Positions 1 to 64,000 of a DNA stretch of 64,000 nt are shown here, piece after piece. Under the pieces are notes generated by a model. That model saw nothing but the letters and a program-made list of their open reading frames with translations. It was not told the origin of the DNA and ran no database searches. The translations under genes were made by a program, and so were the position numbers. The stretch spans positions 154,094 through 218,093 of the forward strand of contig DASCOS010000004.1 of the NCBI GenBank assembly GCA_036012125.1, in the 5' to 3' direction. Source of the stretch: Vicinamibacterales bacterium. GTDB lineage: Bacteria > Acidobacteriota > Vicinamibacteria > Vicinamibacterales > UBA823. Position 1 is the first letter of the stretch. Each line of letters starts with the position of its first letter.

Positions 1-732
1 AACACTCGTGGAGATCGTGGTGCCGACGGTTGCGACCACGGCCATTGGGACGCATCCAGAAGCGCGATCTTCAGCTATAGCCTCGGCCAAAACTTCCGGT
101 CGCATTCGAAGGTCTGTATCGACTGGAATCTTTCGAAGCGCAGATTGACCGAGGCCGAGCAGGATCACGGCCTTGTCGAGCGAGGAATGCGCTTGTTCGG
201 AGCAATACACCCGAATGCCAGTTAGGTCGCTCCTGCCGACGAGGCCCTGGTCCCGGACATTGGGTATTACGGCCTCACGCGCAGCTGCCAGCGCGTGCAG
301 CGTGCTCACCGACGCCGTATCGTATATGACACCCTCGAAGCCGTCAGGCAGGCCTACAAGTTGCCGGAGCCAGTCGAGGGTAAGTGCTTCTAGCTCAGTC
401 GCGGCAGGTGATGTCCGCCACAGCATGGCATTCTGGTTGAGGGCCGCGGCAAGTAATTCTCCGATAATGCCCGGTGCACTGCTGCTAGTAGCGAAGTAGG
501 CGAAGAACCCTGGGTGATTCCAGTGAGTGAGGCCGGGCGTGATGATTTTTTCGAAGTCGTCGAAAATCGCCTCAAATGTTTCGCCCCGCTGCGGTGGCGT
601 TGCGGGTAGCGCGGCACGAACGTCGCCAGGGCCAACACGTGCCATCACCGGATAGCGCTCAGAGTCGCGAAGGTACTCAGCGATCCAGTCTAGGGTGCGC
701 TGTCCGTGGCGCCGGAAGGCGTCGGCATCCAT
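1..732 (-). CDS. Group II PLP-dependent decarboxylase (aromatic-L-amino-acid/tyrosine decarboxylase-like), N-terminal 244 codons; 3' end lies outside the window
   Basis: My own minus-strand translation from the ATG at 730-732 is open to position 1: MDADAFRRHGQRTLDWIAEYL...THWNHPGFFAYFATSSSAPGIIGELLAAALNQNAMLWRTSPAATELEALTLDWLRQL...VPMAVVATVGTT. The HPxFFAYF and SPAxTELE blocks are typical of DDC/TyrDC-type decarboxylases. The gene is missing from the ORF track because it runs off the edge. Confidence 0.8.
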   Translation of the reverse strand, partial: MDADAFRRHGQRTLDWIAEYLRDSERYPVMARVGPGDVRAALPATPPQRGETFEAIFDDFEKIITPGLTHWNHPGFFAYFATSSSAPGIIGELLAAALNQNAMLWRTSPAATELEALTLDWLRQLVGLPDGFEGVIYDTASVSTLHALAAAREAVIPNVRDQGLVGRSDLTGIRVYCSEQAHSSLDKAVILLGLGQSALRKIPVDTDLRMRPEVLAEAIAEDRASGCVPMAVVATVGTTISTSV

Positions 733-814
733 ATCTCCGAGGGCGGGCGGACTGACTTCAGGCGGACTTTTTGTTTCGGGTTCGTTCGAAACACTTCCGC
801 CCGTTAGGTCACGG

Positions 815-1351
815 TCACTGGCGGACATACTCAATGGCGAATTCTTTTAGCGCAGGGGACCGGAGACCAATCACCTCAGCTTCAGCCGTGGCGCTTTCAA
901 TATCCCAATTGTCAAGTTTGACCCGTTTGATCAACCACATTCCCCCAACGCGATTGGCTGACCCGCAGTGAATGAATGTCGGTTGATTATCCGGGTTGGC
1001 AATGACCTCAAGGAACTGTTCGGCAGCCCAAGCCCAGGTCTCAGAAGACCGAAATGGAATATGAAAATACTTCAATCCGAGTTCTGAGGCTTTTTCGGAT
1101 GCTTCACCAGGGTTGGTGGCGCCGTTTTCACCTTCGGTGCGGAAGTTGACAACGGATACAAACCCCCGCCGCCGCACTTCCTCGAGTGCTTCCAGTGTAG
1201 TGGCTCCAGCGCATGCGACTGTCGCATTCACTTGGGTGTAGTTTCGAATCCCCGGGATCTCTTCCTTTATCAGCTCTTGTGCGGTAAGGGAGATCGGGGT
1301 CATTAGAACGAGCATCAGAAACACGGAATGTGTAACGTTTTGAAATCGCAT
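815..1351 (-). CDS. Secreted DUF442-like / PTP-fold protein (putative phosphatase or sulfur-transferase-like)
   Basis: 178 aa. It has an N-terminal hydrophobic signal-like segment (VFLMLVLMTPISLTAQE) and a P-loop-like motif FIHCGSANRVGG. Overall it resembles the DUF442 'beta-lactamase hydrolase-like phosphatase domain' family. Confidence 0.5.
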   Translation of the reverse strand: MRFQNVTHSVFLMLVLMTPISLTAQELIKEEIPGIRNYTQVNATVACAGATTLEALEEVRRRGFVSVVNFRTEGENGATNPGEASEKASELGLKYFHIPFRSSETWAWAAEQFLEVIANPDNQPTFIHCGSANRVGGMWLIKRVKLDNWDIESATAEAEVIGLRSPALKEFAIEYVRQ

Positions 1352-1387
1352 AGCCTAGAATTATAACTCGATCATAAGGAGGGTAAT

Positions 1388-1852
1388 GTGGCCGAGCTCA
1401 TTCACACCAGCCGAATACGCTTAGAGAAGATTAAGGGTTCACTTCGGCACGCGTACGTCGAAAACTTTAAGGCCCCAATCCGCTTCGGTATTCATGGCGG
1501 CATCAAGAGGTTCTACGGTATCGAACCTGACGAGGAGTTGCCAGCCACCCTCGATCATCTAATTGCGGCGGTTGGTGGTTGACTGCTTGGCACCTTGGCC
1601 GGCGCACTGGAAGTGCGCCAGATCCCGTCTGGTGACGGCTGTCTCACGGCCGCCGTGGAAGGCGACATTGAAGCGGTCGACAAGATCCTGCGTATAACCG
1701 AGATCCGAGTTCGTTACACACTCAAGATTCCCGCAGGCACCCGCGCAGCGGCTGATCGTGCGCTGACAACTCACGAGAGTAAATGCCCGGCCGCCGTAAG
1801 CGTCCGTAGCTGTATTAAGATTGTGATCACAGCTGATGTGACAGAAGAATAG
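1388..1852 (+). CDS. OsmC/Ohr-family peroxiredoxin, candidate selenoprotein (in-frame UGA at 1580-1582 read as Sec)
   Basis: Track ORFs 1388..1582 and 1595..1852 are in the same frame, separated only by a TGA plus 4 sense codons. AGGAGG (1377-1382) lies 5 nt before the GTG start; the downstream piece has no RBS of its own. The joined product reads ...LDHLIAAVGG-U-LLGTLAGALEV...THESKCPAAVSV..., which is the two-Cys OsmC/Ohr layout with U at the first conserved Cys. Confidence 0.7.
1601..1619 (+). promoter_or_regulatory. SECIS-like stem-loop downstream of the OsmC UGA
   Basis: GGCGCAC-UGGAA-GUGCGCC forms a perfect 7-bp stem with a 5-nt G-containing loop. The stem starts 18 nt after the UGA, and the loop starts about 25 nt after it. 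This falls within the spacing I recall for bacterial SECIS elements. Confidence 0.5.
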
Positions 1853-1965
1853 AGAGGCATCCGATTTAGTAGTGGTAGAGGACTGCTGTAGGATTGCCTA
1901 TCATGTGGGCCCTGGATGCGATCGGAACTCGTCGTTCTCATTACGGGGACCTACGGCACTGATTT

Positions 1966-2253
1966 ATGGCTCGACTATCGGCCGCAGCGATCACCGAACA
2001 ACTTGCGTCGCTCTCCGCTTGGATTCGTGACGGCCAGGCCATCCAGAGGGAGTTTACGTTCCCGTCGTTTTTGGAGGCTGTAGCGTTTGCGAATCGTGTG
2101 GCGATGGAGGCCGAACGTGCAGATCATCACCCTGACATTGTGATTCGCTTTCGGAGTGTCATGCTGGTCTACGTGACACATAGCGAGTCTGGACTCACCC
2201 AGAAGGACTTCGATGGAGCGCGGGTGGCCGACCGGGTAGCCGAAGCTCGATGA
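1966..2253 (+). CDS. Pterin-4-alpha-carbinolamine dehydratase (PCD/DCoH family)
   Basis: 95 aa. The motif FANRVAMEAERADHHPDIVIRFRSVMLVYVTHS (HHPD core) and the size are typical of PCD. Confidence 0.85.
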   Translation: MARLSAAAITEQLASLSAWIRDGQAIQREFTFPSFLEAVAFANRVAMEAERADHHPDIVIRFRSVMLVYVTHSESGLTQKDFDGARVADRVAEAR

Positions 2254-2267
2254 GAGGCTGACTGACT

Positions 2268-2786
2268 GTGCGGCTAAAGAAGACCTACAGTTCCCGAGAA
2301 GTCGCCGCGCTGACGGGGCTTTCTGCCCGCCAACTGCAGTGGTGGGACGCACGGAAACTGCTGACATCAACAGTGGCATCGCAGCGAACTGCTGCTGGGG
2401 GCTTCACTGAGCGGAGGTACTCTCCCGTCGAGTTGTACGAGCTCCTTGTGCTCGCTGACTTGCGCCGCCACGGCTTTTCCGTTCAAAAAATTCGTGCGCT
2501 GCTCAAAACACTGAAACGGCAATTCGACATACGGCTCTACGACGCCATCCGCGGTGGTGGGGAGATTACGTTACTGACCGATGGACGCGAGGTGTACGCA
2601 CGTACTTTGAAGGGGGAGTTCTACAATCTGCTGCGCGCGCCGAGTCAGCCTTTGCTGGTGCTTGGTGAAGGAGAAGATTTGAAGGAGTTCAGTACGCGAG
2701 CTCGCCCACGACGGTCCAAGAAGCGCCTCGCTGCGAGGCGAAATGCGACAAAGCCGACCAAAAAAACGAAGCGTCAGCGTTCCTGA
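2268..2786 (+). CDS. MerR-family transcriptional regulator with a basic C-terminal tail
   Basis: N-terminal HTH YSSREVAALTGLSARQLQWWDARKLL. Lys/Arg-rich C-terminus (RRSKKRLAARRNATKPTKKTKRQRS). Confidence 0.65.
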   Translation: MRLKKTYSSREVAALTGLSARQLQWWDARKLLTSTVASQRTAAGGFTERRYSPVELYELLVLADLRRHGFSVQKIRALLKTLKRQFDIRLYDAIRGGGEITLLTDGREVYARTLKGEFYNLLRAPSQPLLVLGEGEDLKEFSTRARPRRSKKRLAARRNATKPTKKTKRQRS

Positions 2787-2808
2787 TGCGATGATCACGC
2801 ACTAACGT

Positions 2809-3933
2809 CTACACAATCTTCCCACGCGCCTCGACTGGGAGTGTCTCGATGACTGTCCATCCATCGACGAGTTGGACAGCATCCACTAGGTTCGATACAA
2901 CGCACGAATGATTCGGCAGAACGCGTACGCGGTCACCAGGTTCTAGGCCTGTAGCGCCATTCTGCACTTCTACGACCCCGTGTTCTTCCGAAAGCCGCGT
3001 GATCTGCAGTGAGTCGTCTGGTGTTGTCTCGTCGAGAGTGGAAAAAACGGCGCCGTAGCCCACCGGGCGGACCATTCCACGACCGGTGTCTGAGGTAAGT
3101 GTCTTGCTACCGCAGTCGAGAACGATGCGGTTGCTTGCCGGCTTACTGACCACGGTCGCCATCACGGAGAGTGCGCAATCGTCGAGTGAGGCAGAGCCAA
3201 TGGCAACCTGGCTACGATCGTAATAGACGTAGTTGCCTGGCCGAAGCTCCGTAAGGTCAGGCTCTGAAGCGCTTAGCATTGCTGTGGCGGTAGAGCCGAC
3301 GCTAATTTCGTCGATTTTGACTTCAGCCTGTCGTGCCCCGTCAGCCAGCGTTCGTAGCGTCTCGGCTTCGTCCTTCGCTACGGCGGCCAGTTCCTCTGCG
3401 GAACCTACGTCGTAACACTGGCCGGCGTGACTGAGGAGTCCACGGAGTCGTAGTCCTGGCAGGGTAGTTACGTGTGAAAGAAACGCGACGGCCTGAGTCA
3501 TCTCGGGAGCAATGCCACACCGCTGATACCCGACGTCAACCTTGACGAGGACGTCGAGTTGCCGGTCGTATGCACACATCGCCTCGGACCACTGTTCAGC
3601 CACTGTTGGATGATCGATTGCAAGTGAAAGTTTTACACGGTCCATCAGTGCCATGACACGTGTGGCACTGAACGGATTGATTGGATAGGGCAACCGGATG
3701 TCGGAGATACCCGCGTCGGCAAAAACTTCCGCCTCGCTGACTTTCGCGCAGCAGATCCCTGCCGCACCTTGTTCGAGTTGCCACTTTGCAATCCGAGGGC
3801 TCTTGTGGGTCTTGGTGTGCGGTCTAAGCGTCAGCCCCCCTGATGTTGCGACGGTTTGCATTCGCTTGATGTTGGCCATAAGCCGGTCCCGATCGATGAG
3901 GACTTGCGGTGTGGGGAGTTCGGTCAATTGCAT
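2809..3933 (-). CDS. D-threonine aldolase / D-serine dehydratase-like PLP enzyme (alanine racemase N-terminal fold)
   Basis: 374 aa. TPQVLIDRDRLMANIKRM...LRPHTKTHKSPRIAKWQLEQGAAGICCAKVSEAEVFA matches the PHxKTHK PLP-lysine block of the DTA/DSD1 family. Confidence 0.7.
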   Translation of the reverse strand: MQLTELPTPQVLIDRDRLMANIKRMQTVATSGGLTLRPHTKTHKSPRIAKWQLEQGAAGICCAKVSEAEVFADAGISDIRLPYPINPFSATRVMALMDRVKLSLAIDHPTVAEQWSEAMCAYDRQLDVLVKVDVGYQRCGIAPEMTQAVAFLSHVTTLPGLRLRGLLSHAGQCYDVGSAEELAAVAKDEAETLRTLADGARQAEVKIDEISVGSTATAMLSASEPDLTELRPGNYVYYDRSQVAIGSASLDDCALSVMATVVSKPASNRIVLDCGSKTLTSDTGRGMVRPVGYGAVFSTLDETTPDDSLQITRLSEEHGVVEVQNGATGLEPGDRVRVLPNHSCVVSNLVDAVQLVDGWTVIETLPVEARGKIV

Positions 3934-3964
3934 GATGGCAATTATCCATTTCAGTGAGTCAGTA

Positions 3965-5548
3965 TTAGTAGATCCTTACCCGGCTCTGCTCTTTCAGAAA
4001 CTGCTGGACGTAGTAGGGCCCACCAGCACCGCGACCAGACGAGCCACTTGCTTTCCAACCACCGAACGGATTGATACCTGGCCAGGCGCCAGTTGTCGCG
4101 CCAGCCTGCCGGTTGGCGTAAACGACGCCAGCTTGGATTTCGTCGAAGAAATTGGCTATTTCATCCTCATCGCTGCTAAAAATACCAGCCGTTAAACCGT
4201 ATTCGGTCTTGTTGGCGAGCCGTATTGCTTCGTCAAACGACGTTACTTTACCCACGACAGTGATCGGGACGAACAGCTCATCGGTGAATAATCGGTGGCC
4301 GTTCGGTAAGCCATCAATGACGGTCGGTTCGAGAAAGTAGCCATGTCGAAAGGGCTCTTCGGTAATTCGACGCCCCCCGGTGAGGACCCGCCCGCCGTCG
4401 CGCTTAGCCTCTTCAATTGCCCGTTCATAAGTCTTAACCGCCGCTTCGTTGATGACAGGTCCCATCCAGACATCGCGCTCAAGCGGGTTACCAATCTTGA
4501 TCTTTCTGGTTTTCTCCACAAGTTCCTCGACGAACCTATCGCAGACATCGGTCGCGACGTACACACGAGAGCATGCGGAACATTTCTGGCCTTGGGCACC
4601 GAACGCCGAGCGCCACACACCTTCGGTAGCTTTATCCAGGTCAGCTGATGACATGACTAGAGTGGGATTCTTGCCTCCCATCTCGGTGATGACCGGGCGC
4701 GGAGCTGGACGTCCGCCGTTCTCACGGGACAGCATCATTCCAACTTCTTTTGACCCGGTAAAAACGATGCCGTCGATGTGTGCATTTTCCGCAATTTCCT
4801 GGCCGACTGAGTTTCCAGGCCCGGTTACAACGTTGAATACACCTGGAGGTACGCCGGCCTCGGCGGCGATATCGTAAAGCCTCAAACCGAGCCTTGGCGT
4901 ATCGCTAGCTGGTTTCAGCACGACGGTGTTCCCCGCGACAAGTGCGCCGCCCGCCGGACCTGCGGCCAGCGCCATGGGAAAGTTAAACGGGGAGATGACT
5001 GCCCAGACCCCATGAGGACGCATGACACTGGTGTTCTCTTCATTCGGCTCTAGTTTGTCCATCGTCTGGCAAAAGCCGTCGTGTGCCTCTATCTGATCGC
5101 AATAGTAGGTCATGAAATCGGCGGCTTCTTCTATATCGCCTACGCATTCAAGGCGATTCTTGCCAGTCTCAAAACCCATCCAGGCTGCTAGTTCCCAACG
5201 CTGGGCTCGAATGCCGTCCCCAATCTTACGGACTATAGCCACCCGCTCTCTCCATGATCGCCCACCCCAATCAGCCGCGGCTACGCGAGCAGCACGAACC
5301 GCATCGCGCACATGGTCGGCGGTACCCTTTTGAAACCGCGCCAAAACAATCCGCGTATCGTTCGGGCTTAAGTCTTCAAACTGTTCGGCTGATTCGATGG
5401 CCTCACCGTCAATGTACATTGGATAAGTTTTGCCTAGCTGCGCTTTGACCTGTTCGATCGCCTCGTCAATTCCAAGGTGAAGCGCTTCCATCTGGTCGGC
5501 GCTCATCGTCGCGTAGGTGATTTTCATCTCGGGTTTACTACCGCTCAT
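3965..5548 (-). CDS. pruA: L-glutamate gamma-semialdehyde (1-pyrroline-5-carboxylate) dehydrogenase, aldehyde dehydrogenase superfamily
   Basis: 527 aa. ALDH motifs FTGSKEVG and EMGGKNP are present. FGAQGQKCSACSRVYV (GQKCSA) is the variant I associate with RocA/PruA-type P5C dehydrogenases. Confidence 0.7.
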   Translation of the reverse strand: MSGSKPEMKITYATMSADQMEALHLGIDEAIEQVKAQLGKTYPMYIDGEAIESAEQFEDLSPNDTRIVLARFQKGTADHVRDAVRAARVAAADWGGRSWRERVAIVRKIGDGIRAQRWELAAWMGFETGKNRLECVGDIEEAADFMTYYCDQIEAHDGFCQTMDKLEPNEENTSVMRPHGVWAVISPFNFPMALAAGPAGGALVAGNTVVLKPASDTPRLGLRLYDIAAEAGVPPGVFNVVTGPGNSVGQEIAENAHIDGIVFTGSKEVGMMLSRENGGRPAPRPVITEMGGKNPTLVMSSADLDKATEGVWRSAFGAQGQKCSACSRVYVATDVCDRFVEELVEKTRKIKIGNPLERDVWMGPVINEAAVKTYERAIEEAKRDGGRVLTGGRRITEEPFRHGYFLEPTVIDGLPNGHRLFTDELFVPITVVGKVTSFDEAIRLANKTEYGLTAGIFSSDEDEIANFFDEIQAGVVYANRQAGATTGAWPGINPFGGWKASGSSGRGAGGPYYVQQFLKEQSRVRIY

Positions 5549-5569
5549 CTTCAGTTTCTCCTCGTCCCG

Positions 5570-7180
5570 TTAGTTCTTCCGCAGGTCCTTTAGAATCTCG
5601 CGACTCGCATTCAATCCGCAAGCGCCGGTTACCCCGCCGCCAGGGTGGGTACCCGCGCCGCAAAGGTACAGGCCAGCAACCGGAGTCCGATATTGGGCCC
5701 AACCGAGTGCCGGCCGCATTGTGAAGAGTTGGTCCAAGGTATGCTCGCCATGAAAAATGTGGCCGCCGGTTAGACCGTAGACCGTTTCCAGATCGACAGG
5801 CGTCAAGATCTGCCGATGCAAAATCCGGTCTTCAAGTCCAGGCGCGTAAGCAGTGAGTACGCGAATAACCCTGTCGCCGAGACCATCGCGAGCTATGTGC
5901 CAGTTCTCGTCACGCAAATGGTACGGGGCGAATTGCGCGCAGATCGACATAACGTGTTGACCGTCAGGTGCCAAGGTCGAGTCATTAACCGTTGGGATCG
6001 TCACGTCGAGATATGGAGACTCAGAATAGCCTCCGTACTTGGAAGCATCGAATGCCCTCTCGAGGTACTCCACGCTAGGCCCAATGTGAATCCGCCCACC
6101 GAGCGCGTTTGTTCGCTCCGTAGAAGTTGCCGAAGCCAAGGCCGTGAATTCCGGAAGAGCGTCGAGTGCCAGGTTAATCTTAGCCATGGTGCCGGCCGCT
6201 CGATATCCCTTGATGGTGGCCACGAACGCAGGTTCAAGAGCGGCTGCTGAAATCAGTTTAAGAAAGGTTCGCTTGGGATCGGCGCCCGACACAACAGTGC
6301 GAGCAGTAATCACCGTCCCATCACTGAGGACCACGCCGGCAACTACACCCTGCTGGACATCGATGTGAGTTACCTCAGTGCCGGTCCTGATCTCGACGCC
6401 GACGGTCTGAGCAGCCTTCGCTAAGCCCTCGCTCAGTGAGCCGGGTCCACCTCTCGTGGTGGTCGCTGTAGGAAGCACGTGACCCCCAAGTGCCTGCTGC
6501 AGGAGGAAAGCCATACCCGAACCCGCCGATTTTGGACCCAGGTTCATGCCGTAAATGCCGCGGGCGGCCACGATGGCTTGCAGCGCTTCGGTTTCAAACC
6601 AGTCGGCGACTATGTCGGCCACTGGCATTGCTGACCACCTGAGTAGTCGGAACATGTTTTGTTTGCCGAGACCGCGAAACCGTCGGCCCGCTCTAATTAG
6701 CTGCCAGACGTCGCTAACCTTAGGATGCTCGGTTGATGGAGGTGTGCGCCACAGGAAATCACGTAGCACGCTACCGATTTCATCGAGGCATTCACTGAAG
6801 GCAAGGTACTGTTTGCTGTCGCGTTGTGAAAATGCACTGATTGAGTCTGCGGCGCGAACCGGGTCAGCATGAAGTAGAAGGGTGTGGTGGTCCGGTAGTG
6901 GCGCGAAAAGTCTCACCTCGGGTTCCGTGAAGCGAACGCCATGATGATGCAGGGCAAGGTCGTCGACCACTTTAGGATGCAGTGGGCCCACGGCGTGCGC
7001 CAAAGCAGGACATTTAAAACCTGGGTAGAGGTCTTCTGTTACCGCGGCACCACCGACTCCGTTTCGGCGCTCCAGCACGAGCGTTCGTACGCCTGCCCTA
7101 GCCAGATAAAACGCCGTAACGAGCGCGTTATGACCACCTCCTACAATAATTGCGTCGTACGACTTCACAGTGGAATTCAC
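5570..7180 (-). CDS. FAD-dependent oxidoreductase, PYROXD2/CrtI-like (COG1233 'phytoene dehydrogenase-related'), paralog 1
   Basis: 536 aa. N-terminal dinucleotide fold YDAIIVGGGHNALVTAFYLARAGVRTLVLERRNGVGGAAVTE. C-terminal LYLCGAGTHPGGGVTGACGLNASREIL. Confidence 0.75.
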   Translation of the reverse strand: MNSTVKSYDAIIVGGGHNALVTAFYLARAGVRTLVLERRNGVGGAAVTEDLYPGFKCPALAHAVGPLHPKVVDDLALHHHGVRFTEPEVRLFAPLPDHHTLLLHADPVRAADSISAFSQRDSKQYLAFSECLDEIGSVLRDFLWRTPPSTEHPKVSDVWQLIRAGRRFRGLGKQNMFRLLRWSAMPVADIVADWFETEALQAIVAARGIYGMNLGPKSAGSGMAFLLQQALGGHVLPTATTTRGGPGSLSEGLAKAAQTVGVEIRTGTEVTHIDVQQGVVAGVVLSDGTVITARTVVSGADPKRTFLKLISAAALEPAFVATIKGYRAAGTMAKINLALDALPEFTALASATSTERTNALGGRIHIGPSVEYLERAFDASKYGGYSESPYLDVTIPTVNDSTLAPDGQHVMSICAQFAPYHLRDENWHIARDGLGDRVIRVLTAYAPGLEDRILHRQILTPVDLETVYGLTGGHIFHGEHTLDQLFTMRPALGWAQYRTPVAGLYLCGAGTHPGGGVTGACGLNASREILKDLRKN

Positions 7181-8799
7181 CTACCTGGAAATCTCCATTC
7201 CTTGAGAATCCGCTGCGCCGCGTTGCGCCCTGAGGCACCCATGATGCCGCCGCCGGGATGCGTGGATGAGCCGCAGAGATACAGGCCTCGAACCGGTGTG
7301 CCATAACGAGCCCAACCCGGAACCGGTCGTAGGAAAAATAACTGCTCTAGGGTCAGCTCGCCTTGGAAAATATTGCCCTCAGTCAGGCCAAACTCACGCT
7401 CGAGATCAAGTGGAGTGATGACCTGTCGATGCAGGATGATGTCTTTGAGGTTCGGCGCGTAGTTAGCGAGCGTGTTAACCACACAGTCACCAAATTGCTC
7501 CCTTTGGTCATCCCAAGTGCCAGAACTTAAGTGGTATGGCGCGTACTGGACGAAGCAGGACAGGATGTGTTTGCCTGGAGGTGCCATTGACGGATCACTC
7601 AGAGTGGGAATGACCATGTCAATATAGGGATGCCGAGAATATTGTCCGTATTTGGCGTCGTCATAAGCACGTTCCATGTAGTCGACATCTGGCGAAATCG
7701 TAAGTCCTCCTCGCAAGTGCGGACCTGCGCCAGGCAGGCTCGTAAAATTGGGTAATGCGTCGAGTGCCAAATTGACCTTGCCGGACGAACCGCGCAGCTT
7801 GTAACGACTAACGTCTTCAACGAAGTCGTCCGGTAGCAGGTCTTTCCCGACCATCTTGAAGAATGTTAGGCGTGGGTCAACGCTCGATGCAACGATGTCA
7901 GCGCGTAATTCATCTCCGTTCTCTAACACTACCCCAGAGGCCTTTCCGCGCTTGACAAGTATCTGTGCGACTGGTGTTCCTGTACGGATCTCGGCTCCAG
8001 CTTCTCGAGCCGCGGCAGCGATCGCATTCGAGATTGCACCAGTGCCACCTCGAGGAAGGCCCCACGATCGAAAGGCACCGTCGATCTCTCCCATGTAATG
8101 ATGCAGGAGGACATAGGCCGTACCGGGTGAGCGCACACCGAGAAATGTCCCGGTTATTCCCGAGGCCGCCATTGTGGCCTTTAGGACGTCGGTTTCGAAC
8201 CATTGGTCTAGGAAGTCGACAGCGCTCATCGTCCCTAATTGCACCTGCATCTGCTGGAAGGAACGTGGAAGCTTTCGGAAACGGTTACCGATTGCCAGCA
8301 GTTGCAGAAGCGCTCGCGGGTCGCGTGACGTTGGATCGCGCGGCGCCATTTCAAGCATTGGCTTGACGAACCGACCCATGTCGACCATCGTCTTGCTGTA
8401 GTCCTCGTAAGCTTCGGCATCGCGTGGAGAATGACGAGCGATCTCCCTGTAGGTTTGGGCATGGTCATTGACGCGCCAGAGATAATCGCCGTTCGGCATT
8501 GGTGTGAACGTGCCATCGAGAGGAAGAATCTCGAGGCCGTGCCGCGCCAGTTCAAGTTCACGGATGATTTCGGGCCGAAGAAGTGAAACGACGTAGGAGC
8601 ACACTGAGAACCTAAAGCCTGGAAAGATTTCTTCAGTGACGGCCGCGCCACCCACTAATCGACGGCGCTCGAGAACTAGCGTTTTCTTTCCACTGCGCGC
8701 GAGGTAGGCTGCAGTGACTAAGCCATTGTGCCCACCACCGATGATGATTGCGTCGTATGTGCTTGCCATTGCTCGAGTCGACGGCTCGTGGGGAGCCAC
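7177..8799 (-). CDS. FAD-dependent oxidoreductase, PYROXD2/CrtI-like, paralog 2 (4-nt overlap with paralog 1)
   Basis: 540 aa. YDAIIIGGGHNGLVTAAYLARSGKKTLVLERRRLVGGAAVTEEIFPGFRFSVCSYVVSLLRPEI...LDQWFETDVLKATMAA...LYLCGSSTHPGGGIMGASGRNAAQ. As far as I can recall the human PYROXD2 sequence, this is collinear with it. Confidence 0.75.
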   Translation of the reverse strand: MAPHEPSTRAMASTYDAIIIGGGHNGLVTAAYLARSGKKTLVLERRRLVGGAAVTEEIFPGFRFSVCSYVVSLLRPEIIRELELARHGLEILPLDGTFTPMPNGDYLWRVNDHAQTYREIARHSPRDAEAYEDYSKTMVDMGRFVKPMLEMAPRDPTSRDPRALLQLLAIGNRFRKLPRSFQQMQVQLGTMSAVDFLDQWFETDVLKATMAASGITGTFLGVRSPGTAYVLLHHYMGEIDGAFRSWGLPRGGTGAISNAIAAAAREAGAEIRTGTPVAQILVKRGKASGVVLENGDELRADIVASSVDPRLTFFKMVGKDLLPDDFVEDVSRYKLRGSSGKVNLALDALPNFTSLPGAGPHLRGGLTISPDVDYMERAYDDAKYGQYSRHPYIDMVIPTLSDPSMAPPGKHILSCFVQYAPYHLSSGTWDDQREQFGDCVVNTLANYAPNLKDIILHRQVITPLDLEREFGLTEGNIFQGELTLEQLFFLRPVPGWARYGTPVRGLYLCGSSTHPGGGIMGASGRNAAQRILKEWRFPGR

Positions 8800-8830
8800 C
8801 GGAAGTTCGCATTGTAAGCGATTATAAAAC

Positions 8831-8860
8831 TTGTCGGAGTCGTTCGATGGTTTCTATAAT
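8831..8860 (+). promoter_or_regulatory. Candidate sigma70-type promoter for the GcvT-like gene; a mirror TATAAT on the minus strand at 8821-8826 could serve the flavoprotein operon
   Basis: TTGTCG (8831-8836), an 18-nt spacer, then TATAAT (8855-8860), 42 nt before the GTG at 8902. The minus strand reads TATAAT at 8821-8826, upstream of the start at 8799. This is a by-eye call in an AT-rich divergent spacer. Confidence 0.3.
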
Positions 8861-8901
8861 CCAAGGTTAACTGCTGCGCCTGTCGCAGAGTAGGAGTCGT
8901 T

Positions 8902-10116
8902 GTGCCTATCGGATCCGCGGTTCATGACCGCACTTTAGCGCTCTGCAAGAGCTTAAATTATCGCGAATGGTCTGGTTTTTTCTCCGTTAGCGCCTACGAA
9001 GCCCATCACGAACATGAGTATGCGGCCATCCGCACGTCTGCAGCGTTAATCGACATTTCACCCCTCTACAAGTACTTAATTACAGGCAAAGAGGCGACAG
9101 GGTTCGTCAATCGCTTAATCACCCGAGATGCAACAAAGCTTGCCGTAGGCCAGGTTGCGTATACCACTTGGTGCGACGAGGACGGTAAGGTCATTGATGA
9201 TGGGACGGTTTCGCGTCTCGGTGATGACCGGTATCGCTGGACTGCCGCCGATCCCAACCTCCGATGGTTTCAAGGGAACGCTGGCGGGTTCGACATGACT
9301 ATTCGCGACGTGTCGGAGGAGGTCGGTGCCCTCGCGTTACAGGGCCCGACATCAGCCGACGTGTTGAGGCAGGTTGCTGATGTGGACATCGACGCGCTGA
9401 AATACTTCCGCGTCACTAGTGGTGCTATTCGGAATGTGTCGGTCGATGTTTCCCGCACTGGATACACTGGCGACTTGGGCTACGAGATCTGGATGCCTTG
9501 GGAAGACGCAGGCAGGGTATGGGATGCACTGGTCGATCACTCGCAGGATTACCTCGTGCGGCCGGCCGGCATGCTAGCCTTGGACGTGGCTCGAATCGAG
9601 GCTGGTCTATTGCTGACCGAAGTCGATTTCTTTGGCAGCCGGAAGGCGCTCATTCCGTCACAGCGATATTCACCATTCGAGATGGGACTTGATAGGTTGG
9701 TAAGTTTAGACAAGTCTGAATTTGTTGGTCAGCCTGCACTTCGAAATGAGCGGCTTGCTGGACCACCACGAAGGATTGTGGGTCTCGAAATTGACTGGCC
9801 GGCGATTGAGGTGCTCTTTGAGGCAGTTGGACTTCCACCAGAGCCGCCAATAGTGGCATCTCGGGAGGCCGTCCCGGTCTACAGCGGCGGAGAACAGATT
9901 GGCAAGTTAACCTCGATGGTCTGGTCGCCTGTACTAAAAAAACTGATTGCCTTGGCGACAGTCCACCGTAACTACTCGGCTTCCGGCACCAAAATGCTGA
10001 TCGAATTCACCGTTCAGGCAGTTCGACACAAGGTGGAGGCAGTGGTGGTGCCGACGCCGTTCTTCAGTCCTTCGCGAAAAACTGCAACCCCACCGGCCAC
10101 CGCCGAATCGAGCTAG
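8902..10116 (+). CDS. GcvT-family aminomethyltransferase-like (folate-binding) protein
   Basis: 404 aa with a GTG start. HEHEYAAIRTSAALIDISPLYKYLITGKEATGFVNRLITRD...YTGDLGYEIWMPWEDA are typical GcvT/DmdA/sarcosine-oxidase-alpha-type blocks. Confidence 0.75.
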   Translation: MPIGSAVHDRTLALCKSLNYREWSGFFSVSAYEAHHEHEYAAIRTSAALIDISPLYKYLITGKEATGFVNRLITRDATKLAVGQVAYTTWCDEDGKVIDDGTVSRLGDDRYRWTAADPNLRWFQGNAGGFDMTIRDVSEEVGALALQGPTSADVLRQVADVDIDALKYFRVTSGAIRNVSVDVSRTGYTGDLGYEIWMPWEDAGRVWDALVDHSQDYLVRPAGMLALDVARIEAGLLLTEVDFFGSRKALIPSQRYSPFEMGLDRLVSLDKSEFVGQPALRNERLAGPPRRIVGLEIDWPAIEVLFEAVGLPPEPPIVASREAVPVYSGGEQIGKLTSMVWSPVLKKLIALATVHRNYSASGTKMLIEFTVQAVRHKVEAVVVPTPFFSPSRKTATPPATAESS

Positions 10117-10199
10117 AAGTTAGCCTGTCGGTCCCGCCAAGACGTAGCGATATAATGTAGAGTTGCGGCGTTGCACTCCACGCCTGTAAGGAGGAACTC

Positions 10200-10643
10200 A
10201 TGTCTCAAGCACAACCACAAAACTACGCCAATCACGCTCGGATGGTTCCGGCCTTTCACTTTGTCGCACTCCCGATTTTAGCGATCAACTTGTTTTGGTC
10301 CGTGGGTCAAGTCGTGACGGCCGGCCTTTCATTCGAGACCTTACTGGCGGTAGGCGTCGCACTCGCGCTTATAGTCATCGCGTTGTGCGCCAGACTGTTC
10401 GCTCTCTGGGCACAGGACCGCGTCATTCGCCTCGAGATGCGGTTAAAACTGACGGAAGTTCTTTCGGACGAACTTAAGCCGAGGATTGGTGACCTGTCGA
10501 CATCGCAACTTGTGGGACTGCGTTTTGCCAGTGACGCCGAGCTGCCGGGTCTCGTGCGCAAGGTGCTCGAGGGTAGCCTGAGTGACCAGAAAGCAATCAA
10601 GCAGGCAATCACGGCCTGGCAAGCAGACCATCAGCGGGTCTAA
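10200..10643 (+). CDS. Conserved membrane protein of unknown function (2 predicted TM helices)
   Basis: 147 aa. AAGGAGG lies upstream of the ATG. Two hydrophobic helices are followed by a soluble C-terminal domain. I recognise no catalytic motif. Confidence 0.45.
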   Translation: MSQAQPQNYANHARMVPAFHFVALPILAINLFWSVGQVVTAGLSFETLLAVGVALALIVIALCARLFALWAQDRVIRLEMRLKLTEVLSDELKPRIGDLSTSQLVGLRFASDAELPGLVRKVLEGSLSDQKAIKQAITAWQADHQRV

Positions 10644-10675
10644 GGACGGGTAAGGTGCACAAAGGAGTAATCTGA

Positions 10676-11482
10676 ATGACTCAGGTAACCATCACGGCAC
10701 CGGTGCGTCGTTTTGGAGGGACCTCACGGGGGGACGCGTGGTGGCTACAGCCCCTTGCGGTTGCGGCCGGGCTGGGCCTCTTCGTTGCGTATTCAACCTG
10801 GGCTGCCTTTCAGGCCGAGTACTATCACACGGGACCTTACTTATCGCCGTTTTACTCGCCCGAGCTATTTGGTGATTCTCCGCACTCGTGGCTTGGACCG
10901 AAGCCAGCCGCTTGGCCATCTTGGTTACCGTGGTCTCCAGCGTTCCTCATTCTCGGCGTCCCAGTGGGGTTCCGCCTGACCTGCTACTACTATCGCGGTG
11001 CTTACTACAAAGCATTCTGGGCCGACCCGCCGAACTGTGCTGTCGGCGAGCCACGGGAATCATACTTGGGCGAGCGCTCGTTTCCGCTCATTATCCAAAA
11101 CGTGCACCGATACTTTCTCTACCTCGCGCTGGCATTCATTTTGGTTTTAGCCTACGACGCCTGGCAGGGACTATGGTTCGTGGATCCAGCAACGGGCGCC
11201 ACTACCCTAGGTGTCGGCGTGGGCAGTCTCGTGCTTATTCTCAATGTCATCCTGCTTGGCGGCTACACGTTTGGTTGCCACTCGCTACGGCACCTTATCG
11301 GTGGGCACAGAGATCAGTTGTCAGGAATCAATCGATTGCGTCAATCAACGTATGACTGTGTGAGTTGCTTCAATCAACGACACATGCTATGGGCGTGGAT
11401 GAGTCTGGCGTGGGTCGGCTTTACTGATTTTTATATCCGGATGTGTGCAATGGGTATATGGGTTGATTTCCGGCTGTTGTGA
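10676..11482 (+). CDS. Succinate dehydrogenase/fumarate reductase membrane anchor, single large subunit
   Basis: 268 aa, multi-TM and His-rich (HRYFLYL, CHSLRHLIGGH). It sits immediately upstream of sdhA/sdhB. The gene order and size resemble my recollection of the mycobacterial Sdh1 anchor-flavoprotein-FeS arrangement. Confidence 0.6.
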   Translation: MTQVTITAPVRRFGGTSRGDAWWLQPLAVAAGLGLFVAYSTWAAFQAEYYHTGPYLSPFYSPELFGDSPHSWLGPKPAAWPSWLPWSPAFLILGVPVGFRLTCYYYRGAYYKAFWADPPNCAVGEPRESYLGERSFPLIIQNVHRYFLYLALAFILVLAYDAWQGLWFVDPATGATTLGVGVGSLVLILNVILLGGYTFGCHSLRHLIGGHRDQLSGINRLRQSTYDCVSCFNQRHMLWAWMSLAWVGFTDFYIRMCAMGIWVDFRLL

Positions 11483-11519
11483 TGAACCTACGATGCGCTA
11501 ACGTCGGCCAAGGTCGCTG

Positions 11520-13325
11520 ATGGACTATCAAACCTACGAACATGACGTGGTGGTGATTGGTGCGGGCGGTGCTGGGCTCCGGGCCGCGATCGAGTTATCG
11601 GCGTTGGGGGTTTCGGTTGGGGTGGTCTGCAAGTCACTGCTAGGTAAGGCGCACACGGTGATGGCTGAGGGTGGCGTAGCTGCTTCACTTGGCAACGTTG
11701 ATAATCGTGACGCGTGGGGTGTGCACTTCGCAGACACGATGCGTGGCGGGCAGTATATGAACAATGCGCGGATGGCGGAGCTTCACGCCAAGGAGGCCCC
11801 GGAGCGGGTCCGCGAGTTAGAAGCTTGGGGCGCCCTGTTTGACCGGACGGCAGACGGTCGTATTTTACAGCGCAATTTCGGCGGGCATAAATACCCTCGG
11901 CTCGCACATGTTGGTGACCGAACAGGCTTGGAGATGATCCGTACGCTCCAGGACCATGGGATACATCAAGGGATCGATGTGCATATGGAATGCACAGTCC
12001 TTGCTCTTCTTAAGGACGGCGATCGTGTTGTCGGGGCCGTAGCCTACGATCGTGAGCGGGGCCGTTTCCGCGTTTTCCATGCACGTGCAGTGGTGCTAGC
12101 CACTGGCGGTATCGGCAAGGCCTATCGTGTTACGAGTAACTCGTGGGAGTACACCGGGGATGGGCATGCCCTTGCTTACAATGCAGGTGCAGACCTTATC
12201 GACATGGAATTCGTCCAGTTCCATCCGACCGGGATGGTGTGGCCCCCAAGCGTAAGCGGCATCCTGGTAACGGAAGGTGTGCGCGGAGAAGGTGGCGTTC
12301 TGAAAAATAGGGACGGTCACCGTTTCATGTTCGATGAAATTCCTGATTTGTACAAGAATCAGACGGCCGACAACGAAGAGGAGGGTTGGCGCTACACCCA
12401 AGGCGACAAGGATGCGCGGCGTCCTCCTGAGCTGCTAACTCGAGACCACGTGGCGCGTTGTATTGTTCGCGAGATCCGGGAAGGACGAGGTAGTAAGCAC
12501 GGTGGCGTTTATCTCGACATTGCGTGGATTAAAGAGCGATTGTCGAACGGCACCGAACATATCAAGAAGAAGTTGCCGAGTATGTACCACCAATTCAAAC
12601 AGCTGGCGTCAATTGATATTACGCAGCAGCCGATGGAGGTTGGTCCAACCACCCATTACGTTATGGGCGGTGTGCGTGTCGATGCCGATACACAGATGTC
12701 AAACGTACCTGGTTTATTTGCTGCCGGCGAGTGTGCGGGCGGGTTACACGGCGCCAATCGTCTAGGCGGCAACTCACTGTCCGACCTACTTGTGTTTGGT
12801 AAGCGTGCGGGCGAGTACGCCGCAAAGTTTGCGAAAGAGCATAAGCCGGGCGCTGTGAACGCCGATCAGGTGGAGGAGGTAGCCCGGCGTGCGTTGGAGC
12901 CGTTCTCTAGAGAAGGCGAGAGCCCCTATAAGATTCAGCAGGACCTCCAGCAAACGATGCAAGATTTGGTTGGGATCAGTCGTCAGGACGTGGAGATGCG
13001 GAGAGCGCTGGATGAACTCGCAAACCTCCGGGCGCGTGCAGGTTCGGTTGGCGTCATAGGGAATCGAGAGTACAACGCTGGTTGGCACACCGCGCTTGAT
13101 TTACCGCATCTGTTAACCGTTGCGGAGGCTATTACCCGTGCTGCCGTGGAGCGTCGTGAGAGCCGTGGGGCGCACTTTCGCGAAGACTATCTTGCCAAGG
13201 ACGAAGGGTTGGGTCAGGTGAGTTTACTGGTTCGAAAGTTAGGCGATGGGTCGATGCAGGTTGTCCGCGAGCCTATTTCTGAACTGACGCCTGAGTTGGC
13301 CAAGATCGTTGACGACAACAAGTAG
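11520..13325 (+). CDS. sdhA: Succinate dehydrogenase/fumarate reductase flavoprotein subunit
   Basis: 601 aa. DVVVIGAGGAGLRAA, HTVMAEGG (FAD-His), HPTG, HYVMGGV and RESRGAHFRED. Confidence 0.9.
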   Translation: MDYQTYEHDVVVIGAGGAGLRAAIELSALGVSVGVVCKSLLGKAHTVMAEGGVAASLGNVDNRDAWGVHFADTMRGGQYMNNARMAELHAKEAPERVRELEAWGALFDRTADGRILQRNFGGHKYPRLAHVGDRTGLEMIRTLQDHGIHQGIDVHMECTVLALLKDGDRVVGAVAYDRERGRFRVFHARAVVLATGGIGKAYRVTSNSWEYTGDGHALAYNAGADLIDMEFVQFHPTGMVWPPSVSGILVTEGVRGEGGVLKNRDGHRFMFDEIPDLYKNQTADNEEEGWRYTQGDKDARRPPELLTRDHVARCIVREIREGRGSKHGGVYLDIAWIKERLSNGTEHIKKKLPSMYHQFKQLASIDITQQPMEVGPTTHYVMGGVRVDADTQMSNVPGLFAAGECAGGLHGANRLGGNSLSDLLVFGKRAGEYAAKFAKEHKPGAVNADQVEEVARRALEPFSREGESPYKIQQDLQQTMQDLVGISRQDVEMRRALDELANLRARAGSVGVIGNREYNAGWHTALDLPHLLTVAEAITRAAVERRESRGAHFREDYLAKDEGLGQVSLLVRKLGDGSMQVVREPISELTPELAKIVDDNK

Positions 13326-13340
13326 CTTGATGGAAACGAT

Positions 13341-14078
13341 ATGAGCACTGCGAGGTTCAAGATCTGGCGTGGCAACGCCGATGGTGGTGTATTCCAAGAG
13401 TATTCCGTTGAGGTTGCCGAAGGGATGGTTGTACTCGACGTTGTGCTCAAGATTCAGGCTGAGGAGGCGAACGACCTCGGGGTACGCTGGAACTGTAAGG
13501 CAGGGAAATGCGGCTCGTGCTCAGCCGAGGTCAACGGTAATCCTCGGCTCATGTGCATGACCGGCATGGACACGATTCCGACCGATCGACCGATCACGGT
13601 TGAACCAATGCAGACCTTTCCGTTAATCAAGGATCTGGTGACTGATGTCTCATGGAATTTTAGTGTCAAGCAGGGAATCACGCCGTTCACACCTCGGCCA
13701 GCCGATGCTCACGACGGAACCTGGCGGATGCAGCAGCGCGATGTGAATCGGGTTCAGGAATTTAGGAAGTGCATTGAGTGCTTTCTTTGCCAGGACGTCT
13801 GTCACGTCCTGCGCGACCACCGGAAGCATGATGAGTTCATCGGGCCGCGCTTCTTTGTCCACGCGGCGGCTTTGGAAATGCACCCGCTTGATGTTGCTGA
13901 CCGCGTTGAGGAGCTTGCTCAGACCGAGGGGATCGGCTACTGCAATATCACGAAGTGCTGCACCAAGGTCTGTCCTGAAGAGATTACGATCACTGATAAT
14001 GCAATCATACCGCTCAAGGAACGCGTGGTTGACCGCCTTTACGACCCACTTTCGAAACTCTTGCGGATATTTCGATAA
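13341..14078 (+). CDS. sdhB: Succinate dehydrogenase/fumarate reductase iron-sulfur subunit
   Basis: 245 aa with three Cys clusters: CKAGKCGSCSAEVNG...C, CIECFLCQDVC and CNITKCCTKVCP. Confidence 0.9.
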   Translation: MSTARFKIWRGNADGGVFQEYSVEVAEGMVVLDVVLKIQAEEANDLGVRWNCKAGKCGSCSAEVNGNPRLMCMTGMDTIPTDRPITVEPMQTFPLIKDLVTDVSWNFSVKQGITPFTPRPADAHDGTWRMQQRDVNRVQEFRKCIECFLCQDVCHVLRDHRKHDEFIGPRFFVHAAALEMHPLDVADRVEELAQTEGIGYCNITKCCTKVCPEEITITDNAIIPLKERVVDRLYDPLSKLLRIFR

Positions 14079-14101
14079 TGGGATTGTGATTGATCACTAG
14101 A

Positions 14102-14998
14102 CTAGTCCTCATCCCAGAACGCAGCTTCCTCTTCGTCCCATCGTTGCCGGCGAATTTTACGCTTCTGACGGTGACTCCAGATCGCCAGCAAAGCAAGTAG
14201 TGTCACGGCCGACCAAAGCGTGTAACCGCCGGTGAGAAATGGTAACCAGCGTTCAACGACAGACTGATTCATCATGAATTCCAGTTCTAGTGATGTCAGT
14301 GACCGTCCTGTCGCCACTTGAGTCGCTGCATCGAACGAGTGACCAGCGGCGACCGTCGACAGAATCTTAGCCGGTGCCGTGACCCCGTACTCGTGAATCA
14401 ATCGACGCACGAGCGCACCCGAAATAGCATAAGCTCGCTCGGCGGCGACACGGCCTTGGCCGAATCGGTGATTGAGGGATTCGAACGACATCTGGTGATC
14501 AACGACTCGGGTCCAGGCAAATCGAGTGCGGTCGGTAAGGCTCCAAGGCCGCTCAACCGTAATCGCTAATCCCTCGTCGAACCACCGGGGCAAGGGACGG
14601 CCGCGGGCGGCCCGCCCGATCAGTACGTGAGCGATCTCATGGCGCAATACAGATTCCAGCGAGTTATTCGGATAAGAAGGTGTTCTGGTAGGAAAGAGGG
14701 CAATCAGATTATGTTCGGTGACAGCATAACCAGCGACCCAATTTGGTATGCCATTTCGCCGTGCCACCGATTCGGTGACTAGTTCCACCAAGATAGGCGC
14801 TGCTAGGCCACGCACATCGGAAAGCCAGGGAGTCTCAAGTAATGGATTGGGGTCGTAATTTCTGATCTGTCTGGCGATCCCGCTGAACTCCTCCGGCGCC
14901 CTCACCTCAAGCCGTAGGGTCTGCGCGCTAACCGGTGTTGTGAATAAACAGACTGTGACCCACCAGAGGACGAACGTAGCACTCTGCCAAAGCCGCAT
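14102..14998 (-). CDS. Putative zinc metallopeptidase (HExxH) with signal peptide and C-terminal TM anchor
   Basis: LRHEIAHVLIG gives the HExxH motif, with a downstream FDEGLA. The start is moved to the internal Met (MRLWQSATFVLWWV..., 14998) to remove the overlap with the upstream gene. The C-terminal TM segment is followed by a KRKIRRQRWDEEE tail. Confidence 0.5.
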   Translation of the reverse strand: MRLWQSATFVLWWVTVCLFTTPVSAQTLRLEVRAPEEFSGIARQIRNYDPNPLLETPWLSDVRGLAAPILVELVTESVARRNGIPNWVAGYAVTEHNLIALFPTRTPSYPNNSLESVLRHEIAHVLIGRAARGRPLPRWFDEGLAITVERPWSLTDRTRFAWTRVVDHQMSFESLNHRFGQGRVAAERAYAISGALVRRLIHEYGVTAPAKILSTVAAGHSFDAATQVATGRSLTSLELEFMMNQSVVERWLPFLTGGYTLWSAVTLLALLAIWSHRQKRKIRRQRWDEEEAAFWDED

Positions 14999-15029
14999 AA
15001 TGGCCACCTTGTCGCTCGAGTAAAGATGG

Positions 15030-16100
15030 TCAGTGTCCGAGCACACTCGTGATTGCGTCACGGTCGGGTGTTTGGAGGGGAAGGGTGACACCGTTTGCTT
15101 CAATCGTTACACCTGCCGCTGCTGGTCGCACTTCAGCGATTACGACTGCTGGAATGTTCTGCAACTCCAGTGCTGCGATAATTCGATCCGTATCGTTCCC
15201 AGGTGCACCGATCAGTAATGCACCCGACGCAATGAGCCGCATTGGATCCACTTTGAACGGGCGGCAAATAGCAGCGGTTTCTGGAAAAATCGGAACCTGG
15301 TCAGATCGAAGATGAAGACCGGTCGACGAGGCCGCAGCCAACTCGCAGAGTCCACCAATTAAACCGCCTTCCGTGGGGTCGTGCATGGCATGCACAGAAC
15401 CGACTTCAAGCGCGGTGCGAACAGCATCGACCACACTGATGCCGGGATCGAACAGAAACTGCTCAGCGCGGGCGAGCACATCGTCGGTTACCTGCCCACG
15501 AAGAACGTCACGCTTCTCGCGTGCCAGGAGGGCAGTGCCTTCGATGGCGACCCCTTGCGTGAGAATAATCTGATCGCCGACTTCTAGTCCGGTCTTTGCT
15601 ACGAGTCGGTCACGCGTGACTTCACCCAGCATCTGGCCAATTACGATCGGCCGATCGAGGCCAGTGGTAATCTCAGTGTGTCCACCGCAGACGGTTATTC
15701 CGAGGGATTGAGCAGTGTCGTGCACGTCCCTCATGATTCCGTCGATAAGTGTCTCGGTGGTGTTGTGTTCGGGCAAGAGCAGCACGACAGAAAGCCACCG
15801 CGGAGTGGCACCCATAACCGCGATATCGTTGGCGTTAACATGGACGGTATACCAGCCAATGCGATCCGTAGCAAAGGTGACCGGGTCGGTCGTGACAACG
15901 AGGCAACGGTCAGCAAATGTAATTACTGACGCGTCTTCACCCACCTTCGGTCCGATGATTACACGGGGATCCTCCCGGCGTAGCCCCGCAAGTAGAGTTC
16001 GGAGCTTGTCGGCGGGAAGTTTCCCAGGTTGAACGCGCGGAAATTGATTATCTGAGGGCACGGGGGCGCCGAGGGTAGCACGCGGTAGAAGACCGGTCAA
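15030..16100 (-). CDS. AIR-synthase-related (PurM/ThiL/HypE/SelD superfamily) protein of unknown specific function
   Basis: 356 aa. GEDASVITF...VTTDP...HVNANDIAVMGATPRWL...GGHTE...HDPTEGGL is the PurM-superfamily ATP-binding pattern. It has no SelD-type N-terminal Cys/Sec-Gly-x-Lys loop. Confidence 0.7.
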   Translation of the reverse strand: MTGLLPRATLGAPVPSDNQFPRVQPGKLPADKLRTLLAGLRREDPRVIIGPKVGEDASVITFADRCLVVTTDPVTFATDRIGWYTVHVNANDIAVMGATPRWLSVVLLLPEHNTTETLIDGIMRDVHDTAQSLGITVCGGHTEITTGLDRPIVIGQMLGEVTRDRLVAKTGLEVGDQIILTQGVAIEGTALLAREKRDVLRGQVTDDVLARAEQFLFDPGISVVDAVRTALEVGSVHAMHDPTEGGLIGGLCELAAASSTGLHLRSDQVPIFPETAAICRPFKVDPMRLIASGALLIGAPGNDTDRIIAALELQNIPAVVIAEVRPAAAGVTIEANGVTLPLQTPDRDAITSVLGH

Positions 16101-16183
16101 TTCTCAGCTGGTGTGACCACCAGGGTCCTATTCAGGCGTTCTTTGTATAATGAAACGTTGGTCTGCGCATGGAAGAGTAGAGC

Positions 16184-16780
16184 ATGGTTAAACGCACTGT
16201 GACATCGCGGTTGCCGACGCGGTATGGAGAGTTCTTACTGCATGCTTACCTCGAGGAGCGTGAGGGCGAGGCAGCACGTGTACACCTCGCGTTGGTGCGC
16301 GGGTCGACCGACTCGGAATCAAAACCGCTGCTCCGCATACACTCGGAATGTCTAACCGGCGACCTGCTCGCTTCGATACGGTGTGATTGTGGCGAGCAAC
16401 TCGATCAGGCGCTAGCGGCCATCGGAGAGGCTCCTGCGGGCATCCTAATCTACCTACGGCAAGAAGGCCGTGGAATCGGACTTCTGAACAAACTGCGCGC
16501 CTATAACCTGCAGGATGATGGACTCGATACGGTCGAAGCTAATATCCATCTTGGCTTCGAACCTGATGAACGAGATTATTCAGTCGCTGTAGACATACTC
16601 GAGGACCTCGGTGTAATGGCTATTCGGTTGCTCACGAACAATCCGAATAAGGTTGCAGCTTTCGAGCGTTCGCGTGTGCGGGTTATTGAGCGGGTGCCGC
16701 TGGTGGTGAGCGAAACAGCGGAGAATGCAAACTATCTTGAAACAAAGCGGCGGCGACTCGGCCACATGCGTCGCGGGTGA
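16184..16780 (+). CDS. ribA: GTP cyclohydrolase II
   Basis: 198 aa. RIHSECLTGDLLASIRCDCGEQL...YLRQEGRGIGLLNKLRAYNLQDDGLDTVEAN...IRLLTNNPNK. Confidence 0.9.
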   Translation: MVKRTVTSRLPTRYGEFLLHAYLEEREGEAARVHLALVRGSTDSESKPLLRIHSECLTGDLLASIRCDCGEQLDQALAAIGEAPAGILIYLRQEGRGIGLLNKLRAYNLQDDGLDTVEANIHLGFEPDERDYSVAVDILEDLGVMAIRLLTNNPNKVAAFERSRVRVIERVPLVVSETAENANYLETKRRRLGHMRRG

Positions 16781-16853
16781 CCACTTGCGTAGAATCGTGA
16801 CACATCCGGTAGTTAAGGCGTGCCGCTGGAAATGGTAATCGGGCAGGTGCAAT

Positions 16854-17957
16854 ATGGAAGCTGCCTGGCTTAACCCACGCGAGCGATGTATTCCGACCGA
16901 CCCCGTTATTTCCTCTAAGGAACTCGGTTTGGTCGAGGCTTTCTATGGCGCTCGTCCCGAACTCAAACCGACACCCTTGCATCGGCTCAGAGGCATCGCT
17001 GAAGAGCTCAGCCTCGGCGAGGTTCTCATAAAAGACGAATCCAGTCGTTTTGGACTGAACGCGTTCAAGATTCTTGGTGTGTTGTACGCGTTCCACCGAA
17101 TCATGGAGAGTCGCGTCTCTAACGAGGCACCGATTGTGGTCTGTGCCTCAGCTGGAAACCATGGAAGGGCTGTCGCTTGGGCGGCGCGCGAGTTCGGCTT
17201 CACGGCAAGGGTGTATTTACCGGTTGGCACGGCTCCTGCGCGAGTTGACGCCATCGCGAATGAAGGCGCCGACGTCGTGGTTACGGATGTCGGCTACGAA
17301 GGTTCAATTCGGCGCGTGGTGCGTGATGCGAGGCGTGAGGGCTGGCTGATAATTTCCGACACCTCGTGGCCGGGTTATGACGAGGTGCCTCGATGGATTA
17401 TGGCGGGATACACATGGATGATGGCGGAGGTCCAGGCACAATGGTCTTCCGTGCCTGATGTGGTGATCGTACAGGGTGGCGTTGGCGGTCTAGTTTGTGC
17501 TGGGGCAAGCTGGTTCGCACAGCACCACGGCACGAGCCGACCGTTCTTTATTGCTGCCGAGCCGACGGTAGCGCCATGTTTACTTGAATCAGCACGGATT
17601 GGCCGTCCGACAGTTGTACCAGAACACGACACAATGATGGCCTGCCTCAAGTGTGCCGAGATTTCACCGATCATCTGGCCGGTACTCGCCGACGCGGTCG
17701 ATGCTGTTGTAACGATTGACGATGAAAGGGCTGCGTGGGCGATGCGGCGCCTTGCACATCCTTTAGCGGGTGACCCCGAAATTGTGGCGGGTGCTTCCGG
17801 TGCATGTGGACTCGGGGCCCTCCAGGCAATCATGAGTCATGATGTGTTCCAGTCCGTCCGCGACAGCGCCAACCTTGGTCCTCAGTCGAGTGTCCTTGTC
17901 GTCAATACCGAGGGGGCCACCGACCCCACGCTCTACCGTTCAATTGTTGGCGATTAA
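16854..17957 (+). CDS. dpaL: Diaminopropionate ammonia-lyase-like PLP enzyme (Trp-synthase beta fold)
   Basis: 367 aa. TPLHRL...IKDESSRFGLNAFKILGVLYAF...ASAGNHGRAVAWAA matches the DpaL signature DESxRFGLNAFKxLG. Confidence 0.65.
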   Translation: MEAAWLNPRERCIPTDPVISSKELGLVEAFYGARPELKPTPLHRLRGIAEELSLGEVLIKDESSRFGLNAFKILGVLYAFHRIMESRVSNEAPIVVCASAGNHGRAVAWAAREFGFTARVYLPVGTAPARVDAIANEGADVVVTDVGYEGSIRRVVRDARREGWLIISDTSWPGYDEVPRWIMAGYTWMMAEVQAQWSSVPDVVIVQGGVGGLVCAGASWFAQHHGTSRPFFIAAEPTVAPCLLESARIGRPTVVPEHDTMMACLKCAEISPIIWPVLADAVDAVVTIDDERAAWAMRRLAHPLAGDPEIVAGASGACGLGALQAIMSHDVFQSVRDSANLGPQSSVLVVNTEGATDPTLYRSIVGD

Positions 17958-18071
17958 GTGTCGCTGATAACCCCTGCCATCCTTTTAGTGAGCTCACTTG
18001 CTCGTGGTGCGAATCCCGGGGATGATACAGCCCCGTGATCAACTGACGCGGGTGAGCGCTGCGAAGACGAC

Positions 18072-19424
18072 ATGACGATTCCGGCCACCCTGCGACGCAC
18101 TCTCGGCAAATGGGACCTAGTGGCGATTGGTGTCAACCAGGTGATCGGCAGCGGCATCTTCCTGCTTCCGTCTCGCGTCACCGCGGAGCTCAATGCCTGG
18201 AGTGTTTTGGCCTTTATCTTAGCTGGCATAGCATCATTGCTCATCGCTCTCTGCTTTGCTGAGGTGGCTAGTCGTTTTGAGATCACGGGCGGACCCTACG
18301 TCTACACTCGCGCGGCGTTTGGCCGCCTCGTCGGGTTCGAAGTGGGTTGGATGCAGTGGGTGACACGGATCACAAGTTGGGCGGGCGTTGCCAATGGTAT
18401 TCCACTAGCGCTGGGATTCTACATTCCGGCGATGACCAGTGGTGTACCGCACGCGCTCTTTATCGTTGGGCTCTTCAGTCTGCTCGCGTATATCAATTTA
18501 TTGGGGGTGCGACAGAGCGCGTGGGCCATCAATTTTTTTACTATCAGCAAGCTGCTGCCGTTGGGAGTGTTCATCTTGGTTGGCCTGTTCTTCTTGAAGG
18601 CCGAGCCGTTCATGACTTACGCCCCAGTGTCGTGGCCTCAGGCTTCGGCTGCCGGCTTACTACTGATCTTCGCGTTTGGCGGTTTTGACGTCGTGACTGT
18701 CCCGGCGGGTGAAGCATCGAATCCACGCGGGCAGGTACCATTTGCCATGGTTACGACGATCATCACAGTTACTTTGGTTATGTTGTTGGCGCAAGTAGTA
18801 GCGATGGGGACCTTACCTGGGCTGAGCACATCCGCGACCCCTCTAGCTGACGCGGCTTTCGTCTTCTTAGGCGCTGGTGGTGCATTGATGATCGGACTTG
18901 GGTCAGTTGTATCGATGACAGGCAATAACGCCGGCCAGGTGCTCACCTCGTCTCGGATGCTGTTCGCCTTAGCCGAACACGGCGAGCTACCACCGCAGGT
19001 TGCGTATGTACACCCTCGCTATCGCACACCGTCAGTCTCGATTCTGGTCTCCACGGGGATTGCTATGACGCTGGCACTATCGGGCTCGTTCGTGGCGCTG
19101 GCAACGGCCAGTGCGGTAGCTAGGCTCATTACCTATACGGGGGTGGCGGCCGCCACCCTGCGTCTACGACGCCAGGAATTTCAGGGGAGTGTTCGTTCGC
19201 CGACTTTCCGCACACCGGTAGGCCCACTTGTCCCCGTCCTTGCCATTGTGGTGTCACTTGTAATTCTCGTTGGCGCATCGCGCGAACAGTTGATGGGTGG
19301 TGCTTTAGCGTTGGCCGTAGGGATGATTGTGTTCTTGTGGAACGACCGTATTAACGGCGGGCCGGGCGCACAGCAGACGGTATCTCACGAATCAGCGGTA
19401 ACGTGGAATCGTGGCTCGGAGTAA
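18072..19424 (+). CDS. APC-family amino acid permease
   Basis: 450 aa, about 12 TM segments, N-terminal LGKWDLVAIGVNQVIGSGIFLLP. Likely co-functional with the preceding dpaL-like gene. Confidence 0.85.
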   Translation: MTIPATLRRTLGKWDLVAIGVNQVIGSGIFLLPSRVTAELNAWSVLAFILAGIASLLIALCFAEVASRFEITGGPYVYTRAAFGRLVGFEVGWMQWVTRITSWAGVANGIPLALGFYIPAMTSGVPHALFIVGLFSLLAYINLLGVRQSAWAINFFTISKLLPLGVFILVGLFFLKAEPFMTYAPVSWPQASAAGLLLIFAFGGFDVVTVPAGEASNPRGQVPFAMVTTIITVTLVMLLAQVVAMGTLPGLSTSATPLADAAFVFLGAGGALMIGLGSVVSMTGNNAGQVLTSSRMLFALAEHGELPPQVAYVHPRYRTPSVSILVSTGIAMTLALSGSFVALATASAVARLITYTGVAAATLRLRRQEFQGSVRSPTFRTPVGPLVPVLAIVVSLVILVGASREQLMGGALALAVGMIVFLWNDRINGGPGAQQTVSHESAVTWNRGSE

Positions 19425-19461
19425 TCTCGTAAGTGGGAAGAGTTGTGTTGGAGGTAACTAG

Positions 19462-20001
19462 ATGATTTTCGTACTACGCTGTGTGTCCGTTGTGTGTTTA
19501 GTGGTCGTGGCTATGCCTTCGCCAGCCAGTGCCCAGGAAGCGATTTTTGTCGTCCGGCATGCCGAGCGTGTTGATGGATCGCCCGATGCGGCGCTGTCGG
19601 TGGAAGGTGAAGCGCGGGCGGAGATATTAGCTCGGCATCTGAGGGATGTTGGAATCGACGCTATCTACTCGACGACCTACCAGCGCACCCTTGGCACCGC
19701 TGCGCCGCTGGCTGAGGTGCTCGGCCTTGAGATACAGACCGGGCCGACCCATGACATAAGCACGATGATGAATTCAGACCCAGCCGTGAGCCGATACGTT
19801 GAAAGTCTTGCTGCGCAACTGGATGTCCAGCATGGCGCAGACCATGTTCTCGTGGTTGGACATTCGAACACGGTGCCGGCCTTACTCACTGCACTTGGTC
19901 ATCCGGAAGCGGTTCCGATCGGCAGCGACGAATACGACAATTTATTCATCGTAGTACCCCGGGAGCAAGGCTCCCCAACCGTAATTCGCATCCGTTTCTG
20001 A
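19462..20001 (+). CDS. Secreted histidine-phosphatase-family protein (SixA/PGAM-like)
   Basis: 179 aa. Signal peptide ...PSPASAQE, RHAER catalytic-His motif, and a second His in VVGHSNTV. Confidence 0.7.
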   Translation: MIFVLRCVSVVCLVVVAMPSPASAQEAIFVVRHAERVDGSPDAALSVEGEARAEILARHLRDVGIDAIYSTTYQRTLGTAAPLAEVLGLEIQTGPTHDISTMMNSDPAVSRYVESLAAQLDVQHGADHVLVVGHSNTVPALLTALGHPEAVPIGSDEYDNLFIVVPREQGSPTVIRIRF

Positions 20002-20082
20002 ACTCAGTCGGCGAGGAGGCTTACCCACCCACCCTACAGTCACTCAGTGTGCCTGGCGCTCGTTAGGGTCAGCACCAGTTTT

Positions 20083-20760
20083 CTACACAAAGCTAATGAA
20101 CTCTTCGAGTGATTTTTTCGTGATCTCGGGGACCTTGGCGTCACTGGCCGGATAGCCCACCACAAGTAACAGAAACGGCCGCTCGTGCGACGGACGGCCA
20201 AGGATCTCGTTCAAGAAACCCATCGGGCTCGGTGTATGCGTGAGCGATACCAGTCCGGCGTGATGTAGTGCGGTAATGAGCATTCCGGTTGCGATTCCTA
20301 CTGATTCCTGAACGTAGTAGTGCTTCACCTTGCGGCCATCAGGCAATACTCCGTAGGTTTCACCGAAAATGGCTATCAGAATGGGTGCTGTTTCCAAGAA
20401 TGGCTTCTGGTAGTCGGTGCCCAACGGGGCAAGGGCTTCCAGCCACTCCTGAGGCGCACGTCCACCGTAAAAGGCGCGCTCCTCTTCCTCCGCACTTTTC
20501 CGGATTTGGCTCTTCACGGCCGGGTCTGAGACAACAACGAAATGCCACGGCTGTAGGTTTGCCCCGCTAGGCGCTGTGCCCGCAGCACGGAGACAGTTCT
20601 CGATAACTTGTCGATCCACTGGACGATCAGAATACTCACGTACTGTTCGTCGCCGCCTGACGTCATCGTAGAATTCTTGGGCGCGGGAGCGCATCTCAGG
20701 CTCTGGGGTTTCGCGATAGTGGGTGAGCGGGAGAAACGTTGGAGTCGTCTTCTTCGTCAT
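20083..20760 (-). CDS. Nitroreductase-superfamily flavoprotein, iodotyrosine deiodinase (IYD)-like
   Basis: 225 aa. [35 protein letters not shown] and [14 protein letters not shown]...KHYYVQES...GLVSLTHTP are collinear with my recollection of animal/bacterial IYD. Confidence 0.7.
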
Positions 20761-20809
20761 TGTTCAATCTTTCCACGAAATGCGGGAGCCGGGGTAAGAT
20801 CATTCGCCG

Positions 20810-21766
20810 ATGATGAACACACCCCAAACAAAACACTTTGCAATTCTTGGATCGGGAGCCGTAGGTGGCTACTACGGCGCAAAACTGACACGAGTCGGGC
20901 ACCGCGTGAGTTTTCTCGCTCGTGGTGCTCATCTTGCGGCTATGCGTGAAGGCGGCCTGCAGATTCGTAGCCCTTTAGGCGACTTCACAGTGCCGGTTGA
21001 GGCCACCGACGATCCATCACTGGTTGGTTCGGTCGACGTGGTCCTCTTCACCGTAAAGAGCTATGACAACGACACGGCACTGCCGATGCTCGTGCCGCTT
21101 GTCGGAGACCGAACGGTCGTGCTCACACTGCAAAATGGTATCGACAGTGCGGATGAGGTCGCTGCAGTTGTGGGCGAATCCCATGTTCTTGGTGGAGCAA
21201 CATATATCGCTACCGGACTCGCCCAACCTGGACTCATTGAGCAAACTGGGACACACCGGAAAATCGTTTTTGGCGAAGTGTTCGGCCAACGGTCGCGCGT
21301 GTCGGACCGTGTGGTAGCCCTTGGGCGCCTTATGGAGCCTGCTGACATCGAGGTCGAGACAGTGGTTGATGCGCGACAACAGTTGTGGGAAAAACTCATC
21401 TACCTTTGTCCCTTTGCGGCTTTCACCGGCGCGGCGCGGTCACCGATTGGAGTGTTGTGGAACGATTTGGACACACAGGCGCGTTTCATGGCGGCTGTCG
21501 CCGAGGTTGAGGCTGTAGCGCGGGCCGAAGGTGTGAATGTGAGTGCAACGGTCACAGAGGAGGTTCGTGAATATATGGATTCACTCCCACCGGAGACTCG
21601 CTCGTCAATGCTTATCGACCTATCCCAAGGCAAGCGGATCGAACTAGAAGCGCTTCAGGGGACGATCGTCCGCCGGGGTCAAGCTTTGGGTATCGCGACG
21701 CCAATCATCGCGGCACTGTATGCGGAACTAAGGCCGCATGCCGGAGGAGCTTCGGCATGCGGATGA
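20810..21766 (+). CDS. panE: 2-dehydropantoate 2-reductase (ketopantoate reductase family)
   Basis: 318 aa. N-terminal FAILGSGAVGGYYGAKL Rossmann fold. The C-terminal SMLIDLSQGKRIELEAL block is typical of ApbA/PanE. Confidence 0.8.
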   Translation: MMNTPQTKHFAILGSGAVGGYYGAKLTRVGHRVSFLARGAHLAAMREGGLQIRSPLGDFTVPVEATDDPSLVGSVDVVLFTVKSYDNDTALPMLVPLVGDRTVVLTLQNGIDSADEVAAVVGESHVLGGATYIATGLAQPGLIEQTGTHRKIVFGEVFGQRSRVSDRVVALGRLMEPADIEVETVVDARQQLWEKLIYLCPFAAFTGAARSPIGVLWNDLDTQARFMAAVAEVEAVARAEGVNVSATVTEEVREYMDSLPPETRSSMLIDLSQGKRIELEALQGTIVRRGQALGIATPIIAALYAELRPHAGGASACG

Positions 21767-22550
21767 GCGTGTAGTGGGTATCATTTCCATCGGTTTTATT
21801 CTTGGCTTTCTCATCGGTCTGACTGGCGTCGGTGGCGGTGCCCTGCTCGCTCCAGCACTGTATGCGGTCTTGGGGTTGAGCTACCAGGCAGCTGTTTCCG
21901 TCACTCTCATTTATGCCTCTATCACGAAAGTTTTTGGTGCCGTGCAGCATGTGCGCCAGGGAACGGTGCTCTGGCGGCTTACATTACTCTACGGAGGCCT
22001 AGGGATTCCCGGCGCCATTCTAGGTGCGCGCATTGTCCACTGGACCGACGACTCTATCCAGCAGGTCTTCCCCTTTGTTATGAGCGGCTTGTTGATGCTG
22101 GTGGCCTCGTTGATTATTTGGGAGTCTGGAGAGAGCAGTCCGAGCGGTCGACGAAAGCCGTTTTCACCTTTCAACATCAAAACTCGGGGCGTGCTGGCGG
22201 TCGCTGTGGTGCAGTCCTTTGCCGGAGTTCTGCTTGGAGCGACTTCTGTGGGCGCAGGGAGTATCGTGATTCTCTCCATGCTCTACCTTTTTCGTATGCC
22301 CGCTCAGCAGGTGGTGGGTTCGAACATTGTCATCGCAATTATCATTGGCATTCCCGCTTGGCTTACGCACTTCGCCGTTGTTGGGGTTGACTGGAACCTT
22401 CTGGGATTGCTGGTGGTCGGCTCGGCGGCCGGCTCCGTTCTCGGTGCCAAGTGCACGATGCTTATTCCCGAGCGGCCACTCAAGCGAGTGGTGGCCGGTA
22501 TCATTTATCTCGGTGCGATCGCGACGTTGGTGAAAGCGTGGACGACGTAA
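21738..22550 (+). CDS. TauE/SafE (DUF81) family anion exporter membrane protein
   Basis: 270 aa, multi-TM, with GLTGVGGGALLAP and a repeated half. The start is uncertain because it overlaps the panE end by 29 nt. Confidence 0.75.
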   Translation: MPEELRHADERVVGIISIGFILGFLIGLTGVGGGALLAPALYAVLGLSYQAAVSVTLIYASITKVFGAVQHVRQGTVLWRLTLLYGGLGIPGAILGARIVHWTDDSIQQVFPFVMSGLLMLVASLIIWESGESSPSGRRKPFSPFNIKTRGVLAVAVVQSFAGVLLGATSVGAGSIVILSMLYLFRMPAQQVVGSNIVIAIIIGIPAWLTHFAVVGVDWNLLGLLVVGSAAGSVLGAKCTMLIPERPLKRVVAGIIYLGAIATLVKAWTT

Positions 22551-22653
22551 GAGAGAGCGTGATTCCACTTTTCGATTAAACACCGAAGGCCAATTTAACT
22601 ACTTGGTTCTAGGCACCTCTTGGAGGTTGAAGGGCACCGGGGTGGCTGTGGGG

Positions 22654-22986
22654 TTATGGCGTTCGTGGTCGAGATCCGCGTAATGTGGCGATAGTTGCTC
22701 CGAGGTGGCTTTCCGGTGCGTCTCTAAAGGTATCGACCAGAGGGTGCCGTTCCAAAGTCGCCTGGACAGCGCCTCGTTGTTTGCCTGTACCACGGCCGTG
22801 AATAAGCCTAATTTCCTCAAAACCGGCCTTATACGATTCCCGAACATACTCGTTTACGACAGCGCAGATGTCTCGTGGCTCGAACGGATGGAGGTCGAGA
22901 GTGCCCTCGATCGGCACAGGATGCGCCAGTTTGAGGGCTCCGGGGCGGTCGATGAAATATCTGTCTCCGGAGGTGTTACGTCGCAT
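22654..22986 (-). CDS. Smr-domain protein
   Basis: 110 aa. LDLHPF...EIRLIHGRGTGKQRGAV fits the Smr/MutS2 C-terminal domain pattern. Confidence 0.65.
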   Translation of the reverse strand: MRRNTSGDRYFIDRPGALKLAHPVPIEGTLDLHPFEPRDICAVVNEYVRESYKAGFEEIRLIHGRGTGKQRGAVQATLERHPLVDTFRDAPESHLGATIATLRGSRPRTP

Positions 22987-23362
22987 CAGACCGTTCGCTG
23001 GACGGGTCGTAGATAGTGGTGACCGACGTTGTGATCCCCCCGCGCACCGAGAAATTTCCGACCACCGTCATCCGTCTTGGGTGGCAGGCCGCAACGAGAT
23101 CGTCGAGGATCTGATTGGTCGCCGCTTCGTAAAAAATCCCGCGGTTCCGGTACTCGATGAGATAGTATTTCAGCGCTTTGAGTTCAACACACAGCTTGTC
23201 CGGCACGTAGGTGATCCTGATTTCGCCAAAGTCTGGTAGCCCTGTCTTGGGACATATTGACGTAAACTCTGGACAGTGAATGGCGATTTCGTAATTGCGC
23301 TCAGAGCGTGGGTTAGGAAATGTATCGATCGTGGCAGCTGGCATGTCAAGAGATTTTAGCAT
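22976..23362 (-). CDS. queF: NADPH-dependent 7-cyano-7-deazaguanine (preQ0) reductase
   Basis: 128 aa. The CPEFTSICPKTGLPDFGEIRITYVPDKLCVELKALKYYL motif is diagnostic for type-I QueF. Confidence 0.9.
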   Translation of the reverse strand: MLKSLDMPAATIDTFPNPRSERNYEIAIHCPEFTSICPKTGLPDFGEIRITYVPDKLCVELKALKYYLIEYRNRGIFYEAATNQILDDLVAACHPRRMTVVGNFSVRGGITTSVTTIYDPSSERSDAT

Positions 23363-23521
23363 TGTCGTGCCAGATGGTCCGTGATGGCAAAATCATGTCA
23401 TCATTGACACTGAGAGAACCACAGGCTAGGATGCCACGGTTTTTGGTTTTGGCTGCGACAGTCGCTCGCGCGCGCGACGGTCGTTGGGTGCTCTTCGCGC
23501 GCTTGAGTCAGGGGGACGCCG

Positions 23522-23824
23522 ATGGCCGATGCCCGAAGGATGGGTAAGTCTGAGCTCTTCTCGCATTTTGCGGAAAAGTTCGAGATCAAGCGAGCGCAGG
23601 CTCGTGAGTTTTTTGATGAGTTAAATTCACTCGCTGAGTCTGAACTAAAGCGAGCGAATGAGTTTGTGCTACCTGGGATGTGCAAGTTGGTGGTGCAGAA
23701 CCGGAAGGCCCGACAGGGACGTAATCCCGCCACGGGCGAGACCATCCAGATTCCCGCGAAGACCGTTGTTAAGGCTCGCATTGCGAAGCAGTTGAAAGAC
23801 TCCGTTCTGCCGGGAAAGAAATAA
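23522..23824 (+). CDS. hup: HU/IHF-family nucleoid-associated DNA-binding protein
   Basis: 100 aa. RKARQGRNPATGETIQIPAKTVVKARIAKQLKD is the beta-arm signature. Confidence 0.85.
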   Translation: MADARRMGKSELFSHFAEKFEIKRAQAREFFDELNSLAESELKRANEFVLPGMCKLVVQNRKARQGRNPATGETIQIPAKTVVKARIAKQLKDSVLPGKK

Positions 23825-24063
23825 CCGGGCGAGCGCTAGGATCCACCGCGACCCCCCCCCCATTTCAGCCGCTTTTTAAGGGTCTTGAGCTGGTTGGGGG
23901 CCGCGGCGCACTCGCGTCCTCACTACGTCCAGCCTAGCCTCGACCTTTGTTTGAGCAGCATTGAAACTTGGTCCGGTAGCCCTATCGCATCTGGGTCGGA
24001 CCCCACTGTTTCTGTCGAATGGTTGTGGCTCACAGATCCGACTCCGCTTTGTACTCATCACCC

Positions 24064-24729
24064 ATGAGACAACTTGAGGTGCGGTCCCTCGGCACCGTTG
24101 GCTATTGTGATGCGCTCACGTTGCAACACGCTCTAGTAGAGGAACGACGCCACGGTCGAGTCTCTGACCTGTTGTTGCTACTCGAGCATCCGCATGTCAT
24201 TACGCGCGGCGCTGGCGCGCGCGAGTCCAATGATCATGTCTTAGTCGATCGGTCTGCGCTGGATGCTGAGGCTATCGATATTGTCGATACAGGTCGTGGC
24301 GGCGACGTCACCTATCATGGTCCCGGGCAACTTATTGGTTACCCGATTCTCGACCTCAAGCCCGACCGATGCGACGTGCGGCGCTACGTCCGAGATCTCG
24401 AGGAAGTCATGATCCGCACGGCGGCTGCGTTCGGTATTGTTGCGGGGCGGGTTAACGGTCTCACTGGTGTGTGGGTGGGCGAAGCGAAGCTTGGTGCCAT
24501 TGGTGTCCGGATCTCACGCTGGATCACTAGTCACGGTTTTGCTTTCAATGTCTCTCCAGACCTGTCTCGATTCGAAATGATTGTGCCGTGTGGGATCGTT
24601 GATAAGAGTGTGACGTCGCTTTCTGCACTGCTCGACCAAGAGTTAGTTCTCGCTGATGTTGAAGCTGCGGTCGTGACCAGCTTCAGCGAGGTCTTCGGTC
24701 GAGCGGTCCGCACAACCGCCCTTGTATGA
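24064..24729 (+). CDS. lipB: Octanoyltransferase (lipoyl(octanoyl) transferase)
   Basis: The start is taken at the internal Met (MRQLEVRSLG...). Motifs include LLLLEHPHVIT, RGGDVTYHGPGQLIGYPI, KLGAIGVRISRWITSHG and PCGI. Confidence 0.9.
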   Translation: MRQLEVRSLGTVGYCDALTLQHALVEERRHGRVSDLLLLLEHPHVITRGAGARESNDHVLVDRSALDAEAIDIVDTGRGGDVTYHGPGQLIGYPILDLKPDRCDVRRYVRDLEEVMIRTAAAFGIVAGRVNGLTGVWVGEAKLGAIGVRISRWITSHGFAFNVSPDLSRFEMIVPCGIVDKSVTSLSALLDQELVLADVEAAVVTSFSEVFGRAVRTTALV

Positions 24730-24858
24730 TGATCCAAACGCCGTGAGTTTACTGGTCCGTATACCGTCTGTTATCCAATCTGGCCTCCGAGTGTGCATTA
24801 GTGCCGATGATGGCTAAGATGAGTATAGAGAGAGAGTTGGAGGCTGTAATCTAGTGAA

Positions 24859-25584
24859 ATGACTGACACACCGCAACTGACCGACAAGGTCGCTATCGTC
24901 ACGGGTGGTTCGAGTGGTATCGGCTTGGCCATTGCAGCGGCGTTTCAAGCTTGTGGCGCAAGCGTCATGATCGGCGCACGGGACGAAGCGAGGGTCGAAC
25001 GGGCGATACAGGACCTGTCGATGGGCACGGACCGCGTGTGTGGTGCGGCATTGGATGTACGCGACCCCCGTCAGGTCGAAGACTTTATAACGCAGGCGGT
25101 CAAGCATTTCGGAGGCCTCGATATCCTAATCAACAACGCGGGTGTTGGTGGCTATACGAAGATCGTCGATCAGTCACTGGAGGAATGGCGTAGCATCATC
25201 GACACCAATCTATCCGGTGTCTTTCACTGTTGCCGCTCAGCCATTCCACATCTCAGGCGACGCGGTGGCGGGTTCATTATCAACATTAGTAGTCTTGCAG
25301 GTAAGAACGCGTTTCCCATGGGGGGCGCTTACTGCTCCTCGAAAGCCGCCCTCAATATGTTCAGCGAAGTGTTGATGCAGGAGGTTCGGTACGACGATAT
25401 TCGAGTCAGTTATGTAATGCCTGGTTCGGTGACAACGGCTTTCGACGGAGGACGGGCGCATGCAGGCTCTGAATGGAAGATGACAGCCGAAGACGTTGCT
25501 GAAGTGGTGCTCGATATTGTGTCCATTAATCGGCGGACGCTGGCTAGCAGGGTAGAGATGCGACCTTCGAAGCCCAAGAAATGA
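24859..25584 (+). CDS. Short-chain dehydrogenase/reductase (SDR)
   Basis: 241 aa. TGGSSGIG, NNAG and YCSSKAAL (YxxxK). Confidence 0.85.
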   Translation: MTDTPQLTDKVAIVTGGSSGIGLAIAAAFQACGASVMIGARDEARVERAIQDLSMGTDRVCGAALDVRDPRQVEDFITQAVKHFGGLDILINNAGVGGYTKIVDQSLEEWRSIIDTNLSGVFHCCRSAIPHLRRRGGGFIINISSLAGKNAFPMGGAYCSSKAALNMFSEVLMQEVRYDDIRVSYVMPGSVTTAFDGGRAHAGSEWKMTAEDVAEVVLDIVSINRRTLASRVEMRPSKPKK

Positions 25585-25649
25585 GTTCCTGAGGCACAAC
25601 ATGGACGAACAGGGGGCATTGAGTTATTGCAGTTGACCTCGGTTCCTAG

Positions 25650-26642
25650 TTACTTCAGCCCTGCGTTATAGTTTCGCCCTTCCAATAAAATCTCCGTGAA
25701 CTGCTCAACGTCGATATTAGCACCCGACACAATCGCAACCACGGTTTTACCGACGGGCTTGACTGCGCCTTCAAGCAAAGCGGCCACAGCCGCAATGCCT
25801 GCACCCTCAGCGATCAGTTGCTCATTCGCGACAAGACCGTAGATGCCCCTACGCAATCCCTCCTCACTCACGACAACCGTGTTGTCGACGAGTTTCTTCA
25901 CAAGTGCGAATGTAATTGTGGTTGGGTCTAGATTGCCACTTAGGCCGTCGGCGATTGTCTCGCCAACGGTAATCTCAGTAATCCGACCAGCTTTCAGGCT
26001 GGTACGAAAGGGGTGCGATACTTCGAGTTCGACGCCAACCACCTGTGTCTCGGGTGCCGCTGCCTTGATGGCGATGGCGATTCCGCTCAGGAGTCCGCCC
26101 CCGCCAGTTGGCACCAGAATCGAATGTATGTTCGGGACCTCTTCGAGGATTTCCAGCACGACCGTTCCAGCACCCGCGATGATGTCGGGATGACTATAGG
26201 GAGAGATGTAAGTAGCGCCGCTCTCTATAGCGAATGTCTTGGCTAGCCGTTCCGCATCGTCGTAGGTCGGCGCCGTATCGCGTAGGTCGGCACCGTGGTG
26301 ACGAATTCCATCACGCTTGGTTTTGGGGGCGTCGTTTGAGGTAAACACCGTTAATGCGACGCCGAGGCGCTCAGCTGCCCATGCCATAGCTCGTCCATGG
26401 TTCCCGGCTGATGCCGTCACGACACGCGGTGCCACCGCGTCAGAATGTTCGAGTAGCGACGCGAGTGCGTTGACCGCACCGCGCAGCTTGAAGGAGCCAG
26501 TCGTTTGTAACGATTCGACTTTAAGCAGAATTCGCCCACCGGTTATTTCCGAGAGCCATGGTGATTGGGCCAACGGTGTTCGCCGGATATATTTAACGAT
26601 TCGATTTCTCGCCGCCGTAATGTCATCGAGTGAAATCGACAT
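25650..26642 (-). CDS. Threonine/serine dehydratase (PLP, Trp-synthase beta fold), short catabolic type
   Basis: 330 aa. ESLQTTGSFKLRGAVNAL (PLP Lys), ASAGNHG and GGGGLLSG. Confidence 0.75.
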   Translation of the reverse strand: MSISLDDITAARNRIVKYIRRTPLAQSPWLSEITGGRILLKVESLQTTGSFKLRGAVNALASLLEHSDAVAPRVVTASAGNHGRAMAWAAERLGVALTVFTSNDAPKTKRDGIRHHGADLRDTAPTYDDAERLAKTFAIESGATYISPYSHPDIIAGAGTVVLEILEEVPNIHSILVPTGGGGLLSGIAIAIKAAAPETQVVGVELEVSHPFRTSLKAGRITEITVGETIADGLSGNLDPTTITFALVKKLVDNTVVVSEEGLRRGIYGLVANEQLIAEGAGIAAVAALLEGAVKPVGKTVVAIVSGANIDVEQFTEILLEGRNYNAGLK

Positions 26643-26692
26643 GAAAGTGCCGCAATTCTATACTCTAAAGATGCGCGCGCGCGGAGTGACTT

Positions 26693-27340
26693 ATGCTACT
26701 GGAAAGCCGGACTGTTGAGCCGTTCTTTAAGAACGGGTTCGTGCTGGGATGTGAAACCTCCCAGGAAGGCGTCATCATCGATCCCGGCGATGAAGTAAAT
26801 GATCTATTGGCTATTGTTGAGCGAACCCAGTTGGCTATTAAATACATCCTACTGACTCACGCTCACGTCGACCACGTCACTGGGGTTGCGAAGTGCAAGG
26901 AAATGCTTGATGCTCCAGTCTGTCTGCATCGAGACGACCTGTTTTTGTACAACGGAGCCGTGCAGCAGGGTGCTCTGTTTGGTCTACGGGTCGACCCGCT
27001 GCCTCCGATTGACCACTATTACGACGAGGTCGGTCCCTTCCGCTTTGGCCGGTACGAGGCGGTCGTGCATCACACGCCGGGTCACTGTCCCGGCGGAGTC
27101 TGCCTGCAGGTGGGAGAGGCCGGCACGTCAGGGCAGATGTTGTTTGTTGGCGACACTCTTTTCGCTGGGTCAATTGGCCGGACCGACCTGCCTGGAGGCG
27201 ATCACGCGCTCCTGCTCAGGACGATTAGAGAAGTGTTGCTGCCGTTTGGCGATGAAGCTGAAGTCTACCCAGGTCACGGCCCGAAGACGACCATCGGGCA
27301 CGAACGCCAGACGAATCCATTTCTCGTTAGTAGGACCTGA
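26693..27340 (+). CDS. MBL-fold metallo-hydrolase (glyoxalase II-like)
   Basis: 215 aa. LLTHAHVDHV, HTPGHCPG, GDTLFAGSIGRTDLPGG. Confidence 0.8.
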   Translation: MLLESRTVEPFFKNGFVLGCETSQEGVIIDPGDEVNDLLAIVERTQLAIKYILLTHAHVDHVTGVAKCKEMLDAPVCLHRDDLFLYNGAVQQGALFGLRVDPLPPIDHYYDEVGPFRFGRYEAVVHHTPGHCPGGVCLQVGEAGTSGQMLFVGDTLFAGSIGRTDLPGGDHALLLRTIREVLLPFGDEAEVYPGHGPKTTIGHERQTNPFLVSRT

Positions 27341-27400
27341 CGTTTCTCAGTCTTTAGACTCGTTGTTGATGACTGATTAGTAGTAATAGACCAAGAAGCC

Positions 27401-27718
27401 CTAAGGTGCCGATTCCTCAGATATTGTTAGCTCAACTTGGCCGATGCGCAGCGTGTCACCCGAGGTAAGCATCTTACGTTTAACCTGCTGCTCGTTGACG
27501 AAGGTGCCGTTTGTGCTGTCGAGGTCTTCGACTTCAAGACGGTCGTTCGTGCTGATGAGCCGGCAGTGCAAACGAGATACAAGAGTGCAGTCGAGCGTAA
27601 AGTCTGCTGTTGGGGCGCGGCCGATTGTCTTCATCGCGCCGGGCATGACCCGCAAGGTGGCAGGAGTGGTTGTTGTGATTTCTGACAGCAACTCCACTTT
27701 GACTTTCAGTAACCACAT
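27401..27718 (-). CDS. FHA-domain protein
   Basis: 105 aa. TIGRAPTADFTL...VSRLHCRL...DLDSTNGTFVNEQ are the classic FHA blocks. It lies 13 nt downstream of pntB. Confidence 0.75.
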   Translation of the reverse strand: MWLLKVKVELLSEITTTTPATLRVMPGAMKTIGRAPTADFTLDCTLVSRLHCRLISTNDRLEVEDLDSTNGTFVNEQQVKRKMLTSGDTLRIGQVELTISEESAP

Positions 27719-27731
27719 CGACTGAACCCGC

Positions 27732-29198
27732 TCAGGCCTCCTTAATGGCCGAGATTAGATCCAAAGCTGCTTTCTTACCGTCAGAAAAGAGCATGAGTGT
27801 CTTGTCAGCAGCGAAGAGTGGATTTGGAATACCAGCGAAGCCAGGGCTAAGGCTACGCTTGATGACAACCACAGTACGCGCCTTGTCTACTTCGAGAATC
27901 GGCATTCCAGCGATTGGGCTAGCTGGGTCGGTGTTCGCGACCGGATTGACTACATCGTTGGCTCCGATGACGATAACAACATCAGTCTCAGCGAAGGTAG
28001 GGTTGACGTCATCCATTTCACGAAGTTTGTCGTAAGCGACGTCGGCTTCGGCTAACAGGACGTTCATGTGACCGGGCATCCGACCAGCCACTGGATGAAT
28101 CGCGAACTCCACCTCGGCACCTTGCGACTCGAGTAGATTCGCGAGATCGCGAATGGCATGCTGGGCCTGTGAGACCGCAAGACCGTACCCGGGGACGATC
28201 ACCACCCGCCGTGCTGAGTCAAACAACATCGCGACTTCCTCGGGTGACGCCGACTTGACCCGGCCCGCGTAGACTTCATCTGCCGAGGTGCCGCCGCCTT
28301 CGACTTCTGGCCCGATTGCGCCTGTGAGGACGTTGGTTAGGGATCGATTCATTGCTTTGCACATGATCCGCGTGAGAATTAGACCAGACGCGCCAACGAG
28401 CGATCCCGTAATGATGAGCACGTTATTATCGAGGACGAAACCGGTCGAGGCTGCCGCTAACCCGGAGTAAGAGTTGAGCAACGCGATCGCAACCGGCATG
28501 TCAGCACCGCCGATTGGAATAGTGAGCAGTATCCCACCGACCGAGGCAAGCGCGACAAGCACCCAATAGAGATTCGTCATCGCCGGGTTGTTCACGATCA
28601 GGACGCCTACGGTGAGTGCGCCAATTCCAAGCAATAGGTTCACAAACTGCTGACCAGGGAAGTGCATCGGCTTACCGGGCAGTACCAACTCCTGCAGTTT
28701 GTCGAATGCGACGAGACTGCCGAAGAAAGTAATGCCGCCAATGATCCCGCAAGCGACCGTTGCAACCGTCATTTGGGTGGTTGGTTCGGTTGCGTCAAAG
28801 AGCGCCGCGCCAGCGACGAAGACCGAGGCGCCGCCCCCAAACCCGTTCAACAGTGCGACCATTTGTGGCATCGCGGTCATCTGAATCTTTAACGCGAGCG
28901 TGGCGCCGATCCCACCACCGATGACGATACCAGTGAGGATTACGCCAATCCCCTGGAGACCGCTCCCAAAAACATCGCGGGTTGCCAGTGTGGCGATTAT
29001 TGCCAGCAACATGCCAGTCGCGCCGTAAAGATTCCCACGAACGGCGGTGCGCGGGTGGGTTAACCCTTTGATGCCAAGGATGAACAGAACCGACGCGGCG
29101 AGGTATGTCAGGTTAATAACAGACGAATCCAAAGCGTCAATCCTTCTTCTTAAACATTTCAAGCATACGGTGGGTGACGAGGAAACCGCCGACGACAT
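27732..29198 (-). CDS. pntB: NAD(P) transhydrogenase subunit beta
   Basis: 488 aa, with multi-TM N-terminal and dIII C-terminal domains (VIVPGYGLAVSQAQH, VIGANDVVNP). The listed start overlaps pntAB by 62 nt. A TTG at about 29132, preceded by AAGGA, is a plausible true start. Confidence 0.9.
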   Translation of the reverse strand: MSSAVSSSPTVCLKCLRRRIDALDSSVINLTYLAASVLFILGIKGLTHPRTAVRGNLYGATGMLLAIIATLATRDVFGSGLQGIGVILTGIVIGGGIGATLALKIQMTAMPQMVALLNGFGGGASVFVAGAALFDATEPTTQMTVATVACGIIGGITFFGSLVAFDKLQELVLPGKPMHFPGQQFVNLLLGIGALTVGVLIVNNPAMTNLYWVLVALASVGGILLTIPIGGADMPVAIALLNSYSGLAAASTGFVLDNNVLIITGSLVGASGLILTRIMCKAMNRSLTNVLTGAIGPEVEGGGTSADEVYAGRVKSASPEEVAMLFDSARRVVIVPGYGLAVSQAQHAIRDLANLLESQGAEVEFAIHPVAGRMPGHMNVLLAEADVAYDKLREMDDVNPTFAETDVVIVIGANDVVNPVANTDPASPIAGMPILEVDKARTVVVIKRSLSPGFAGIPNPLFAADKTLMLFSDGKKAALDLISAIKEA

Positions 29199-29415
29199 TC
29201 GTGGCGGCCAGCACGAGTGCGCAGAAGCCGAGGGCGGTCGTTAGCGTGTTTGGTGTTGTAGCAGCGATCATCGCGCCGATAATCGTGATGCCCGAGATCG
29301 CGTTAGAACCAGACATTAGCGGCGTGTGAAGTAGCGGAGGCACCTTCGTAATGATCTCGAAGCCGACAAAAACCGCGAGCAGGAAGATGGTAAGGAGCGG
29401 AATGAAAGCGTCCAT
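29137..29415 (-). CDS. pntAB: NAD(P) transhydrogenase subunit alpha part 2 (membrane)
   Basis: 92 aa, 3 TM segments, PLMSGSNAISGI motif. Positioned between pntAA and pntB. Confidence 0.8.
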   Translation of the reverse strand: MDAFIPLLTIFLLAVFVGFEIITKVPPLLHTPLMSGSNAISGITIIGAMIAATTPNTLTTALGFCALVLAATNVVGGFLVTHRMLEMFKKKD

Positions 29416-30602
29416 CAGGCGCCGGTCCTTTCGTTGTCAATCGCGGGAGTGATAGTGCCGAGGAGTTCACGCAGTCTTGAGTTGACAACCTCGCCATCGC
29501 GCGACACCAGCGTCTCCTTGGTAATTTGATCCTCCAGGTCCAAGACGAACTTTCCGTCGTCGATTAAGTGAAGCAGAAAGGACGTGATGTTTTTTGCATA
29601 CATCTGACTAGCGTGATACGGCACGCTGGCAGCCACATTCGTCGGACCGAGTAAGGTCACACCGCGGTGCACCGTCGGTTGGCCAGCCTTGGTCAGTTCA
29701 CAGTTGCCACCTTGCTCGGCTGCGAGGTCGACAACGACAGACCCGGGTGCCATTCCATCGACCATCTCCCTAGTGATGAGGATGGGAGCTTTTTTCCCCG
29801 GGACTAGCGCAGTGGTAACCACCACATCAGCACCAGCGACCACTGCAGCCATTGCCTCTTGCTGGCGTTGATAGAACGCTTTGTCCTGAGTTTTAGCGTA
29901 GCCGCGTTTGTCCTCGCTATCCGCAGTCTTAAGATCAAGTTCGACGAATTTTGCGCCAAGGCTCTCGACCTGTTCCTTGACTGCCGGACGAACGTCATAC
30001 GCCTCGACGTTGGCTCCGAGCCGCCGGGCGGTGGCGATTGCCTGTAAGCCAGCTACACCCGCGCCGAGAATAAGGACCCGTGCTGGTTTGACTGTACCGG
30101 CAGCAGTCATCAGCATCGGGAACATGCGAGGTGCTGTATCTGCTGCGAGCAACACGGCTTTGTAACCGCTCACCGTAGCCATCGATGACAGCACATCCAT
30201 GCTTTGGGCACGCGTGATGCGCGGGATCAACTCGAGCGAAAATGCCGTTACCTGACGCTCAGCGAGTGCCTGGGCCGAGTCAAGTGCGGTGAGTGGCTCC
30301 GAGAGTCCGATGATGACTTGACCCTGCCGCAACAGATCGAGGTCTACTCGGCCTGCTTCTGGGTTTGCACCCAGAGTACGAACCTGGAGCACGATGTCGG
30401 CATCGGCGAACAGCTGGCCGCGATCACTTGCTAGCTGTGCGCCCTTGTCAAGGAACGCTGCATCAGGAAATCCTGCCTCGTCGCCGGCGGAGGCCTCAGT
30501 AAGGATGTGAAGGCCAGCTTTTGTGAGTGAGGGAATGACTGAGGGAACGATGGCAACACGCCGTTCGCCAGGAAACGTTTCTTTAGGGATTCCGACGATC
30601 AT
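29415..30602 (-). CDS. pntAA: NAD(P) transhydrogenase subunit alpha part 1 (dI)
   Basis: 395 aa. IGIPKETFPGERRVA, LGAGVAGLQAIATARRLGA; alanine-dehydrogenase-like fold. Confidence 0.9.
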   Translation of the reverse strand: MIVGIPKETFPGERRVAIVPSVIPSLTKAGLHILTEASAGDEAGFPDAAFLDKGAQLASDRGQLFADADIVLQVRTLGANPEAGRVDLDLLRQGQVIIGLSEPLTALDSAQALAERQVTAFSLELIPRITRAQSMDVLSSMATVSGYKAVLLAADTAPRMFPMLMTAAGTVKPARVLILGAGVAGLQAIATARRLGANVEAYDVRPAVKEQVESLGAKFVELDLKTADSEDKRGYAKTQDKAFYQRQQEAMAAVVAGADVVVTTALVPGKKAPILITREMVDGMAPGSVVVDLAAEQGGNCELTKAGQPTVHRGVTLLGPTNVAASVPYHASQMYAKNITSFLLHLIDDGKFVLDLEDQITKETLVSRDGEVVNSRLRELLGTITPAIDNERTGA

Positions 30603-30698
30603 GAATTTGTGATCTCATACGTTAAAGATGCGACCAACTTCAACCAAGCATTATACGCGCCTTCCAATCCCGAGGGCCACTCGTTCGTCGCCTACGCG

Positions 30699-32408
30699 TC
30701 AACGGCGAGAGGGCATGACCTTGTGTAACTTCTCACCGAGGGCGGCAATTAACTCAGCACTGACCGACCGTGTCTCAAGCGTTGGATATCCGTTAACCTC
30801 ACCCGTCACGGCTGGGACCAAAAGGTGGTTTAGGGCGTCGAAGCGGACCAATTCAGTTGCTACCCTCCGGTCCCGTGCTAGGCCCATCTCGAGCAGGCGG
30901 TCTGCGTGTCCTGGAACGATTTGCCGGTCGAGACCGCCGTGAATGACCACCATTGGCTGGCGTAGGTCCTGAATGACGTCGGCCGGCCAGAAGTTGAGGT
31001 AACTCGAAAACCACGGCGTGTCAGCCTGCTTGCGCATGTCAGGCGGAATATCATCCCAGCCATCGCCCGTCAGGACCGCATCGTGAATCCGTCGCTGTAG
31101 CTCCATCTTACTCAGTCGCTCCTCGTCGCTGATCTCCATGCGTACGAGCGTTTGTCGCTGCTGTTCGAGGACGAACTCCACACCGCGTGTCGACGGAACC
31201 GCCACCAATCCGAGGGCAGTAATCCTGCGCTCCTTCGCTGCGGTTAGCATGGCGACCCAACCGCTTTCACCGTAGCCCACTACGGCAATTCGACGCTCGT
31301 CTACGTCAGCCCGGTCACGAAGATGACGAATCACCGACCTAACATCTTCAGCGTATTCCGCGAGTGTGATGCTTTCGATCCGGCCGCCGCTCTGGCCGAC
31401 CCCTCGTTTATCGTAACGGACGACGATGAAACCGGCGTCGGAGAGGCCGCCCGCCAAGTTGCCATAGATTGGCACGCCCGAAGATGTTTCGTCCCTATCG
31501 GTTGAATTGGGTCCTGGCACAAGGACAACGGCGGGCCACTCACGGTCGTTATCGGTTTCAGGCGAGGCCGCGGGAGAGAGCTGTGGCCTGGTGAGTGTCG
31601 CTGCTAGATTGAAACCCGAAGCGGGGATGTACAGGTCTTCGTCCCCTTCATTTCGCACGGTTTCCTGCCGAGCTGATAGCGAGACGATTTCCTGCCTCGC
31701 AATGTCGAGCCCGATCGTTGGCATACTGATACGTAGTAATCGATGCCCAGCATCAGACCAAATTTCGGCATCAAAGGGATTACGACTGTTGAGAAAGGTC
31801 ACATGATGCCGCTGTGCTTCGACCGTGCCGGCACTTGTGGTGATCCGCTGCTCACTCGTTCGGTTTAATCGGATAGTAATCTCAGCTTGTGGTGCGATAT
31901 AGGCAGGAATAGCGGTGCCAACCTCGGCTACTGATAGGCGTGCCGCGAGGGCTTCGTACGACGCAAAAAAGTTCGTTGGGAGGACGATAGTCCCGGCTGA
32001 TAAAGCGTCTACTTTACTGCTGGTCTCGCTACCTACGAGTATATCGCTCGTCGCACTGGTTTCCGTGAATGTTGTCTGCACCCTGTAAGGCTCACCGGCA
32101 AGCGTGGCATCAATGAACAGAGTCTCCGGCCGCCACAAATCGTCGTAACGAATCTCAAACTGTCGAATGGCTAGGTCGAGCGGACCCGACACTCGGCCCG
32201 TTGAGTTGATTGTCCAGCCTGACTCGGTCTCCTCCACCCGGATCTCCTCGGTTCCCACGAGAGTGAGCTGAAAAAAGATATTGAACGTAGACTGACCTGG
32301 GGTTGGTCTGGGAACTGACTGGTCAGCAGCCGCGAGTGAACACATTGCCGTCGCCAGGAAGGCGACGGTACAATAGGCCGGCACACGCATCACTTCCCAG
32401 CATACCAT
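30699..32408 (-). CDS. Secreted alpha/beta hydrolase (S9/dienelactone-hydrolase-like) with a ~300-aa N-terminal domain of unknown function
   Basis: 569 aa with a signal peptide. Nucleophile elbow VVGYGESGW (GxSxG) and a C-terminal VIHGGLD block. Confidence 0.65.
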   Translation of the reverse strand: MVCWEVMRVPAYCTVAFLATAMCSLAAADQSVPRPTPGQSTFNIFFQLTLVGTEEIRVEETESGWTINSTGRVSGPLDLAIRQFEIRYDDLWRPETLFIDATLAGEPYRVQTTFTETSATSDILVGSETSSKVDALSAGTIVLPTNFFASYEALAARLSVAEVGTAIPAYIAPQAEITIRLNRTSEQRITTSAGTVEAQRHHVTFLNSRNPFDAEIWSDAGHRLLRISMPTIGLDIARQEIVSLSARQETVRNEGDEDLYIPASGFNLAATLTRPQLSPAASPETDNDREWPAVVLVPGPNSTDRDETSSGVPIYGNLAGGLSDAGFIVVRYDKRGVGQSGGRIESITLAEYAEDVRSVIRHLRDRADVDERRIAVVGYGESGWVAMLTAAKERRITALGLVAVPSTRGVEFVLEQQRQTLVRMEISDEERLSKMELQRRIHDAVLTGDGWDDIPPDMRKQADTPWFSSYLNFWPADVIQDLRQPMVVIHGGLDRQIVPGHADRLLEMGLARDRRVATELVRFDALNHLLVPAVTGEVNGYPTLETRSVSAELIAALGEKLHKVMPSRR

Positions 32409-32434
32409 CCTGTGTGTGCGAACTGGTTGGTTAC

Positions 32435-33472
32435 ATGGTCAGCGCAACGCTAATCCAGTCCTACGAAAAGCTCCGTGAAACGGCTGGGCTCGTGAGTCTC
32501 AGTAATCGGGGCGCGATAAATATGAAGGGCAGCGACTGTGCTTCGTACTTGCAGGGGCTTCTTACGAACGACATCTCGGGGCTGACAACTGGCGCAGGTT
32601 GTTACGCTGCTTACCTCACGCCGCAGGGGCGCATGATCGCCGACATGAGGGTTCTGAATCTCGGAGATCGGTTACTGCTGGACGTTGATTCTGCGATGTC
32701 TGACACCCTGACCTCTCGGTTCTCAATGCTGGTTTTTTCTGAGGATGTCCAAGTCAACGACGAATCTTCAACTTGGTATTGGGTTGGTGTGCGTGGGCCG
32801 GGTGCGGCAGCTTGCCTGGAGCCAATTTTACGGCCGGAGGGAACCCTGTCAGGAAAGAAGGCTGTAACGGCCTATCAAGGTCTCGACAACGGATGGTGGG
32901 TGCTCGACGGAAAGCCAGTGCTGGCCGTGAGCAACGATGAGTTGGGTATTCCTGGCATTGACCTCGGTGTTTCAAGTGCTTACAGCGGGCAAATAAATGC
33001 GCAGCTTGAGGGTTTAGGTCTTGAGTGGGGGAGTGCTGGCGCAGTGGAGGCGCTCCGGGTCGAGGCCGGCACGCCTCGGTTCGGCGCCGATATGGACCAA
33101 GACACGATTCCGCTTGAGGCCGGTATTGAGGCACGGGCCATCAGTGAAACGAAGGGCTGCTATGTCGGTCAGGAGGTTATCATTCGAATCCTGCATCGTG
33201 GCAAAGGACGCGTCGCACGACGTCTAGTCGGCCTGATATTCTCACAGGACCACACGACGGAATCCTTGTCGGGCCAGTCCGTCTACGACGGTCATGAAAC
33301 AATTGGTCGAGTGAGGAGCGCAATCTCGTCGCCGCGACTCGGTCGACAGATTGCCTTAGCTTATGTTCAGCGTGCGTACACGGCGCCGGGTGCACGTGTC
33401 GAGGTAGCGGACGGTGAGCGTCGGGTCGCTGCTGAGGTTACGGAACTTCCGTTCCCACCTTCGTTAGCCTGA
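32435..33472 (+). CDS. ygfZ: YgfZ/CAF17-type folate-binding protein (GcvT-like)
   Basis: Signature ETKGCYVGQEVIIRI (KGCYxGQE). The start is moved to Met45 of the track ORF (ATG 32435) to avoid overlap with the convergently read upstream gene. Confidence 0.75.
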   Translation: MVSATLIQSYEKLRETAGLVSLSNRGAINMKGSDCASYLQGLLTNDISGLTTGAGCYAAYLTPQGRMIADMRVLNLGDRLLLDVDSAMSDTLTSRFSMLVFSEDVQVNDESSTWYWVGVRGPGAAACLEPILRPEGTLSGKKAVTAYQGLDNGWWVLDGKPVLAVSNDELGIPGIDLGVSSAYSGQINAQLEGLGLEWGSAGAVEALRVEAGTPRFGADMDQDTIPLEAGIEARAISETKGCYVGQEVIIRILHRGKGRVARRLVGLIFSQDHTTESLSGQSVYDGHETIGRVRSAISSPRLGRQIALAYVQRAYTAPGARVEVADGERRVAAEVTELPFPPSLA

Positions 33473-33842
33473 CGATTAATGCTTTATCGGCGAGTGGAAA
33501 CTCCAGTGTGGCTAGTTCACGTCGTTTGACCCAACGGATCCGCTGCTTCAGCATCGAACGTGGTTTCCCCTTTAGTTGGCAATGGTAAAAGTGTAGACAT
33601 ACGGTCCTGTCGGGATAGGCGTGTTCCACGCAGTCGATTTTTTTGCCAATCTCAACCTCAACGCCTAGCTCCTCGCGCATTTCCCGTCGCAGTGCATCTG
33701 TGAGCGATTCTCCAGATTCCAGTTTTCCGCCAGGAAACTCCCAACACCCCCCTAGATGATCGCCCGCCGCACGTTGCGTAACCAGGAAGTGATCACGTTG
33801 TTCAACAACCGCCGCTACCACATCAAGGGGTACGCTACTCAT
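33438..33842 (-). CDS. mutT: MutT-type Nudix hydrolase (8-oxo-dGTP diphosphatase-like)
   Basis: Complete Nudix box GGKLESGESLTDALRREMREELGV. The start is taken at MSSVPLDVVAAVV (33842), which gives an ATGA 4-nt overlap with mutY. Confidence 0.75.
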   Translation of the reverse strand: MSSVPLDVVAAVVEQRDHFLVTQRAAGDHLGGCWEFPGGKLESGESLTDALRREMREELGVEVEIGKKIDCVEHAYPDRTVCLHFYHCQLKGKPRSMLKQRIRWVKRRELATLEFPLADKALIVRLTKVGTEVP

Positions 33843-34552
33843 TTCTTGCGTTGTCCCGCAGGACGACTGTCGATTGGCCCGGTACGACATGCGGTGGCCA
33901 TGGGGCAGGAACGGCATCGAGGCCGTCGCGCTGTACACACTGTTGCGCCAAAATCCATAAGGCCCTGGTTGAAATCGAATACGTGTCGCCGAGGTAGCAG
34001 CACCCTAGCCAGACTCCAGAGATGGCGCTGCAAGGCATGGGCACGCAGGTCGCCCGTGCCGACAAAGAACCGGTACAGGACGCGCGCCACGTTGGTGTCA
34101 AGAATCGCCGCCCGGCGGCCGAAGGCGAAACTTAGGATCGCGCCGGTTGTGTAGGCACCTATCCCTTTGAAAGATCGAAGCGTCGTCTCGTCATCGGGCA
34201 GGGCACCTCCGTACCGTAGCACCGATTCCCGTGCGATAGCGTGCAACCGCCTGGGCCGAATGTTATATCCGAGTGGATACCAAGTGCGGATTACGTCCCG
34301 GGGTCTTGCCGCCGCGAGTGCTTTAAGCGTCGGATATTTCTTGAGCCACTCCTTATACTTCGGCATCACTCGGTCGACTTGCGTCTGCTGCAGCATGATC
34401 TCCGATACGAGAATGCGATACGGATCGCGCGTTCGACGCCAGGGCAGGTCGCGGCCGTGTTTCCAGTACCATGTGAGAAGCTGACGCCGGAACTTCTGTC
34501 GGTCCACTGGGGCCGGCAAGGTCAAACGCAAGAGGCTACGCTCACTGGTCAT
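33839..34552 (-). CDS. mutY: A/G-specific adenine glycosylase, catalytic (HhH-GPD + 4Fe-4S) domain only
   Basis: 237 aa. LLTWYWKHGRDLPWRRTRDPYRILVSEIMLQQTQV, GIGAYTTGAILSFAF, and FeS loop CTARRPRCRSCP...C. The protein ends right after the cluster, with no C-terminal MutT-like domain. Confidence 0.8.
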   Translation of the reverse strand: MTSERSLLRLTLPAPVDRQKFRRQLLTWYWKHGRDLPWRRTRDPYRILVSEIMLQQTQVDRVMPKYKEWLKKYPTLKALAAARPRDVIRTWYPLGYNIRPRRLHAIARESVLRYGGALPDDETTLRSFKGIGAYTTGAILSFAFGRRAAILDTNVARVLYRFFVGTGDLRAHALQRHLWSLARVLLPRRHVFDFNQGLMDFGATVCTARRPRCRSCPMATACRTGPIDSRPAGQRKK

Positions 34553-34571
34553 CGTTTTCGGTGGCCGGTCG

Positions 34572-35141
34572 ATGTGCCAACGCTGGCACTATAATTGCGC
34601 TGTGTCGATCTACACCCGTAGCGGTGATGACGGAGAGACCGGTCTTTTTGATGGTGCCCGTCTGTCGAAGTCCGATCCGCGGATTGAGGCCTGCGGGGAG
34701 GTTGACGAGTTGGACGCAGTACTTGGGCTGGTGCTCGCCCACCTGACTGAGCCAGACCTGATTGAGATCACCACGCATGTGCAGCGCGACCTTTTTGCGA
34801 TTGGTGCGCGATTGGCCGACCCGCGACGCCGGATAGCCGAGCGGATTACGAAGGTCGATTTGGATGGTCGAGCCGTGGAACGGCTGGAGTCGTGGATTGA
34901 TCGTTTCGACGAAGAATTGCCTGAGATGCGGCAATTCATTCTGCCTGGCGGCACGCCGGCTGGAGCAGCACTGCACTTGGCGCGCTCCGTATGCCGCAGA
35001 GTAGAGCGCCGGATTGTTGCATTGGGAAGCGATGTTGTCGAGCGAGCGGTACGGGTCTACATTAACCGACTGTCCGACCTTCTCTTCATGCTCGCCCGGG
35101 CCGTGAACACACGTGCGAAGATGCAGGAGATCGAGTGGTAA
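34572..35141 (+). CDS. PduO-type ATP:cob(I)alamin adenosyltransferase
   Basis: IYTRSGDDGETGLFDGARLSKSDPRIEACGEVDELDAVLG is the family N-terminus. A GTG at 34602 (VSIYTR...), 6 nt after a TATAAT at 34590-34595, may be the real and possibly leaderless start. Confidence 0.85.
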   Translation: MCQRWHYNCAVSIYTRSGDDGETGLFDGARLSKSDPRIEACGEVDELDAVLGLVLAHLTEPDLIEITTHVQRDLFAIGARLADPRRRIAERITKVDLDGRAVERLESWIDRFDEELPEMRQFILPGGTPAGAALHLARSVCRRVERRIVALGSDVVERAVRVYINRLSDLLFMLARAVNTRAKMQEIEW

Positions 35142-35145
35142 GCGT

Positions 35146-35655
35146 TCAAACGGGCCCGGTTGCGTCATCCCGCTCCACGAGATCCAGCTTCACGCAATCG
35201 AAAATTCGTCGGGCTAACTCTTGAGAAATCCGTTCTCGGATTGCGCCGCATTCTACAAGCGTTGTCTCACCGATTGTCTCGATGGCTACGTCCCATCGAT
35301 CATGCGCGATACCCTCAGAGCGGTCCTCAAAGGCAGTCGGCATTGCCTTCAGCGACGATTGAAACCGTTTAGATTCGTAGGCCGCGATCGGAGATCCGTT
35401 AATCAGCATGCGCACAGCCGTAGTGCGTCGTTTGTCGATCGTTGCATCGCGGTAGAAAAAGGCATTGTCATCTTCACTGAAGAGCGTCATGTCGGTGCCG
35501 GATGGAAGTTCAGCAACAACGCGCCGGCCGTGCTGGTGCTCGCGCCGGCGTTGCGCCTGACGGCGTTTACGCAACATGTGGAGTGTTGAGCCGAGGCTCA
35601 CTGCGGTGACGAGCAGCAGTGCGGCGAAAGCGGCGGCAATGAGATCTCGCATCAA
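35146..35655 (-). CDS. Hypothetical membrane-anchored protein (last gene of the prenyl-synthase operon)
   Basis: 169 aa. One N-terminal TM helix, then a basic stretch (RKRRQAQRRREHQHGRR). I recognise no motif. Confidence 0.4.
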   Translation of the reverse strand: MMRDLIAAAFAALLLVTAVSLGSTLHMLRKRRQAQRRREHQHGRRVVAELPSGTDMTLFSEDDNAFFYRDATIDKRRTTAVRMLINGSPIAAYESKRFQSSLKAMPTAFEDRSEGIAHDRWDVAIETIGETTLVECGAIRERISQELARRIFDCVKLDLVERDDATGPV

Positions 35656-35669
35656 TGTTTGCCGTAGAT

Positions 35670-36689
35670 TTAAATTTCTGCCGCACTGGTCTCGGCCGCA
35701 ACCGTCAGCCCGAGCCGCTCTTTGTCGGCATCGGTTAAAAGGTGATGTTCGGTCATGGGATCAAAATCACACACCGCGATCTTTTCCAGTGTTGCCATGT
35801 AGAGCCGGATAATCAACTGCAGCACAAACATTCGGTCGGCAGGCAGTTGTCCTTTGAGAGGTGTAAGTTGTGCTTCACCCGCACGTCGCCATGAGTCTGC
35901 CCGTCCCGCCAGGTCCTCGACTAACGCCTTAAGGGCCGGGCTAGCATGTTCCCGTCCTAGGTCTTCTAGCAGTGTTGCCTCGGTCACGCGGTGCGTCGCC
36001 ATGTCGTCGCCGGCCAGATAGACTAGCCCTCGCTTACCAGTGGTTAAGTCTTGGCGGAGATCTCGCAGTACATGGCTCACATACGCGAACAGCCCGAGAT
36101 TGTAGCCGCAGCCCTGTAGGTCGAAGTCTGCCGGGATGCGAAAGACTCCATCAGTGCCCTGTTCCGCTGTGATCAGGTAGAGGTAAATGGTTGTCGGTGC
36201 CACCGTCGCGCCACGGGCATAACGTAAGAATTCCTCAAAGGTTTGAAATCTGTCACGCTCGAGATCCCTCTTCATAGCATCGAAAAAAGCACTCCAAAGC
36301 GAAGGTTCTACTGGGAACCGTGCGATGCCCCGCCCGAAAGCGTCTAGAACATCAGCTGCACGCGGCTCTTTGGTCGCCTGGAGCGCGGCACGGTTTGGTG
36401 GCCGATCGGTTAGCGCCGCAGAGACCGTGTCCTCCCATGCGAGAAGAATCCGCTGTGTATGAGGCACAGCATTGCTATTCAGGCCCTCGGAAAGGACTGC
36501 ATCGACGCAATCGTCGACGAGTCTCATCACCGCGTAAAGTGCACAGAACGCTCGGTAACGTTCGATCTCGGTGAAGAAACAGCTTGCCCGATAGAGGTTG
36601 TTAAGGTCCTTGGCGGCGATCGTCTCGGCGATACTGTCCGTACCGGTCAGCGAACCCGGGCGCCAGAACTGTTGAGGGATTCTGGTCAT
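35670..36689 (-). CDS. Squalene/phytoene synthase family protein (head-to-head prenyl synthase)
   Basis: 339 aa. First Asp-rich motif YAVMRLVDDCVD and second VLRDLRQDL...GLVYLAGDD. 4-nt overlap with the upstream FAD gene. Confidence 0.75.
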   Translation of the reverse strand: MTRIPQQFWRPGSLTGTDSIAETIAAKDLNNLYRASCFFTEIERYRAFCALYAVMRLVDDCVDAVLSEGLNSNAVPHTQRILLAWEDTVSAALTDRPPNRAALQATKEPRAADVLDAFGRGIARFPVEPSLWSAFFDAMKRDLERDRFQTFEEFLRYARGATVAPTTIYLYLITAEQGTDGVFRIPADFDLQGCGYNLGLFAYVSHVLRDLRQDLTTGKRGLVYLAGDDMATHRVTEATLLEDLGREHASPALKALVEDLAGRADSWRRAGEAQLTPLKGQLPADRMFVLQLIIRLYMATLEKIAVCDFDPMTEHHLLTDADKERLGLTVAAETSAAEI

Positions 36690-37987
36690 GCAGGATCACT
36701 CCACGCAGGTAACGCGTCAGGCCGTCCGAAACTCGACTGGAGCAGTTGCCAAAGAAATCTTGGATTTAACAGGTGATTTCTTGGACCGGCGTGGCCGATA
36801 AGCCCCATGAGTTGTCCAGCCCAGCGGCTATCATGCTTGGCGCGCGCAACTAGGTTCTCCAGTAGTCGCTGATTTCCGTGGACATGCTGCAGGAGTCTGC
36901 CGGTTCCGAAGTCAACCATGAATCGTCGCCGCCACGCCAGCTCGTAACCACGTAGTGCCTGGCTCGTCGCACGCCAATCAGCTCTAGTGATTGCATCATG
37001 AACCGCGCGGGCAGCTAGAAGCCCGCTGGTAAGTGCGTTATGAATCCCATGCCCGGTAAACGGATCGACGAATCCCGCCGCGTCACCGACGAGCAGAACT
37101 CCATCGGCTACAGTTCGACGCCTCAGGCTGGCCGATGGCAATTGCCAACCCTTTAGCTCTTGGGTACAAGAAAGGCTAATTCGGGAACCAATCATCCGGG
37201 TCAGATGCTGAATTAGCTCACCACGGGTCGGACGGTGGCGTGCGTCGAAGAGCCCGACGCCAACGTTAGCGCGATGTGTCGACACTGGCACGATCCAACA
37301 GCAACCGCGCTCGAACTGGCCGTTGGTAATCACTTCGAACCGAGGTGCTGACGCTGTGTGGTCGGTGTAGGCGCGCAGCGCAACGCTATAGCGGGGCTGT
37401 GTGCCGAACATGGGCGCGAGACCCCGACTTGCCGCGACTCGACTAAAGGCACCATCTGCGCCAACGACAACGGGAGCACAATAGGTAACACGATGGCCAC
37501 GCTGCTTCACCTGCAGCACGTTCAGTTGCTTGGTGGAGTCCCAGTCGACCCGCTCTAGGAGTTGATTCTCTCGTAGTTGAGCCCCACAGCGCTCAGCGTA
37601 TCGAGCTAGGCGTTCATCAAGGATGCGCCGGGGCAGGATTCGCCACAGGTGTTTCCGTCCGTGTAAATCAACAAAATCAGCACCTACTCGAAGCCCGCTA
37701 CCCGTAGTGAAGTTGCACCCCTCGATGGTGAACGCGTCTGGGGCCAGTTCGTCTAGACTCGTGCCCAGCATCGTCATCGCTGTGGCAACTTCTGGAAGTA
37801 GAACGTCACCGCAGACTTTGTCACGAGGAAACCGTCCTGCCTCGAGTAAGAGGACCCTGTGTCCCAACTGGGCGAGCGCTGCCGCCGTGCCGCTGCCGGC
37901 CGGTCCAGCGCCAACCACGACGGCGTCAGCGTCCCACGTTGAGGAGGATGAAGCAGATTGTGGCATTTGGGACACGGCTGCACACAA
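36686..37987 (-). CDS. Geranylgeranyl-reductase-family FAD-dependent oxidoreductase
   Basis: 433 aa. DAVVVGAGPAGSGTAAALAQLGHRVLLLEAGRFPRDKVCGD and LLVGDAAGFVDPFTGHGI. Confidence 0.75.
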   Translation of the reverse strand: MCAAVSQMPQSASSSSTWDADAVVVGAGPAGSGTAAALAQLGHRVLLLEAGRFPRDKVCGDVLLPEVATAMTMLGTSLDELAPDAFTIEGCNFTTGSGLRVGADFVDLHGRKHLWRILPRRILDERLARYAERCGAQLRENQLLERVDWDSTKQLNVLQVKQRGHRVTYCAPVVVGADGAFSRVAASRGLAPMFGTQPRYSVALRAYTDHTASAPRFEVITNGQFERGCCWIVPVSTHRANVGVGLFDARHRPTRGELIQHLTRMIGSRISLSCTQELKGWQLPSASLRRRTVADGVLLVGDAAGFVDPFTGHGIHNALTSGLLAARAVHDAITRADWRATSQALRGYELAWRRRFMVDFGTGRLLQHVHGNQRLLENLVARAKHDSRWAGQLMGLIGHAGPRNHLLNPRFLWQLLQSSFGRPDALPAWSDPA

Positions 37988-38095
37988 GGGAGAAAGCCGT
38001 GCCTGAGTTTCCCATGATTTACTTGTGTTGACAACGATCGGCAGTGGGCGACCGGATAGCGTTTGTTACTTATTGAGTAGCCAGTTACGATTTGT

Positions 38096-39292
38096 ATGAA
38101 TCAGGTAAACATTTCAATGAAGTCAGTCATTATTCACTACCAGGAAATTGCACTCAAGGGCGGCAACCGTCCTTGGTTCATTGCACGACTGGTGCGCAAT
38201 CTCCGTGCACTCACAGCCGATTTAGGAGTCACGAAAGTGCGGTCCCTTATGGGTCGTATCAAGCTGGAACTCGGTCCGACAGCCGAGTGGGAACCGTTAG
38301 CTGAACAGTTGCGCTTAGTATTCGGGATTGCCAACTTTGCCCAAGCTGGGCACGTGCTGGGGGGTGACCTGGACAAGATTGCGGATGCAGTAGTGGCCGA
38401 CCTGGGCGATCGGCAACCCGGGTCGTTTAGAGTATCGGCGCGCCGTGCTGACAAGCGGTATCCGCTCACCTCGCCGCAGATCGAGCGAGAAGTTGGGGGC
38501 AGGATCAAGGAAGCGAAGGGTTGGACGGTAAATCTGTCGGCGCCAGACCTGACAGTATATCTGGAAATGCTGACTGACGAAGTGTACTACTCGTTCGGCA
38601 AGCAGCAGGGCGCAGGGGGGCTTCCGAGTGGCGTGAGTGGTCGCGTCGCGTGCCTTCTTTCAGGCGGCATTGATTCACCCGTCGCGGCCTACCGCATGAT
38701 GAAGCGTGGCTGTGAAGTTCATTTCATCCACTTTCACAGCTATCCGATTCTTTCGAAGGCATCGCAGGACAAGGTGCGTGAAATCGCTAGGCTGTTCACG
38801 CGGTCGCAGTTGCGATCCCGCCTCACCATGGTTGCCTTCGGAGAAATCCAACGGCAGGTCGTTCTTACCGTCCCGCCTCCTCTACGGGTGATCATCTATC
38901 GTCGTCTGATGTTACGTATTGCGGATCGCTTGGCGCATAAGACACGCGCTCGCGCAATCGTGACTGGCGAGGTTGTAGGGCAGGTTGCGTCACAGACTCT
39001 TGAGAACTTAGCGGTGATCAACGCAGTGACTCGCTTGCCCGTACTCCGACCGCTAGTTGGCCTCGATAAGAACGAGATCACGGACGAGGCACGGTCTCTT
39101 GGCACATACCCAATCTCAATCATACCTGACCAGGATTGCTGTCAACTTTTCACACCAAAGCACCCAGCGACCCGGGCTACAGTGGTAGAGACTGAGGCTG
39201 CGGAAGCTACTCTACCGATCGATGAGATTGTCGAGAGTGCTATTGCTGAAGCGATGGTTGAACATCTGAGCTTTCCGTCGAAACAACCTTAG
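38096..39292 (+). CDS. thiI: tRNA 4-thiouridine synthase ThiI (THUMP + PP-loop, no rhodanese domain)
   Basis: HYQEIALKGGNRPWF is the N-terminus and LLSGGIDSPVAAY is the PP-loop. An alternative start at Met8 (38117) is equally plausible. Confidence 0.85.
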   Translation: MNQVNISMKSVIIHYQEIALKGGNRPWFIARLVRNLRALTADLGVTKVRSLMGRIKLELGPTAEWEPLAEQLRLVFGIANFAQAGHVLGGDLDKIADAVVADLGDRQPGSFRVSARRADKRYPLTSPQIEREVGGRIKEAKGWTVNLSAPDLTVYLEMLTDEVYYSFGKQQGAGGLPSGVSGRVACLLSGGIDSPVAAYRMMKRGCEVHFIHFHSYPILSKASQDKVREIARLFTRSQLRSRLTMVAFGEIQRQVVLTVPPPLRVIIYRRLMLRIADRLAHKTRARAIVTGEVVGQVASQTLENLAVINAVTRLPVLRPLVGLDKNEITDEARSLGTYPISIIPDQDCCQLFTPKHPATRATVVETEAAEATLPIDEIVESAIAEAMVEHLSFPSKQP

Positions 39293-39305
39293 GGATGCGC
39301 TCAAC

Positions 39306-39848
39306 CTATTTTTCATCAAATCCGTGGCGATAGAGATGCCCATCGAAATAATCGCGCAGTGCTTCTTGGGTACTGCGAAATGCCAAATTGTGCCATGGGA
39401 TCTCGTTCCGTGAGAAGCGGCCGATTTCGAGCGACTCCTCGCAATGGCGTAGAACGCCGCTGACCACTGTGGCAGCGTAGACGATGATGACAGGCGTGCG
39501 GCCGGTGTAAGAATAGATATTAATTAATCCGACGAGCCGCACATTGAGATTCGTTTCCTCGAGCGCCTCCCGAGTGGCGGCGGCCGTCATCTCCTCACCA
39601 CGATCTACGTAGCCACCCGGAAACACCCATTTTCCAAAGCCTGGCTCGATCGCGCGGCGCACGAGTATGATTCGGTCATCTTCCATCCTAATGATCGTGC
39701 CGACCGCCACCTTCGGATCGAGGTAGACCACGTGTTCGCACTCCCCGCAAACGAGTCGTTCCGGTTCACCGGCCTTTATTAGTTTCGCTGTAAGCACACT
39801 GCTGCACAGAGGGCAGTAACGGTAGGCGTGTTCTTGTGACGGAGTCAT
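39306..39848 (-). CDS. Nudix hydrolase with N-terminal zinc-ribbon
   Basis: 180 aa. CPLCSS...CGECEH, and Nudix box GGYVDRGEEMTAAATREALEETNL. Confidence 0.8.
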   Translation of the reverse strand: MTPSQEHAYRYCPLCSSVLTAKLIKAGEPERLVCGECEHVVYLDPKVAVGTIIRMEDDRIILVRRAIEPGFGKWVFPGGYVDRGEEMTAAATREALEETNLNVRLVGLINIYSYTGRTPVIIVYAATVVSGVLRHCEESLEIGRFSRNEIPWHNLAFRSTQEALRDYFDGHLYRHGFDEK

Positions 39849-39889
39849 CGTCTCAGTGTCTCACCTATTGCTCACGTATAATCGAGGGA

Positions 39890-40414
39890 ATGTCTATCCT
39901 CAATGTTGCGCGTATGGGCAACCCCGTGCTTCGTGAGAAAGCTCGGCCCGTTGAACGTTCGGAGTTGTTGACACCAGTCATACAGAAGTTAATCGATGAC
40001 ATGATCCAGACGATGGTTGAGTACCAAGGGATTGGATTAGCCGGACCACAAGTGCACGAGCAGCGGCAAATCTTCGTTGCTGGTATTGAGAATGGCGACG
40101 ACCCGATGCCTCTCATAGTTGTCGTTAATCCTGTCCTTACGTTGCTTGGTAGTCCGACCGTCGAGGACTGGGAGGGTTGCTTGAGCATTCCGGATCTACG
40201 GGGACGGGTACCACGCGCGCCTGAAGTGGAATTGCGTGCACTCGACCGTTATGGTGAACCAATGCAACTTACCGCTCACGGCCTCGCCGCGCGTGTTATC
40301 CAGCACGAGACCGACCATCTTAACGGCGTGCTGTTTGTTGATCGAATGCAATCCTTCGACTCGCTCACTCATCTCAATGAGTTCTCTCGATTTTGGAACA
40401 CAGAGAGAGACTAA
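39890..40414 (+). CDS. def: Peptide deformylase
   Basis: The start is taken at MSILNVARMGNPVLR. Three motifs are present: GIGLAGPQV, EGCLSIP and HETDHL. Confidence 0.9.
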   Translation: MSILNVARMGNPVLREKARPVERSELLTPVIQKLIDDMIQTMVEYQGIGLAGPQVHEQRQIFVAGIENGDDPMPLIVVVNPVLTLLGSPTVEDWEGCLSIPDLRGRVPRAPEVELRALDRYGEPMQLTAHGLAARVIQHETDHLNGVLFVDRMQSFDSLTHLNEFSRFWNTERD

Positions 40415-40456
40415 TCACCACTTTCCTGCTTCTTGGCTTCTGGACCAAAAATAATT

Positions 40457-42097
40457 CTAGGACCGGAGCCGCTTTTTCTCTGAAGCCCGTTCAGCTTGGA
40501 GACGTTCGAGGTCCACGGCCGAATGATCAGCGAATCGCATCGCGGCCGCGATAGCCCGGTGACCTGCCTTTTCGGCAATTAGTCGATGCATTGCTTGACA
40601 GACACGTCGATACGCTGGATGTCCCTGCGGGGCACTCCTGAGCTCAATCACGTGCATGGCTTCTCGCGCGTTCATGTGCATGTAAAAGCGGATACGGTAT
40701 GCCATGGCGACTGCATACGGTGCCACCGCGCCGAGGGTCGCCTTCTGCAGAGCTTCGTGTAGCTCAACCGATGACTCCATGACCTGCCGCCAGTCGGCAA
40801 GGGCACCGGCTTCTTCGATTGCTGCTGGTTCGTTGAAGCCGTGGTCGGTTGTCAGATCCTGCCATTCAATGCTGAGCAAACGATGTCTTTGGAGATCGCG
40901 AAATGCGCCGTAGTCCGATAGCACATCGAAACGGTAACCAGTGCGCTCAAATGCGCGGCCCGGCTTATGGCGGCGGTTTGTCCTGGCGCCGATGTAGGCT
41001 TTTAAGATTGACGCCCGCTCGCTGGCCGACATCTGCCTCGCCATGGCGAGTAGCTGAGAATCTGGCAGGTTTGACACCGCATAGAGTGCGGCAGCGACCA
41101 CTTTGACCTCGCCGTCTGGATCAAAATCGACCAACGACACCTCATCTCGTAGTTGGGGGTCGATGTCAGCCAATACGGTCATTGATGTTTGTTTTAGGTC
41201 AGTCTGCGTAGTGCTTAGATAGTCGCTCCACAGAACGCCTCGGTTGGGCAGGTCAACACGTGTCAGGAACGCAGGGATCACCTTGCGCAGTTCAATTAGC
41301 ATCATCTCCGCATATCGCTGCATCTCGGTCAGTGGATGTGCGCGCATTTGTAGAAGCAATCTTTCATATGCCTGCCCAGACCCGAAAATGCCCACGTTGG
41401 ATTGCGTTGCCGCCGGTAAGAGGCCACGTAATGTATCAAGGGCCTTCGCACGGATCGCTGCCCGGTAGACACCGTCCGAATCCTCTGGATCCTTCGGATG
41501 CTTGGCCTTGTAGTAATCCTGCATCGGTTCGATCCACCGGTTATAAATTTCGAAAGCGCGATCGAGGGTCCGGACGTACTGAGCGCGCAGTGTCGTCCCG
41601 TTAAGTTCTTCCGGGATTAAGTATTTCCAGTGGCCTTGCGGGCGGTCGGTGTAGGGTATGTAGCGTGTTGATTGTTCGAGATACGCTGCGAGCCTACCCC
41701 GCTCCAGCACCTTCGTTAGGAGGTTTGAGGCACCCTCACAGGCGATGTGCGCCCCGCCCAACTGAGCGACCGAGTCATCGCCGTACTCGTGGAAAACGCG
41801 TGTGTAGAGTCGCTCGGCACGCTCGACGCCAACATCTGGCGCCTGACGGTCGGCTCCGGAAACTTTGTCGGTGAATTCATCGAGAAACAGTCGACGCAGC
41901 GATTTTGCGGATCGCGAGTATCGGGCAAAGAGTGCTCCCTTGACGACGTCCGGTAAATTTGTCAGCGCGAACACTGGTCCCTCGAGATTCGTGAAATACG
42001 GTTCGAGGAGCCGTCGTTCCTCTGGGGTGAATGATTCGGCAGATGGGCGTTCGTCGGGCACGCCGTATAATAGTCGGGCGGTGCGAGGTTCCGTCAA
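40457..42097 (-). CDS. Long (tandem-domain) ThyX/Thy1-like flavin-dependent thymidylate synthase homolog
   Basis: 546 aa. The C-terminal half has FRDLQRHRLLS (RHRxxS). The N-terminal half has only the degenerate GALFARYSRS. Confidence 0.6.
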   Translation of the reverse strand: MTEPRTARLLYGVPDERPSAESFTPEERRLLEPYFTNLEGPVFALTNLPDVVKGALFARYSRSAKSLRRLFLDEFTDKVSGADRQAPDVGVERAERLYTRVFHEYGDDSVAQLGGAHIACEGASNLLTKVLERGRLAAYLEQSTRYIPYTDRPQGHWKYLIPEELNGTTLRAQYVRTLDRAFEIYNRWIEPMQDYYKAKHPKDPEDSDGVYRAAIRAKALDTLRGLLPAATQSNVGIFGSGQAYERLLLQMRAHPLTEMQRYAEMMLIELRKVIPAFLTRVDLPNRGVLWSDYLSTTQTDLKQTSMTVLADIDPQLRDEVSLVDFDPDGEVKVVAAALYAVSNLPDSQLLAMARQMSASERASILKAYIGARTNRRHKPGRAFERTGYRFDVLSDYGAFRDLQRHRLLSIEWQDLTTDHGFNEPAAIEEAGALADWRQVMESSVELHEALQKATLGAVAPYAVAMAYRIRFYMHMNAREAMHVIELRSAPQGHPAYRRVCQAMHRLIAEKAGHRAIAAAMRFADHSAVDLERLQAERASEKKRLRS

Positions 42098-42122
42098 CCT
42101 TCCTTCCTCCCCGCGCTAGGTC

Positions 42123-42557
42123 ATGGGTAGTAGCTTTCATCACTCAATCGACGTCAGGTTTCGAGATTGTGATGAGTTTGGCCACGTGAACAACGCGGTT
42201 TACTTCACTTACCTCGAAGAAGCACGCTGGGTGTTTTTACGCCACTTGCAGGGCCGGTCCCGCGATCACGGCTTGACCGATAGCGACAGAGTGCCGAAGC
42301 AGCCGGGAACGATCCTGGCGCACGCCGAATGTGACTTCCGATCGGAGGCTAAGTATGGTGACGTCCTTGATGTGTTGGTGAAGGTTTCCGCAGTTGGGCG
42401 TTCGAGTTTCAGTTACGAATACGAGGTCATCGAAAAATCGAGCAGCCGACTGATAGCAACAGCGAAATCCGTGCAGGTGTCCTACGACGCCGTAGCCAAA
42501 CGGCCGGTCCCCATTCCCAATGCATTACGCGTTGTACTCGAGGAAACGTTACGGTGA
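42123..42557 (+). CDS. Hotdog-fold acyl-CoA thioesterase (4HBT/YbgC-like)
   Basis: 144 aa. VRFRDCDEFGHVNNAVYFTYLEEAR is the catalytic Asp/His-Val-Asn block. Confidence 0.75.
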   Translation: MGSSFHHSIDVRFRDCDEFGHVNNAVYFTYLEEARWVFLRHLQGRSRDHGLTDSDRVPKQPGTILAHAECDFRSEAKYGDVLDVLVKVSAVGRSSFSYEYEVIEKSSSRLIATAKSVQVSYDAVAKRPVPIPNALRVVLEETLR

Positions 42558-42581
42558 TTCCGCAAGAGAGGAATGAGTAGC

Positions 42582-42797
42582 ATGAATCAGATCGTCTACA
42601 TCTTCGGCAAAGACACGTGACCTTATACCACTGCTGCCCGTGAGGACTATGCCAAGCGGAACATTGAGGTCGATTATGTCAACGTTAAGGAGGACGCTGA
42701 CGGGTTGCGTCGCATGCTGGAGTACACTGGCGGTCGACGTAAGGTTCCAGTGATTGTTGAGAATGACACGGTCACGACAGGATTTGGCGGCACATGA
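42582..42797 (+). CDS. Glutaredoxin-like (YruB/NrdH-size) thioredoxin-fold protein, candidate selenoprotein (UGA at 42618-42620 read as Sec)
   Basis: Not in the ORF track. My own translation is MNQIVYIFGKDT-U-PYTTAAREDYAKRNIEVDYVNVKEDADGLRRMLEYTGGRRKVPVIVENDTVTTGFGGT*. U sits where small glutaredoxins have the first Cys of CPYC. The VPVI...GF cis-Pro/beta-strand block is conserved. The 58 codons after the TGA contain no usable start of their own. Confidence 0.6.
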
Positions 42798-42807
42798 GGG
42801 GTATGAT

Positions 42808-42832
42808 GGCTGCCGGTGGCAGCTTTATTATT
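42808..42832 (+). terminator. Intrinsic (rho-independent) terminator after the Grx-like gene
   Basis: GCUGCC-GGU-GGCAGC (42809-42823) followed by UUUAUUAUU. It starts 11 nt after the stop codon. Confidence 0.55.
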
Positions 42833-43138
42833 GGGCGCCGAAGGGATTAAACGGTGCGTGTCTCTGTCAGTCAAGATTGACAGCTGGCGCGCGCGGCACG
42901 ATAATTGCCGCTCGGAATCTCGGACCGTCGTAATTATCCTCAGTTGGGAGTCAGGCGCTTTTGTTCTTCAGTCGCATTTTTTCGATCCGCAAGGCGTCGT
43001 CGTTTACCCTGTTCACTCAGCATTAGTTCTTCCGCCTACGTCGTTACTCTTCTCAGTCATCTCATTCTGCTTCATAAGCTCGGGGTTCCACTTCCATTCT
43101 GTGCTAGTGAATCCCGGTTTGTTTCATGACGAGGTGGT

Positions 43139-43939
43139 ATGCACTATGAGCTGATTCCTGCGCACAACCCCGGGTCCTACACCGGGTCTGGTAACAATAC
43201 CTATCTCCTTAACGGAAAATCACCTGTGCTGATTGATGCGGGCACCGGTGATTCTCGGCATGTTACAGGCGTCGCCGACGCGTTAGTGCAGTCGCCGAGC
43301 ACTTCGCTAACGAAGGTTCTCGTGACTCATGGGCACGCCGACCACGCTTCCGGCATTAGCGCACTCATGACAAGGTGGCCAGAGGTTGTGGCCGCTAAGA
43401 TGCCTTGGCCGGAACGCGACGATCGCTATTCGGTGTTCTGGACTCCAATCGCCGACGGTGATTTGATCCCAGCCGGTGATACAACACTCCAGGCTGTGCA
43501 CACGCCAGGTCATGCGCCAGACCATCTGTGCTTCTTGGATAGCACTTCCAGGGTTTTATTTACTGGCGACCTTGTGGTTAGCGGAAGTACCGTGATGATT
43601 CCAGGAAGTTCCGGGGGCGACCTAGTCGCATATCTCGCGTCACTTCAGCGCGTGCTTTCGCTCAAGCCAACCCGGCTGCTCCCGGCGCATGGGCCCGCAA
43701 TTGACGATCCAGTAACTCTTGTGCGGCACTACCTTGATCATCGCCAATCGCGTGAAGATCAAATCTTGGCGGCAATCCGAGCCGGTATTGACACAGTGGA
43801 CGGGCTAGTGTCGCGTGTCTATGGGTTTCTGGAGCCGCAACTCATTCCGGCAGCTCATGAAAGCGTTTTGGCACATCTAAAGAAGCTCCGCGTCGAAGAT
43901 CGAATCCAAACCGACGCGAACCGTTGGACATCGACCTAA
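43139..43939 (+). CDS. MBL-fold metallo-hydrolase (LACTB2-like)
   Basis: 266 aa. VLVTHGHADHASG, HTPGHAPDH, and a winged-helix-like C-terminal part. Confidence 0.8.
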   Translation: MHYELIPAHNPGSYTGSGNNTYLLNGKSPVLIDAGTGDSRHVTGVADALVQSPSTSLTKVLVTHGHADHASGISALMTRWPEVVAAKMPWPERDDRYSVFWTPIADGDLIPAGDTTLQAVHTPGHAPDHLCFLDSTSRVLFTGDLVVSGSTVMIPGSSGGDLVAYLASLQRVLSLKPTRLLPAHGPAIDDPVTLVRHYLDHRQSREDQILAAIRAGIDTVDGLVSRVYGFLEPQLIPAAHESVLAHLKKLRVEDRIQTDANRWTST

Positions 43940-43983
43940 GGTTGTTTGTCCGCTGTTGACTGAACGGCATCACGAAGGTCTAT

Positions 43984-45387
43984 ATGAACACCATCATCGA
44001 TTTTATTCACACGAACCGAGATCGTTACATTGACGAGTTGAAAGCCTACCTAGCGATTCCAAGTATCAGCGCGTTACCCGAGCACGCTGCGGACGTAAGA
44101 CGCTGTGCAGAATGGACGGCGGAAGAAATGCAACGGGTCGGCTTGGATCACGTTCAGCTTTACGAGACACCCGGCAATCCGATCGTTTGCGGAGAATGGT
44201 TGAAGGCTGAGGGTGCGCCCACCATTCTTTATTACGGACACTACGACGTCCAACCAGTCGACCCGCTAGAGCTTTGGGAATCGCCGCCTTTTGAAGCCAC
44301 GGTGCGAAGTGGCGAGATCTATGCGCGTGGCGCAGCCGACGACAAAGGCCAGGTGTTCATGCACCTTAAGGCGATCGAGGCGCACCTGAGACAAACCTCT
44401 AGGTTGCCGGTGAACATGAAGATCGTTCTAGAGGGTGAAGAGGAGGTTGGTAGCGAGAACCTTGATGCCTTCATCCGCGATCGGCGTGATGAGTTGTCCG
44501 CCGACGTGGTCGTAATTTCCGATTCCCCGATGTTCGATCGCGGCGTACCGTCCATTTGTTACGGTCTCCGAGGACTCACGTATTTCCAGATTGACCTCCG
44601 TGGTACGGCGAGCGACTTACACTCTGGCTCGTTCGGTGGTGCGGTTGCCAATCCGGCTTTCGTATTGAGCCAGGTGCTCGCACAGATGAAAGACCGCGGC
44701 GGTCGGGTGAAGGTCCCAGGCTTCTATGATGCTGTACGTCCGTTGCGAGAGGAAGAGCGTGCCGAATTCAAGAAACTACCGTTCAACGAAAAGCATTACC
44801 GCAAGGAAATAGGGGCACCCAAATTGTTTGGCGAGAGGGATTACACAACGCTCGAACGTGTATGGGCTAGGCCGACGTTCGAAGTCAATGGTCTTCAGTC
44901 GGGCTTCACTGGTGATGGAGCTAAGACTGTTATTCCGGCGACCGCGACGGCGAAGGTAAGTATGCGGCTTGTGCCGGATCAGGAGCCTGATACGATCGCC
45001 GAACAGTTTGAGGACTATCTTCGCAAAGTTACGCCGAAGACGGTTACGTTAGCCGTTACACGCATGCATGGTGGGAGGCCTTGGATGACCGAATTTGACA
45101 ATCCTTATGTGCAGGCCGCCGCCCGTGCGGTCGAGCGAGGCTTCGGACAACAACCTGTGTTTAACCGTGAAGGTGGTTCGATTCCGGTCGTGGCGACTTT
45201 CCAGGAGGTGCTTGATCTACCATCGGTGCTGTTTGGGATTGGCCTACCAGACGAAAATGCACACGCGCCAAATGAAAGATTGGATCTCGGTAATTTTTTT
45301 AACGGCATCATTGCCTCAGCTTGTTTGTACGATGAGATTGGCCAGCTAACTGGTCACGCGGCAACCGCGGAATCGGGTGGTGGATGA
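43984..45387 (+). CDS. M20-family dipeptidase/deacylase
   Basis: 467 aa. YGHYDVQP, ARGAADDKGQ, EGEEEVGS and HAPNE. Confidence 0.85.
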   Translation: MNTIIDFIHTNRDRYIDELKAYLAIPSISALPEHAADVRRCAEWTAEEMQRVGLDHVQLYETPGNPIVCGEWLKAEGAPTILYYGHYDVQPVDPLELWESPPFEATVRSGEIYARGAADDKGQVFMHLKAIEAHLRQTSRLPVNMKIVLEGEEEVGSENLDAFIRDRRDELSADVVVISDSPMFDRGVPSICYGLRGLTYFQIDLRGTASDLHSGSFGGAVANPAFVLSQVLAQMKDRGGRVKVPGFYDAVRPLREEERAEFKKLPFNEKHYRKEIGAPKLFGERDYTTLERVWARPTFEVNGLQSGFTGDGAKTVIPATATAKVSMRLVPDQEPDTIAEQFEDYLRKVTPKTVTLAVTRMHGGRPWMTEFDNPYVQAAARAVERGFGQQPVFNREGGSIPVVATFQEVLDLPSVLFGIGLPDENAHAPNERLDLGNFFNGIIASACLYDEIGQLTGHAATAESGGG

Positions 45388-45600
45388 CACCAGTCGATAG
45401 GTTATGAAGCAAGGCCTGTGCTGATGGTCAAAGGTATCGACCTGCAGCGACTAAGAAGAGCCAATATACCTTCTATAACCCTTTAGTTATTCTAAGTAGG
45501 GTCGAAGGCGAAGATGCAACCTCAATCTAACAGCAGCGCCGAGACAAACGTTTCTCGGAGAGAATGGTGGCAAGGTTCGCTACACTAACCGCAGTGGTAG

Positions 45601-46485
45601 TTAGTTCAAACTTGCCACTCGCCTTCGCAACATCTTGATGTGTTCCCAGATCTGCTCGTGTTCCGTCTGGCGATCCACTGGGACGTCACCGTTTCTGGTT
45701 CGCCCCGTAATGTGCAGGTATGCTTCGAGGTCTCTCAGGGCGCCCGAGAAGTCTCGCAGGTGATAGGCCAGCAAGCCACGGTCGCGAAGATCGACGGCGC
45801 CAGATGGTTTAATGGCGAGGAGTAATTCAGTCACGTCACGCGCCTGTGGGAAAGAACGTAACCTGACGTACATTCGTTTCAAGTTTTCGAGGACTCGGAC
45901 GATGATCTGTTTATCACTTGCCGGCTTGAGAAGTCGAAGGTCGAATTCGGCGTCGTCACCGAGATGTTGGTGGAGTAGTTCACGGCAGTCACCCTCGGCC
46001 ATTATCCTGCCGTTATTGGATGGGTCGATGACAAGTGGCATCTGTTTCCACTCCGATGATTCCGCTTGTAATCGTACTAGGAAGTGACTTGGAAAATTGA
46101 CTCCCGCCGCACGAACTCCAGCTCGTTGAGCCACTTCAAGGAAGACAATCCCTAGTGTTACCGGAATGCCTGTCCGTCGATCGAGCACCTGATTCAGACA
46201 ACTGTTTCTGGGATCTTCGTTGTCTGCAGGGTTGCTAGTAAAGCCCCGCTCCCGAAACAGGTAACGGCTGAGGATTTCGAACTGCGCTTGCTGAGTTTTG
46301 CCATCTCCGTCCGCTAGCCGCTTCCGTGCCTCGCTACCCATGCGGTCAAGACACTCGAGGGATGGCGTGGGGTTGAGGTGCGGGTGTTCGAGCCTGGCGA
46401 TGAGCAGTGCTGCGCGTGCGAGGTCTGGAGCTTGGCCGCTGACCGTGTCAGCAAACTCGCGCGCCAGCTTATCAACATTGATCAT
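45601..46485 (-). CDS. SirB1/YchA-like protein (transglutaminase-like N-domain + TPR-like C-domain)
   Basis: 294 aa. NSCLNQVLDRRTGIPVTLGIVFLEVAQRAG fits the family core. The C-terminus is TPR-like (DRGLLAYHLRDFSGALRDLEAYL). Confidence 0.6.
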   Translation of the reverse strand: MINVDKLAREFADTVSGQAPDLARAALLIARLEHPHLNPTPSLECLDRMGSEARKRLADGDGKTQQAQFEILSRYLFRERGFTSNPADNEDPRNSCLNQVLDRRTGIPVTLGIVFLEVAQRAGVRAAGVNFPSHFLVRLQAESSEWKQMPLVIDPSNNGRIMAEGDCRELLHQHLGDDAEFDLRLLKPASDKQIIVRVLENLKRMYVRLRSFPQARDVTELLLAIKPSGAVDLRDRGLLAYHLRDFSGALRDLEAYLHITGRTRNGDVPVDRQTEHEQIWEHIKMLRRRVASLN

Positions 46486-46509
46486 CTGATTCGAAGTCCA
46501 TGCATTTCT

Positions 46510-47133
46510 TTAATTATCCCATTCTCCCGGGAGCCGCTCCCCAGCGAGGACCGCTAATGCCAACTGGTTCTCGAGTGGCGGGAACGGGCAGTCGAAGCGC
46601 ACGTCATAGTAGCAAAATGGGTGATAGGCGGTATTGAAGTCGAGGTCGTAGATTCCCGTTGGTGTCACCACCAGGTCAAGGTAACGTCCAGCAGGATAAG
46701 TCTCCCTGCCATTCGTCAGATCGCCAAATGGCACGAACAGGCTGTTGTTGTTGGATGCTAAGACTTCGACAAAAGCTGACAGCGTGACAGGATTTCCCTC
46801 GAGTTGAAATTCTAGGACTCCCACGCGGCGCATTGACCTCCGCTTGCCCGTCGATGTGGGGATTTCGAAGATTGTTTGTTCACTGTCAACGCGGAGCGAT
46901 GCAGGGATTCGGTAATCGACATCAGGTAAGAAGTAACTTAGTGGAAGAAGGTCTTGACGGCGAGAAACAGGGACTGGGGAATCCGCACTATTTTCAAACG
47001 CCTGGTCCTTGGCTGTCCGCGATGCGAGGAGTGTGTCGACGTAGGACAGATCATCCGGTGGAGGAGCACTACAGGCGCTCACCGCAATAAGCACGGCCGC
47101 ACTCCAGGGTGCGGTGGTTGACCCTCTAGTCAT
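46510..47133 (-). CDS. DUF1684-domain lipoprotein
   Basis: 207 aa. Lipobox-like AVSACSA. The C-terminal AYHPFCYYDVRFDCPFPPLENQLALAVLAGE is the DUF1684 signature. Confidence 0.7.
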   Translation of the reverse strand: MTRGSTTAPWSAAVLIAVSACSAPPPDDLSYVDTLLASRTAKDQAFENSADSPVPVSRRQDLLPLSYFLPDVDYRIPASLRVDSEQTIFEIPTSTGKRRSMRRVGVLEFQLEGNPVTLSAFVEVLASNNNSLFVPFGDLTNGRETYPAGRYLDLVVTPTGIYDLDFNTAYHPFCYYDVRFDCPFPPLENQLALAVLAGERLPGEWDN

Positions 47134-47135
47134 TG

Positions 47136-47987
47136 CTAAGGCTGAGACAATTGCTTGAGCATCGCGGTTGCGACGGACTGCTCTTTGGAGCCTGGTTCGG
47201 CCTCGATGGCCATTTGCAGGTATCGCCGCCCTTCAGACTGGTCACCTGCGGCGAGTGCGATCTCGCCCAGCTTGAGAAGAGGTTTGCTCCATGCTGGATC
47301 GGTCTCGTGGGCGCGCCAGTACCAGCCGACCGCACGTTCGGCGCCCTCTAAGGCTAATTGTGTTTCGCCGAAGTTGTAAAGCAACTCACGGTTCAGGCTA
47401 AGGTCAAGGTCTAGCTCAGCCGCAAGCACGCCCTGATAGGCTTCTTGTGCCTCGGCGTACTGCGCGATGTTGAGGTAAGAATCACCAATTATTAGCTTAA
47501 GTGTTGTGAGTGCCGGGACCATTACGGACAATTTCTCGTAGGCGGCAACTGCTTCCAGGTAGCGCTCAGCAGAATATAGCTCCTCGGCCTGTTGCAACTG
47601 TTCCTGCAGATCGGTCGACTTTACATTTGCTAAGGCCCCGAACCGCTCACCATAAGCGCCGCGGGCTAGGAACAAATTTATCTCGGGGTTACGGGCTATC
47701 TCTCTGACGCGCCGATGCAGTTGTGCTGGTGTGAAGCCAAGCGCTTTCGCAGTGAACATCCAATTGCCTGGCCGCAGGGTAACAAAGCCAAAATTCCCCC
47801 CGGAATCAGTTGTAGCAGTGAAGCTACGGTTACCGTTCTCAGCGGTGACTGATGCGCCTTGGATCGGTCTATTGCTCTCGTCGCGCACTGTGCCAACGAC
47901 TCGTGTTTGCCCAAAAGCTACCGTGCTAGTGGTAAGCCAGAAGGCCACGCATACAGAGAACAAACAGAAATTCGCTATGGTTTGCAT
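47136..47987 (-). CDS. Secreted carboxypeptidase-regulatory-like domain + TPR repeat protein
   Basis: The start is moved to MQTIANFCLFSV... (47987). VVGTVRDESNRPIQGASVTAENG is CarboxypepD_reg-like, followed by TPR-like repeats. Confidence 0.6.
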   Translation of the reverse strand: MQTIANFCLFSVCVAFWLTTSTVAFGQTRVVGTVRDESNRPIQGASVTAENGNRSFTATTDSGGNFGFVTLRPGNWMFTAKALGFTPAQLHRRVREIARNPEINLFLARGAYGERFGALANVKSTDLQEQLQQAEELYSAERYLEAVAAYEKLSVMVPALTTLKLIIGDSYLNIAQYAEAQEAYQGVLAAELDLDLSLNRELLYNFGETQLALEGAERAVGWYWRAHETDPAWSKPLLKLGEIALAAGDQSEGRRYLQMAIEAEPGSKEQSVATAMLKQLSQP

Positions 47988-48104
47988 ATAACACCTTGAT
48001 GATATTGGATATCCGACCCCAACCCGTCGGGCGGTTTCACTCAAGGCATCGTGTCTGCCAGTATAATCCAGAACTCTGGTGCCTGTCGGCACCCGAGTAT
48101 TGCT

Positions 48105-50489
48105 ATGAACCAACGTGGTGTTGTGATCGGACTTCTGCTCGGTGTACTGCTGAACACATCTGAGCTTATTGCTGGCCAGCGTACTGACGAAGCCAGGCTG
48201 GCACGAGTCGGTGTACTCGTGCGCGAGGCCATCGATGCGGGACAACTCCCCGGCGCGGTTGTTTTGGTCGGCCGTGGGGACGAGGTCGTCTATTTCGAAG
48301 CGTTCGGCGATCGTGCCCTAGTGCCGGCCCGCGAGCAGTTGACGCGTAACACCATCTTCGATCTCGCTTCACTTACCAAGGTCGTTGCCACGACGACTAG
48401 CGTAATGCAGTTGGTCGAAGCGGGCCAAATCCGCCTGACCGATCGCGTCGGGACGTTTATTCCAGAGTTTTCACGGTATGGCAAAGAGGGTGTCACCATT
48501 AGACACCTTCTAACGCACATGTCTGGTTTGAGGCCAGACCTCGATTTGGCAGATGAGTTTGAGGGTTACGACGAGGCGATTCATCGCGCCACCGAAGAAG
48601 TGCTGTTGGCGCCGCCGGGCAGACAGTTCGTTTACAGCGACATAAACTTTTTTCTACTTGGAGAGATTGTTGCGCGAGTTTCCGGACTACCACTTGACCA
48701 GTACGTACGAGAACGGATCTTCGTACCGCTCGGAATGGTTGACACGATGTTTAACCCACCAGTTGACGTCGTGCCGAGGATTGCACCGACTGAAGCCTGC
48801 CCACCCCTCGGGTGGCCTTGCAACGGACCCAGTTCGGTGATGCTACGTGGAATAGTGCACGATCCGACAGCCCGCCGGATGGGGGGCGTAGCTGGACACG
48901 CGGGTCTCTTCAGTACTGCACACGATTTAGCTATTTTTTGCCGCATGTTGCTAGGCAGGGTCGCGATTGGCGGTACGCGTTTACTCGCACCACTTACCCT
49001 GGCAAAGATGACCACTGTCGCGACCCCGCAGCACGAACGGAACCGGAGGGGCCTTGGTTGGGACATCGACTCGGTTTTCGCATCGAACCGAGGAGAACTC
49101 TTACCCGTCGGTTCGTTTGGTCACACCGGCTTCACTGGGACATCACTCTGGCTTGATCCCACGACCGATACCTACATCATCTTCCTGTCGAACCGCGTGC
49201 ATCCAGATGGCAAGGGCAATGTTGTTGCTCTCCGTGCTCGCGTGGCTACGGCAGTCGCGGCCGCACTCACCGATGTGCCCCCAACCATAGGCTTCCAAGG
49301 GGGTGGCATGACCGGCGTCGACTTTGGTGCGTCCGGAGGCCCTCCTTCGTCGACACCGCGGTCGGTGATGTCAGGTATTGACGTGCTTCGTGCCGACGGC
49401 TTCGCTGCGTTACAAGGCCAACGGGTCGGTCTACTGACGAACCACACAGGTCTTGCGCAAGACGGGACCACGACGATTGATCTCTTACATGGTGCTGACA
49501 AAGTCGAGCTCGTAGCGTTATTCAGCCCTGAACATGGTATCCGGGGGGTAGAAGATTCGGCCGTGGCCTCTGGCCGTGACAAGCGTACCGGACTGGCGAT
49601 CCACTCGCTTTATGGTGAGACGCGGCGACCGCTGTCAAGGATGCTCGAAGATCTCGACACCATCGTTGTTGATATCCAGGGCATTGGTGCCAGGTTCTAC
49701 ACCTACATGACCACAATGGCTTATGTCATGGAGGCTGCGGCTCTACATAATCTGACGATCGTCGTATTGGACCGGCCTAATCCAATTGGCGGCGTGGCGA
49801 TCGAAGGGCCTATTCAGGACGATACGGCGGTGGGTTTCACCGGTTATTTTCCAATGCCCATCCGTCACGGACTAACACTCGGTGAACTAGCTCGTCTCTT
49901 CAACGAGCAGCTAGAGATCGGTGCCGAGCTGACTGTTATTGAAATGACGGGCTGGATGCGGGACGCTTGGTTCGATTGGACCGGCTTGCGATGGGTGAAC
50001 CCATCACCGAACATGCGTAACCTAAATCAGGCGGCACTCTATCCGGGTATTGGTGCGATCGAAGGCACGAACGTCTCGGTAGGACGCGGCACAGATGCGC
50101 CCTTTGAGCAAATCGGTGCGCCCTGGATTGACGGTGTTGAACTAGCAGAACATCTCAACGCACGGAGTCTCTCGGGCATCCGTTTCTATCCTGTGGCGTT
50201 CACGCCAGAGAGTAGTAAGTACGCCGACCAACAGTGCGGCGGTATTTACATGATTGTTACGAATCGAGACCTGCTGCGGCCTGTACGTGTGGGTCTCGAA
50301 GTGGCAGCCGCACTGTACCAACGCTATGGTGACATTTTTGAAATTGACGCAGCTGCCCGTCTCTTTGGATCGCGTGACACGCTAAACCGTGTTAAGGCCA
50401 ATGAAGACCTTTCGGCTATCGCGCAAAGTTGGGTCGCTGACGAAGCCGCCTGGCGCCGACTACGAGCGCCGTATCTACTGTATTACTGA
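48105..50489 (+). CDS. Fusion protein: serine beta-lactamase-fold hydrolase (AmpH/AmiE-like) + DUF1343 (NamZ-type exo-beta-N-acetylmuramidase)
   Basis: The N-terminal half has FDLASLTKVV (SxxK), YSD and FGHTGFTG. The C-terminal half has VGLLTNHTG, ALFSPEHGIRG and VVDIQGIGARFYTY. The start is taken at MNQRGVVIGLLLGVLL (signal-like). Confidence 0.75.
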   Translation: MNQRGVVIGLLLGVLLNTSELIAGQRTDEARLARVGVLVREAIDAGQLPGAVVLVGRGDEVVYFEAFGDRALVPAREQLTRNTIFDLASLTKVVATTTSVMQLVEAGQIRLTDRVGTFIPEFSRYGKEGVTIRHLLTHMSGLRPDLDLADEFEGYDEAIHRATEEVLLAPPGRQFVYSDINFFLLGEIVARVSGLPLDQYVRERIFVPLGMVDTMFNPPVDVVPRIAPTEACPPLGWPCNGPSSVMLRGIVHDPTARRMGGVAGHAGLFSTAHDLAIFCRMLLGRVAIGGTRLLAPLTLAKMTTVATPQHERNRRGLGWDIDSVFASNRGELLPVGSFGHTGFTGTSLWLDPTTDTYIIFLSNRVHPDGKGNVVALRARVATAVAAALTDVPPTIGFQGGGMTGVDFGASGGPPSSTPRSVMSGIDVLRADGFAALQGQRVGLLTNHTGLAQDGTTTIDLLHGADKVELVALFSPEHGIRGVEDSAVASGRDKRTGLAIHSLYGETRRPLSRMLEDLDTIVVDIQGIGARFYTYMTTMAYVMEAAALHNLTIVVLDRPNPIGGVAIEGPIQDDTAVGFTGYFPMPIRHGLTLGELARLFNEQLEIGAELTVIEMTGWMRDAWFDWTGLRWVNPSPNMRNLNQAALYPGIGAIEGTNVSVGRGTDAPFEQIGAPWIDGVELAEHLNARSLSGIRFYPVAFTPESSKYADQQCGGIYMIVTNRDLLRPVRVGLEVAAALYQRYGDIFEIDAAARLFGSRDTLNRVKANEDLSAIAQSWVADEAAWRRLRAPYLLYY

Positions 50490-50573
50490 GCTGCTAGTAG
50501 CTTGGTACCTACTCTTGGAATCAAGTATCGGTCTTGGAACAACAGCAAAGAAGGGTGCCTGGAGCACGGCGGC

Positions 50574-50996
50574 TTAGGTCGGTAGCATGTATAGCATTCC
50601 ATAAACGACGACCCCGGTAACCGAAACGTAAAGCCAGATCGGAAACGTCCAGCGCGCGATCGCTTTGTGACCTATATCATCGCGCCGGAGGCCGCGGCGT
50701 AGAGTCACGACCGCCATCGGCACGACGGCGATGGCTAGGACAACGTGGGTTGCCAGAATAACAAAATACACGACACGAATTATCCCGGTACCCGTGAATG
50801 CCCGAGATCCTATGTTCACGTGGTAGATGACGTATGAGACCAAGAACAGCACTGACATTGAGAAGGCGGCTAACATTAGGGCGCGATGCCTGACGACATT
50901 ACCCTTACGGATCATGACATAAGCAGAGACCAGCAGTATCCCCGCGAGGGCGTTCAACGTGGCGTTGAGCAACGGGAGATCTGAAATCTCTAACAT
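50574..50996 (-). CDS. DUF420 membrane protein (oxidase-assembly associated)
   Basis: 140 aa, 4 TM. LLNATLNALAGILLVSAYVMIRKG...HRALMLAAF is the typical DUF420 N-terminus. Confidence 0.7.
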   Translation of the reverse strand: MLEISDLPLLNATLNALAGILLVSAYVMIRKGNVVRHRALMLAAFSMSVLFLVSYVIYHVNIGSRAFTGTGIIRVVYFVILATHVVLAIAVVPMAVVTLRRGLRRDDIGHKAIARWTFPIWLYVSVTGVVVYGMLYMLPT

Positions 50997-51015
50997 CGAT
51001 GGTTTCCTCTACAGA

Positions 51016-51789
51016 TTAGCGGCCTCGTTTGCTGCGCACGAACAGAATGCCTATTGCAGCTGTTGCGCAACCAAACACGAAGACTACGATCAAAGACATC
51101 GCGAATGACGGTAGCCCTCCCCCTGTTACGGAGGTCCCTCCTGTCAGAACTACCCGTAATGCCGTGACTCCGTAAGTCATTGGATTGGCCCACATGATTG
51201 CGCGGATCCACCATGAGGCGCCCTCTGCAGGAAAGACTGCTCCCGACAAGAGCCACATCGGTACCAGCACTAGATTCATGACGGCGTGAAAACCCTGCGT
51301 AGAATCAAGCTGCCACGCAACCAGAAAGCCTAAACCGGTCAGTGCGAAAGCCAGCGTGAGTAGTGCCACGACGAGGGGCAGTATCAAGTCGGCTCGGAGA
51401 TCAATGCCAGTGGCAGGTGCGAGCAACAGAAAAAGCATCGCTTGTATTACAGCGAGCGTGGTGCCGCTGAGAATTTTACCCACGACGATGGTTGTCCTCG
51501 GCACCGGCGCCACCAGCACTCCTTGTAAAAAGCCTTCACGTCGGTCTTCAATGACTGAAATCGTTGAGAAAATGGCGGTGAAGAGCACAATGAGCGCAAG
51601 CGTGCCTGGAAAGAAGTATTGCAGATAGTTCACTGGTGCGTCGGCGTTGACGCGAAATGACGACCCTAGTCCGGAACCCAGCAGCAGCCAGAAGACGACC
51701 GGGGTACCGAGTGCGCCGATAACTCGACTGCGCTGCCGGTAGAATCGGATAATGTCGCGGGCCCACAAGCTATAGGTGGCAAGTAGCAT
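51016..51789 (-). CDS. ABC-2-type transporter permease
   Basis: 257 aa, 6 TM, ABC-2 topology. It sits directly downstream of the ATPase. Confidence 0.8.
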   Translation of the reverse strand: MLLATYSLWARDIIRFYRQRSRVIGALGTPVVFWLLLGSGLGSSFRVNADAPVNYLQYFFPGTLALIVLFTAIFSTISVIEDRREGFLQGVLVAPVPRTTIVVGKILSGTTLAVIQAMLFLLLAPATGIDLRADLILPLVVALLTLAFALTGLGFLVAWQLDSTQGFHAVMNLVLVPMWLLSGAVFPAEGASWWIRAIMWANPMTYGVTALRVVLTGGTSVTGGGLPSFAMSLIVVFVFGCATAAIGILFVRSKRGR

Positions 51790-51798
51790 TGCGTTGGC

Positions 51799-52758
51799 TT
51801 AATGCAATTGCTCGCCGGTGTAGTGAATGAACACGTCTTCAAGCGTTGGTTTGCCGAAGGTGATCGTATCAATCTCACCGGGAAATGCTTCGACGAGCTC
51901 CGGGACAAATTCATGCGCTTGCGCGCGTTCCAACCGGAGAGCTTCATCGATGATCTCTACGTGCTGGTCAAAGCGTTGGGTAACTTTCTGCGCTAGTGAC
52001 GAGAGGTCCTTACCGGTGACGAGAATCATATCGCCCCCGATCTCTGATACCAGCGCTTCCGGAGTACCTGATGCGACTAATCGACCTTTATGAAAAATTC
52101 CTACACGGTCGCACTGCGCGGCTTCGTCCATCAAGTGCGTGGCCACGATAATAGTCGTCGACTCAGTCTGGCGCAGATGTCGTAGATGCTCCCAGACCTC
52201 GTGCCGTGCACCAGGGTCGAGACCATTACTCGGCTCATCAAGGAGAAGAAGTAGTGGTTTGGTGAGTAGCGTCTTAGCCAATTCCACACGCCGTTGCAGT
52301 CCGCCGGACAAGGTGCTCACCAGGTCGCTCGCGCGGTCGGTTAGGTTGACGAGCGAGAGCACCTCGTCAATTCTTTGGTTGAGTGATTTACCGTACAGGC
52401 CATATAAATGGCCGTGGTAATAGAGATTTTCAACAACACGGAGGCGATCGTCGAGCGCCGGTGACTGGAAGGTCATACCGATGCAACGACGCACAGCGTC
52501 GGGGTTGGTAGCTACGTCGTGTCCGAATACGCGGACCGTTCCGTTGATAGGGGTCAGCAGTGTGGCAGCAATCCGAAAGAAAGTCGTCTTGCCACCCCCG
52601 TTCGGACCCAGAAGTCCAAAACTTTCGCCAGGCGCTACATCGAAGCTGACCGATTGGAGCACTTGACGGTCACCGTAGCGGTGATTCAGGCCGATGACGT
52701 TTAATGCCGATTGAAGGCCTGGACGGGACGCCGGGGTAGGCGAAATCGGTTCAGCCAC
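51799..52758 (-). CDS. ABC transporter ATP-binding protein (DrrA/ABC-2 type)
   Basis: Walker A GPNGGGKTT, signature LSGGLQRR, Walker B LLLLDEP. 8-nt overlap with ctaB. Confidence 0.9.
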   Translation of the reverse strand: MAEPISPTPASRPGLQSALNVIGLNHRYGDRQVLQSVSFDVAPGESFGLLGPNGGGKTTFFRIAATLLTPINGTVRVFGHDVATNPDAVRRCIGMTFQSPALDDRLRVVENLYYHGHLYGLYGKSLNQRIDEVLSLVNLTDRASDLVSTLSGGLQRRVELAKTLLTKPLLLLLDEPSNGLDPGARHEVWEHLRHLRQTESTTIIVATHLMDEAAQCDRVGIFHKGRLVASGTPEALVSEIGGDMILVTGKDLSSLAQKVTQRFDQHVEIIDEALRLERAQAHEFVPELVEAFPGEIDTITFGKPTLEDVFIHYTGEQLH

Positions 52759-53644
52759 CTAACAACCGCGAGGAAATCAGGAGCACCCACAGGAGGGGCA
52801 GATAGACGAGCGATCCGAAGAAAAGATTGCGGGCGTTCTGCGTGGACCGGTGCCAGGCGAACCGTACAGAGAGCGCGGCGAAGCCGAAGCCGAGAAAGGC
52901 CGTACCAAGCAAATATGGGGTGCCAGCCATACCGACCCACACCGGAGCGAGACTAACTGGCAACAGGCCGGCGAGAAAAAGAAGCACGTGCCTAGCTGTA
53001 CGCCGTCCGCTTGGTTCAACGACTGGCAAAACCTGAAATCCCGCACGAGCGAAATCCTCACGGTAGATCCACGCGATTGCGAGAAAGTGTGGGATCTGCC
53101 AGAGGAAGACGATGCCGAATAACACCCACGCCTCAAGAGTCATCGAGCCATTTGCTGCCACCCAGCCTAGCGCAGCCGGTAAAGCGCCAGGCACAGCACC
53201 AACCACGGTGGCGAAAGGAGTGCGGCACTTCAGTGGTGTGTAAATCAGAACGTAAGTGACTATTGTCGCTAGAGCGAGGCCGGCGGCAAGTGGACGCGTA
53301 TAGGTCAGGACAGCCAATCCGATCAGAGAAAGTGCGATGCCAAATCCCCGCGCCTCCGCTGGTAACAGTCGACCGCTAGGTAGCGGCCGATGCCGGGTCC
53401 TAAGCATCAGGCCGTCTGCCTTCCTCTCGTAAACCTGGTTGAGTGCGGAGGCACCACCGGCGACCAGCGCTGTTCCAATTATCGTTGGTCCGATAAGCCA
53501 CACTACACCGGCGTCAGGGGCCGCCAGATAGAAACAGACGGTCGTTGTAACTAAGACGAGGGAGTTCAAACGTGGCTTCGTAAGTGCAATGAAGTCGGCG
53601 ATGCGACTTCCCGGAACAGCTATTGCCACCGCACTGATTTTCAC
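52751..53644 (-). CDS. ctaB: Protoheme IX farnesyltransferase (heme O synthase)
   Basis: 297 aa. FIALTKPRLNSLV, NQVYERKADGLMLRTRHRPLPSG, UbiA fold. Confidence 0.9.
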   Translation of the reverse strand: MKISAVAIAVPGSRIADFIALTKPRLNSLVLVTTTVCFYLAAPDAGVVWLIGPTIIGTALVAGGASALNQVYERKADGLMLRTRHRPLPSGRLLPAEARGFGIALSLIGLAVLTYTRPLAAGLALATIVTYVLIYTPLKCRTPFATVVGAVPGALPAALGWVAANGSMTLEAWVLFGIVFLWQIPHFLAIAWIYREDFARAGFQVLPVVEPSGRRTARHVLLFLAGLLPVSLAPVWVGMAGTPYLLGTAFLGFGFAALSVRFAWHRSTQNARNLFFGSLVYLPLLWVLLISSRLLGG

Positions 53645-54606
53645 CTAACTACCCCTGCTGACGACGTCTCGGGCAGTGCTACTGAGGTGTTGCTTAAGGG
53701 CATATCCGAGAGTCGGTGGCGGTGCACCAAGAGTGTCAAGAGGACAACCGTTGCCAGAAGTGCCGCTCCAGTCGCGACATGTGCCGTGTTGATACCCACT
53801 TGACGTTCTGAAAGCACAGTGAGAGCACCCAGCGTGAACTGAACCGTCACGAGCCCAATGAGCAGCCAGGCCAGTCGCCGTAGTTCCAATCGGTGCCGGT
53901 GATGCACCAGCACGTGCCCCGCTGTTGCTACGACCGCCAATGTTACAAGGACGGCACCAATCCGATGCCCGAAGTGAATGGCGATTGGCCAACTCCATTC
54001 AGGTGGGACAAGATGCCCAAAAGCTAAGGGAAAATCTGGAATCGCCAATCCGGCGCCGGTGTGTCGCATTATGGCCCCGACAAGGACCTGCACGTAGACC
54101 ACAGCCACCGTTCCGATGGTCAACCGCGCTAGCATCCGATCGGCAATGGGTGCGGCCGTCCCGGTGTGCCAACGTGGTGACGTGAACAATGCGAGGGCCA
54201 CTGTCAGGCAGAAGACAAGCTGAGCGAGCCCAGCGTGTGCGACGGAGATGGGTGTTGGTAAAAAGTAGAGCACCGTGACACCTCCGAGCGTGCCCTGCAG
54301 TATAACCGCGCCGAGAGCAACCCAAGCTAGATATCGCACCCAGCGACGACCATCAACACGTGAGAACCACACAGCCAATCCGATCATCAGGATTCCTACA
54401 GCACTCGCGATTAGCCGGTGTCCATGCTCGTACAAGATCCCGCCTACCATCTTCGACAGCGGGAAGCTGAACATGAAGTAACCATAAGTATTTGGCCAGT
54501 CTGGGACCGCCAGCCCAGAGTCTGTGCTAGTGACCAAGGCGCCGGCCGTGATGAGTAGCAACGTAGCTGTGGCGACGAAAATTGTGAACCTATGGAGCGA
54601 GGCCAT
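53641..54606 (-). CDS. ctaA: Heme A synthase (CtaA/COX15 family)
   Basis: 321 aa, 8 TM, with paired His motifs (YEHGHRL, HFGHRIGA). 4-nt overlap with ctaB. Confidence 0.8.
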   Translation of the reverse strand: MASLHRFTIFVATATLLLITAGALVTSTDSGLAVPDWPNTYGYFMFSFPLSKMVGGILYEHGHRLIASAVGILMIGLAVWFSRVDGRRWVRYLAWVALGAVILQGTLGGVTVLYFLPTPISVAHAGLAQLVFCLTVALALFTSPRWHTGTAAPIADRMLARLTIGTVAVVYVQVLVGAIMRHTGAGLAIPDFPLAFGHLVPPEWSWPIAIHFGHRIGAVLVTLAVVATAGHVLVHHRHRLELRRLAWLLIGLVTVQFTLGALTVLSERQVGINTAHVATGAALLATVVLLTLLVHRHRLSDMPLSNTSVALPETSSAGVVR

Positions 54607-54674
54607 ACGTCGTTAAACAGGCGGGATGTGAAAACGACGGAGGGATCCTCCCTCCGCCGCGCCCACTTAAAATG

Positions 54675-55448
54675 CTAGCTAACCGTAAAGGTAAACGAGA
54701 CCTCAACGGTTTCGTTCTCAACCACGGTGACGTTCTGAGTCTGAGTACCTAACATTTCATGCCAAGCCTCGATCGTGTAGTCGCCCGGGGGTAGTGTGTT
54801 CAATGCAAACGCACCACCGTTACCGCTCACGCCGAAGTACGGGTGATCCAACACGCCCACATAGGCGTTCATCCAACCGTGCACGTCGCACTTAAACGGC
54901 ACCATAACCTCAACTGTTTCGAATGCGGTGTCGTAGGTCATGCCTTCGATCGGTTGGCCGGTGTTGAATTCACGGTTATTTGCTGGCATTGCGTGAATGT
55001 TGTGCAGCGTTGGGTCACCGTTGCTCACTGTCAGGGTCTGGCCCGCCTGGATCCCGAAGACATGCGGCGTATAGCGGCAACCATTTTGGTCAAGCATAAC
55101 GGGTTCAGAGGGAGTAGGAAACGACCGGCTACCAAGACCTTCCTTAACGTAGACAAACACGTTATTGAGTGAACCGTCCTCCCCGACGACGTAGTATTCC
55201 GTACTGGTGTTGTTGCCAGACTCCTGTGCGCAAACAGGATCAGAATTCATCCGAATAGTTTCGGCCTCAGGGGGTGTGCCTTCAAGCATGACCGTGCCGG
55301 TTATGTTGCCTTCAGCAGCGCTGTCGACCGCAGACGCAACCGGCGCTTCAGGTTCAGATTCGGCCGGGGCTTCCGAGCCACCACCACACGCCACTGTTAG
55401 GACCAACGCCATTATCGAAACCAGCAGCCACGACTTTCGTACATCCAT
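54675..55448 (-). CDS. Cupredoxin-like lipoprotein (putative type-1 copper site) with a CarboxypepD_reg-like N-domain
   Basis: The start is moved to MDVRKSWLLVSIMALVLTVACGG (lipobox). Candidate Cu ligands are HNIH...KCDVHGWM (C-x2-H-x2-M). Confidence 0.55.
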   Translation of the reverse strand: MDVRKSWLLVSIMALVLTVACGGGSEAPAESEPEAPVASAVDSAAEGNITGTVMLEGTPPEAETIRMNSDPVCAQESGNNTSTEYYVVGEDGSLNNVFVYVKEGLGSRSFPTPSEPVMLDQNGCRYTPHVFGIQAGQTLTVSNGDPTLHNIHAMPANNREFNTGQPIEGMTYDTAFETVEVMVPFKCDVHGWMNAYVGVLDHPYFGVSGNGGAFALNTLPPGDYTIEAWHEMLGTQTQNVTVVENETVEVSFTFTVS

Positions 55449-55613
55449 TGAAACTCTCCTGACACGAAGTAAGGGGAAAAACACCGCAGGCCGCTCAGTT
55501 CGTCGTCTCGCGGCAACCTCCAAAACCAGATCAATATCACACGCACCGACCGCAGTAAATGGTTGAAACACTTTAGCGGAGCTTATCTAGCCTATGTGCG
55601 AACGCAATGTCAG

Positions 55614-57005
55614 TTACCGCGCGCTGGCACGAGCAATTTTTCGAGTAATTCGGTCCCCTATCCAGTGCGGGTCCCACCATTCGATCGGTGTGACCGGGTG
55701 GCCGTGCAGCAGCGTCGTGAAGTGCAAATGGTCGCCGCCGGCTAGGCCGGTTCTCCCGCTACGGCCAATTTCCTGCCCCTGTTGAACAGCATCTCCGACC
55801 TGGACACCGATGGATGAGAGATGGGCGTAGAGGGACTGGAGTCCCATGCCATGGTCGATCACCACGCAATTGCCATAGATACCTAGGAAGTCAGCATGGA
55901 CAACGATACCGTGGTTTGACGCCAGAATTGCTACATTGGCGGTGGCAGCAAGGTCAAATCCAAGGTGCACTTGTTGATCGATCGCCTGACCGTTGTACAG
56001 GTAGGTCCGGTGATCGGCAAAGCTTGATTCAACCTGAGAGTTACCGAGTTGGCGAAACGAACCCTGCCACAATAAGCGCGGCTGAGTTTGTTTTGCGAGC
56101 GCCAGTAGGTAGGTTGCATTTTCTTGCCGGAGGTCGGCGTTAATGCGGCTGTACTGGGCAACTAGGTCATCCTTCGGTATACCTTCGAGTAACACCCGCG
56201 CAGCATCCGATTGCTCAGCAATTGCTGGAACGACACGCTGTATGAAATTGTTTCCCACCGTGATTTGACGCCGGCGGAAGACCTTCGGGAACGTCCGGCG
56301 ATTGAAGTCGGCCCGCACTTCGTTACCCGCTGGGTCACGAGCGAAGAGCTGCATCGGTGCATTCAACTCTTGGTCGTGTAAAAGGGCAAAGAACGCGACA
56401 CGCATCGCCTCGTTCGCCCCTGTAATACCTGCTCCGGCAGCGGGGAACCCCGGATAAATTTGATTGTCCACAATAACGCCAGACTCGACGTCGTTTGGAG
56501 TCACCCGGTACACGATCATCTCAGTGCCACCGTGGTTTACATAATGCTGAGTTGATAGCACGGTCAGCCGTGGGGGTTCGAATCGTAGTTCAAGTGAATG
56601 GGTTCTCGAGGTCGAGGCTTGGCGAAGACCGTAGAGCACCGGACGGACTGCGGTCACTATGAGGTGTGCCGGTCCTTCAGTTGCCCCTGGAAGGTCGTTC
56701 AGGTCGAAGGTTCGCACGATGCGAATTCGCTCGTGAGTTTCTTGCTCGACCCTGGCTTCGCGTGGAGCCGCGAGTGAGAAGAGTGAGATCCGCGTGTCAC
56801 CTTGCTCGAGAACAGCATCAACTCCGGCAATTGTCCCTCCGGGAGTCTCAACCGAAAAGTCGAGCACGCTGGTCCGCCCGACATAGCGCTCCGGATTATT
56901 GACCTCGACCGTGGGACCGAGAGCCCGTCCGGCCCAACGATACGCTCCAACCACGGAGAAAGCCGCGAGTACGATCACTAGCAGCACTTTTGAGAATAGT
57001 GACAT
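55614..57005 (-). CDS. M23-family metalloendopeptidase (peptidoglycan hydrolase-like)
   Basis: C-terminal HGMGLQSLYAHLS...GRSGRTGLAGGDHLHF. The start is moved to MSLFSKVLLVIVLAAF (TM/signal). Confidence 0.8.
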   Translation of the reverse strand: MSLFSKVLLVIVLAAFSVVGAYRWAGRALGPTVEVNNPERYVGRTSVLDFSVETPGGTIAGVDAVLEQGDTRISLFSLAAPREARVEQETHERIRIVRTFDLNDLPGATEGPAHLIVTAVRPVLYGLRQASTSRTHSLELRFEPPRLTVLSTQHYVNHGGTEMIVYRVTPNDVESGVIVDNQIYPGFPAAGAGITGANEAMRVAFFALLHDQELNAPMQLFARDPAGNEVRADFNRRTFPKVFRRRQITVGNNFIQRVVPAIAEQSDAARVLLEGIPKDDLVAQYSRINADLRQENATYLLALAKQTQPRLLWQGSFRQLGNSQVESSFADHRTYLYNGQAIDQQVHLGFDLAATANVAILASNHGIVVHADFLGIYGNCVVIDHGMGLQSLYAHLSSIGVQVGDAVQQGQEIGRSGRTGLAGGDHLHFTTLLHGHPVTPIEWWDPHWIGDRITRKIARASAR

Positions 57006-57136
57006 TGGTTGTTTCCTCCCATCCCGTTCGTGGTCGCGAATCCCTCGACCTTTGGTATCGGACTTGGGGAGCATAGAGTTCAACGCAAATCACCTGTCTC
57101 CCCTGAAATTTGATGCTGGTTCGACACATCGGTTCA

Positions 57137-57166
57137 TTGACCCACTTGCTCGCCAGTTGCTAGAAT
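57137..57166 (+). promoter_or_regulatory. Candidate sigma70-type promoter for tRNA-Glu
   Basis: TTGACC (57137-57142), an 18-nt spacer, then TAGAAT (57161-57166), 21 nt before the tRNA 5' end. Confidence 0.45.
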
Positions 57167-57187
57167 CCAAAGTTTCGGTCGGCCCGT

Positions 57188-57262
57188 GGCGGTATCGTCT
57201 AGGGGTCAGGATGCGTGGTTCTCAGCCACGAGACCGGGGTTCGAATCCCCGTACCGCTACCA
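57188..57262 (+). tRNA. tRNA-Glu (anticodon CUC), CCA encoded
   Basis: Hand-folded cloverleaf. Acceptor GGCGGTA/TACCGCT (G1:U72 wobble), D-arm GTCT-AGGGGTC-AGGA, anticodon stem CGTGG/CCACG with loop TT-CTC-AG, T-arm CGGGG-TTCGAAT-CCCCG, and 3' ACCA. Confidence 0.85.
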
Positions 57263-57279
57263 AGCTATGGTTTTCTAAT

Positions 57280-58242
57280 ATGCGAGCGCTCGTCCTAACC
57301 GCGCTTATCGTCGGTCTTCCCATTTCTCACCTTGACACCGTTTTGGAGCGGGGCGAGATTCTCATTGGCACGACCGGCGATTATCGCCCTTTTACTTATC
57401 AGCGCCCTGATGGGACATTTGAGGGTTTTGATATCGACGCTGCGCGCCGACTTGGTGCGGATCTGGGAGTCAAGGTGCGTTTCGTTTCCACGAGTTGGCC
57501 CCAACTCGTGGAGGGGCTTCGCGCAGGACGCTACGACATCGCAATGTCTGGGATTACACGTAATCTCGAGCGCCAGAAAATCGTCTCGCTGTCGGACCCC
57601 TATCTCTCGATCGGAAAGTGTCTTCTTATTCGAAGAGCAGACCGTGCGCGTTTCACGGACCTTAGGGCCATCGATCGCCTCGGTGTTCGTATCGGTGTTA
57701 ATCCTGGTGGAACAAACGAGAGTTTCGTGAGAGAACGTATCAACACGGCTGACGTTGTCGTTATTGAGGACAATCTCTCCATCCCCGATGCCGTTGCTGA
57801 AGGACGAGTCGACGTGATGCTGACTGACAACGTCGAAGCCGTGCTAGTCGCGAACGAGGACCCGCGTCTCTTCGCCGTCCAGCCAAGCTCTCCGTTGAGT
57901 CGTGACGAACTCAGTTACATGCTCCCGCGAGATGCCCCCGCTTTCTTGAACTGGGTAAACCTGTGGGTTCACCGTATGGCGCTCAACGGCGAGTTCGAAC
58001 GCCTCCGAGAGAAGTGGATCGACGGTGTTTCTGCTTCTCCGGGAAAGCGTAGCGAGAACTCTTCAGAGGGTGCGGGCCTACGCCTTCTGGAACCTTTGGG
58101 CAACATCAGCCGTCCCGCGGTGGGTCGTCTCTTCGCCCGAGATGAATCGTGGAGCGTAATTGAAAGCTGGTTTCAAGGATGGGATTCGTTGTTTGTTAAA
58201 CGAACTCGGTCCTTGGGCGTGAGTTCAGCTGAATCGTTTTAA
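57280..58242 (+). CDS. Periplasmic substrate-binding protein, family 3 (polar amino acid / cyclohexadienyl-dehydratase-like)
   Basis: The track ORF 56899..58242 runs through the tRNA, so the real start is taken at ATG 57280 (MRALVLTALIVGL...). ILIGTTGDYRPFTY...GFDIDAARRLGADLGVKVRFV...YDIAMSGIT. It carries an unusually long ~60-aa C-terminal tail. Confidence 0.7.
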   Translation: MRALVLTALIVGLPISHLDTVLERGEILIGTTGDYRPFTYQRPDGTFEGFDIDAARRLGADLGVKVRFVSTSWPQLVEGLRAGRYDIAMSGITRNLERQKIVSLSDPYLSIGKCLLIRRADRARFTDLRAIDRLGVRIGVNPGGTNESFVRERINTADVVVIEDNLSIPDAVAEGRVDVMLTDNVEAVLVANEDPRLFAVQPSSPLSRDELSYMLPRDAPAFLNWVNLWVHRMALNGEFERLREKWIDGVSASPGKRSENSSEGAGLRLLEPLGNISRPAVGRLFARDESWSVIESWFQGWDSLFVKRTRSLGVSSAESF

Positions 58243-58258
58243 GATTAAGGAGCCCTTC

Positions 58259-59524
58259 TTGAAACATCCATTCGTGCTGGTGCTGTGTCTGATAGCAGCC
58301 ACCTCCTCCGTAAGCTTCGCCCAAATCTACGATCTCGGCGGTATGTATACCTACCACTACAGAGATGGTCGGTACTCCGACTGGGGTGATTTCAGCCTGC
58401 ACGGTTCTCGGATTGCTATTGCGGAAATTAACGAATCCGGCATGTTGGGGGACGCACTCATTCGCATGACGGACGAGAACACGATCGACTACCACTGCTG
58501 GCCAGAGAACGCGGCGCTTATGGCGGAGACACTCATGAAGAAGGGCATTCTTGTGCTCACCGGAGCGGATTGCAGTGGGCCTGCCGTCGACATTGCCCGC
58601 GTCGCTGAGAAGTACAAAATCCCAGTTGTCTCGAATGGCTCCAACGCGTCCATGCTGTCGTCAGTCGAGGAGTTTCCTTATTTCGTACGCGTGGTCAGTC
58701 CGAGTGAACAGTATGAAGGTTATTTGATTAATGTTGCTGAGCACTTTGGTGTCGAAGAGATTGCGTATTTTTATACGACGGATGCATGGGGTCTCGGAGC
58801 CAGAGACGTCATTCACGAATCTACACTGCAACGGAATATCAATATCGTGCAGGAATACAGTTATCCGCGAGACACGTCCTACGACGAGATCAGGTTGTAT
58901 ATGACCAAGGTTAAACAGGCCGGCATTAGGCATATTGTGAATACGAGTCCAACGCCGGACACAGTGAGGATATTTCGTGCGCTCCATGAGCTTGAGATGA
59001 ATGAGCCGGGCTATTCGTTCTATGCCGCCGAGATGGTTTCGGCGGATGAGGCTCCCGAGGCGGTTGCGGGCAGCCTCGGCTATTTCGCGCCCATGGTCGA
59101 GCTCATGCCATCACCGAAGTTGTCACAATTCCGGGACGCGCTTGAAAAACGATTAGGCAGGCCTGTCGACCCGAGTTCAAAAGCCTTTTTCTATGGAGCC
59201 TTAAGCTACGACCACATGTTGGCGGTGGGCTACGCCATTCGTGATATTCAAGAGGCGGGTGAGCGTGTGACCAGCCAGAACATGTTGGCATATCTCAGAA
59301 GAATGGATTTTGATGGAGCGACGGGTCATGTCGCGCTAGTGCCGGGCACCAACGATCGGGCGAACATGCCGATTCAGATCGTCAACAGTCATGGTTACAA
59401 AGATGATGGCAACACCGTGGACTTCGTGTCTGTTGGCACCGTGGATCCCGTAAGCGGTCGACTGGTATTGAACGAAGACGCTATACTGTGGCCTGGCAGT
59501 GTTACGAGCCCACCTAACCAATAA
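58259..59524 (+). CDS. Periplasmic binding protein type 1 (LivK/ANF-receptor-like ligand-binding domain)
   Basis: 421 aa with a signal peptide. FPYFVRVVSPSEQY...HFGVEEIAYFYTTDAWG...FDGATGHVAL...ILWPGSVTSPP resembles the ANF_receptor/LIVBP family. Confidence 0.7.
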   Translation: MKHPFVLVLCLIAATSSVSFAQIYDLGGMYTYHYRDGRYSDWGDFSLHGSRIAIAEINESGMLGDALIRMTDENTIDYHCWPENAALMAETLMKKGILVLTGADCSGPAVDIARVAEKYKIPVVSNGSNASMLSSVEEFPYFVRVVSPSEQYEGYLINVAEHFGVEEIAYFYTTDAWGLGARDVIHESTLQRNINIVQEYSYPRDTSYDEIRLYMTKVKQAGIRHIVNTSPTPDTVRIFRALHELEMNEPGYSFYAAEMVSADEAPEAVAGSLGYFAPMVELMPSPKLSQFRDALEKRLGRPVDPSSKAFFYGALSYDHMLAVGYAIRDIQEAGERVTSQNMLAYLRRMDFDGATGHVALVPGTNDRANMPIQIVNSHGYKDDGNTVDFVSVGTVDPVSGRLVLNEDAILWPGSVTSPPNQ

Positions 59525-59580
59525 CGAGGGAAGCGAAAAAGAGGAACGCGCGCGTTCATCAACTATAGGAAGATTCTAGG

Positions 59581-60549
59581 ATGGTGTTAAAGAGAATCGC
59601 GAAGCTTACGTTCTTGGCAACGGTAGTTTTGAGCTTGGCTTGTGGGTCCCCAGCGCCGAAAAGTTCGCCGATGGAGATCTCGGAGTTGGTAAACCAGATG
59701 CGTGACATGGCTTGGGCCGAAGAGGTTGATGCGGCGCAGACGCTTCTACAGCAGCAACGTGGGCACCATGACCAGACATCACCTGAGTGGCTGGTCGCGG
59801 CATCCTGGCTCGGTCGCGGCGCGAGTTTTGCCCAGCGCTGGGATGTAGCCGAGCAATATGCGCGTGAGGCGTACGATGGTAGCTCTGCACTTCTCAACGA
59901 TCGAGAAGTGGACTTGGAACGGCAACTTCCAACTGCACTGGGTGCTGGAATTGAAGTGCTCGGACGCGTTCAAGATGCGCGTGGTGACCGAAGCGGAGCG
60001 GTGGAGTTCTTACGTGCGCAACATGAGACTTATATGGGAACCTCAATTGAGACCCGTCTTCAGAAGAACATCTTGCTTCTTAGTCTGGAAGGACTGCCTT
60101 TCCCGGTGATTGATGTCGAGCATTACCTCGGTGAACGAGTGTTGTCGCCTGATAGCTTGAAGGGAAAGGTTGTTGTGGCATATTTCTGGGCCCACTGGTG
60201 TCCGGACTGCAAACAGCAATTGCCGATCTTGGATCAGTTGTACGAGCAATACGGTGAGCGCGATCTCGCTATCATCGGCCCGACGCAACTGTATGGCTAT
60301 ATAGCCCGTGGACAAAACGCTACGCCGGCGGAAGAACTCGAGTATTTGCGAGGCGCCTATCAGGAGCAATTTCCGGTCCCGGAATGGATGAGTGTGCCCG
60401 TGAGTCAGCAGAGCTTTCTCGACTTTGGCGTCAGCACAACGCCGACACTAGTCATCATCGACCGTGAAGGGGTCGTTGAGCTATACAACCCGGGGACACT
60501 TTCGTACGAGGAGCTATCGGCACAGGTAGAGCGCCTGCTAGCCACGTAG
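59581..60549 (+). CDS. TlpA-like thiol:disulfide oxidoreductase lipoprotein with a helical N-terminal domain
   Basis: Lipobox LSLACGS. Redoxin domain VVAYFWAHWCPDCKQQLP (WCxxC) and TTPTLVIID (cis-Pro). Confidence 0.75.
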   Translation: MVLKRIAKLTFLATVVLSLACGSPAPKSSPMEISELVNQMRDMAWAEEVDAAQTLLQQQRGHHDQTSPEWLVAASWLGRGASFAQRWDVAEQYAREAYDGSSALLNDREVDLERQLPTALGAGIEVLGRVQDARGDRSGAVEFLRAQHETYMGTSIETRLQKNILLLSLEGLPFPVIDVEHYLGERVLSPDSLKGKVVVAYFWAHWCPDCKQQLPILDQLYEQYGERDLAIIGPTQLYGYIARGQNATPAEELEYLRGAYQEQFPVPEWMSVPVSQQSFLDFGVSTTPTLVIIDREGVVELYNPGTLSYEELSAQVERLLAT

Positions 60550-60770
60550 CTGCTGCTCATTTAGACCGGTCGATTGGCCGAGGGTCCACTGGCTCTATTG
60601 CTCTGTCTTCACTACGGCGGTTTTCATCAGGTAGTAGTGACGGCAAAGGCTCTCGGTATTTGTGCTGAAGTTTCCGTCTGTCCGGAAGCGCTGGTTCTGA
60701 CAGGGGAGTCTGCTAGATGGACAAGGCTGGATACGGTTGAGATGATGTTCTGGGAATTTTAGGGGGGACT

Positions 60771-61889
60771 ATGCCTAATCGAGATCGCCTGAGAGGAATA
60801 CTGGTTGGTGCTGCATCGGCGCTTGTGATGATTGGCTTGGTGGCCTGTGGCCAGCCGGAGGCTCCGACGGCGGAGGTCGAACCGGAGCCAACGGTAATTG
60901 AGCCGATTAATGAGCTACCTAATCCCTATACCACAGAGGATGGATGGGTGATGCTGCCAGACGCGCGTGAGTGGGGTTCAACGGCTGGGGTCGACATCGA
61001 TCCCGATGGGGAACACATCTGGGCAATTGATCGCTGTGGTTCGAATTCCTGTGCTACCTCCGATCTAGATCCGATCCTCAAGATCGACCCTACAGGGAAC
61101 GTGGTCGCTAGCTTCGGCGGAGGGCTGATGCTCTTTCCGCACGGCATTCATGTCGACCCAGTGGGTAACGTGTGGATTAGCGATGCGCGAGGGCCTGACG
61201 GGGAGGACCCAAGCCAAGCCGGCAAGGGCCACGTGGTCATCAAATTCAGTCCGGAAGGTGAAGTTCTGCTGACGCTGGGTGAGGGCGGAGTGGCTGGTGA
61301 TGGCACGGGTGCTGCGCTGAACACACCGTGCGACGTGGCCGTTGGTCCGGATGGTAGCGTTTATGTTGGTGATGGCCACGAGGGGCAGAACACGGATGAC
61401 CCGAACACCGTGGCTCGCATAGCAAAATTCTCGGCTGATGGAGAGTTCATTGCCTCTTGGGGGCGGTGGGGTTCCGAGCCGGGCGAACTTAAAACACCCC
61501 ACGCGCTAGCGTTTGACTCGCTGGGCCGTCTTGTTGTTGCCGACCGTGGGAATAACCGGTTGCAGATTTTCGATGAAGAGGGCAATGCTGTTGAGGAGTT
61601 CAATCAATTCAGCCGGCCGAGCGACGTACATTTCGGCCCTGATGGGATGGTCTACGTAGCTGACTCTGAGTCCGCGTTCGACGAGGTGCGGAATCCAGGT
61701 TGGACCCCGGGTATTAGAGTCGGTAGCTTAGAAGACGGCTCGGTCAGCTATTTCATCGACGGAGCAATCGAAGGCCACGACAGGTACTCCGATGGATCGA
61801 ACCCTGAGGGGGTGGCTGTGGATGCTGCGGGTAATGTGTATGGTGCTGTAGTGTCCGGTGGCGGCGCGATGGTGCGGTCCAGTAGATAG
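60771..61889 (+). CDS. NHL-repeat six-bladed beta-propeller lipoprotein (peptidyl-alpha-hydroxyglycine lyase-like)
   Basis: Lipobox GLVACGQ. Repeated xPxxVAVxPDGxVYVxD and GNNRLQIFD units. Confidence 0.7.
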   Translation: MPNRDRLRGILVGAASALVMIGLVACGQPEAPTAEVEPEPTVIEPINELPNPYTTEDGWVMLPDAREWGSTAGVDIDPDGEHIWAIDRCGSNSCATSDLDPILKIDPTGNVVASFGGGLMLFPHGIHVDPVGNVWISDARGPDGEDPSQAGKGHVVIKFSPEGEVLLTLGEGGVAGDGTGAALNTPCDVAVGPDGSVYVGDGHEGQNTDDPNTVARIAKFSADGEFIASWGRWGSEPGELKTPHALAFDSLGRLVVADRGNNRLQIFDEEGNAVEEFNQFSRPSDVHFGPDGMVYVADSESAFDEVRNPGWTPGIRVGSLEDGSVSYFIDGAIEGHDRYSDGSNPEGVAVDAAGNVYGAVVSGGGAMVRSSR

Positions 61890-61989
61890 TAGTGCGGAAC
61901 GAAAATCGTGGCTGTCTCCGAGGTCGGCTGGTCGCGTAACCCAGGAAAACGGGATGGCGCAATCGTCTTCGATGTGATTTGGTTCAATT

Positions 61990-62199
61990 GTGGGCGCGTT
62001 TCTCGAGAGGAAAACACTATCGCGGCTCGTAACCGTGAACGATCTCTATGCGTTTGATCCGAATGCCAAGGTGTCGATCGAACCGTTCATCGACGTCATG
62101 GGACGCCACTTTAAGCAGCCGAAGGAAGGTCTCGGATGGGATAACAGTCCGTCGTCTCACATGTGGCGAACGATGATCATGCCCGACCGGCGGCTGTAA
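61990..62199 (+). CDS. Hypothetical small protein (weak call)
   Basis: 69-aa GTG-start ORF in an otherwise empty 367-bp gap. No recognisable motif and no clear RBS. Confidence 0.2.
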   Translation: MGAFLERKTLSRLVTVNDLYAFDPNAKVSIEPFIDVMGRHFKQPKEGLGWDNSPSSHMWRTMIMPDRRL

Positions 62200-62256
62200 A
62201 CGTCAATCATCGCGAAGTTCCGTTCGAACTGTGGAGTAAGCACGAAAAGGGTTGCT

Positions 62257-63258
62257 CTACAACTTTATGACCGTTCCCCGTCCTTGTTCGACGGCACGGG
62301 TGTAGGCGAGGTGGGCTGTGGCGACGTCCTCGACGGCCATGCCTAGTGACTTGAAAATGGTCACTTCTCCGGGGTGGGTCCGACCCTGATTCTGTCCGCT
62401 TACGACCTCGCCAATCTCGGCCACAAGGTGGTTCTCACTAAAGAATCCGTCTGCAATTCCTTGAACGATATCGCCGGACTCAGCGAGAGCTCCGATTCTG
62501 GAATCAACGATAACCCGTGCACGCGCGACCAGTCGTGGGTCCATCTCCCGCTGATGAGGGATTGGAGCGCCAATGGAGGTTACGTGGGCACCGTCCGCCA
62601 CCCAGTCGTTTTCGACGACAGACTCGGTAGACGACGTGGCAAGAACGATTAAGGTTGCGCCACGAATCGCTTCTTCAGCGGAGGATGTTGCCGCAAGCGG
62701 GACGTCCGTGGATGTAGACATCGTGTTCACGAATCGCCGGCGGTGGCTTTCGGTCGGACTCCAAACCCGTACGTCTCTAACGGAGAGCGCGTGGACGAAC
62801 GCGTCGAGATGACTCCGTGCCTGCACCCCGGATCCGACGATTGCCAGCTTGTGTCCGTCGGTTGGAACTTCGAGATGCTGCGCGGCCATTGCCGAGGCAG
62901 CCGCAGTCCGCGCCTCAGTGATGTAGGTTCCGTCTAGCACGGCCAGAAGTGCACCGGTCTCAGGGTTGAGCAGCACGACGGTGGCGAGGTGTGAGGGAAG
63001 GCCGTGCAGGTGATTGTGCTCGAAGATCGTGACCAGTTTGGTGCCCACCGCAGCTGGGTTCGAGAGGGCCGCTGGCATCACGCCGCAATAGGCCTTGTCA
63101 GGACCGATGCTAAATACGTTGCGGAGCGGTTGTTCAACCTTGCCCTGCGAGAATTGGGCCAAGGTCCGCTCCATTAGTGGCACCAGGTCGGGGATTGTGA
63201 CAAGGGCGCGGACGTCAGAACTATTGAGAATTAGTGGCATCGGTGCGAGTAGTGTCAT
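62257..63258 (-). CDS. Ornithine cyclodeaminase / mu-crystallin family NAD(P) enzyme
   Basis: The LAIVGSGVQARSHLDAF Rossmann fold, ITEARTAAASAMAA and IFKSLGMAVEDV are typical of the OCD/ketimine-reductase family. The start is taken at Met31 (63258); Met37 (63240) is also possible. Confidence 0.8.
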   Translation of the reverse strand: MTLLAPMPLILNSSDVRALVTIPDLVPLMERTLAQFSQGKVEQPLRNVFSIGPDKAYCGVMPAALSNPAAVGTKLVTIFEHNHLHGLPSHLATVVLLNPETGALLAVLDGTYITEARTAAASAMAAQHLEVPTDGHKLAIVGSGVQARSHLDAFVHALSVRDVRVWSPTESHRRRFVNTMSTSTDVPLAATSSAEEAIRGATLIVLATSSTESVVENDWVADGAHVTSIGAPIPHQREMDPRLVARARVIVDSRIGALAESGDIVQGIADGFFSENHLVAEIGEVVSGQNQGRTHPGEVTIFKSLGMAVEDVATAHLAYTRAVEQGRGTVIKL

Positions 63259-63315
63259 GTGGGAGCTTATAATCGTCTTACTGCTAGCCGCAACCGAAGC
63301 CACTTTAATAGCGAG

Positions 63316-64000
63316 ATGATCCATCGCCTCCGTACGATCGACGCCCACGCCGCAGGTGAGCCACTGCGTTTAATCGTCGAAGGATATCCGAGCCCTGTTG
63401 GTCGGACGATGCTTGAGAAGCGATCCTGGGTTATGGAACATCATGACGCGCTCCGACGTGCACTCATGTTCGAGCCCCGTGGGCACCTCGACATGTACGG
63501 CGCCGTACTTACCGAACCGGTAACCTCCGGCTCACATGCTGGTGTTCTCTTCATGCACAACGAGGGTTACAGCACGATGTGCGGCCACGGTATTCTAGCC
63601 GTTGTTACGATCGCGCTTGAACGTGGGCTCCTGCACTTACCTGACAGCAAAACAGAGGTTGTGCTCGACTCACCGGCTGGGCCTATCCGGGCGCGTGCGG
63701 CCGTGACTGAACGTGACGGCGTTCCGCGCGTTGAGCGGGTCACGTTCGTCAACGTGCCATCGTTTGTCTTACACCCAGGGTTGACTGTAAAGCTTGGAAA
63801 CCGCGAAGTGCCCGTCGATGTTGCTTTCGGTGGCGCTTTCTATGCCATCGTGGATGCCGAGGCGGCCGGTCTAAGAATCGGTGCTGGTGACTTAGGCTCG
63901 TTGCGGGACGTTGGCATGTTAATTAAGCGCTCAGTTGAATCCCAGGCGGTCATTGTGCATCCGGTCGATGAAGGATTAACGGGAATTTATGGGACGATCT
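63316..64000 (+). CDS. Proline racemase / hydroxyproline 2-epimerase / 3-hydroxyproline dehydratase family protein, N-terminal 228 codons (runs off the window)
   Basis: My own translation from the ATG at 63316 is MIHRLRTIDAHAAGEPLRLIVEGYP...MFEPRGHLDMYGAVLTEP...FMHNEGYSTMCGHGILAV... These are the family signature blocks, including the first catalytic Cys. Confidence 0.85.
   Translation, partial: MIHRLRTIDAHAAGEPLRLIVEGYPSPVGRTMLEKRSWVMEHHDALRRALMFEPRGHLDMYGAVLTEPVTSGSHAGVLFMHNEGYSTMCGHGILAVVTIALERGLLHLPDSKTEVVLDSPAGPIRARAAVTERDGVPRVERVTFVNVPSFVLHPGLTVKLGNREVPVDVAFGGAFYAIVDAEAAGLRIGAGDLGSLRDVGMLIKRSVESQAVIVHPVDEGLTGIYGTI

What the first reader, a model, noticed from the sequence alone, without database searches (positions are those of the whole stretch)
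1388..1852. OsmC/Ohr-family peroxidase with an in-frame UGA at the conserved catalytic Cys and a SECIS-like hairpin: candidate selenoprotein
The ORF track splits this locus into 1388..1582 and 1595..1852, but both pieces share one frame.
- They are separated only by the TGA at 1580-1582 and four sense codons.
- Only the first piece has a start context: AGGAGG lies 5 nt before the GTG.
- The joined 154-residue product has the OsmC/Ohr two-Cys layout, ...IAAVGG-[UGA]-LLGTLAGAL... and ...THESKCPAAVSV...
- The UGA occupies the position of the first conserved, peroxide-reactive Cys.
- Eighteen nt downstream is a perfect hairpin, GGCGCAC-UGGAA-GUGCGCC (1601-1619), with G residues in the loop. This geometry is expected for a bacterial SECIS.

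TGA is an ordinary stop elsewhere in the window (for example 2251-2253, 2784-2786 and 16778-16780), so global reassignment is unlikely.
Basis: partly seen in the sequence, partly recalled or inferred. Interest (0 to 1): 0.75.

Follow-up and report, generated by a model that had tools for sequence, protein, structure and literature searches.

The report
Selenocysteine-containing OsmC-like redox protein gene
This is a genuine selenoprotein gene from a marine Acidobacteriota bacterium: a small OsmC-type antioxidant protein whose reactive cysteine is replaced by selenocysteine, encoded by a recoded UGA "stop"; the type has been known since 2005, but this branch is mis-annotated in every database entry examined.

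Summary
Window 1388-1852 (+) is one 154-codon reading frame with an in-frame TGA at 1580-1582. The product is an OsmC-family protein (Pfam PF02566, E = 7e-11). The TGA falls on the first conserved Cys of OsmC/Ohr, and the second conserved Cys is kept at residue 133.

Of 81 related loci from independent assemblies (48-99% identical), 80 carry TGA at this column. More distant homologs carry TGC or TGT. Both halves of the gene show the same purifying-selection signature.

The hairpin at 1601-1619 meets all four published bacterial SECIS constraints. Its stem covaries across Sec forms (G-C, A-U and G-U at one pair, no mismatches) and is degraded in 11 of 12 Cys forms, even where the encoded peptide is identical.

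TGA is also the commonest ordinary stop in the window (18 of 38 genes), so the codon is not reassigned.

Still unproven are the Sec machinery (absent from these 64 kb), selenium incorporation and peroxidase activity.

OsmC-like selenoproteins have been catalogued since 2005. The catalogued reference is only 27% identical and has a different motif, so this is a new, divergent member of a known kind.

The parts
1377..1382 (+). Shine-Dalgarno sequence AGGAGG, 5 nt upstream of the GTG start
   Evidence: Read directly from the sequence.
1388..1852 (+). Complete selenoprotein gene: 154 codons plus a TAG stop, encoding an OsmC-like protein with Sec at residue 65 and the second conserved Cys at residue 133.
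   Evidence: Single-frame translation. Pfam OsmC PF02566 at 42.8 bits, above the 27.5-bit cut-off. Orthologs are colinear over residues 1-154. The same codon-position divergence pattern holds upstream and downstream of the TGA.
1580..1582 (+). In-frame TGA, read as selenocysteine (U65), at the position of the first conserved (peroxidatic) Cys of OsmC/Ohr.
   Evidence: 80 of 81 related loci have TGA here and 1 has TGC. More distant homologs have TGC or TGT. The column aligns with the Cys of AAHA[AG]CF in OsmC (1ukk, 1qwi, 1nye) and of AGYSACF in Ohr (6d9n). The next base is C in 38 of 44 unique sequences and A in the other 6.
1601..1619 (+). Bacterial SECIS element: stem 1601-1608 paired with 1612-1619 (7 G/C-rich pairs plus a U-A closing pair) and apical loop GGA at 1609-1611. 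There are 25-26 nt between the UGA and the loop.
   Evidence: MFE -14.5 kcal/mol, z = -3.9. 94.9% of cells are paired, against 20-61% in the slid controls; pair 27-35 shows GC 27, AU 13, GU 4 and no mismatch; pair 26-36 shows CG 39, UA 4. Sec forms average 7.4 contiguous bp and Cys forms 2.75, p = 4.5e-7. All four bSECIS constraints quoted in PMC13188914 are met.
1784..1786 (+). TGC codon for Cys133 (motif KCPAA), the presumed resolving cysteine.
   Evidence: Aligns with the second Cys of OsmC and Ohr (GCPVS / VCPYS). Conserved in 42 of 43 unique Sec-form orthologs.

Best explanation
Window 1388-1852 encodes one 154-residue OsmC-superfamily redox protein of a marine Acidobacteriota bacterium, in which UGA at codon 65 is translated as selenocysteine.

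Proposed mechanism: when the ribosome reaches UGA-65, the hairpin 18 nt downstream (1601-1619, GG-containing apical loop) acts as a bacterial SECIS. It recruits SelB-GTP-Sec-tRNA(Sec), which outcompetes RF2, and translation continues to the TAG at 1850.

In the folded protein, Sec65 sits at the N-terminus of the long helix, where OsmC and Ohr carry their peroxide-reactive Cys. It would attack a hydroperoxide (or another oxidised substrate) to give a selenenic acid. Cys133 would resolve this into an intramolecular selenenylsulfide, which a thiol reductant (lipoyl or thioredoxin type) would then reduce.

Shown here: the single frame, the family and fold, the Sec/Cys column, conservation of the UGA, and SECIS covariation specific to the Sec forms.

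Inferred: SelB dependence, actual selenium insertion, the peroxidase chemistry and the identity of the reductant.
For: - One frame with a good ribosome-binding site only at the first piece.
- Pfam OsmC hit above threshold.
- The AlphaFold model of the 64%-identical Cys ortholog (pLDDT 96) matches OsmC-like, Ohr and OsmC crystal structures over its whole length, with TM 0.7-0.83.
- U65 and C133 align with the two catalytic Cys of solved OsmC and Ohr.
- The 'W' in database homologs is really TGA in the DNA.
- 80 of 81 related loci from many independent assemblies carry TGA, at 48-99% protein identity.
- Cys forms exist in Acidobacteriota genomes and in metagenomes.
- Third-position divergence is 0.54 downstream and 0.51 upstream of the TGA, against 0.18-0.28 at positions 1 and 2. 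Most orthologs have no restart codon after the TGA.
- The hairpin covaries and is specific to Sec forms. Cys forms that encode the same GALEAR peptide use codons that break it; for example L085 has GGAGCCTTGGAAGCACGC.
- All published bSECIS constraints are met.
- TGA ends 18 of 38 window genes.
- Acidobacteriota include known Sec users.
- OsmC-like selenoproteins with Sec at the same site are an accepted family.
Against: - No selA, selB, selD or tRNA-Sec lies in the 64-kb window.
- The only AIRS-domain protein (15033-16100) scores below the SelD cut-off (85.8 against 125 bits) and lacks the N-terminal Cys/Sec-Lys motif.
- There is no Rfam SECIS match, although bacterial SECIS elements are poorly covered there.
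- Much of the stem's sequence conservation is confounded by the conserved peptide GALE[VA]R. One Cys form (L094, TGT) keeps the full hairpin.
- Peroxidase activity is unproven for this subfamily, and conservation of the catalytic Arg and Glu of Ohr/OsmC was not established.
- No conserved partner gene was found.
Confidence: 0.88

Rival explanations
1. The UGA is read through, but not as selenocysteine. A suppressor tRNA would insert Cys, Ser or another residue at codon 65. Candidates are an acidobacterial tRNA-Sec-like 'allo-tRNA' or a selC*-type tRNA-Cys delivered by SelB.
For: Mukai et al. 2016 (PMC5389517) report allo-tRNAs in Acidobacteria that may act as nonsense suppressors, and selC* tRNA-Cys in deltaproteobacteria that mimics tRNA-Sec. 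No tRNA-Sec or Sec-synthesis genes could be shown for this organism.
Against: A conserved, covarying hairpin that meets the SECIS constraints at the right spacing is what SelB-dependent Sec insertion predicts, and a general suppressor would not need it. TGA is the main ordinary stop in the window, so a general opal suppressor would be costly. The Sec/Cys pair at a redox-active Cys is the classical selenoprotein signature (PMC1088965). selC* was not reported from Acidobacteria.
Confidence: 0.05
2. The locus is a pseudogene or carries a sequencing or assembly error. A Cys codon (TGC/TGT) would have mutated or been misread to TGA, so only a 64-aa fragment, or nothing functional, is made.
For: A single-base change converts TGC or TGT to TGA. 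Gene callers and NCBI annotate members as truncated 64-90-aa fragments.
Against: TGA is found in 80 of 81 related loci from independent projects (JGI, ENA, NCBI WGS, Logan) down to 48% identity. The downstream 89 codons show the same purifying-selection pattern as the upstream part, and the second Cys is kept in 42 of 43. The hairpin is maintained by compensatory substitutions.
Confidence: 0.01
3. There are two separate small genes, or TGA is reassigned. Either the two pieces (1388-1582 and 1595-1852) are translated independently and assemble as a split OsmC, or the organism reads TGA as Trp or Gly (genetic code 4 or 25).
For: Some database entries translate the codon as W (P0001, P0002, P0004, P0005, P0011). 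A TTG lies at 1595.
Against: There is no ribosome-binding site before 1595. 33 of 43 orthologs have no start codon in the 7 codons after the TGA. 18 of 38 Pfam-supported window genes end in TGA with full-length domain coverage. Trp is never encoded by TGG at this column in any locus fetched, and true non-TGA homologs have Cys.
Confidence: 0.01
4. It is a real selenoprotein but not a hydroperoxide reductase. The Sec65/Cys133 pair would serve another redox role, such as a disulfide/selenenylsulfide relay, sulfur or selenium trafficking, or sensing, as suspected for some YhfA/COG1765-type OsmC-like proteins.
For: The nearest structures are uncharacterised structural-genomics OsmC-like proteins (2onf, 1ml8, 2egt), ahead of Ohr and OsmC. 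Sequence similarity to characterised OsmC is weak (E = 1.8e-5 with a profile). No NCBIfam equivalog matches. Conservation of the catalytic Arg and Glu was not demonstrated.
Against: Both catalytic-Cys positions are kept. Sec replacing the nucleophilic Cys is typical of peroxide-reducing enzymes (Prx, GPx, AhpD-like) listed in the selenoproteome surveys. The structurally close 1lql and 6mjn entries are described as OsmC or hydroperoxide-resistance proteins.
Confidence: 0.3

Closest known systems
OsmC-like selenoprotein family of the Sargasso Sea and GOS selenoproteomes (Zhang, Fomenko & Gladyshev 2005, PMC1088965; reference sequences AACY01145085 and MCS5647933.1; COG1765/YhfA type, motif UxxT)
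   Same: It belongs to the same superfamily (PF02566). Sec is at the same column (the first conserved Cys) and a Cys is kept at the second conserved position. A SECIS hairpin with a G-containing apical loop lies just downstream of the UGA. It occurs in marine bacteria and has Cys homologs. hhalign gives probability 92%, E = 7.5e-7, with U and the second Cys in register.
   Different: Identity is only 27% over 85 residues. The motif is U-L-[LT]-G-T (Thr at +4) rather than U-L-L-T (Thr at +3), and the second Cys sits in KCPAA rather than [QK]GCFAE. The SECIS sequence is different. The lineage is Acidobacteriota, from both soil and ocean. This clade is not the reference in the curated lists seen.
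Cys-based OsmC and Ohr organic hydroperoxide reductases (E. coli OsmC 1qwi/1nye, T. thermophilus OsmC 1ukk, Ohr 6d9n/1n2f/4xx2)
   Same: Same fold (TM about 0.65-0.75) and the same two-Cys layout, with the nucleophile at the start of the long helix and the resolving Cys in a CP motif.
   Different: The nucleophile is Sec rather than Cys. Sequence identity is 10-19%. Structurally the protein is nearer the uncharacterised OsmC-like subfamily (2onf, 1lql, 1ml8, 2egt). Activity and reductant are unknown.
Cys-containing orthologs of the same clade in Acidobacteriota genomes (Bryobacterales, Korobacteraceae, Terriglobia MAGs; L083-L090) and in metagenomes (P0003, P0006, P0009 and others)
   Same: They are 40-64% identical over the full length, with the same motifs (GTLAGALE, VEGDIE, CP).
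   Different: They have TGC or TGT instead of TGA. The downstream hairpin is degraded, at 2-3 contiguous bp in 11 of 12.
E. coli fdhF-type bacterial SECIS and the bSECIS consensus model (as summarised in PMC13188914)
   Same: It lies within the coding region immediately after the UGA. The apical loop is small and follows the N1-G-[G/U]-N-N2 pattern (here U-G-G-A-A). The upper stem is 7-8 bp, the spacing is 25-26 nt, and the MFE is -14.5 kcal/mol. All values are inside the published ranges.
   Different: It has no bulged U and no sequence similarity to the E. coli element. Binding to SelB was not tested.

Membership tests
Bacterial selenoprotein gene (SelB/SECIS-dependent UGA recoding) | In-frame UGA aligned with a conserved Cys in at least two homologs (Sec/Cys pair) | tested here: met
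   12 distinct Cys forms (TGC/TGT) have the Cys at the same column. This criterion is stated in PMC1088965.
Bacterial selenoprotein gene (SelB/SECIS-dependent UGA recoding) | [quoted passage not shown] | tested here: met
   80 of 81 related loci carry TGA, giving 56 unique Sec-form sequences. The codon-position divergence pattern is the same upstream and downstream.
Bacterial selenoprotein gene (SelB/SECIS-dependent UGA recoding) | bSECIS consensus: 3-9 nt apical loop, 4-16 bp upper stem, G in the first two loop positions, 16-37 nt between UGA and loop, MFE <= -7.5 kcal/mol | tested here: met
   The loop is GGA (or UGGAA), the stem is 7-8 bp, the spacing is 25-26 nt and the MFE is -14.5 kcal/mol. 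The constraints are quoted from PMC13188914. Covariation is shown and Sec-form specificity.
Bacterial selenoprotein gene (SelB/SECIS-dependent UGA recoding) | selA, selB, selC (tRNA-Sec) and selD present in the same genome | not testable with these tools
   None is present in the 64-kb window. The rest of the genome is not available. The phylum is known to include Sec users.
Bacterial selenoprotein gene (SelB/SECIS-dependent UGA recoding) | Selenium physically incorporated at the UGA position | not testable with these tools
   This needs 75Se labelling or mass spectrometry.
OsmC/Ohr superfamily (Pfam PF02566) | Profile match above the curated threshold | tested here: met
   42.8 bits against a 27.5-bit cut-off, E = 7.3e-11, residues 52-147.
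OsmC/Ohr superfamily (Pfam PF02566) | OsmC fold over the whole chain | tested here: met
   The AlphaFold2 model of Cys ortholog P0003 (64% identical) has pLDDT 96.2. Foldseek top hits are 2onf, 6mjn, 1lql, 1ml8 and 2egt, followed by Ohr and OsmC, with TM 0.65-0.83.
OsmC/Ohr superfamily (Pfam PF02566) | Two conserved redox Cys (peroxidatic at the helix N-terminus, resolving in a C-P motif) | tested here: met
   U65 aligns with the Cys of AAHA[AG]CF and AGYSACF. C133 aligns with GCPVS and VCPYS.
OsmC/Ohr superfamily (Pfam PF02566) | Catalytic Arg and Glu that activate the peroxidatic Cys in Ohr and OsmC | not tested
   The profile alignment to PDB sequences covers only residues 58-148. Near-invariant polar residues in this clade are H6, S8, E25, H36 and D56, but their equivalence to the Ohr Arg and Glu was not established.
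OsmC/Ohr superfamily (Pfam PF02566) | Thiol-dependent hydroperoxide reductase activity | not testable with these tools
   This needs a biochemical assay.
Published 'OsmC-like protein' selenoprotein family (COG1765, UxxT; AACY01145085, MCS5647933.1) | Sec at the first conserved Cys of the OsmC domain | tested here: met
   hhalign places U and the second Cys in the same columns.
Published 'OsmC-like protein' selenoprotein family (COG1765, UxxT; AACY01145085, MCS5647933.1) | UxxT motif | tested here: not met
   The window and all its orthologs have U-[LM]-x-G-T, with Thr at +4 and Gly at +3. The reference sequences have U-L-L-T.
Published 'OsmC-like protein' selenoprotein family (COG1765, UxxT; AACY01145085, MCS5647933.1) | Close sequence relationship to the reference sequences | tested here: inconclusive
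   BLASTP gives 27% identity over 85 aa, E = 3e-6 pairwise. hhalign gives probability 92%. This makes it a homologous but clearly separate subfamily.

The most novel reading that the evidence does not exclude
The most novel reading not excluded is that this is a distinct, previously uncatalogued clade of OsmC-superfamily selenoproteins. Sec, not Cys, would be the overwhelmingly dominant state across aerobic soil and marine Acidobacteriota, since 80 of the 81 closest loci carry TGA. All entries of this clade examined here are mis-annotated, either as fragments or as Trp-containing proteins. The more radical variant is that the UGA is decoded by an acidobacterial tRNA-Sec-like allo-tRNA rather than by canonical tRNA-Sec.
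Probability: 0.35. Interest if true: 0.45.

Novelty: new member of a known kind. Interest (0 to 1): 0.35.

Why it matters
The locus is a clean, well-supported example of UGA-to-selenocysteine recoding in a phylum, Acidobacteriota, whose selenium biology is little studied.

The clade is widespread in soil and ocean metagenomes. Among the closest relatives retrieved it is almost always in the Sec form. All the public entries examined are wrong: they are split into 64-aa and 85-90-aa fragments, truncated (for example NCBI MEM7233702.1), or translated with Trp.

Recognising the clade would correct those annotations. It would add a divergent reference sequence and SECIS to selenoprotein search libraries. 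It would also offer a natural Sec/Cys series, including an apparently recent Sec-to-Cys convert that still carries the hairpin, for studying why Sec is retained at peroxidatic sites in aerobic bacteria.

It does not change any concept. OsmC-like selenoproteins and this style of SECIS are established.

Tried and rejected
- **Sec machinery in the window.** tRNA and Rfam scans found only tRNA-Glu. Pfam scans of 40 ORFs found no SelA, SelB or SelD.
- **AIRS/AIRS_C protein at 15033-16100.** I considered it as SelD and rejected that. It scores 85.8 bits against a 125-bit cut-off, HypE scores higher, and it has no Cys/Sec-Lys motif.
- **Other selenoprotein genes in the window.** 94 TGA read-through candidates were listed. 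None apart from this locus lies outside or in frame with an annotated gene in a convincing way.
- **Rfam SECIS families.** A sensitive scan of 1540-1680 gave only chance hits.
- **Genome-collection search.** As a result, no named genome carrying the Sec form was obtained.
- **Conserved gene neighbourhood.** Only lineage-specific synteny was found (apt, an RlmB-like gene), with no functional partner.
- **DNA for P0003.** It was unavailable.
- **Mb-scale contigs carrying the split gene.** Loci L091-L093 came without organism names.
- **Rejected readings.** Pseudogene, sequencing error, split gene, code 4/25 and transcription terminator. The hairpin is followed by AGAUCCC, not a U-run.
Full report
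**1. The observation**

Window 1388-1852 (+) translates in a single frame as 64 residues, TGA (1580-1582), 89 residues, then TAG. The start is GTG at 1388, preceded by AGGAGG at 1377-1382 with a 5-nt spacer. The mechanical ORF list splits the locus into 1388..1582 and 1595..1852. The second piece starts at a TTG with no ribosome-binding site.

The hairpin GGCGCAC-UGGAA-GUGCGCC is at 1601-1619, 18 nt after the TGA. ViennaRNA folds it as an 8-bp stem (the eighth pair is U1608-A1612) with a GGA loop. The 25-nt hairpin is unusually stable: -14.5 kcal/mol, z = -3.9, with 0 of 200 shuffles folding as well. The wider 66-nt region is not exceptional in this G+C-rich context (z = -1.16).

**2. What the protein is**

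With U replaced by C, the 154-residue product matches Pfam OsmC (PF02566) at 42.8 bits against a cut-off of 27.5. A profile of the family searched against PDB sequences aligns the U column with the Cys of AAHA[AG]CF in E. coli and T. thermophilus OsmC and of AGYSACF in Ohr. It aligns C133 (KCPAA) with the second Cys of those proteins (GCPVS, VCPYS). From established knowledge of OsmC and Ohr, the first Cys is the peroxide-reactive one and the second is the resolving one.

An AlphaFold2 model of the closest natural Cys ortholog (P0003, 64% identical) is very confident, with pLDDT 96.2. It superposes over its full length on OsmC-superfamily crystal structures. The best matches are OsmC-like entries: 2onf (Ta0195), 6mjn, 1lql (MPN625), 1ml8 (YhfA) and 2egt. 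Canonical Ohr and OsmC follow. The N-terminal 50 residues that Pfam does not cover are simply the N-terminal strands of the fold.

**3. Is the TGA real and conserved?**

The protein search returned three kinds of homolog:
- full-length proteins with C at the column;
- full-length proteins with W at the column;
- N-terminal fragments ending ...AAVGG and C-terminal fragments starting just after it.

The 'W' of P0001 is a TGA in the DNA, so it is an artefact of gene calling with genetic code 4 or 25. A near-identical copy from an independent ENA assembly (L002) has the same TGA and the same neighbours.

A scan of metagenome contigs returned 80 related loci from many projects, at 48-99% protein identity. 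Counting the window and L001, 81 of 82 sequences have TGA at this codon and one (L040) has TGC. The split 64-aa plus 89-aa annotation recurs on contigs up to 2.1 Mb.

Among 43 unique, gaplessly alignable Sec forms:
- divergence at codon positions 1, 2 and 3 is 0.26, 0.18 and 0.51 upstream of the TGA, and 0.28, 0.23 and 0.54 downstream;
- the synonymous fraction of codon differences is 0.45 on both sides;
- Cys133 is kept in 42 of 43;
- 33 of 43 have no possible start codon in the seven codons after the TGA.

This excludes a sequencing error, a pseudogene and a two-gene split.

**4. Is TGA reassigned?**

No. Of 38 window genes with Pfam support, 18 end in TGA, 10 in TAG and 10 in TAA (annotations).

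**5. The SECIS**

The 2026 review PMC13188914 lists four bSECIS consensus constraints. The element meets all of them.

| Constraint | Published range | This element |
|---|---|---|
| Apical loop | 3-9 nt | GGA, or U-GGA-A |
| Upper stem | 4-16 bp | 7-8 bp |
| UGA-to-loop spacing | 16-37 nt | 25-26 nt |
| MFE | <= -7.5 kcal/mol | -14.5 kcal/mol |

Across 44 unique Sec-form sequences, 94.9% of stem cells form standard pairs, against 20-61% when the partners are slid by 1-3 columns. Pair 27-35 is G-C in 27, A-U in 13 and G-U in 4, with no mismatch. Pair 26-36 is C-G in 39 and U-A in 4. None of 500 shuffles reached the observed covariation score. Some of these compensations link a non-synonymous change (Val GUG to Ala GCG, or Ala GCN to Val GUG) to a synonymous choice in the partner Ala codon.

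Because the stem encodes the conserved peptide GALE[VA]R, the fairest control is the set of Cys forms.
- In 12 distinct Cys forms, the stem averages 2.75 contiguous pairs, against 7.36 in 56 Sec forms (Mann-Whitney p = 4.5e-7). The local MFE is -9.6 against -14.05 kcal/mol (p = 8e-7).
- All 31 unique Sec-form sequences encoding GALEAR use GG[CT] GCG CUG GA[AG] GCG CG[CT].
- Three of the four Cys forms encoding the same peptide use codons that break the stem, for example GGA GCC UUG GAA GCA CGC in L085.
- One Cys form (L094, TGT) keeps all 8 pairs, as expected for a recent one-base Sec-to-Cys conversion.
- The base after the UGA is C in 38 of 44 and A in 6 of 44. From general knowledge, UGA-C is a weak termination context.
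- Rfam has no match. That is uninformative for short bacterial SECIS elements.

**6. Organism and machinery**

The window's SdhA/FrdA-like protein is 99% identical to NCBI proteins named 'MAG... [Acidobacteria bacterium]' and also occurs in Tara Oceans data. The closest OsmC loci come from many different metagenome projects. The Cys forms found in genomes are mostly from Acidobacteriota (Bryobacterales, Korobacteraceae, Terriglobia).

The window holds no tRNA-Sec, SelA, SelB or SelD. The AIRS-domain protein at 15033-16100 is not a confident SelD. A 64-kb window cannot decide this point either way.

Acidobacteria and Acidobacteriota are documented Sec users. The 2006 survey lists 3 selenoprotein families and 4 selenoproteins in the phylum (PMC1794560). 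Occallatibacter riparius has 3 selenoprotein genes (PMC12013277). Mukai et al. 2016 note tRNA-Sec-like allo-tRNAs in Acidobacteria that may suppress stop codons. I keep this as a low-probability rival, because a general suppressor would not explain a conserved SECIS and would clash with the heavy use of TGA as a stop.

**7. Mechanism**

- Shown: one gene; the OsmC fold; UGA at the nucleophile position; the resolving Cys retained; a Sec-form-specific, covarying SECIS.
- Inferred: SelB-GTP-Sec-tRNA(Sec) is recruited by the hairpin while the ribosome pauses at UGA-65. Sec65 is then oxidised by a hydroperoxide to a selenenic acid, which Cys133 resolves to a selenenylsulfide, which a thiol reductant reduces.
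- Weak points: no conserved neighbouring gene points to a reductant. The window gene sits between a divergent BLH-type phosphatase gene and pterin-4a-carbinolamine dehydratase and MerR genes. The peroxidase assignment is plausible but unproven for this subfamily.

**8. Comparison with what is known**

OsmC-like proteins have been on the list of prokaryotic selenoprotein families since the Sargasso Sea analysis: 3 sequences, COG1765, motif UxxT. The GOS study found 5, and recent reviews list the family.

The published sequences are AACY01145085 and MCS5647933.1. They read ...G[IG]GF-U-LLT[QN]L...[QK]GCFAE.... They share only 27% identity over 85 residues with the window protein, although a profile comparison puts U and the second Cys in register (probability 92%). 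The window clade has U-L-[LT]-G-T, with Thr one position later, and KCPAA.

It is therefore the same kind of selenoprotein, in the same superfamily with the same Sec site and the same style of SECIS. It is a separate, divergent subfamily that the curated reference lists seen here do not represent, and every member examined in the searched collection is mis-annotated.

**9. Verdict**

Novelty: a new member (a divergent clade) of a known kind. Interest is moderate to low for a specialist (0.35). The result is a solid annotation correction and a useful natural Sec/Cys series, not a new principle.

Noticed in passing
L094:301-771 (JGI Ga0137358_10147189): This Cys-form ortholog uses TGT at the Sec column yet keeps the complete 8-of-8-bp SECIS-like hairpin (GGTGCGCTGGAAGCGCGTT), unlike the other 11 Cys forms. 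It looks like a recent single-base Sec (TGA) to Cys (TGT) conversion.
   Followed up: partly
Database entries P0001, P0002, P0004, P0005, P0011 (W at the Sec column); P0029, P0038, P0047, P0050 (N-terminal fragments); P0034-P0061 (C-terminal fragments, including NCBI MEM7233702.1): The public protein collections examined mis-annotate this clade. Members appear as Trp-containing proteins (gene calling with code 4 or 25), as 64-aa plus 85-90-aa split genes, or as truncated 'OsmC family protein' entries.
   Followed up: yes
window 15033-16100 (-): An AIR-synthase-related protein (AIRS + AIRS_C, 356 aa) scores below every NCBIfam equivalog cut-off: HypE 110 bits against 251, ThiL 87 against 184, SelD 86 against 125. 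It is an unassigned member of the PurM/HypE/ThiL/SelD superfamily and is not evidence for Sec machinery.
   Followed up: partly
window 40460-42097 (-): A ThyX (Thy1, flavin-dependent thymidylate synthase) homolog is 546 aa long with two matched Thy1 stretches. That is roughly double the usual length and suggests an internally duplicated or fused ThyX.
   Followed up: no
window 48051-50486 (+): An 812-aa protein fuses a serine beta-lactamase/PBP-like domain (residues 56-396) with an exo-beta-N-acetylmuramidase NamZ (N- and C-terminal domains, residues 459-811). This suggests a peptidoglycan-recycling fusion enzyme.
   Followed up: no
window 2812-10113: A cluster of amine and amino-acid catabolism genes. 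It holds a D-serine-dehydratase-like protein (Ala_racemase_N + D-ser_dehydrat), an aldehyde dehydrogenase, two tandem flavin amine oxidase paralogs (5573-7180 and 7180-8799), and a GcvT-like aminomethyltransferase on the opposite strand.
   Followed up: no
window 59581-60546 (+): A 322-aa protein has a C-terminal thioredoxin-fold, AhpC/TSA-like domain (residues about 186-314). It is a Cys-based redox protein in the same window, with no in-frame TGA.
   Followed up: no
window 1583 and alignment A4 column 4: The nucleotide right after the Sec-UGA is C in 38 of 44 unique orthologous sequences and A in the other 6, never G or U. From general knowledge, UGA-C is a poor RF2 termination context, which would favour recoding.
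   Followed up: partly
window 22654-23824: An ORF-poor gap holds small genes: a QueF-like ORF at 22976-23362 (-), an Smr-like ORF at 22654-22986 (-), and an HU/IHF-like DNA-binding protein at 23522-23824 (+). These were assigned by eye from the translations only. None is split by a TGA.
   Followed up: no

Follow-up and report, generated by a model that had tools for sequence, protein, structure and literature searches.

In-frame UGA codons of an OsmC-like and a glutaredoxin-like gene are very probably read as selenocysteine in a marine Acidobacteria lineage

Two genes with in-frame TGA codons were located on the forward strand of a 64-kb stretch of DNA (the window) belonging to a marine Acidobacteria lineage known solely from metagenome-assembled genomes. 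The first of them (1388–1852, +) encodes an OsmC-like protein of 154 aa, starts with GTG preceded by AAGGAGG and ends with TAG. Its UGA at 1580–1582 (+), assigned to selenocysteine (Sec) 65, lies in the context ...LIAAVGG-U-LLGTLAGAL... with the frame open on both sides, and a TGC codon at 1784–1786 (+) specifies Cys133 within the motif KCPAA. The second gene (42582–42806, +; alternative ATG at 42573) encodes a glutaredoxin (Grx)-like protein of 74 aa with two such codons, one at 42618–42620 (+; Sec13, context GKDT-U-PYT, frame again open on both sides) and one at 42795–42797 (+; Sec72, third residue from the C-terminus in U-G-V-stop), followed after 6 nt by the true stop, also a UGA (42804–42806, +). 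A first-pass annotation of the window had placed the TGAs at 1580 and 42618 correctly and in open frames, but it allowed a single TGA per gene and took 42795 for the stop; its two named sites therefore stand, while the total is three Sec codons rather than two. The span of 1580–42620 that it reported is the mere distance between two codons and no feature.

Public gene calls for this abundant marine lineage either break the two genes or lack them, in agreement with the earlier expectation that gene callers would miss or truncate them. The OsmC-like gene is split into pieces of 64 aa and 85 aa, and the Grx-like gene is represented by a 55-aa fragment only, or by no gene; the NCBI records of metagenome-assembled genomes retain just the 55-aa ‘glutaredoxin family protein’.

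The OsmC-like protein scored 42.8 bits against the Pfam OsmC model (PF02566; E = 7e-11, gathering cut-off 27.5). Profile alignment to OsmC structures placed Sec65 in the column of Cys59 of E. coli OsmC, the peroxidatic position, and Cys133 in that of the second catalytic Cys, the resolving position; both catalytic positions are conserved. Homologues extend at full length across the TGA position. Among 61 clusters of homologues, the Sec65 column contained Cys in 22 and ‘W’ in 11, and 28 clusters were truncated exactly there; the ‘W’ was verified to be a TGA read with code 4. The Cys133 column was occupied by Cys in all but two of the 57 clusters covering it. When the best 150 representatives (50% identity) were surveyed, 58 had Cys and 62 the TGA signature, and the TGA-form gene was verified in at least 119 species genomes spanning 10 or more phyla. 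For a Cys-form homologue with 56% identity, the AF2 model adopts an OsmC/Ohr fold (pLDDT 95.5), and its top Foldseek matches were OsmC/Ohr structures (E about 1e-8, TM 0.7–0.8). The protein thus shares the fold of the OsmC/Ohr thiol peroxidases (1qwi/1nye, E. coli OsmC; 1ukk, T. thermophilus; 1n2f and 6eb4, Ohr), from which it differs in its low identity (11–19%) and in having Sec in place of the peroxidatic Cys.

Folding identified a SECIS hairpin for Sec65, GGCGCACU-GGA-AGUGCGCC (1601–1619, +), which starts 21 nt past the UGA and lies within the coding sequence. The helix covaries among 119 TGA-form genes, with double changes in seven of its eight pairs and a score of 0.239 versus 0.138 in shuffles, a level reached by 0 of 500. 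Stability of the region exceeded that of synonymous recodings, and the helix was formed in 46 of 54 Sec-forms versus one of five Cys-forms with the same peptide. The latter count means that one of the Cys-form OsmC genes examined still has the helix.

Turning to the Grx-like gene, its product matched Pfam Glutaredoxin (E = 9e-10) and the NCBIfam model NF041114, ‘UXX-star family 1’, with 108.1 bits against a curated equivalog cut-off of 72; the part ahead of the third TGA alone covers profile positions 1–67 of 70. Sec13 occupies the CxxC position of glutaredoxins in a U-P-Y-T motif, so that the family's U/C-x-x-T is present at the active site. At this codon, 37 of 80 related loci have TGA and 40 have TGY, and dN/dS between the two UGAs was about 0.1–0.3. 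The alternation of Cys and TGA at the OsmC site and at this first Grx site goes far beyond what chance would give.

A candidate SECIS for Sec13, composed of a 5-bp outer and a 4-bp inner stem with the loop AGGAC, was found by folding at 42631–42659 (+). In relatives, a complete 6-bp helix (GCCGCC/GGCGGC) was present at this place in 19 of 31 TGA-forms versus one of 34 Cys-forms (p = 7.5e-8), and the Ala codon at this helix was GCC in all 31 TGA-forms versus 8 of 34 Cys-forms. Plain folding energy gave no separation of TGA-forms from Cys-forms of the gene. The hairpin of the window is weaker than that of most relatives (fold z-score only -1.5), has only four of the six common-register pairs and pairs in a shifted manner instead. 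A SECIS-like element at this first site is therefore evident for the family and weakly so in the window.

The 3′ end of the Grx-like gene (42795–42806) reads TGA GGG GTA TGA, a U-X-X-stop arrangement, and is followed in the 3′ UTR by the SECIS assigned to Sec72, GGCUGCC-GGU-GGCAGCU (42808–42824, +), which starts 13 nt past the Sec72 UGA. A simpler account would have 42795 as a plain stop in the lineage of the window, with the hairpin acting as a transcription terminator only: the hairpin is followed by the T-run TTTATTATT and scores as terminator-like, and the glutaredoxin domain is complete even without the last three residues. Against this, TGA-GGN-GTN-stop was retained in 78 of 78 related loci with readable ends, where the GGN and GTN codons differ by synonymous changes and any of TGA, TAG and TAA serves as the final stop. 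The best hairpin began at a fixed distance of 11–20 nt past the C-terminal UGA in 61 of 72 distinct relatives, of which only seven had a T-run after it; the first two loop positions were G in 92%, and RNAalifold recovered compensatory changes in five of six pairs. The NF041114 profile itself runs three positions past GFGGT and so includes the U-X-X, and a selenoproteome review lists two Sec for the Grx-like family (PMC13188914). Cys-forms of this site were found in 0 of 83 Grx-like clusters, and Leu in one. Together, these observations make a plain stop at 42795 very improbable, and we regard this codon as Sec72; in the lineage of the window, the 3′ hairpin also has a terminator-like character.

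Considering both genes jointly, Cys-form homologues align to the in-frame UGA at the OsmC site and at Grx site 1, and hairpins at a suitable distance are present at the OsmC site and at the Grx C-terminal site. When the fdhF-type bacterial SECIS, with the criteria of bSECISearch, is used as the standard of comparison, the hairpins of the window resemble it in starting 13–21 nt past the UGA and in having a small, G-containing apical loop. They differ in that they are without sequence similarity to it, and the Sec72 element lies past the stop, in the 3′ UTR; no Rfam SECIS model matched.

Could the TGAs be nonsense mutations in pseudogenes, or assembly or sequencing errors from TGC/TGT? Gene callers do handle both genes as broken, and the Sec machinery is absent from the window. 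However, assemblies made independently by different projects (Tara, JGI, ENA and Logan) carry identical TGAs at 100%, 97%, 92%, 78% and 71% identity, an outcome that speaks against the elevated assembly error rate named in the first-pass annotation as a possible refutation. dN/dS downstream of the UGAs was about 0.05–0.3 in the OsmC-like and Grx-like genes, and purifying selection acts on either side of each TGA; in addition, the TGA recurs in the same column in the at least 119 species genomes and is followed by covarying hairpins, leaving this explanation with next to no probability.

An equally implausible account is that UGA is a sense codon genome-wide (Trp or Gly, codes 4 or 25), as the ‘W’ put by some public pipelines at the homologues' sites might suggest. 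Of 50 long ORFs in the window, 20 stop at TGA, well-conserved genes of the expected length among them; homologues align Cys here and neither Trp nor Gly, and the Grx-like gene itself terminates at a UGA 6 nt past a recoded one. Such a code would predict frequent in-frame TGAs at conserved Trp or Gly positions of housekeeping genes, of which none was seen in the window.

Given the Cys/TGA homologue pairs, the SECIS-like hairpins, the downstream dN/dS well below 1 and the identical TGAs across assemblies, we consider it very likely that both are genuine bacterial selenoprotein genes and that the organism reads three UGA codons as Sec. We reject nonsense mutation, assembly error and codon reassignment on the strength of the homologues, hairpins, purifying selection, independent assemblies and the continued use of TGA as a stop; the preference for Sec decoding over chance nonsense mutation expressed in the first-pass annotation was thus well placed. 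Both the OsmC-like and the Grx-like family are also given as selenoproteins in the above review (PMC13188914).

The amino acid loaded is indistinguishable from DNA, and UGA with a SECIS might instead direct Cys, delivered on SelB by a tRNA(Sec)-like tRNA(Cys) (‘selC*’), a proposal made for some anaerobic bacteria. tRNAs of this kind are on record for Firmicutes, Thermodesulfobacteria, Nitrospirae and Proteobacteria, with no case reported from Acidobacteria (PMC5389517). Moreover, the host lineage looks aerobic, judging by its genes for cytochrome oxidase assembly and its succinate dehydrogenase, and the costly TGA persists in about half of the OsmC clade and in close to half of the Grx loci despite the availability of Cys-forms, as is usual for true selenoproteins. 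Cys insertion therefore appears very improbable, and Sec remains our reading of all three codons.

In line with the first-pass annotation, selA, selB, selC and a bona fide selD are all absent from the 64-kb window, and the Sec machinery is also absent from the flanks (approximately 10 kb to the left and 3 kb to the right) of near-identical contigs; we infer the Sec machinery of the host. An AIRS-family protein at 15030–16100 was tried as a SelD-like candidate and rejected, since its 85.8 bits on the SelD model TIGR00476 fall below the cut-off of 125 and HypE scores higher (110 bits). SelD, as in E. coli, has an N-terminal Cys/Sec-x-x-Lys motif; the N-terminus of the candidate, PGKLPADKL, has neither Cys nor Sec. 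The only tRNA in the window is Glu-CUC (57188–57262), the single tRNA with anticodon CUC noted previously. A systematic scan of the 64-kb window yielded no other credible TGA-interrupted gene, and a thioredoxin-like protein in it has an ordinary Cys motif (WCPDC), so the ‘rich redox selenoproteome’ once proposed for this lineage was an extrapolation. The accompanying designation as a Sec-decoding lineage is supported by Sec decoding in both genes, and Sec decoding is known in some Acidobacteria (PMC1794560).

Relative to known systems, the finding is real but ordinary, as both genes belong to known selenoprotein families, and no new principle of selenocysteine decoding is involved. UXX-star family 1 (NF041114), termed ‘Distant Grx-like protein 1’ in PMC13188914, is the closest system to the Grx-like protein and shares with it the glutaredoxin-like fold, the U/C-x-x-T motif, Sec third from the C-terminus followed by Gly-Val-stop, and two Sec; nothing essential differs. 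Within that family, the gene of the window is characterised by the N-terminal Sec (as in 37 of 80 loci), a UGA as true stop and the terminator-like 3′ hairpin. One of its UGAs is thus Sec and another, 6 nt on, is a stop, the two being told apart only by their spacing to a single hairpin.

The OsmC-like protein has a marine origin, the OsmC domain of Pfam and a Sec in place of the first catalytic Cys in common with the OsmC-like selenoproteins of the Sargasso Sea (PMC1088965) and GOS (PMC2398784) metagenomes, which have the motif UxxT and were represented by very few Sec sequences (three and five, respectively). Compared by description only, the family of the window differs from these in its motif U-[LM]-x-G-T, in being about half TGA-form and in its occurrence in at least 119 species genomes. 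It also shares the OsmC superfamily and the alternation of Sec and Cys with NF041052 (OsmC_like_Se, ‘OsmC-related (seleno)protein’). Membership of NF041052 was nevertheless rejected, the protein scoring 16.2 bits against a cut-off of 95 and the clade reaching a best E-value of only 2.5e-6 among 26 members; likewise, no match of the protein or its clade reached the curated OsmC or Ohr equivalog cut-offs. No curated NCBIfam model covers the clade, and for this reason it is mis-called in well over 100 species genomes. As a lesser novelty, the clade is a widespread selenoprotein subfamily without a curated model that is routinely split in public annotation. The two genes also indicate that Sec use in antioxidant enzymes reaches an apparently aerobic, oceanic group of Acidobacteria.

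By analogy with established bacterial Sec decoding, the hairpin shortly 3′ of each UGA would recruit SelB with Sec-tRNA(Sec), and the ribosome would insert Sec rather than terminate; in the case of Sec72 in the Grx-like protein, the recruiting hairpin would sit just beyond the true stop codon. Going by its fold and aligned catalytic positions, the OsmC-like protein is predicted to be an OsmC/Ohr-fold hydroperoxide reductase with Sec65 in place of the peroxidatic Cys, in which Sec65 would be oxidised by peroxide and then resolved by Cys133 as a selenenylsulfide. The active site of the Grx-like protein, U/C-P-Y-T, is without the second Cys of the CxxC motif, and its redox partner is most likely the Sec carried by the flexible tail at the C-terminus (G-G-T-U-G-V). 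Such a pair would form a diselenide in the lineage of the window and a selenenylsulfide in Cys13 forms.

ThyX, the flavin-dependent thymidylate synthase, receives its electrons from NAD(P)H in vitro. One might speculate, albeit with little likelihood, that the double-Sec Grx-like protein is a diselenide redox shuttle dedicated to ThyX as a conserved neighbour, giving it the electrons that NAD(P)H provides in vitro. ThyX was encoded within 1.5 kb in 22 of the 38 Grx-like loci with enough flanking sequence, in two gene arrangements.

The OsmC-like ORF extends on the forward strand from a GTG at 1388, preceded by AAGGAGG, to a TAG at 1852 with one interruption (TGA 1580–1582), and the Grx-like ORF from an ATG at 42582 to 42806 (+), interrupted by TGA 42618–42620. 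The Sec peptide contexts are AAVGG-U-LLGTLAGALEVR in the OsmC-like protein, and GKDT-U-PYTTAAR and GFGGT-U-GV in the Grx-like protein. Because the frames are interrupted in this way and the proteins, with Cys substituted for TGA, matched Pfam OsmC (E = 7e-11) and Glutaredoxin (E = 9e-10), the two in-frame TGAs reported by the first-pass annotation are real and lie in the families it named. Its span of 1580–42620 is correct as to both codons, the stretch being merely the distance between them. Window G+C content was 56%, and the sole tRNA was Glu-CUC (57188–57262).

The same annotation allowed a single TGA per gene, which does not hold for the Grx-like gene, where a third Sec codon had been missed: past GFGGT the DNA reads TGA GGG GTA TGA, translating as U-G-V-stop. 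Among 80 related metagenome loci, the order TGA, GGN, GTN (rarely another codon) and stop was present in all 78 with a readable end. The GGN and GTN codons varied synonymously and the final stop was TGA, TAG or TAA, and therefore the two codons past the TGA are translated. On this reading of the DNA, the gene is predicted to end at 42806 and to encode two Sec residues. It is a plain member of the curated family NF041114 (NCBIfam ‘UXX-star selenoprotein family 1’; 108 bits, cut-off 72), with a match spanning just profile positions 1–67 of 70; a 2026 review (PMC13188914) credits UXX-star family 1 with two Sec plus a UxxT motif. UGA would be read in two ways 9 nt apart, as Sec at 42795 and as stop at 42804, and the downstream hairpin starts 13 nt past the former and 4 nt past the latter. 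TGA also serves as the true stop in approximately 35 related Grx-like loci.

Sequence beyond the TGAs evolved under constraint, with dN/dS of ~0.05 downstream of the OsmC TGA (versus a 71%-identical relative) and of 0.1–0.3 between the two Grx TGAs (relatives of 96% to 60% identity). Assembly error, which had been named as a way in which the Sec reading could fail, is countered by recurrence of the same TGAs in independent data: the window was 100% identical over 6.8 kb to one Tara Oceans contig and one JGI contig, an identical OsmC-like gene including its TGA was found in two more assemblies, and all Grx TGAs were retained in at least 10 assemblies at 92–97% identity. Twenty of 50 long ORFs in the window end in TGA; genome-wide reassignment of this codon is rejected.

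Homologues divided between Cys and TGA at the same position. In 61 homologue clusters of the OsmC-like protein, the TGA column held Cys in 22 and ‘W’ in 11, while 28 were halves broken exactly there; one ‘W’ case, verified in DNA, was TGA read with genetic code 4. An exhaustive profile search over 1.84 billion representatives retrieved 455 relatives at E ≤ 1e-10, and among the best 150 of these, 58 crossed the site with Cys and a TGA signature marked 62, of which 35 were N-terminal halves, 24 were C-terminal halves and three showed ‘W’. A hand-built degenerate DNA pattern applied to species-representative genomes returned at least 120 loci, and 119 of the 120 matches listed were verified as OsmC-like genes with TGA at the Sec column (TGA-forms). 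Hosts among the matches listed included Acidobacteriota, Methylomirabilota, Chloroflexota, delta-proteobacterial orders, Gemmatimonadota, Nitrospirota, Actinomycetota, Latescibacterota and others, as well as the isolates Geobacter argillaceus and Bacillus salacetis. The Grx-like active-site codon was TGA in 37 and TGY (Cys-form) in 40 of the 80 related loci; the Grx-like protein had no relatives in viral contigs.

No SECIS family of Rfam was matched at gathering or permissive thresholds. At the OsmC site, a hairpin with the predicted fold GGCGCACU-GGA-AGUGCGCC occupies 1601–1619 (+). In an ungapped alignment of 119 TGA-forms, covariation in its helix was 0.239 vs 0.138 in shuffles (0/500 reaching it), the helix outscored every slid register, and double changes occurred at seven of eight pairs, some of them swapping Ala and Val in the protein with pairing retained. 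The region was also more stable than its synonymous recodings (p = 2e-10 overall in Wilcoxon test; z = −2.0 for the window), and at least seven of the eight pairs were present in 46/54 Sec-forms vs 1/5 Cys-forms encoding the same peptide (p = 0.005 in Fisher test). Residues encoded by the arms (Ala, Val, Gly) covary in alignment A5 as A..V, V..A, A..A and A..G; RNA pairing is therefore maintained across amino-acid changes. On this alignment, the SECIS helix constrains the protein. The hairpin register differs in other OsmC-like subgroups. One Cys-form OsmC-like gene (locus L220, 301–771) retains a full 8-bp SECIS-like helix, perhaps left over from a recent change of Sec to Cys, or perhaps arisen by chance because the gene is GC-rich.

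At the first Grx site, raw folding energy failed as a discriminator, Cys-forms being slightly more stable and more GC-rich, and register-specific pairing and codon comparison were used in its place. A complete 6-bp helix was present in 19/31 TGA-forms vs 1/34 Cys-forms (p = 7.5e-8), and Ala was encoded by GCC in 31/31 vs 8/34, respectively. The window gene has four of six pairs in the common register and uses a shifted, weaker hairpin (42631–42659). At the C-terminal site, 61 of the 72 distinct sequences had a best hairpin beginning 11–20 nt past the UGA. Loops were G-rich, a T-run followed in just 7/72, and compensatory changes occurred at five of six pairs (RNAalifold); the hairpin's counterpart in the window (42808–42824, +) is also terminator-like by score.

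In the profile alignment, U65 of the OsmC-like protein falls on the peroxidatic residue of E. coli OsmC (Cys59), and Cys133 on the resolving Cys. A confident structural model (pLDDT 95.5) of a Cys-form homologue matched OsmC and Ohr structures. Sec65 would reduce hydroperoxides, with Cys133 resolving. The Grx-like active site has Thr at the position of the second Cys of CxxC proteins, and its C-terminal Sec probably pairs with Sec13 in a diselenide.

The first 3.7 kb of the window were 95% identical to the MAG ‘Acidobacteria bacterium SAT1339’ (PAWT01), GCA_035092525.1 being another MAG of the lineage, and NCBI labels the truncated Grx-like fragment ‘glutaredoxin family protein [Acidobacteria bacterium]’; Sec decoding is known in some Acidobacteria (PMC1794560). 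The earlier statement that the window lacks selA, selB, selC and selD was borne out: a Pfam scan of all 60-odd genes gave no SelA or SelB, and neither ARAGORN (tRNA-Sec) nor tblastn with an approximate E. coli SelD query returned a match in the window and 1.26 Mb of related loci. Sec machinery was likewise not found in flanks of ~10 kb (left) and ~3 kb (right) reached via near-identical contigs. The searches covered the window and these flanks; the Sec machinery would be encoded elsewhere in the host genome. An AIRS/PurM-superfamily gene at 15030–16100 (−) resembles SelD, HypE and ThiL and could easily be mistaken for selD; it scored under every curated cut-off (SelD 85.8 vs 125, HypE 110 vs 251) and was rejected, the N-terminal Cys/Sec being absent. 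Its N-terminus, PGKLPADKL, resembles SelD around the Lys but has no Cys/Sec. A PLP-dependent decarboxylase at 1–828 (−), also at 13106–14635 of near-identical contig L217, had a weak precomputed Pfam SepSecS match, attributed to general fold-type-I similarity; the gene does not belong to the Sec machinery.

A ‘rich redox selenoproteome’, as the first-pass annotation proposed, found no further support in the window. The naive list of TGA-interrupted genes was uninformative; once known genes were masked, no additional one was supported and the two known remained. Other candidates, lying upstream of 43139, 18072 or 55614 or else near 61975, had no coding support. A thioredoxin/AhpC-like lipoprotein at 59581–60549 (+), of a family with Sec forms elsewhere, carries an ordinary Cys motif, WCPDC. 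Finding two selenoprotein genes within 64 kb is suggestive but no measure of the genome.

Since the Grx-like gene belongs to a curated family and OsmC-like proteins have been known as selenoproteins since 2005 (PMC1088965, PMC2398784), the finding is useful for annotation and otherwise unsurprising. The OsmC-like clade nevertheless fails the lone curated Sec-OsmC model (16 bits, cut-off 95), and public annotation routinely splits its genes.

Among 38 related loci (from L015–L094) with at least 600 nt on each side, thyX (flavin-dependent thymidylate synthase) adjoined the Grx-like gene in 22 and a YbgC-like thioesterase (42123–42557 in the window) in 16. In the window, thyX (40457–42097, −) neighbours the Grx-like gene (42582–42806, +). 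Two arrangements occurred, with thyX either upstream in divergent orientation (26) or downstream in the same orientation (11), and the adjacency may reflect a functional link. The 330-nt gap past the Grx-like gene contains a near-consensus promoter-like site (42877–42905, +; TTGACA-17-GATAAT, 11/12), 234 nt upstream of an MBL-fold hydrolase gene (43139), whose long leader held no Rfam elements. The sole ORF of a 367-nt gap at 61890–62256 encodes 69 aa (61990–62199) and is retained by gene callers in related contigs; it had no Pfam match, and an in-frame TGA upstream (61975) was without coding support. The divergent neighbour of the OsmC-like gene (815–1351, −) encodes a secreted Blh-type sulfur-transferase/phosphatase-like domain protein with an HCGSANR motif, and the pair recurs in L217 and L218, two near-identical contigs.

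Follow-up and report, generated by a model that had tools for sequence, protein, structure and literature searches.

A PYROXD2-type flavoprotein pair with a GcvT-like folate protein: a conserved gene module and candidate THF-coupled N-demethylase

The THF domain of TMAO demethylase (TDM) has been shown experimentally to turn channelled formaldehyde into methylene-THF, and DmmD provides a precedent for a stand-alone GcvT-like subunit. [quoted passage not shown] A preliminary description of the acidobacterial locus analyzed here had pointed to such links, and these papers document them for methyl-lysines, N-methylpipecolate, dimethylamine, and trimethylamine.

The locus and its five genes

Within the window, i.e., the whole 64,000-nucleotide stretch of DNA analyzed, an ORF check recovered exactly the five genes, and the 4-nt overlap, that the preliminary description had reported. 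Four of them form a minus-strand run with spacings of −4, 21, and 31 nt: flavB (7177..8799), encoding a B-type FAD oxidoreductase of the PYROXD2 type; flavA (5570..7180), encoding its divergent A-type paralogue, both in the Amino_oxidase/CrtI superfamily; a P5C-dehydrogenase-like aldehyde dehydrogenase gene (3965..5548; 527 aa, Aldedh, E = 7.6e-142); and the gene of a D-TA/DSD-like PLP enzyme (2809..3933; 374 aa, Ala_racemase_N and D-ser_dehydrat). The overlap consists of a GTGA shared by the flavB stop and the GTG start of flavA. The fifth gene (8902..10116, plus strand) encodes a stand-alone GcvT-family folate-binding protein of 404 aa with the aminomethyltransferase fold (GCV_T and GCV_T_C, E = 2.8e-58) and is transcribed divergently from the flavoprotein genes.

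The start of flavB probably lies at the ATG at 8769 rather than at the GTG at 8799, since a sequence 100% identical to flavB (P0001, an NAD(P)/FAD-dependent oxidoreductase from Vicinamibacterales, so named by NCBI and JGI) is 530 aa long, which would also be the length of the flavB product. The divergent intergenic control region spans 8800..8901, reaching to 8770 with the ATG start; the median length of this gap in Acidobacteriota is 277 nt. It holds a sigma-70-like site, TTGTCG-18-TATAAT at 8831..8860(+), with 10/12 matches; the GcvT-like start follows 41 nt later. Such sites were no more numerous in the region than expected from shuffled sequence. This one stands as a consensus match only, and an Rfam search of the region returned no family and no riboswitch match.

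A three-gene module conserved across lineages

The conserved unit comprises flavB, flavA, and the stand-alone GcvT-family protein only, and not all five genes. We examined 82 non-redundant acidobacterial loci from Vicinamibacteria, Blastocatellia, Terriglobia, and Thermoanaerobaculia: flavB was followed immediately by flavA in all 76 informative loci, while the GcvT-like gene was found in 64/73, upstream and divergent in 63 of these 64, and was not nearby in the other 9/73. The outer flanks of the module varied among these loci. In Alpha- and Gammaproteobacteria, represented by Rhizobium, Shinella, Parasedimentitalea, and Fuscovulum plasmids and by 80 metagenome loci including Steroidobacteraceae, the same genes form one operon in a single direction, flavB-flavA-GcvT, with overlapping or abutting ends. 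There, flavA directly followed flavB at 60/60 loci, and the GcvT-like gene was the third operon gene at 51/51. Adjacency thus survives rearrangement between lineages, and the conservation of the neighborhood, proposed earlier as a check on the functional link, turned out to be strongly positive in three lineages and two arrangements.

Members of the flavoprotein family also occur singly. Single-copy homologues without an A-type partner include PYROXD2 itself; those of Sphingobium and Paracoccus aminophilus have no GcvT-like gene, while that of Shinella sumterensis adjoins gcvT within a carnitine-like operon. The reverse, an A-type without a B-type, was never seen in the loci examined. Neither the literature nor NCBIfam yielded a description of this module.

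The recurrent neighbors, transporters of amines or amino acids among them, speak for the breakdown of methylated amines and the recycling of C1-THF. In Acidobacteria, a GbcA-like Rieske oxygenase was found at 29/82 loci, PurU (above its cut-off) at 21/82, and APC permeases at 36 and 17 of the 82, and an L-threonine-aldolase/GntG-like PLP aldolase followed flavA in 13 Blastocatellia loci. The proteobacterial type carried a Rieske oxygenase and a PotF/PotH-type ABC transporter at 20/22 long loci each, and a class-III transaminase (omega-transaminase) directly upstream at 40/61 loci; its neighbors further included a PuuC/betaine-aldehyde-type dehydrogenase and genes resembling carnitine 3-dehydrogenase and crotonobetainyl-CoA dehydrogenase. 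No ETF genes were seen, nor was a dedicated reductase gene for the Rieske oxygenases seen nearby. In the 64 kb of the window, Rieske, PurU, and threonine-aldolase-like genes are all absent.

The flavoproteins and their folate-binding partner

FlavA and flavB are 44% identical over their full length, and both retain the FAD motifs (GxGxxG...E, GG, and HPGGG in flavB, which matches the Pfam domains Amino_oxidase, NAD_binding_8, and DAO). Their collinearity with PYROXD2, suggested in the preliminary description, holds for the real sequences: against mouse PYROXD2, flavB reaches 42% identity along its full length (423 bits over 545 aligned columns) and flavA 36%. In a neighbor-joining tree, the B-types of both phyla formed one clade with 100% bootstrap support, and a 94% split separated the A-types from the B-types and PYROXD2. 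Across four Acidobacteriota classes flavB retained 71–79% identity vs 45–61% for flavA at the same loci, and within the pair flavA is the fast-evolving and flavB the slowly evolving member.

An AF2 model of flavB, at moderate confidence (pLDDT 72), had the CrtD/CrtI and amine-oxidase fold, and its neighbors after CrtD and CrtI were flavin amine oxidases, i.e., NicA2, 6-hydroxynicotine oxidase, MAO, and putrescine oxidase. Among characterized members, those closest by sequence and fold are CrtI, CrtD, and CrtO, whose substrates are carotenoids and not amines. In one eukaryotic PYROXD2 homologue, 47% identical to the mouse protein, a single intact ORF joins the flavoprotein to a formaldehyde-activating (GFA) domain. 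Through this fusion, seen in a single sequence, formaldehyde is linked directly to the flavoprotein; GFA genes that stand free were found close to the module at only three type-2 loci.

The GcvT-like protein did not reach the models for genuine GcvT (218 bits vs a cut-off of 300; 164.5 vs 235.85). Its best NCBIfam match was the C-terminal half of TMAO demethylase, and its best solved relative the THF domain of that enzyme (9q59). Compared to TDM, it conserves the DDGT motif and equivalents of R480, F582, and K782, while F672 is replaced by Arg, so that three of the four named THF-contact residues are kept. An insertion of ~9 aa and an R(K/R)TATP C-terminal tail were common only to the window protein and the proteobacterial partner proteins, and were absent from Tdm, DmmD, and one GcvT-annotated gene. 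The best plasmid matches to the window protein were exactly the genes beside flavoprotein pairs. Judging from these partner-specific matches, the common insertion and tail, and the tree, flavoproteins and GcvT-like partners appear to co-evolve, and we propose the GcvT-like protein as the putative C1- or formaldehyde-capturing partner of the flavoproteins.

Proposed function and alternative readings

Taken together, we favor with moderate confidence a flavin-dependent, THF-coupled N-demethylase, built on a flavoprotein family other than that of DMGDH, SARDH, and Sox. We infer its chemistry, THF use, electron acceptor, and substrate from genomic context and homology. Specifically, the flavoprotein(s) would act on a secondary or tertiary methylamine, oxidizing its N-CH3 to an iminium, after a GbcA-like Rieske oxygenase, where present, had converted a quaternary to a tertiary amine. 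The C1 unit would then leave as formaldehyde or iminium and be taken up by tetrahydrofolate bound to the GcvT-like partner, yielding 5,10-methylene-THF and the demethylated amine, with PurU recycling THF and PLP enzymes and aldehyde dehydrogenases consuming the product. By analogy with human PYROXD2, N-epsilon-methyl-lysines are candidate substrates, as are dimethylglycine or sarcosine, from the end of betaine or carnitine breakdown, and N-methylated diamines. The module thus suggests an undescribed enzyme removing N-methyl groups from amines, and it offers a testable idea of function for the human orphan enzyme PYROXD2.

A and B may act as a heteromer or in two successive demethylations; gene order, overlap, and old duplication favor an A-B complex. 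The second option, two separate enzymes sharing one GcvT-like folate protein, strikes us as possible though rather unlikely. It has a parallel in DMGDH and SARDH, which take a dimethyl through a monomethyl to a primary amine, and it would fit the full set of FAD motifs in both paralogues, the homologues that occur without an A-type (PYROXD2 and the gcvT-adjacent S. sumterensis gene), and the upstream transaminase, which needs a primary amine. However, the strict and ancient gene order, overlaps of 4–14 nt typical of subunits, and the lack of any A-type without a B-type in the loci examined argue for a complex, and the asymmetry in rate suits a catalytic and an accessory subunit.

Less likely still, the GcvT-like protein could capture formaldehyde from a Rieske N-demethylase, the flavoproteins serving instead in amine C-N oxidation (as in NicA2 and putrescine oxidase), C-C desaturation, or electron supply to or acceptance from the Rieske enzyme. 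GbcA-type oxygenases do release formaldehyde and recur beside the module with no reductase gene of their own seen, and some of the amine oxidases among the fold neighbors carry out no demethylation. Yet most Terriglobia loci carry the trio with PurU adjacent and no Rieske gene within 10 kb, as the window also lacks one, the flavoproteins are linked much more tightly to GcvT than to the Rieske genes, and the GFA fusion places formaldehyde at the flavoprotein.

The preliminary description had read all five genes as one demethylation pathway. Its core, PYROXD2-like flavoproteins tied to a GcvT-like folate protein, is retained here, while the extension in which the product of a heteromeric demethylase feeds P5C and then glutamate, with the D-TA/DSD-like enzyme included, now seems very improbable. 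The minus-strand spacing does look co-transcribed: the dehydrogenase gene follows flavA with a GGAG ribosome-binding site, and P5CDH and PutA are the closest solved relatives of its product. In addition, the Blastocatellia aldolase, a different enzyme, suggests that demethylation may repeatedly be followed by a PLP aldolase step. However, the dehydrogenase scored below the cut-offs of its best NCBIfam models, those for L-glutamate gamma-semialdehyde dehydrogenase (443 vs 648 and 416 vs 660 bits), and neither a proline dehydrogenase nor an ornithine aminotransferase lies nearby. The D-TA/DSD-like protein is a fold-type III PLP enzyme, closest among solved structures to D-threonine aldolase (4v15) and D-threo-3-hydroxyaspartate dehydratase, and it reached 166 bits against the BhcC model (cut-off 690). 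Orthologues of the dehydrogenase adjoined the trio at only 3/85 acidobacterial loci (L001/L002, near-identical contigs, at 79% identity, and L029 at 63%), and those of the D-TA/DSD-like enzyme lay near it at 5/85 (L001/L002, L008, L035, and L040), 6–10 kb off with other genes between. All are Vicinamibacterales, and often an IS481 element, an opposite-strand LOG-family gene, or several unrelated genes intervened. Since both genes adjoin the trio only in some Vicinamibacterales, the P5C/glutamate route is unsupported, and in the window they probably represent local, co-transcribed additions with a role in processing the product in this lineage.

Finally, that the flavoproteins are carotenoid or isoprenoid desaturases or ketolases with an unrelated GcvT-like neighbor is hardly credible and effectively refuted by genomic context: CrtO ketolase is the best NCBIfam match of the pair at full length (251 and 321 bits) and CrtD and CrtI lead the structural matches, but the scores fall far below the cut-offs (CrtO 1000, crtI_fam 238), structure-based identity to CrtI/CrtD is 17% vs the 42% sequence identity to PYROXD2, the GcvT linkage is kept across phyla, and ~170 neighborhoods hold amine and C1 genes and no crt genes, so that the clustering with bona fide carotenoid desaturases earlier named as a counter-indication was not seen.

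The N-demethylase that we favor would, through its proposed THF capture of the C1 unit from N-CH3, work much like dimethylglycine and sarcosine dehydrogenases and oxidases. It would differ from them in its flavoprotein, which has a CrtI/amine-oxidase fold instead of their DAO fold, and in its folate module, which forms a polypeptide of its own.

Gene organization and conservation of the flavoprotein and GcvT-like genes

The preliminary description had proposed five genes in this part of the window, and all five ORFs were present exactly where they had been placed, each with strong domain matches. These encode a fold-type III PLP enzyme of the D-threonine aldolase/D-serine dehydratase type (D-TA/DSD-like; 2809..3933, minus strand; Ala_racemase_N and D-ser_dehydrat domains), an aldehyde dehydrogenase (3965..5548, minus strand), two FAD proteins of the Amino_oxidase/CrtI superfamily, here termed flavA (5570..7180, minus strand) and flavB (7177..8799, minus strand), and a GcvT-family protein (8902..10116, plus strand; GCV_T and GCV_T_C domains). 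Full-length identity between the two flavoproteins is 44%. The stop of flavB and the start of flavA share the tetranucleotide GTGA, and the next two genes come after gaps of 21 and 31 nt. While the longest flavB ORF begins at a GTG at 8799, a 100%-identical database protein from a Vicinamibacterales MAG (Acidobacteriota) has 530 aa, suggesting that the true start is the ATG at 8769; the divergent intergenic region between flavB and the GcvT-like gene would then widen to 132 nt. An Rfam search of the whole 64-kb window returned no riboswitch or other known RNA in this divergent region, its sole match being a tRNA at 57188-57259.

Conservation of the neighborhood was evaluated by tblastn of the window proteins against 80 loci from a scan of one genome per species, along with five further loci. 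Nearly all scanned loci were labelled Acidobacteriota (classes Vicinamibacteria, Blastocatellia, Terriglobia, and Thermoanaerobaculia), and one MAG was labelled Chlamydiota. Across the acidobacterial loci, flavB was 71–79% and flavA 45–61% identical to the window proteins, flavA lay directly 3' of flavB in 76 of 76 informative loci, and a GcvT-like orthologue (59–75% identical) was found in 64 of 73 loci, upstream and divergent in all but one of these (63 of 64; median gap of 277 nt). Orthologues of the dehydrogenase, on the other hand, were restricted to the near-identical contigs L001/L002 and to L029, and those of the D-TA/DSD-like gene to L001/L002, L008, L035, and L040, i.e., to Vicinamibacterales in every case. 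Most of these orthologues lay several kb from the trio, and an IS481 element, a LOG-family gene on the other strand, or further genes intervened. Given this confined distribution, the conserved unit is the trio of flavB, flavA, and the GcvT-like gene (hereafter “the module”) rather than the five-gene cluster. In L001, a 2.7-Mb contig and the closest long relative of the window, an IS481-family transposase (L001:13378-14526) separates flavA from the aldehyde dehydrogenase, and an opposite-strand LOG/lysine-decarboxylase-family gene separates the latter from the D-TA/DSD-like gene, so that the four-gene run seen in the window is not a fixed operon. The five-gene pathway through P5C to glutamate put forward in the preliminary description was therefore rejected: neither the dehydrogenase nor the D-TA/DSD-like gene is a conserved companion of the trio.

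For the dehydrogenase, P5CDH models were still the best-scoring ones and the closest solved relatives were P5CDH and PutA, but scores fell below the P5CDH cut-offs (PRK03137: 443 bits vs. 648; TIGR01237: 416 vs. 660). The D-TA/DSD-like protein carries the domain pair of the D-threonine aldolase/eukaryotic-type D-serine dehydratase family (Ala_racemase_N, 109.9 bits; D-ser_dehydrat, 84 bits; both above gathering scores), with a D-threonine aldolase (4v15) and D-threo-3-hydroxyaspartate dehydratase as best solved relatives, and reaches no specific equivalog (BhcC: 166 bits vs. 690).

Several flanking genes were also recorded. A MerR-family regulator (2268-2786, plus strand) lies tail-to-tail with the D-TA/DSD-like gene, a pairing (52–81% identical) that recurs in L001, L008, and L035, all Vicinamibacterales, while L052 has the MerR gene alone; an ORF overlapping the regulator (1975-2379, minus strand) matches no family and is unlikely to be a gene. 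Further out, a small BLH-phosphatase-like/sulfur-transferase-like protein (815-1351, minus strand; TIGR01244 family, below cut-off) appears unrelated to the cluster. On the other side, 84 nt 3' of the GcvT-like gene, a 147-aa DUF6526 protein (10200-10643, plus strand) has a 59% identical counterpart in L001/L002 and in no other locus. It is followed by a succinate dehydrogenase/fumarate reductase operon (10676-14078, plus strand) composed of a first gene of 268 aa with no Pfam match, a flavoprotein scoring 967 bits, above the NCBIfam cut-off, and a third ORF (13341-14078) matching the Fe-S subunit gene of L001 (33% identity). On this same side, L001 carries a frdABCD-type operon, only 37% identical to that of the window and differently organized.

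The module also extends beyond Acidobacteriota. A plasmid protein search returned homologues 52–53% identical, two per record, in Alphaproteobacteria, and the order flavB-like, flavA-like, “aminomethyltransferase family protein” was found in Rhizobium sp. SL42, Shinella zoogloeoides, Parasedimentitalea marina, and Fuscovulum ytuae, in all four as co-directional genes whose ends overlap or abut. These plasmid proteins then seeded a metagenome scan that yielded 80 further loci, where a second flavoprotein followed the first in 60/60 cases and a GcvT-like gene came next in 51/51; the soil and peat subset corresponded to Steroidobacteraceae (Gammaproteobacteria). The pairing of PYROXD2-like genes with a GcvT-like gene, for which a neighborhood check had been called for, is thus kept in Acidobacteriota, Alphaproteobacteria, and Gammaproteobacteria.

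Three lines of sequence evidence point to co-evolution of the trio. First, the best plasmid matches of the window GcvT-like protein were exactly the genes located beside flavoprotein pairs. Second, the GcvT-like partners from the two phyla have in common an insertion of ~9 residues and an R(K/R)TATP tail at the C terminus, neither of which is present in Tdm (trimethylamine N-oxide (TMAO) demethylase, TDM), DmmD, or a GcvT-annotated gene. Third, in a small neighbor-joining tree (31 taxa, 200 bootstraps, distance method only, without a CrtI outgroup), the B-type proteins of both phyla formed one clade with 100% bootstrap, and a 94% split placed all A-type proteins on one side and B-type proteins, single-copy homologues, and PYROXD2 on the other. 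Taken together, these patterns indicate that the duplication and the three-gene association are old, and that adjacency outlasted rearrangement.

Family assignment of the flavoproteins and their folate partner

Authentic named PYROXD2 proteins were retrieved with a human PYROXD2 sequence that served as bait only. Both window flavoproteins aligned with mouse PYROXD2 over their full length, flavB at 42% identity (545 aligned columns, 423 bits) and flavA at 36%, bearing out the collinearity noted in the preliminary description; the structure-based identity to CrtI/CrtD is, by comparison, 17%. The best NCBIfam match of the two proteins was CrtO (NF045689) at 321 and 251 bits vs. a cut-off of 1000, and crtI_fam (TIGR02734) gave 138 and 118 bits vs. 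238. An AF2 model of flavB of moderate quality (pLDDT 72, pTM 0.79) had CrtD and CrtI as first structural neighbors and flavin amine oxidases next, all at ~15–19% identity. Recurrent ORF clusters, drawn from 82 acidobacterial loci and from 84 proteobacterial-type loci with the one-direction flavB-flavA-GcvT arrangement, contained no crt genes. On the basis of the PYROXD2 identity, the CrtO and CrtI scores, and the structure comparison, flavA and flavB are considered PYROXD2-like members of the CrtI/amine-oxidase superfamily and not carotenoid enzymes. A carotenoid desaturase or ketolase reading was rejected because of sub-threshold family scores, low identity, and an amine/C1 gene context.

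At 50% identity and E ≤ 1e-30, the wider flavoprotein family comprises about 3,159 clusters. Public annotation labels the module's flavoproteins “phytoene dehydrogenase-like” or “NAD(P)/FAD-dependent oxidoreductase”; a model specific to the module's proteins is missing from NCBIfam (June 2026), and no description of the module was found in the literature searched. The flavoproteins are of the Amino_oxidase/CrtI type and not DAO-fold (soxB model: only 30.6 bits vs. a cut-off of 529), which places them outside the DMGDH, SARDH, DMGO, and SoxABDG families: the module is an analogue of the THF-linked flavoprotein N-demethylases, not a member of their families.

By its domain matches, the partner protein belongs to the GcvT-fold folate-binding superfamily (GCV_T, 197.6 bits; GCV_T_C, 52.7 bits; both above gathering scores). 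A canonical glycine-cleavage T-protein was rejected: scores missed the cut-offs for genuine GcvT (NF001567: 218 vs. 300 bits; TIGR00528: 164.5 vs. 235.85), and neither gcvH nor gcvP was identified among the annotated recurrent ORF clusters (flavoproteins, transporters, Rieske oxygenase, PurU). Among solved structures, the protein comes closest to the C-terminal THF domain of TMAO demethylase (175 bits), and the folate domains of SoxA, DMGO, and DMGDH were matched as well. In a 2026 cryo-EM study of TDM, formaldehyde made in the core is channelled to the THF domain and yields methylene-THF, with R480, F582, F672, and K782 named as folate contacts (PMC13619132). Three of the four equivalents are kept in the GcvT-like protein (R, F, and a basic residue for K782; F672 is Arg), as is the DDGT motif. 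The DmmD subunit of dimethylamine monooxygenase provides a precedent for a stand-alone GcvT-like subunit.

For PYROXD2 itself, the metabolite associations given in the preliminary description, i.e., trimethylamine, dimethylamine, methyl-lysines, and N-methylpipecolate, were confirmed in the literature. The locus is associated with urinary trimethylamine and plasma dimethylamine, lower expression going with higher trimethylamine (PMC3169529), and one common missense variant accounts for 50% of plasma N6-methyllysine variance, 48% of that of N6,N6-dimethyllysine, and 21% of that of N-methylpipecolate (PMC8109053). No reaction assigned to PYROXD2 was found in the literature searched, and two further papers present its substrate and reaction as not established (PMC8777681, PMC13352909). 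In the 31-taxon neighbor-joining tree, a distance-only tree without a CrtI outgroup, single-copy bacterial homologues lie closer to PYROXD2 (88%) than flavB does.

An additional lead came from L175:1437-3887, a single intact ORF encoding an 816-aa protein (P0433) in which a mitochondrial-type presequence is followed by a GFA (glutathione-dependent formaldehyde-activating enzyme) domain above its gathering score and a PYROXD2-type flavoprotein, as seen among the best 150 family representatives. The flavoprotein part is 47% identical to mouse PYROXD2, and the contig has 41% GC and eukaryote-like neighboring genes. This fusion is a singleton in the protein collection, and free-standing GFA genes recurred as neighbors in only three type-2 loci, too weak a signal to use. 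As a lead, the fusion points the same way as the module, through a link to formaldehyde.

Accessory genes and a proposed N-demethylation route

To identify recurrent neighbors, we clustered the ORFs of 82 non-redundant acidobacterial loci. Two sets of APC permeases were found in 36 and 17 of the 82 loci, a Rieske oxygenase alpha subunit in 29 (nearest to GbcA, the glycine-betaine monooxygenase, at 217 bits, below cut-off), and PurU (formyl-THF deformylase, above cut-off) in 21, directly 3' of flavA in Terriglobia. In 25 Terriglobia loci, a ~500-aa conserved protein with no Pfam or NCBIfam match comes after PurU 3' of the flavoprotein pair (e.g., L059:14651-16156). Within the 64-kb window, the only related gene is a distant APC permease (18072..19424), and no Rieske, PurU, or threonine-aldolase homologues were found elsewhere.

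In Blastocatellia, a fold type I L-threonine-aldolase/GntG-like PLP enzyme lies directly 3' of flavA (13/82 loci: L015:6492-7535 and 12 others), unrelated to its fold type III D-TA/DSD-like counterpart in Vicinamibacterales (window 2809-3933). The occurrence of two aldolase types may hint at a beta-hydroxy-alpha-amino acid as the demethylated product.

Among proteobacterial-type loci, 20 of the 22 long ones carried a PotF/PotH-type ABC transporter, and 20 of 22 one or two GbcA-like Rieske oxygenases; a HemL/GntE-like class-III transaminase was directly upstream in 40 of 61 loci, and a PuuC/betaine-aldehyde-type dehydrogenase and a TetR regulator completed the recurrent set. Subsets also included a carnitine 3-dehydrogenase-like gene (586 bits vs. 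a cut-off of 592), a crotonobetainyl-CoA dehydrogenase-like gene, an acyl-CoA ligase, and an OYE/TMADH-like flavoprotein. A single-copy flavoprotein homologue of Shinella sumterensis adjoins gcvT, and the operon around the two genes also encodes an enoyl-CoA hydratase, an acyl-CoA ligase, a 3-hydroxyacyl-CoA/carnitine-dehydrogenase-like protein, and a BKACE protein. All these contexts are those of methylated or quaternary amine uptake and breakdown, or of C1-THF recycling. No ETF genes were seen with the module. Alphaproteobacterial-type loci carry a conserved ~80-aa ORF with the motif SGRxRYGAAMYF...G.IS.E.LE.YR.C..D, either after the GcvT-like gene or as the last gene of the operon (L092:16383-16628, L086:16388-16639, and 13 other proteobacterial-type loci); it was rejected as a fourth subunit, being absent from acidobacterial and Steroidobacteraceae loci and having no Pfam match.

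From the genes, homologies, and linkage, which are observed directly, we infer a hypothetical route. The PYROXD2-type flavoprotein would oxidize an N-methyl group of a tertiary or secondary amine, the GcvT-like partner would capture the C1 unit on THF, and PurU together with central folate enzymes would regenerate THF. Where present, Rieske oxygenases would first convert quaternary amines into tertiary ones, because a nitrogen lone pair is required for flavin amine oxidation. The demethylated product may then be consumed by the transaminase and aldehyde dehydrogenase in Proteobacteria, by the PLP aldolase in Blastocatellia, and possibly by the dehydrogenase and D-TA/DSD-like enzyme in the window. 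Candidate substrates include N-epsilon-methyl-lysines, by analogy with human data, dimethylglycine or sarcosine, from the betaine and carnitine context, and methylated diamines, from the Pot-type uptake, omega-transaminase, and aminoaldehyde dehydrogenase genes.

How the two flavoproteins share this work can be read in two ways. They may form a heteromeric complex, as suggested by the strict gene order, the overlapping ends, and the unequal conservation (flavB 71–79%, flavA 45–61%), or they may be independent enzymes acting in sequence, consistent with FAD motifs kept in both proteins and with functional-looking single-copy relatives.

Our broadest proposal is a tentative one, which we consider rather improbable as a whole: the trio would represent an unrecognized class of THF-dependent amine N-demethylase with a PYROXD2-type catalytic subunit, and in humans PYROXD2 would be the mitochondrial enzyme, so far missing, that demethylates free N-epsilon-methyl-lysines and related methylamines, its formaldehyde passing to the folate/glutathione pool. 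In a bolder sub-variant for Rieske-containing clusters, electrons from the tertiary amine would pass through the flavoprotein pair to the Rieske oxygenase acting on the quaternary precursor, which would explain the absence of a dedicated reductase gene.

The main value of the N-demethylase proposal is to make the function of human PYROXD2, a mitochondrial flavoprotein whose biallelic variants cause severe infantile metabolic disease, directly testable. By tying close PYROXD2 homologues to a folate C1 protein, PurU, and Rieske N-demethylases, the module suggests a specific assay, namely for FAD-dependent oxidative N-demethylation that yields formaldehyde or methylene-THF. If true, it would also add a new and widespread route of methylated-amine turnover and C1 flux, given its occurrence in abundant soil Acidobacteriota, Steroidobacteraceae, rhizobia, and marine Paracoccaceae.

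Comparison with known enzymes

CrtI, CrtD, and CrtO share superfamily and fold with flavB (best structural match: CrtD 4rep, TM 0.75), yet the module differs from them by scores under every cut-off, a structure-based identity of 17%, and an amine/C1 context without carotenoid genes. LSD1/KDM1, MAO, NicA2, and putrescine oxidase are Amino_oxidase Pfam family members and fold neighbors of the module flavoproteins, and LSD1 demethylates lysine N-methyl groups by FAD-dependent amine oxidation with release of formaldehyde. Identity to these enzymes is, however, only ~15–20%, and they work on their own, passing electrons to O2 or cytochrome c, without a dedicated GcvT-like partner gene. PYROXD2 is collinear with flavB over the full length and shares its YVLLHHxMG and HPGGG motifs, but is a single-copy mitochondrial protein with no known A-type or dedicated GcvT-like partner.

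On the folate side, Tdm has the THF domain closest to the module's GcvT-like protein, coupled to a catalytic Zn/Fe DUF1989 domain, while DmmDABC has a stand-alone GcvT-like DmmD as in the module but a different oxygenase. Neither includes a PYROXD2-like flavoprotein, and the insertion and R(K/R)TATP tail set the module's GcvT-like partners apart from Tdm and DmmD as their own subgroup.

The closest parallel in proposed logic, i.e., FAD-dependent N-methyl oxidation combined with GcvT-fold C1 transfer to THF, is with DMGDH, DMGO, SARDH, and SoxABDG. Compared with these enzymes, the module has flavoproteins of the CrtI/PYROXD2/amine-oxidase fold instead of the DAO fold, and its folate protein is a separate polypeptide instead of a fused domain or a part of SoxA. 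It also relies on two paralogous flavoproteins without SoxD or SoxG equivalents, with an activity that is only proposed. Sox operons contain PurU, and PurU likewise accompanies the module genes. By analogy, the module would work like these THF-linked flavoprotein demethylases while standing outside their families.
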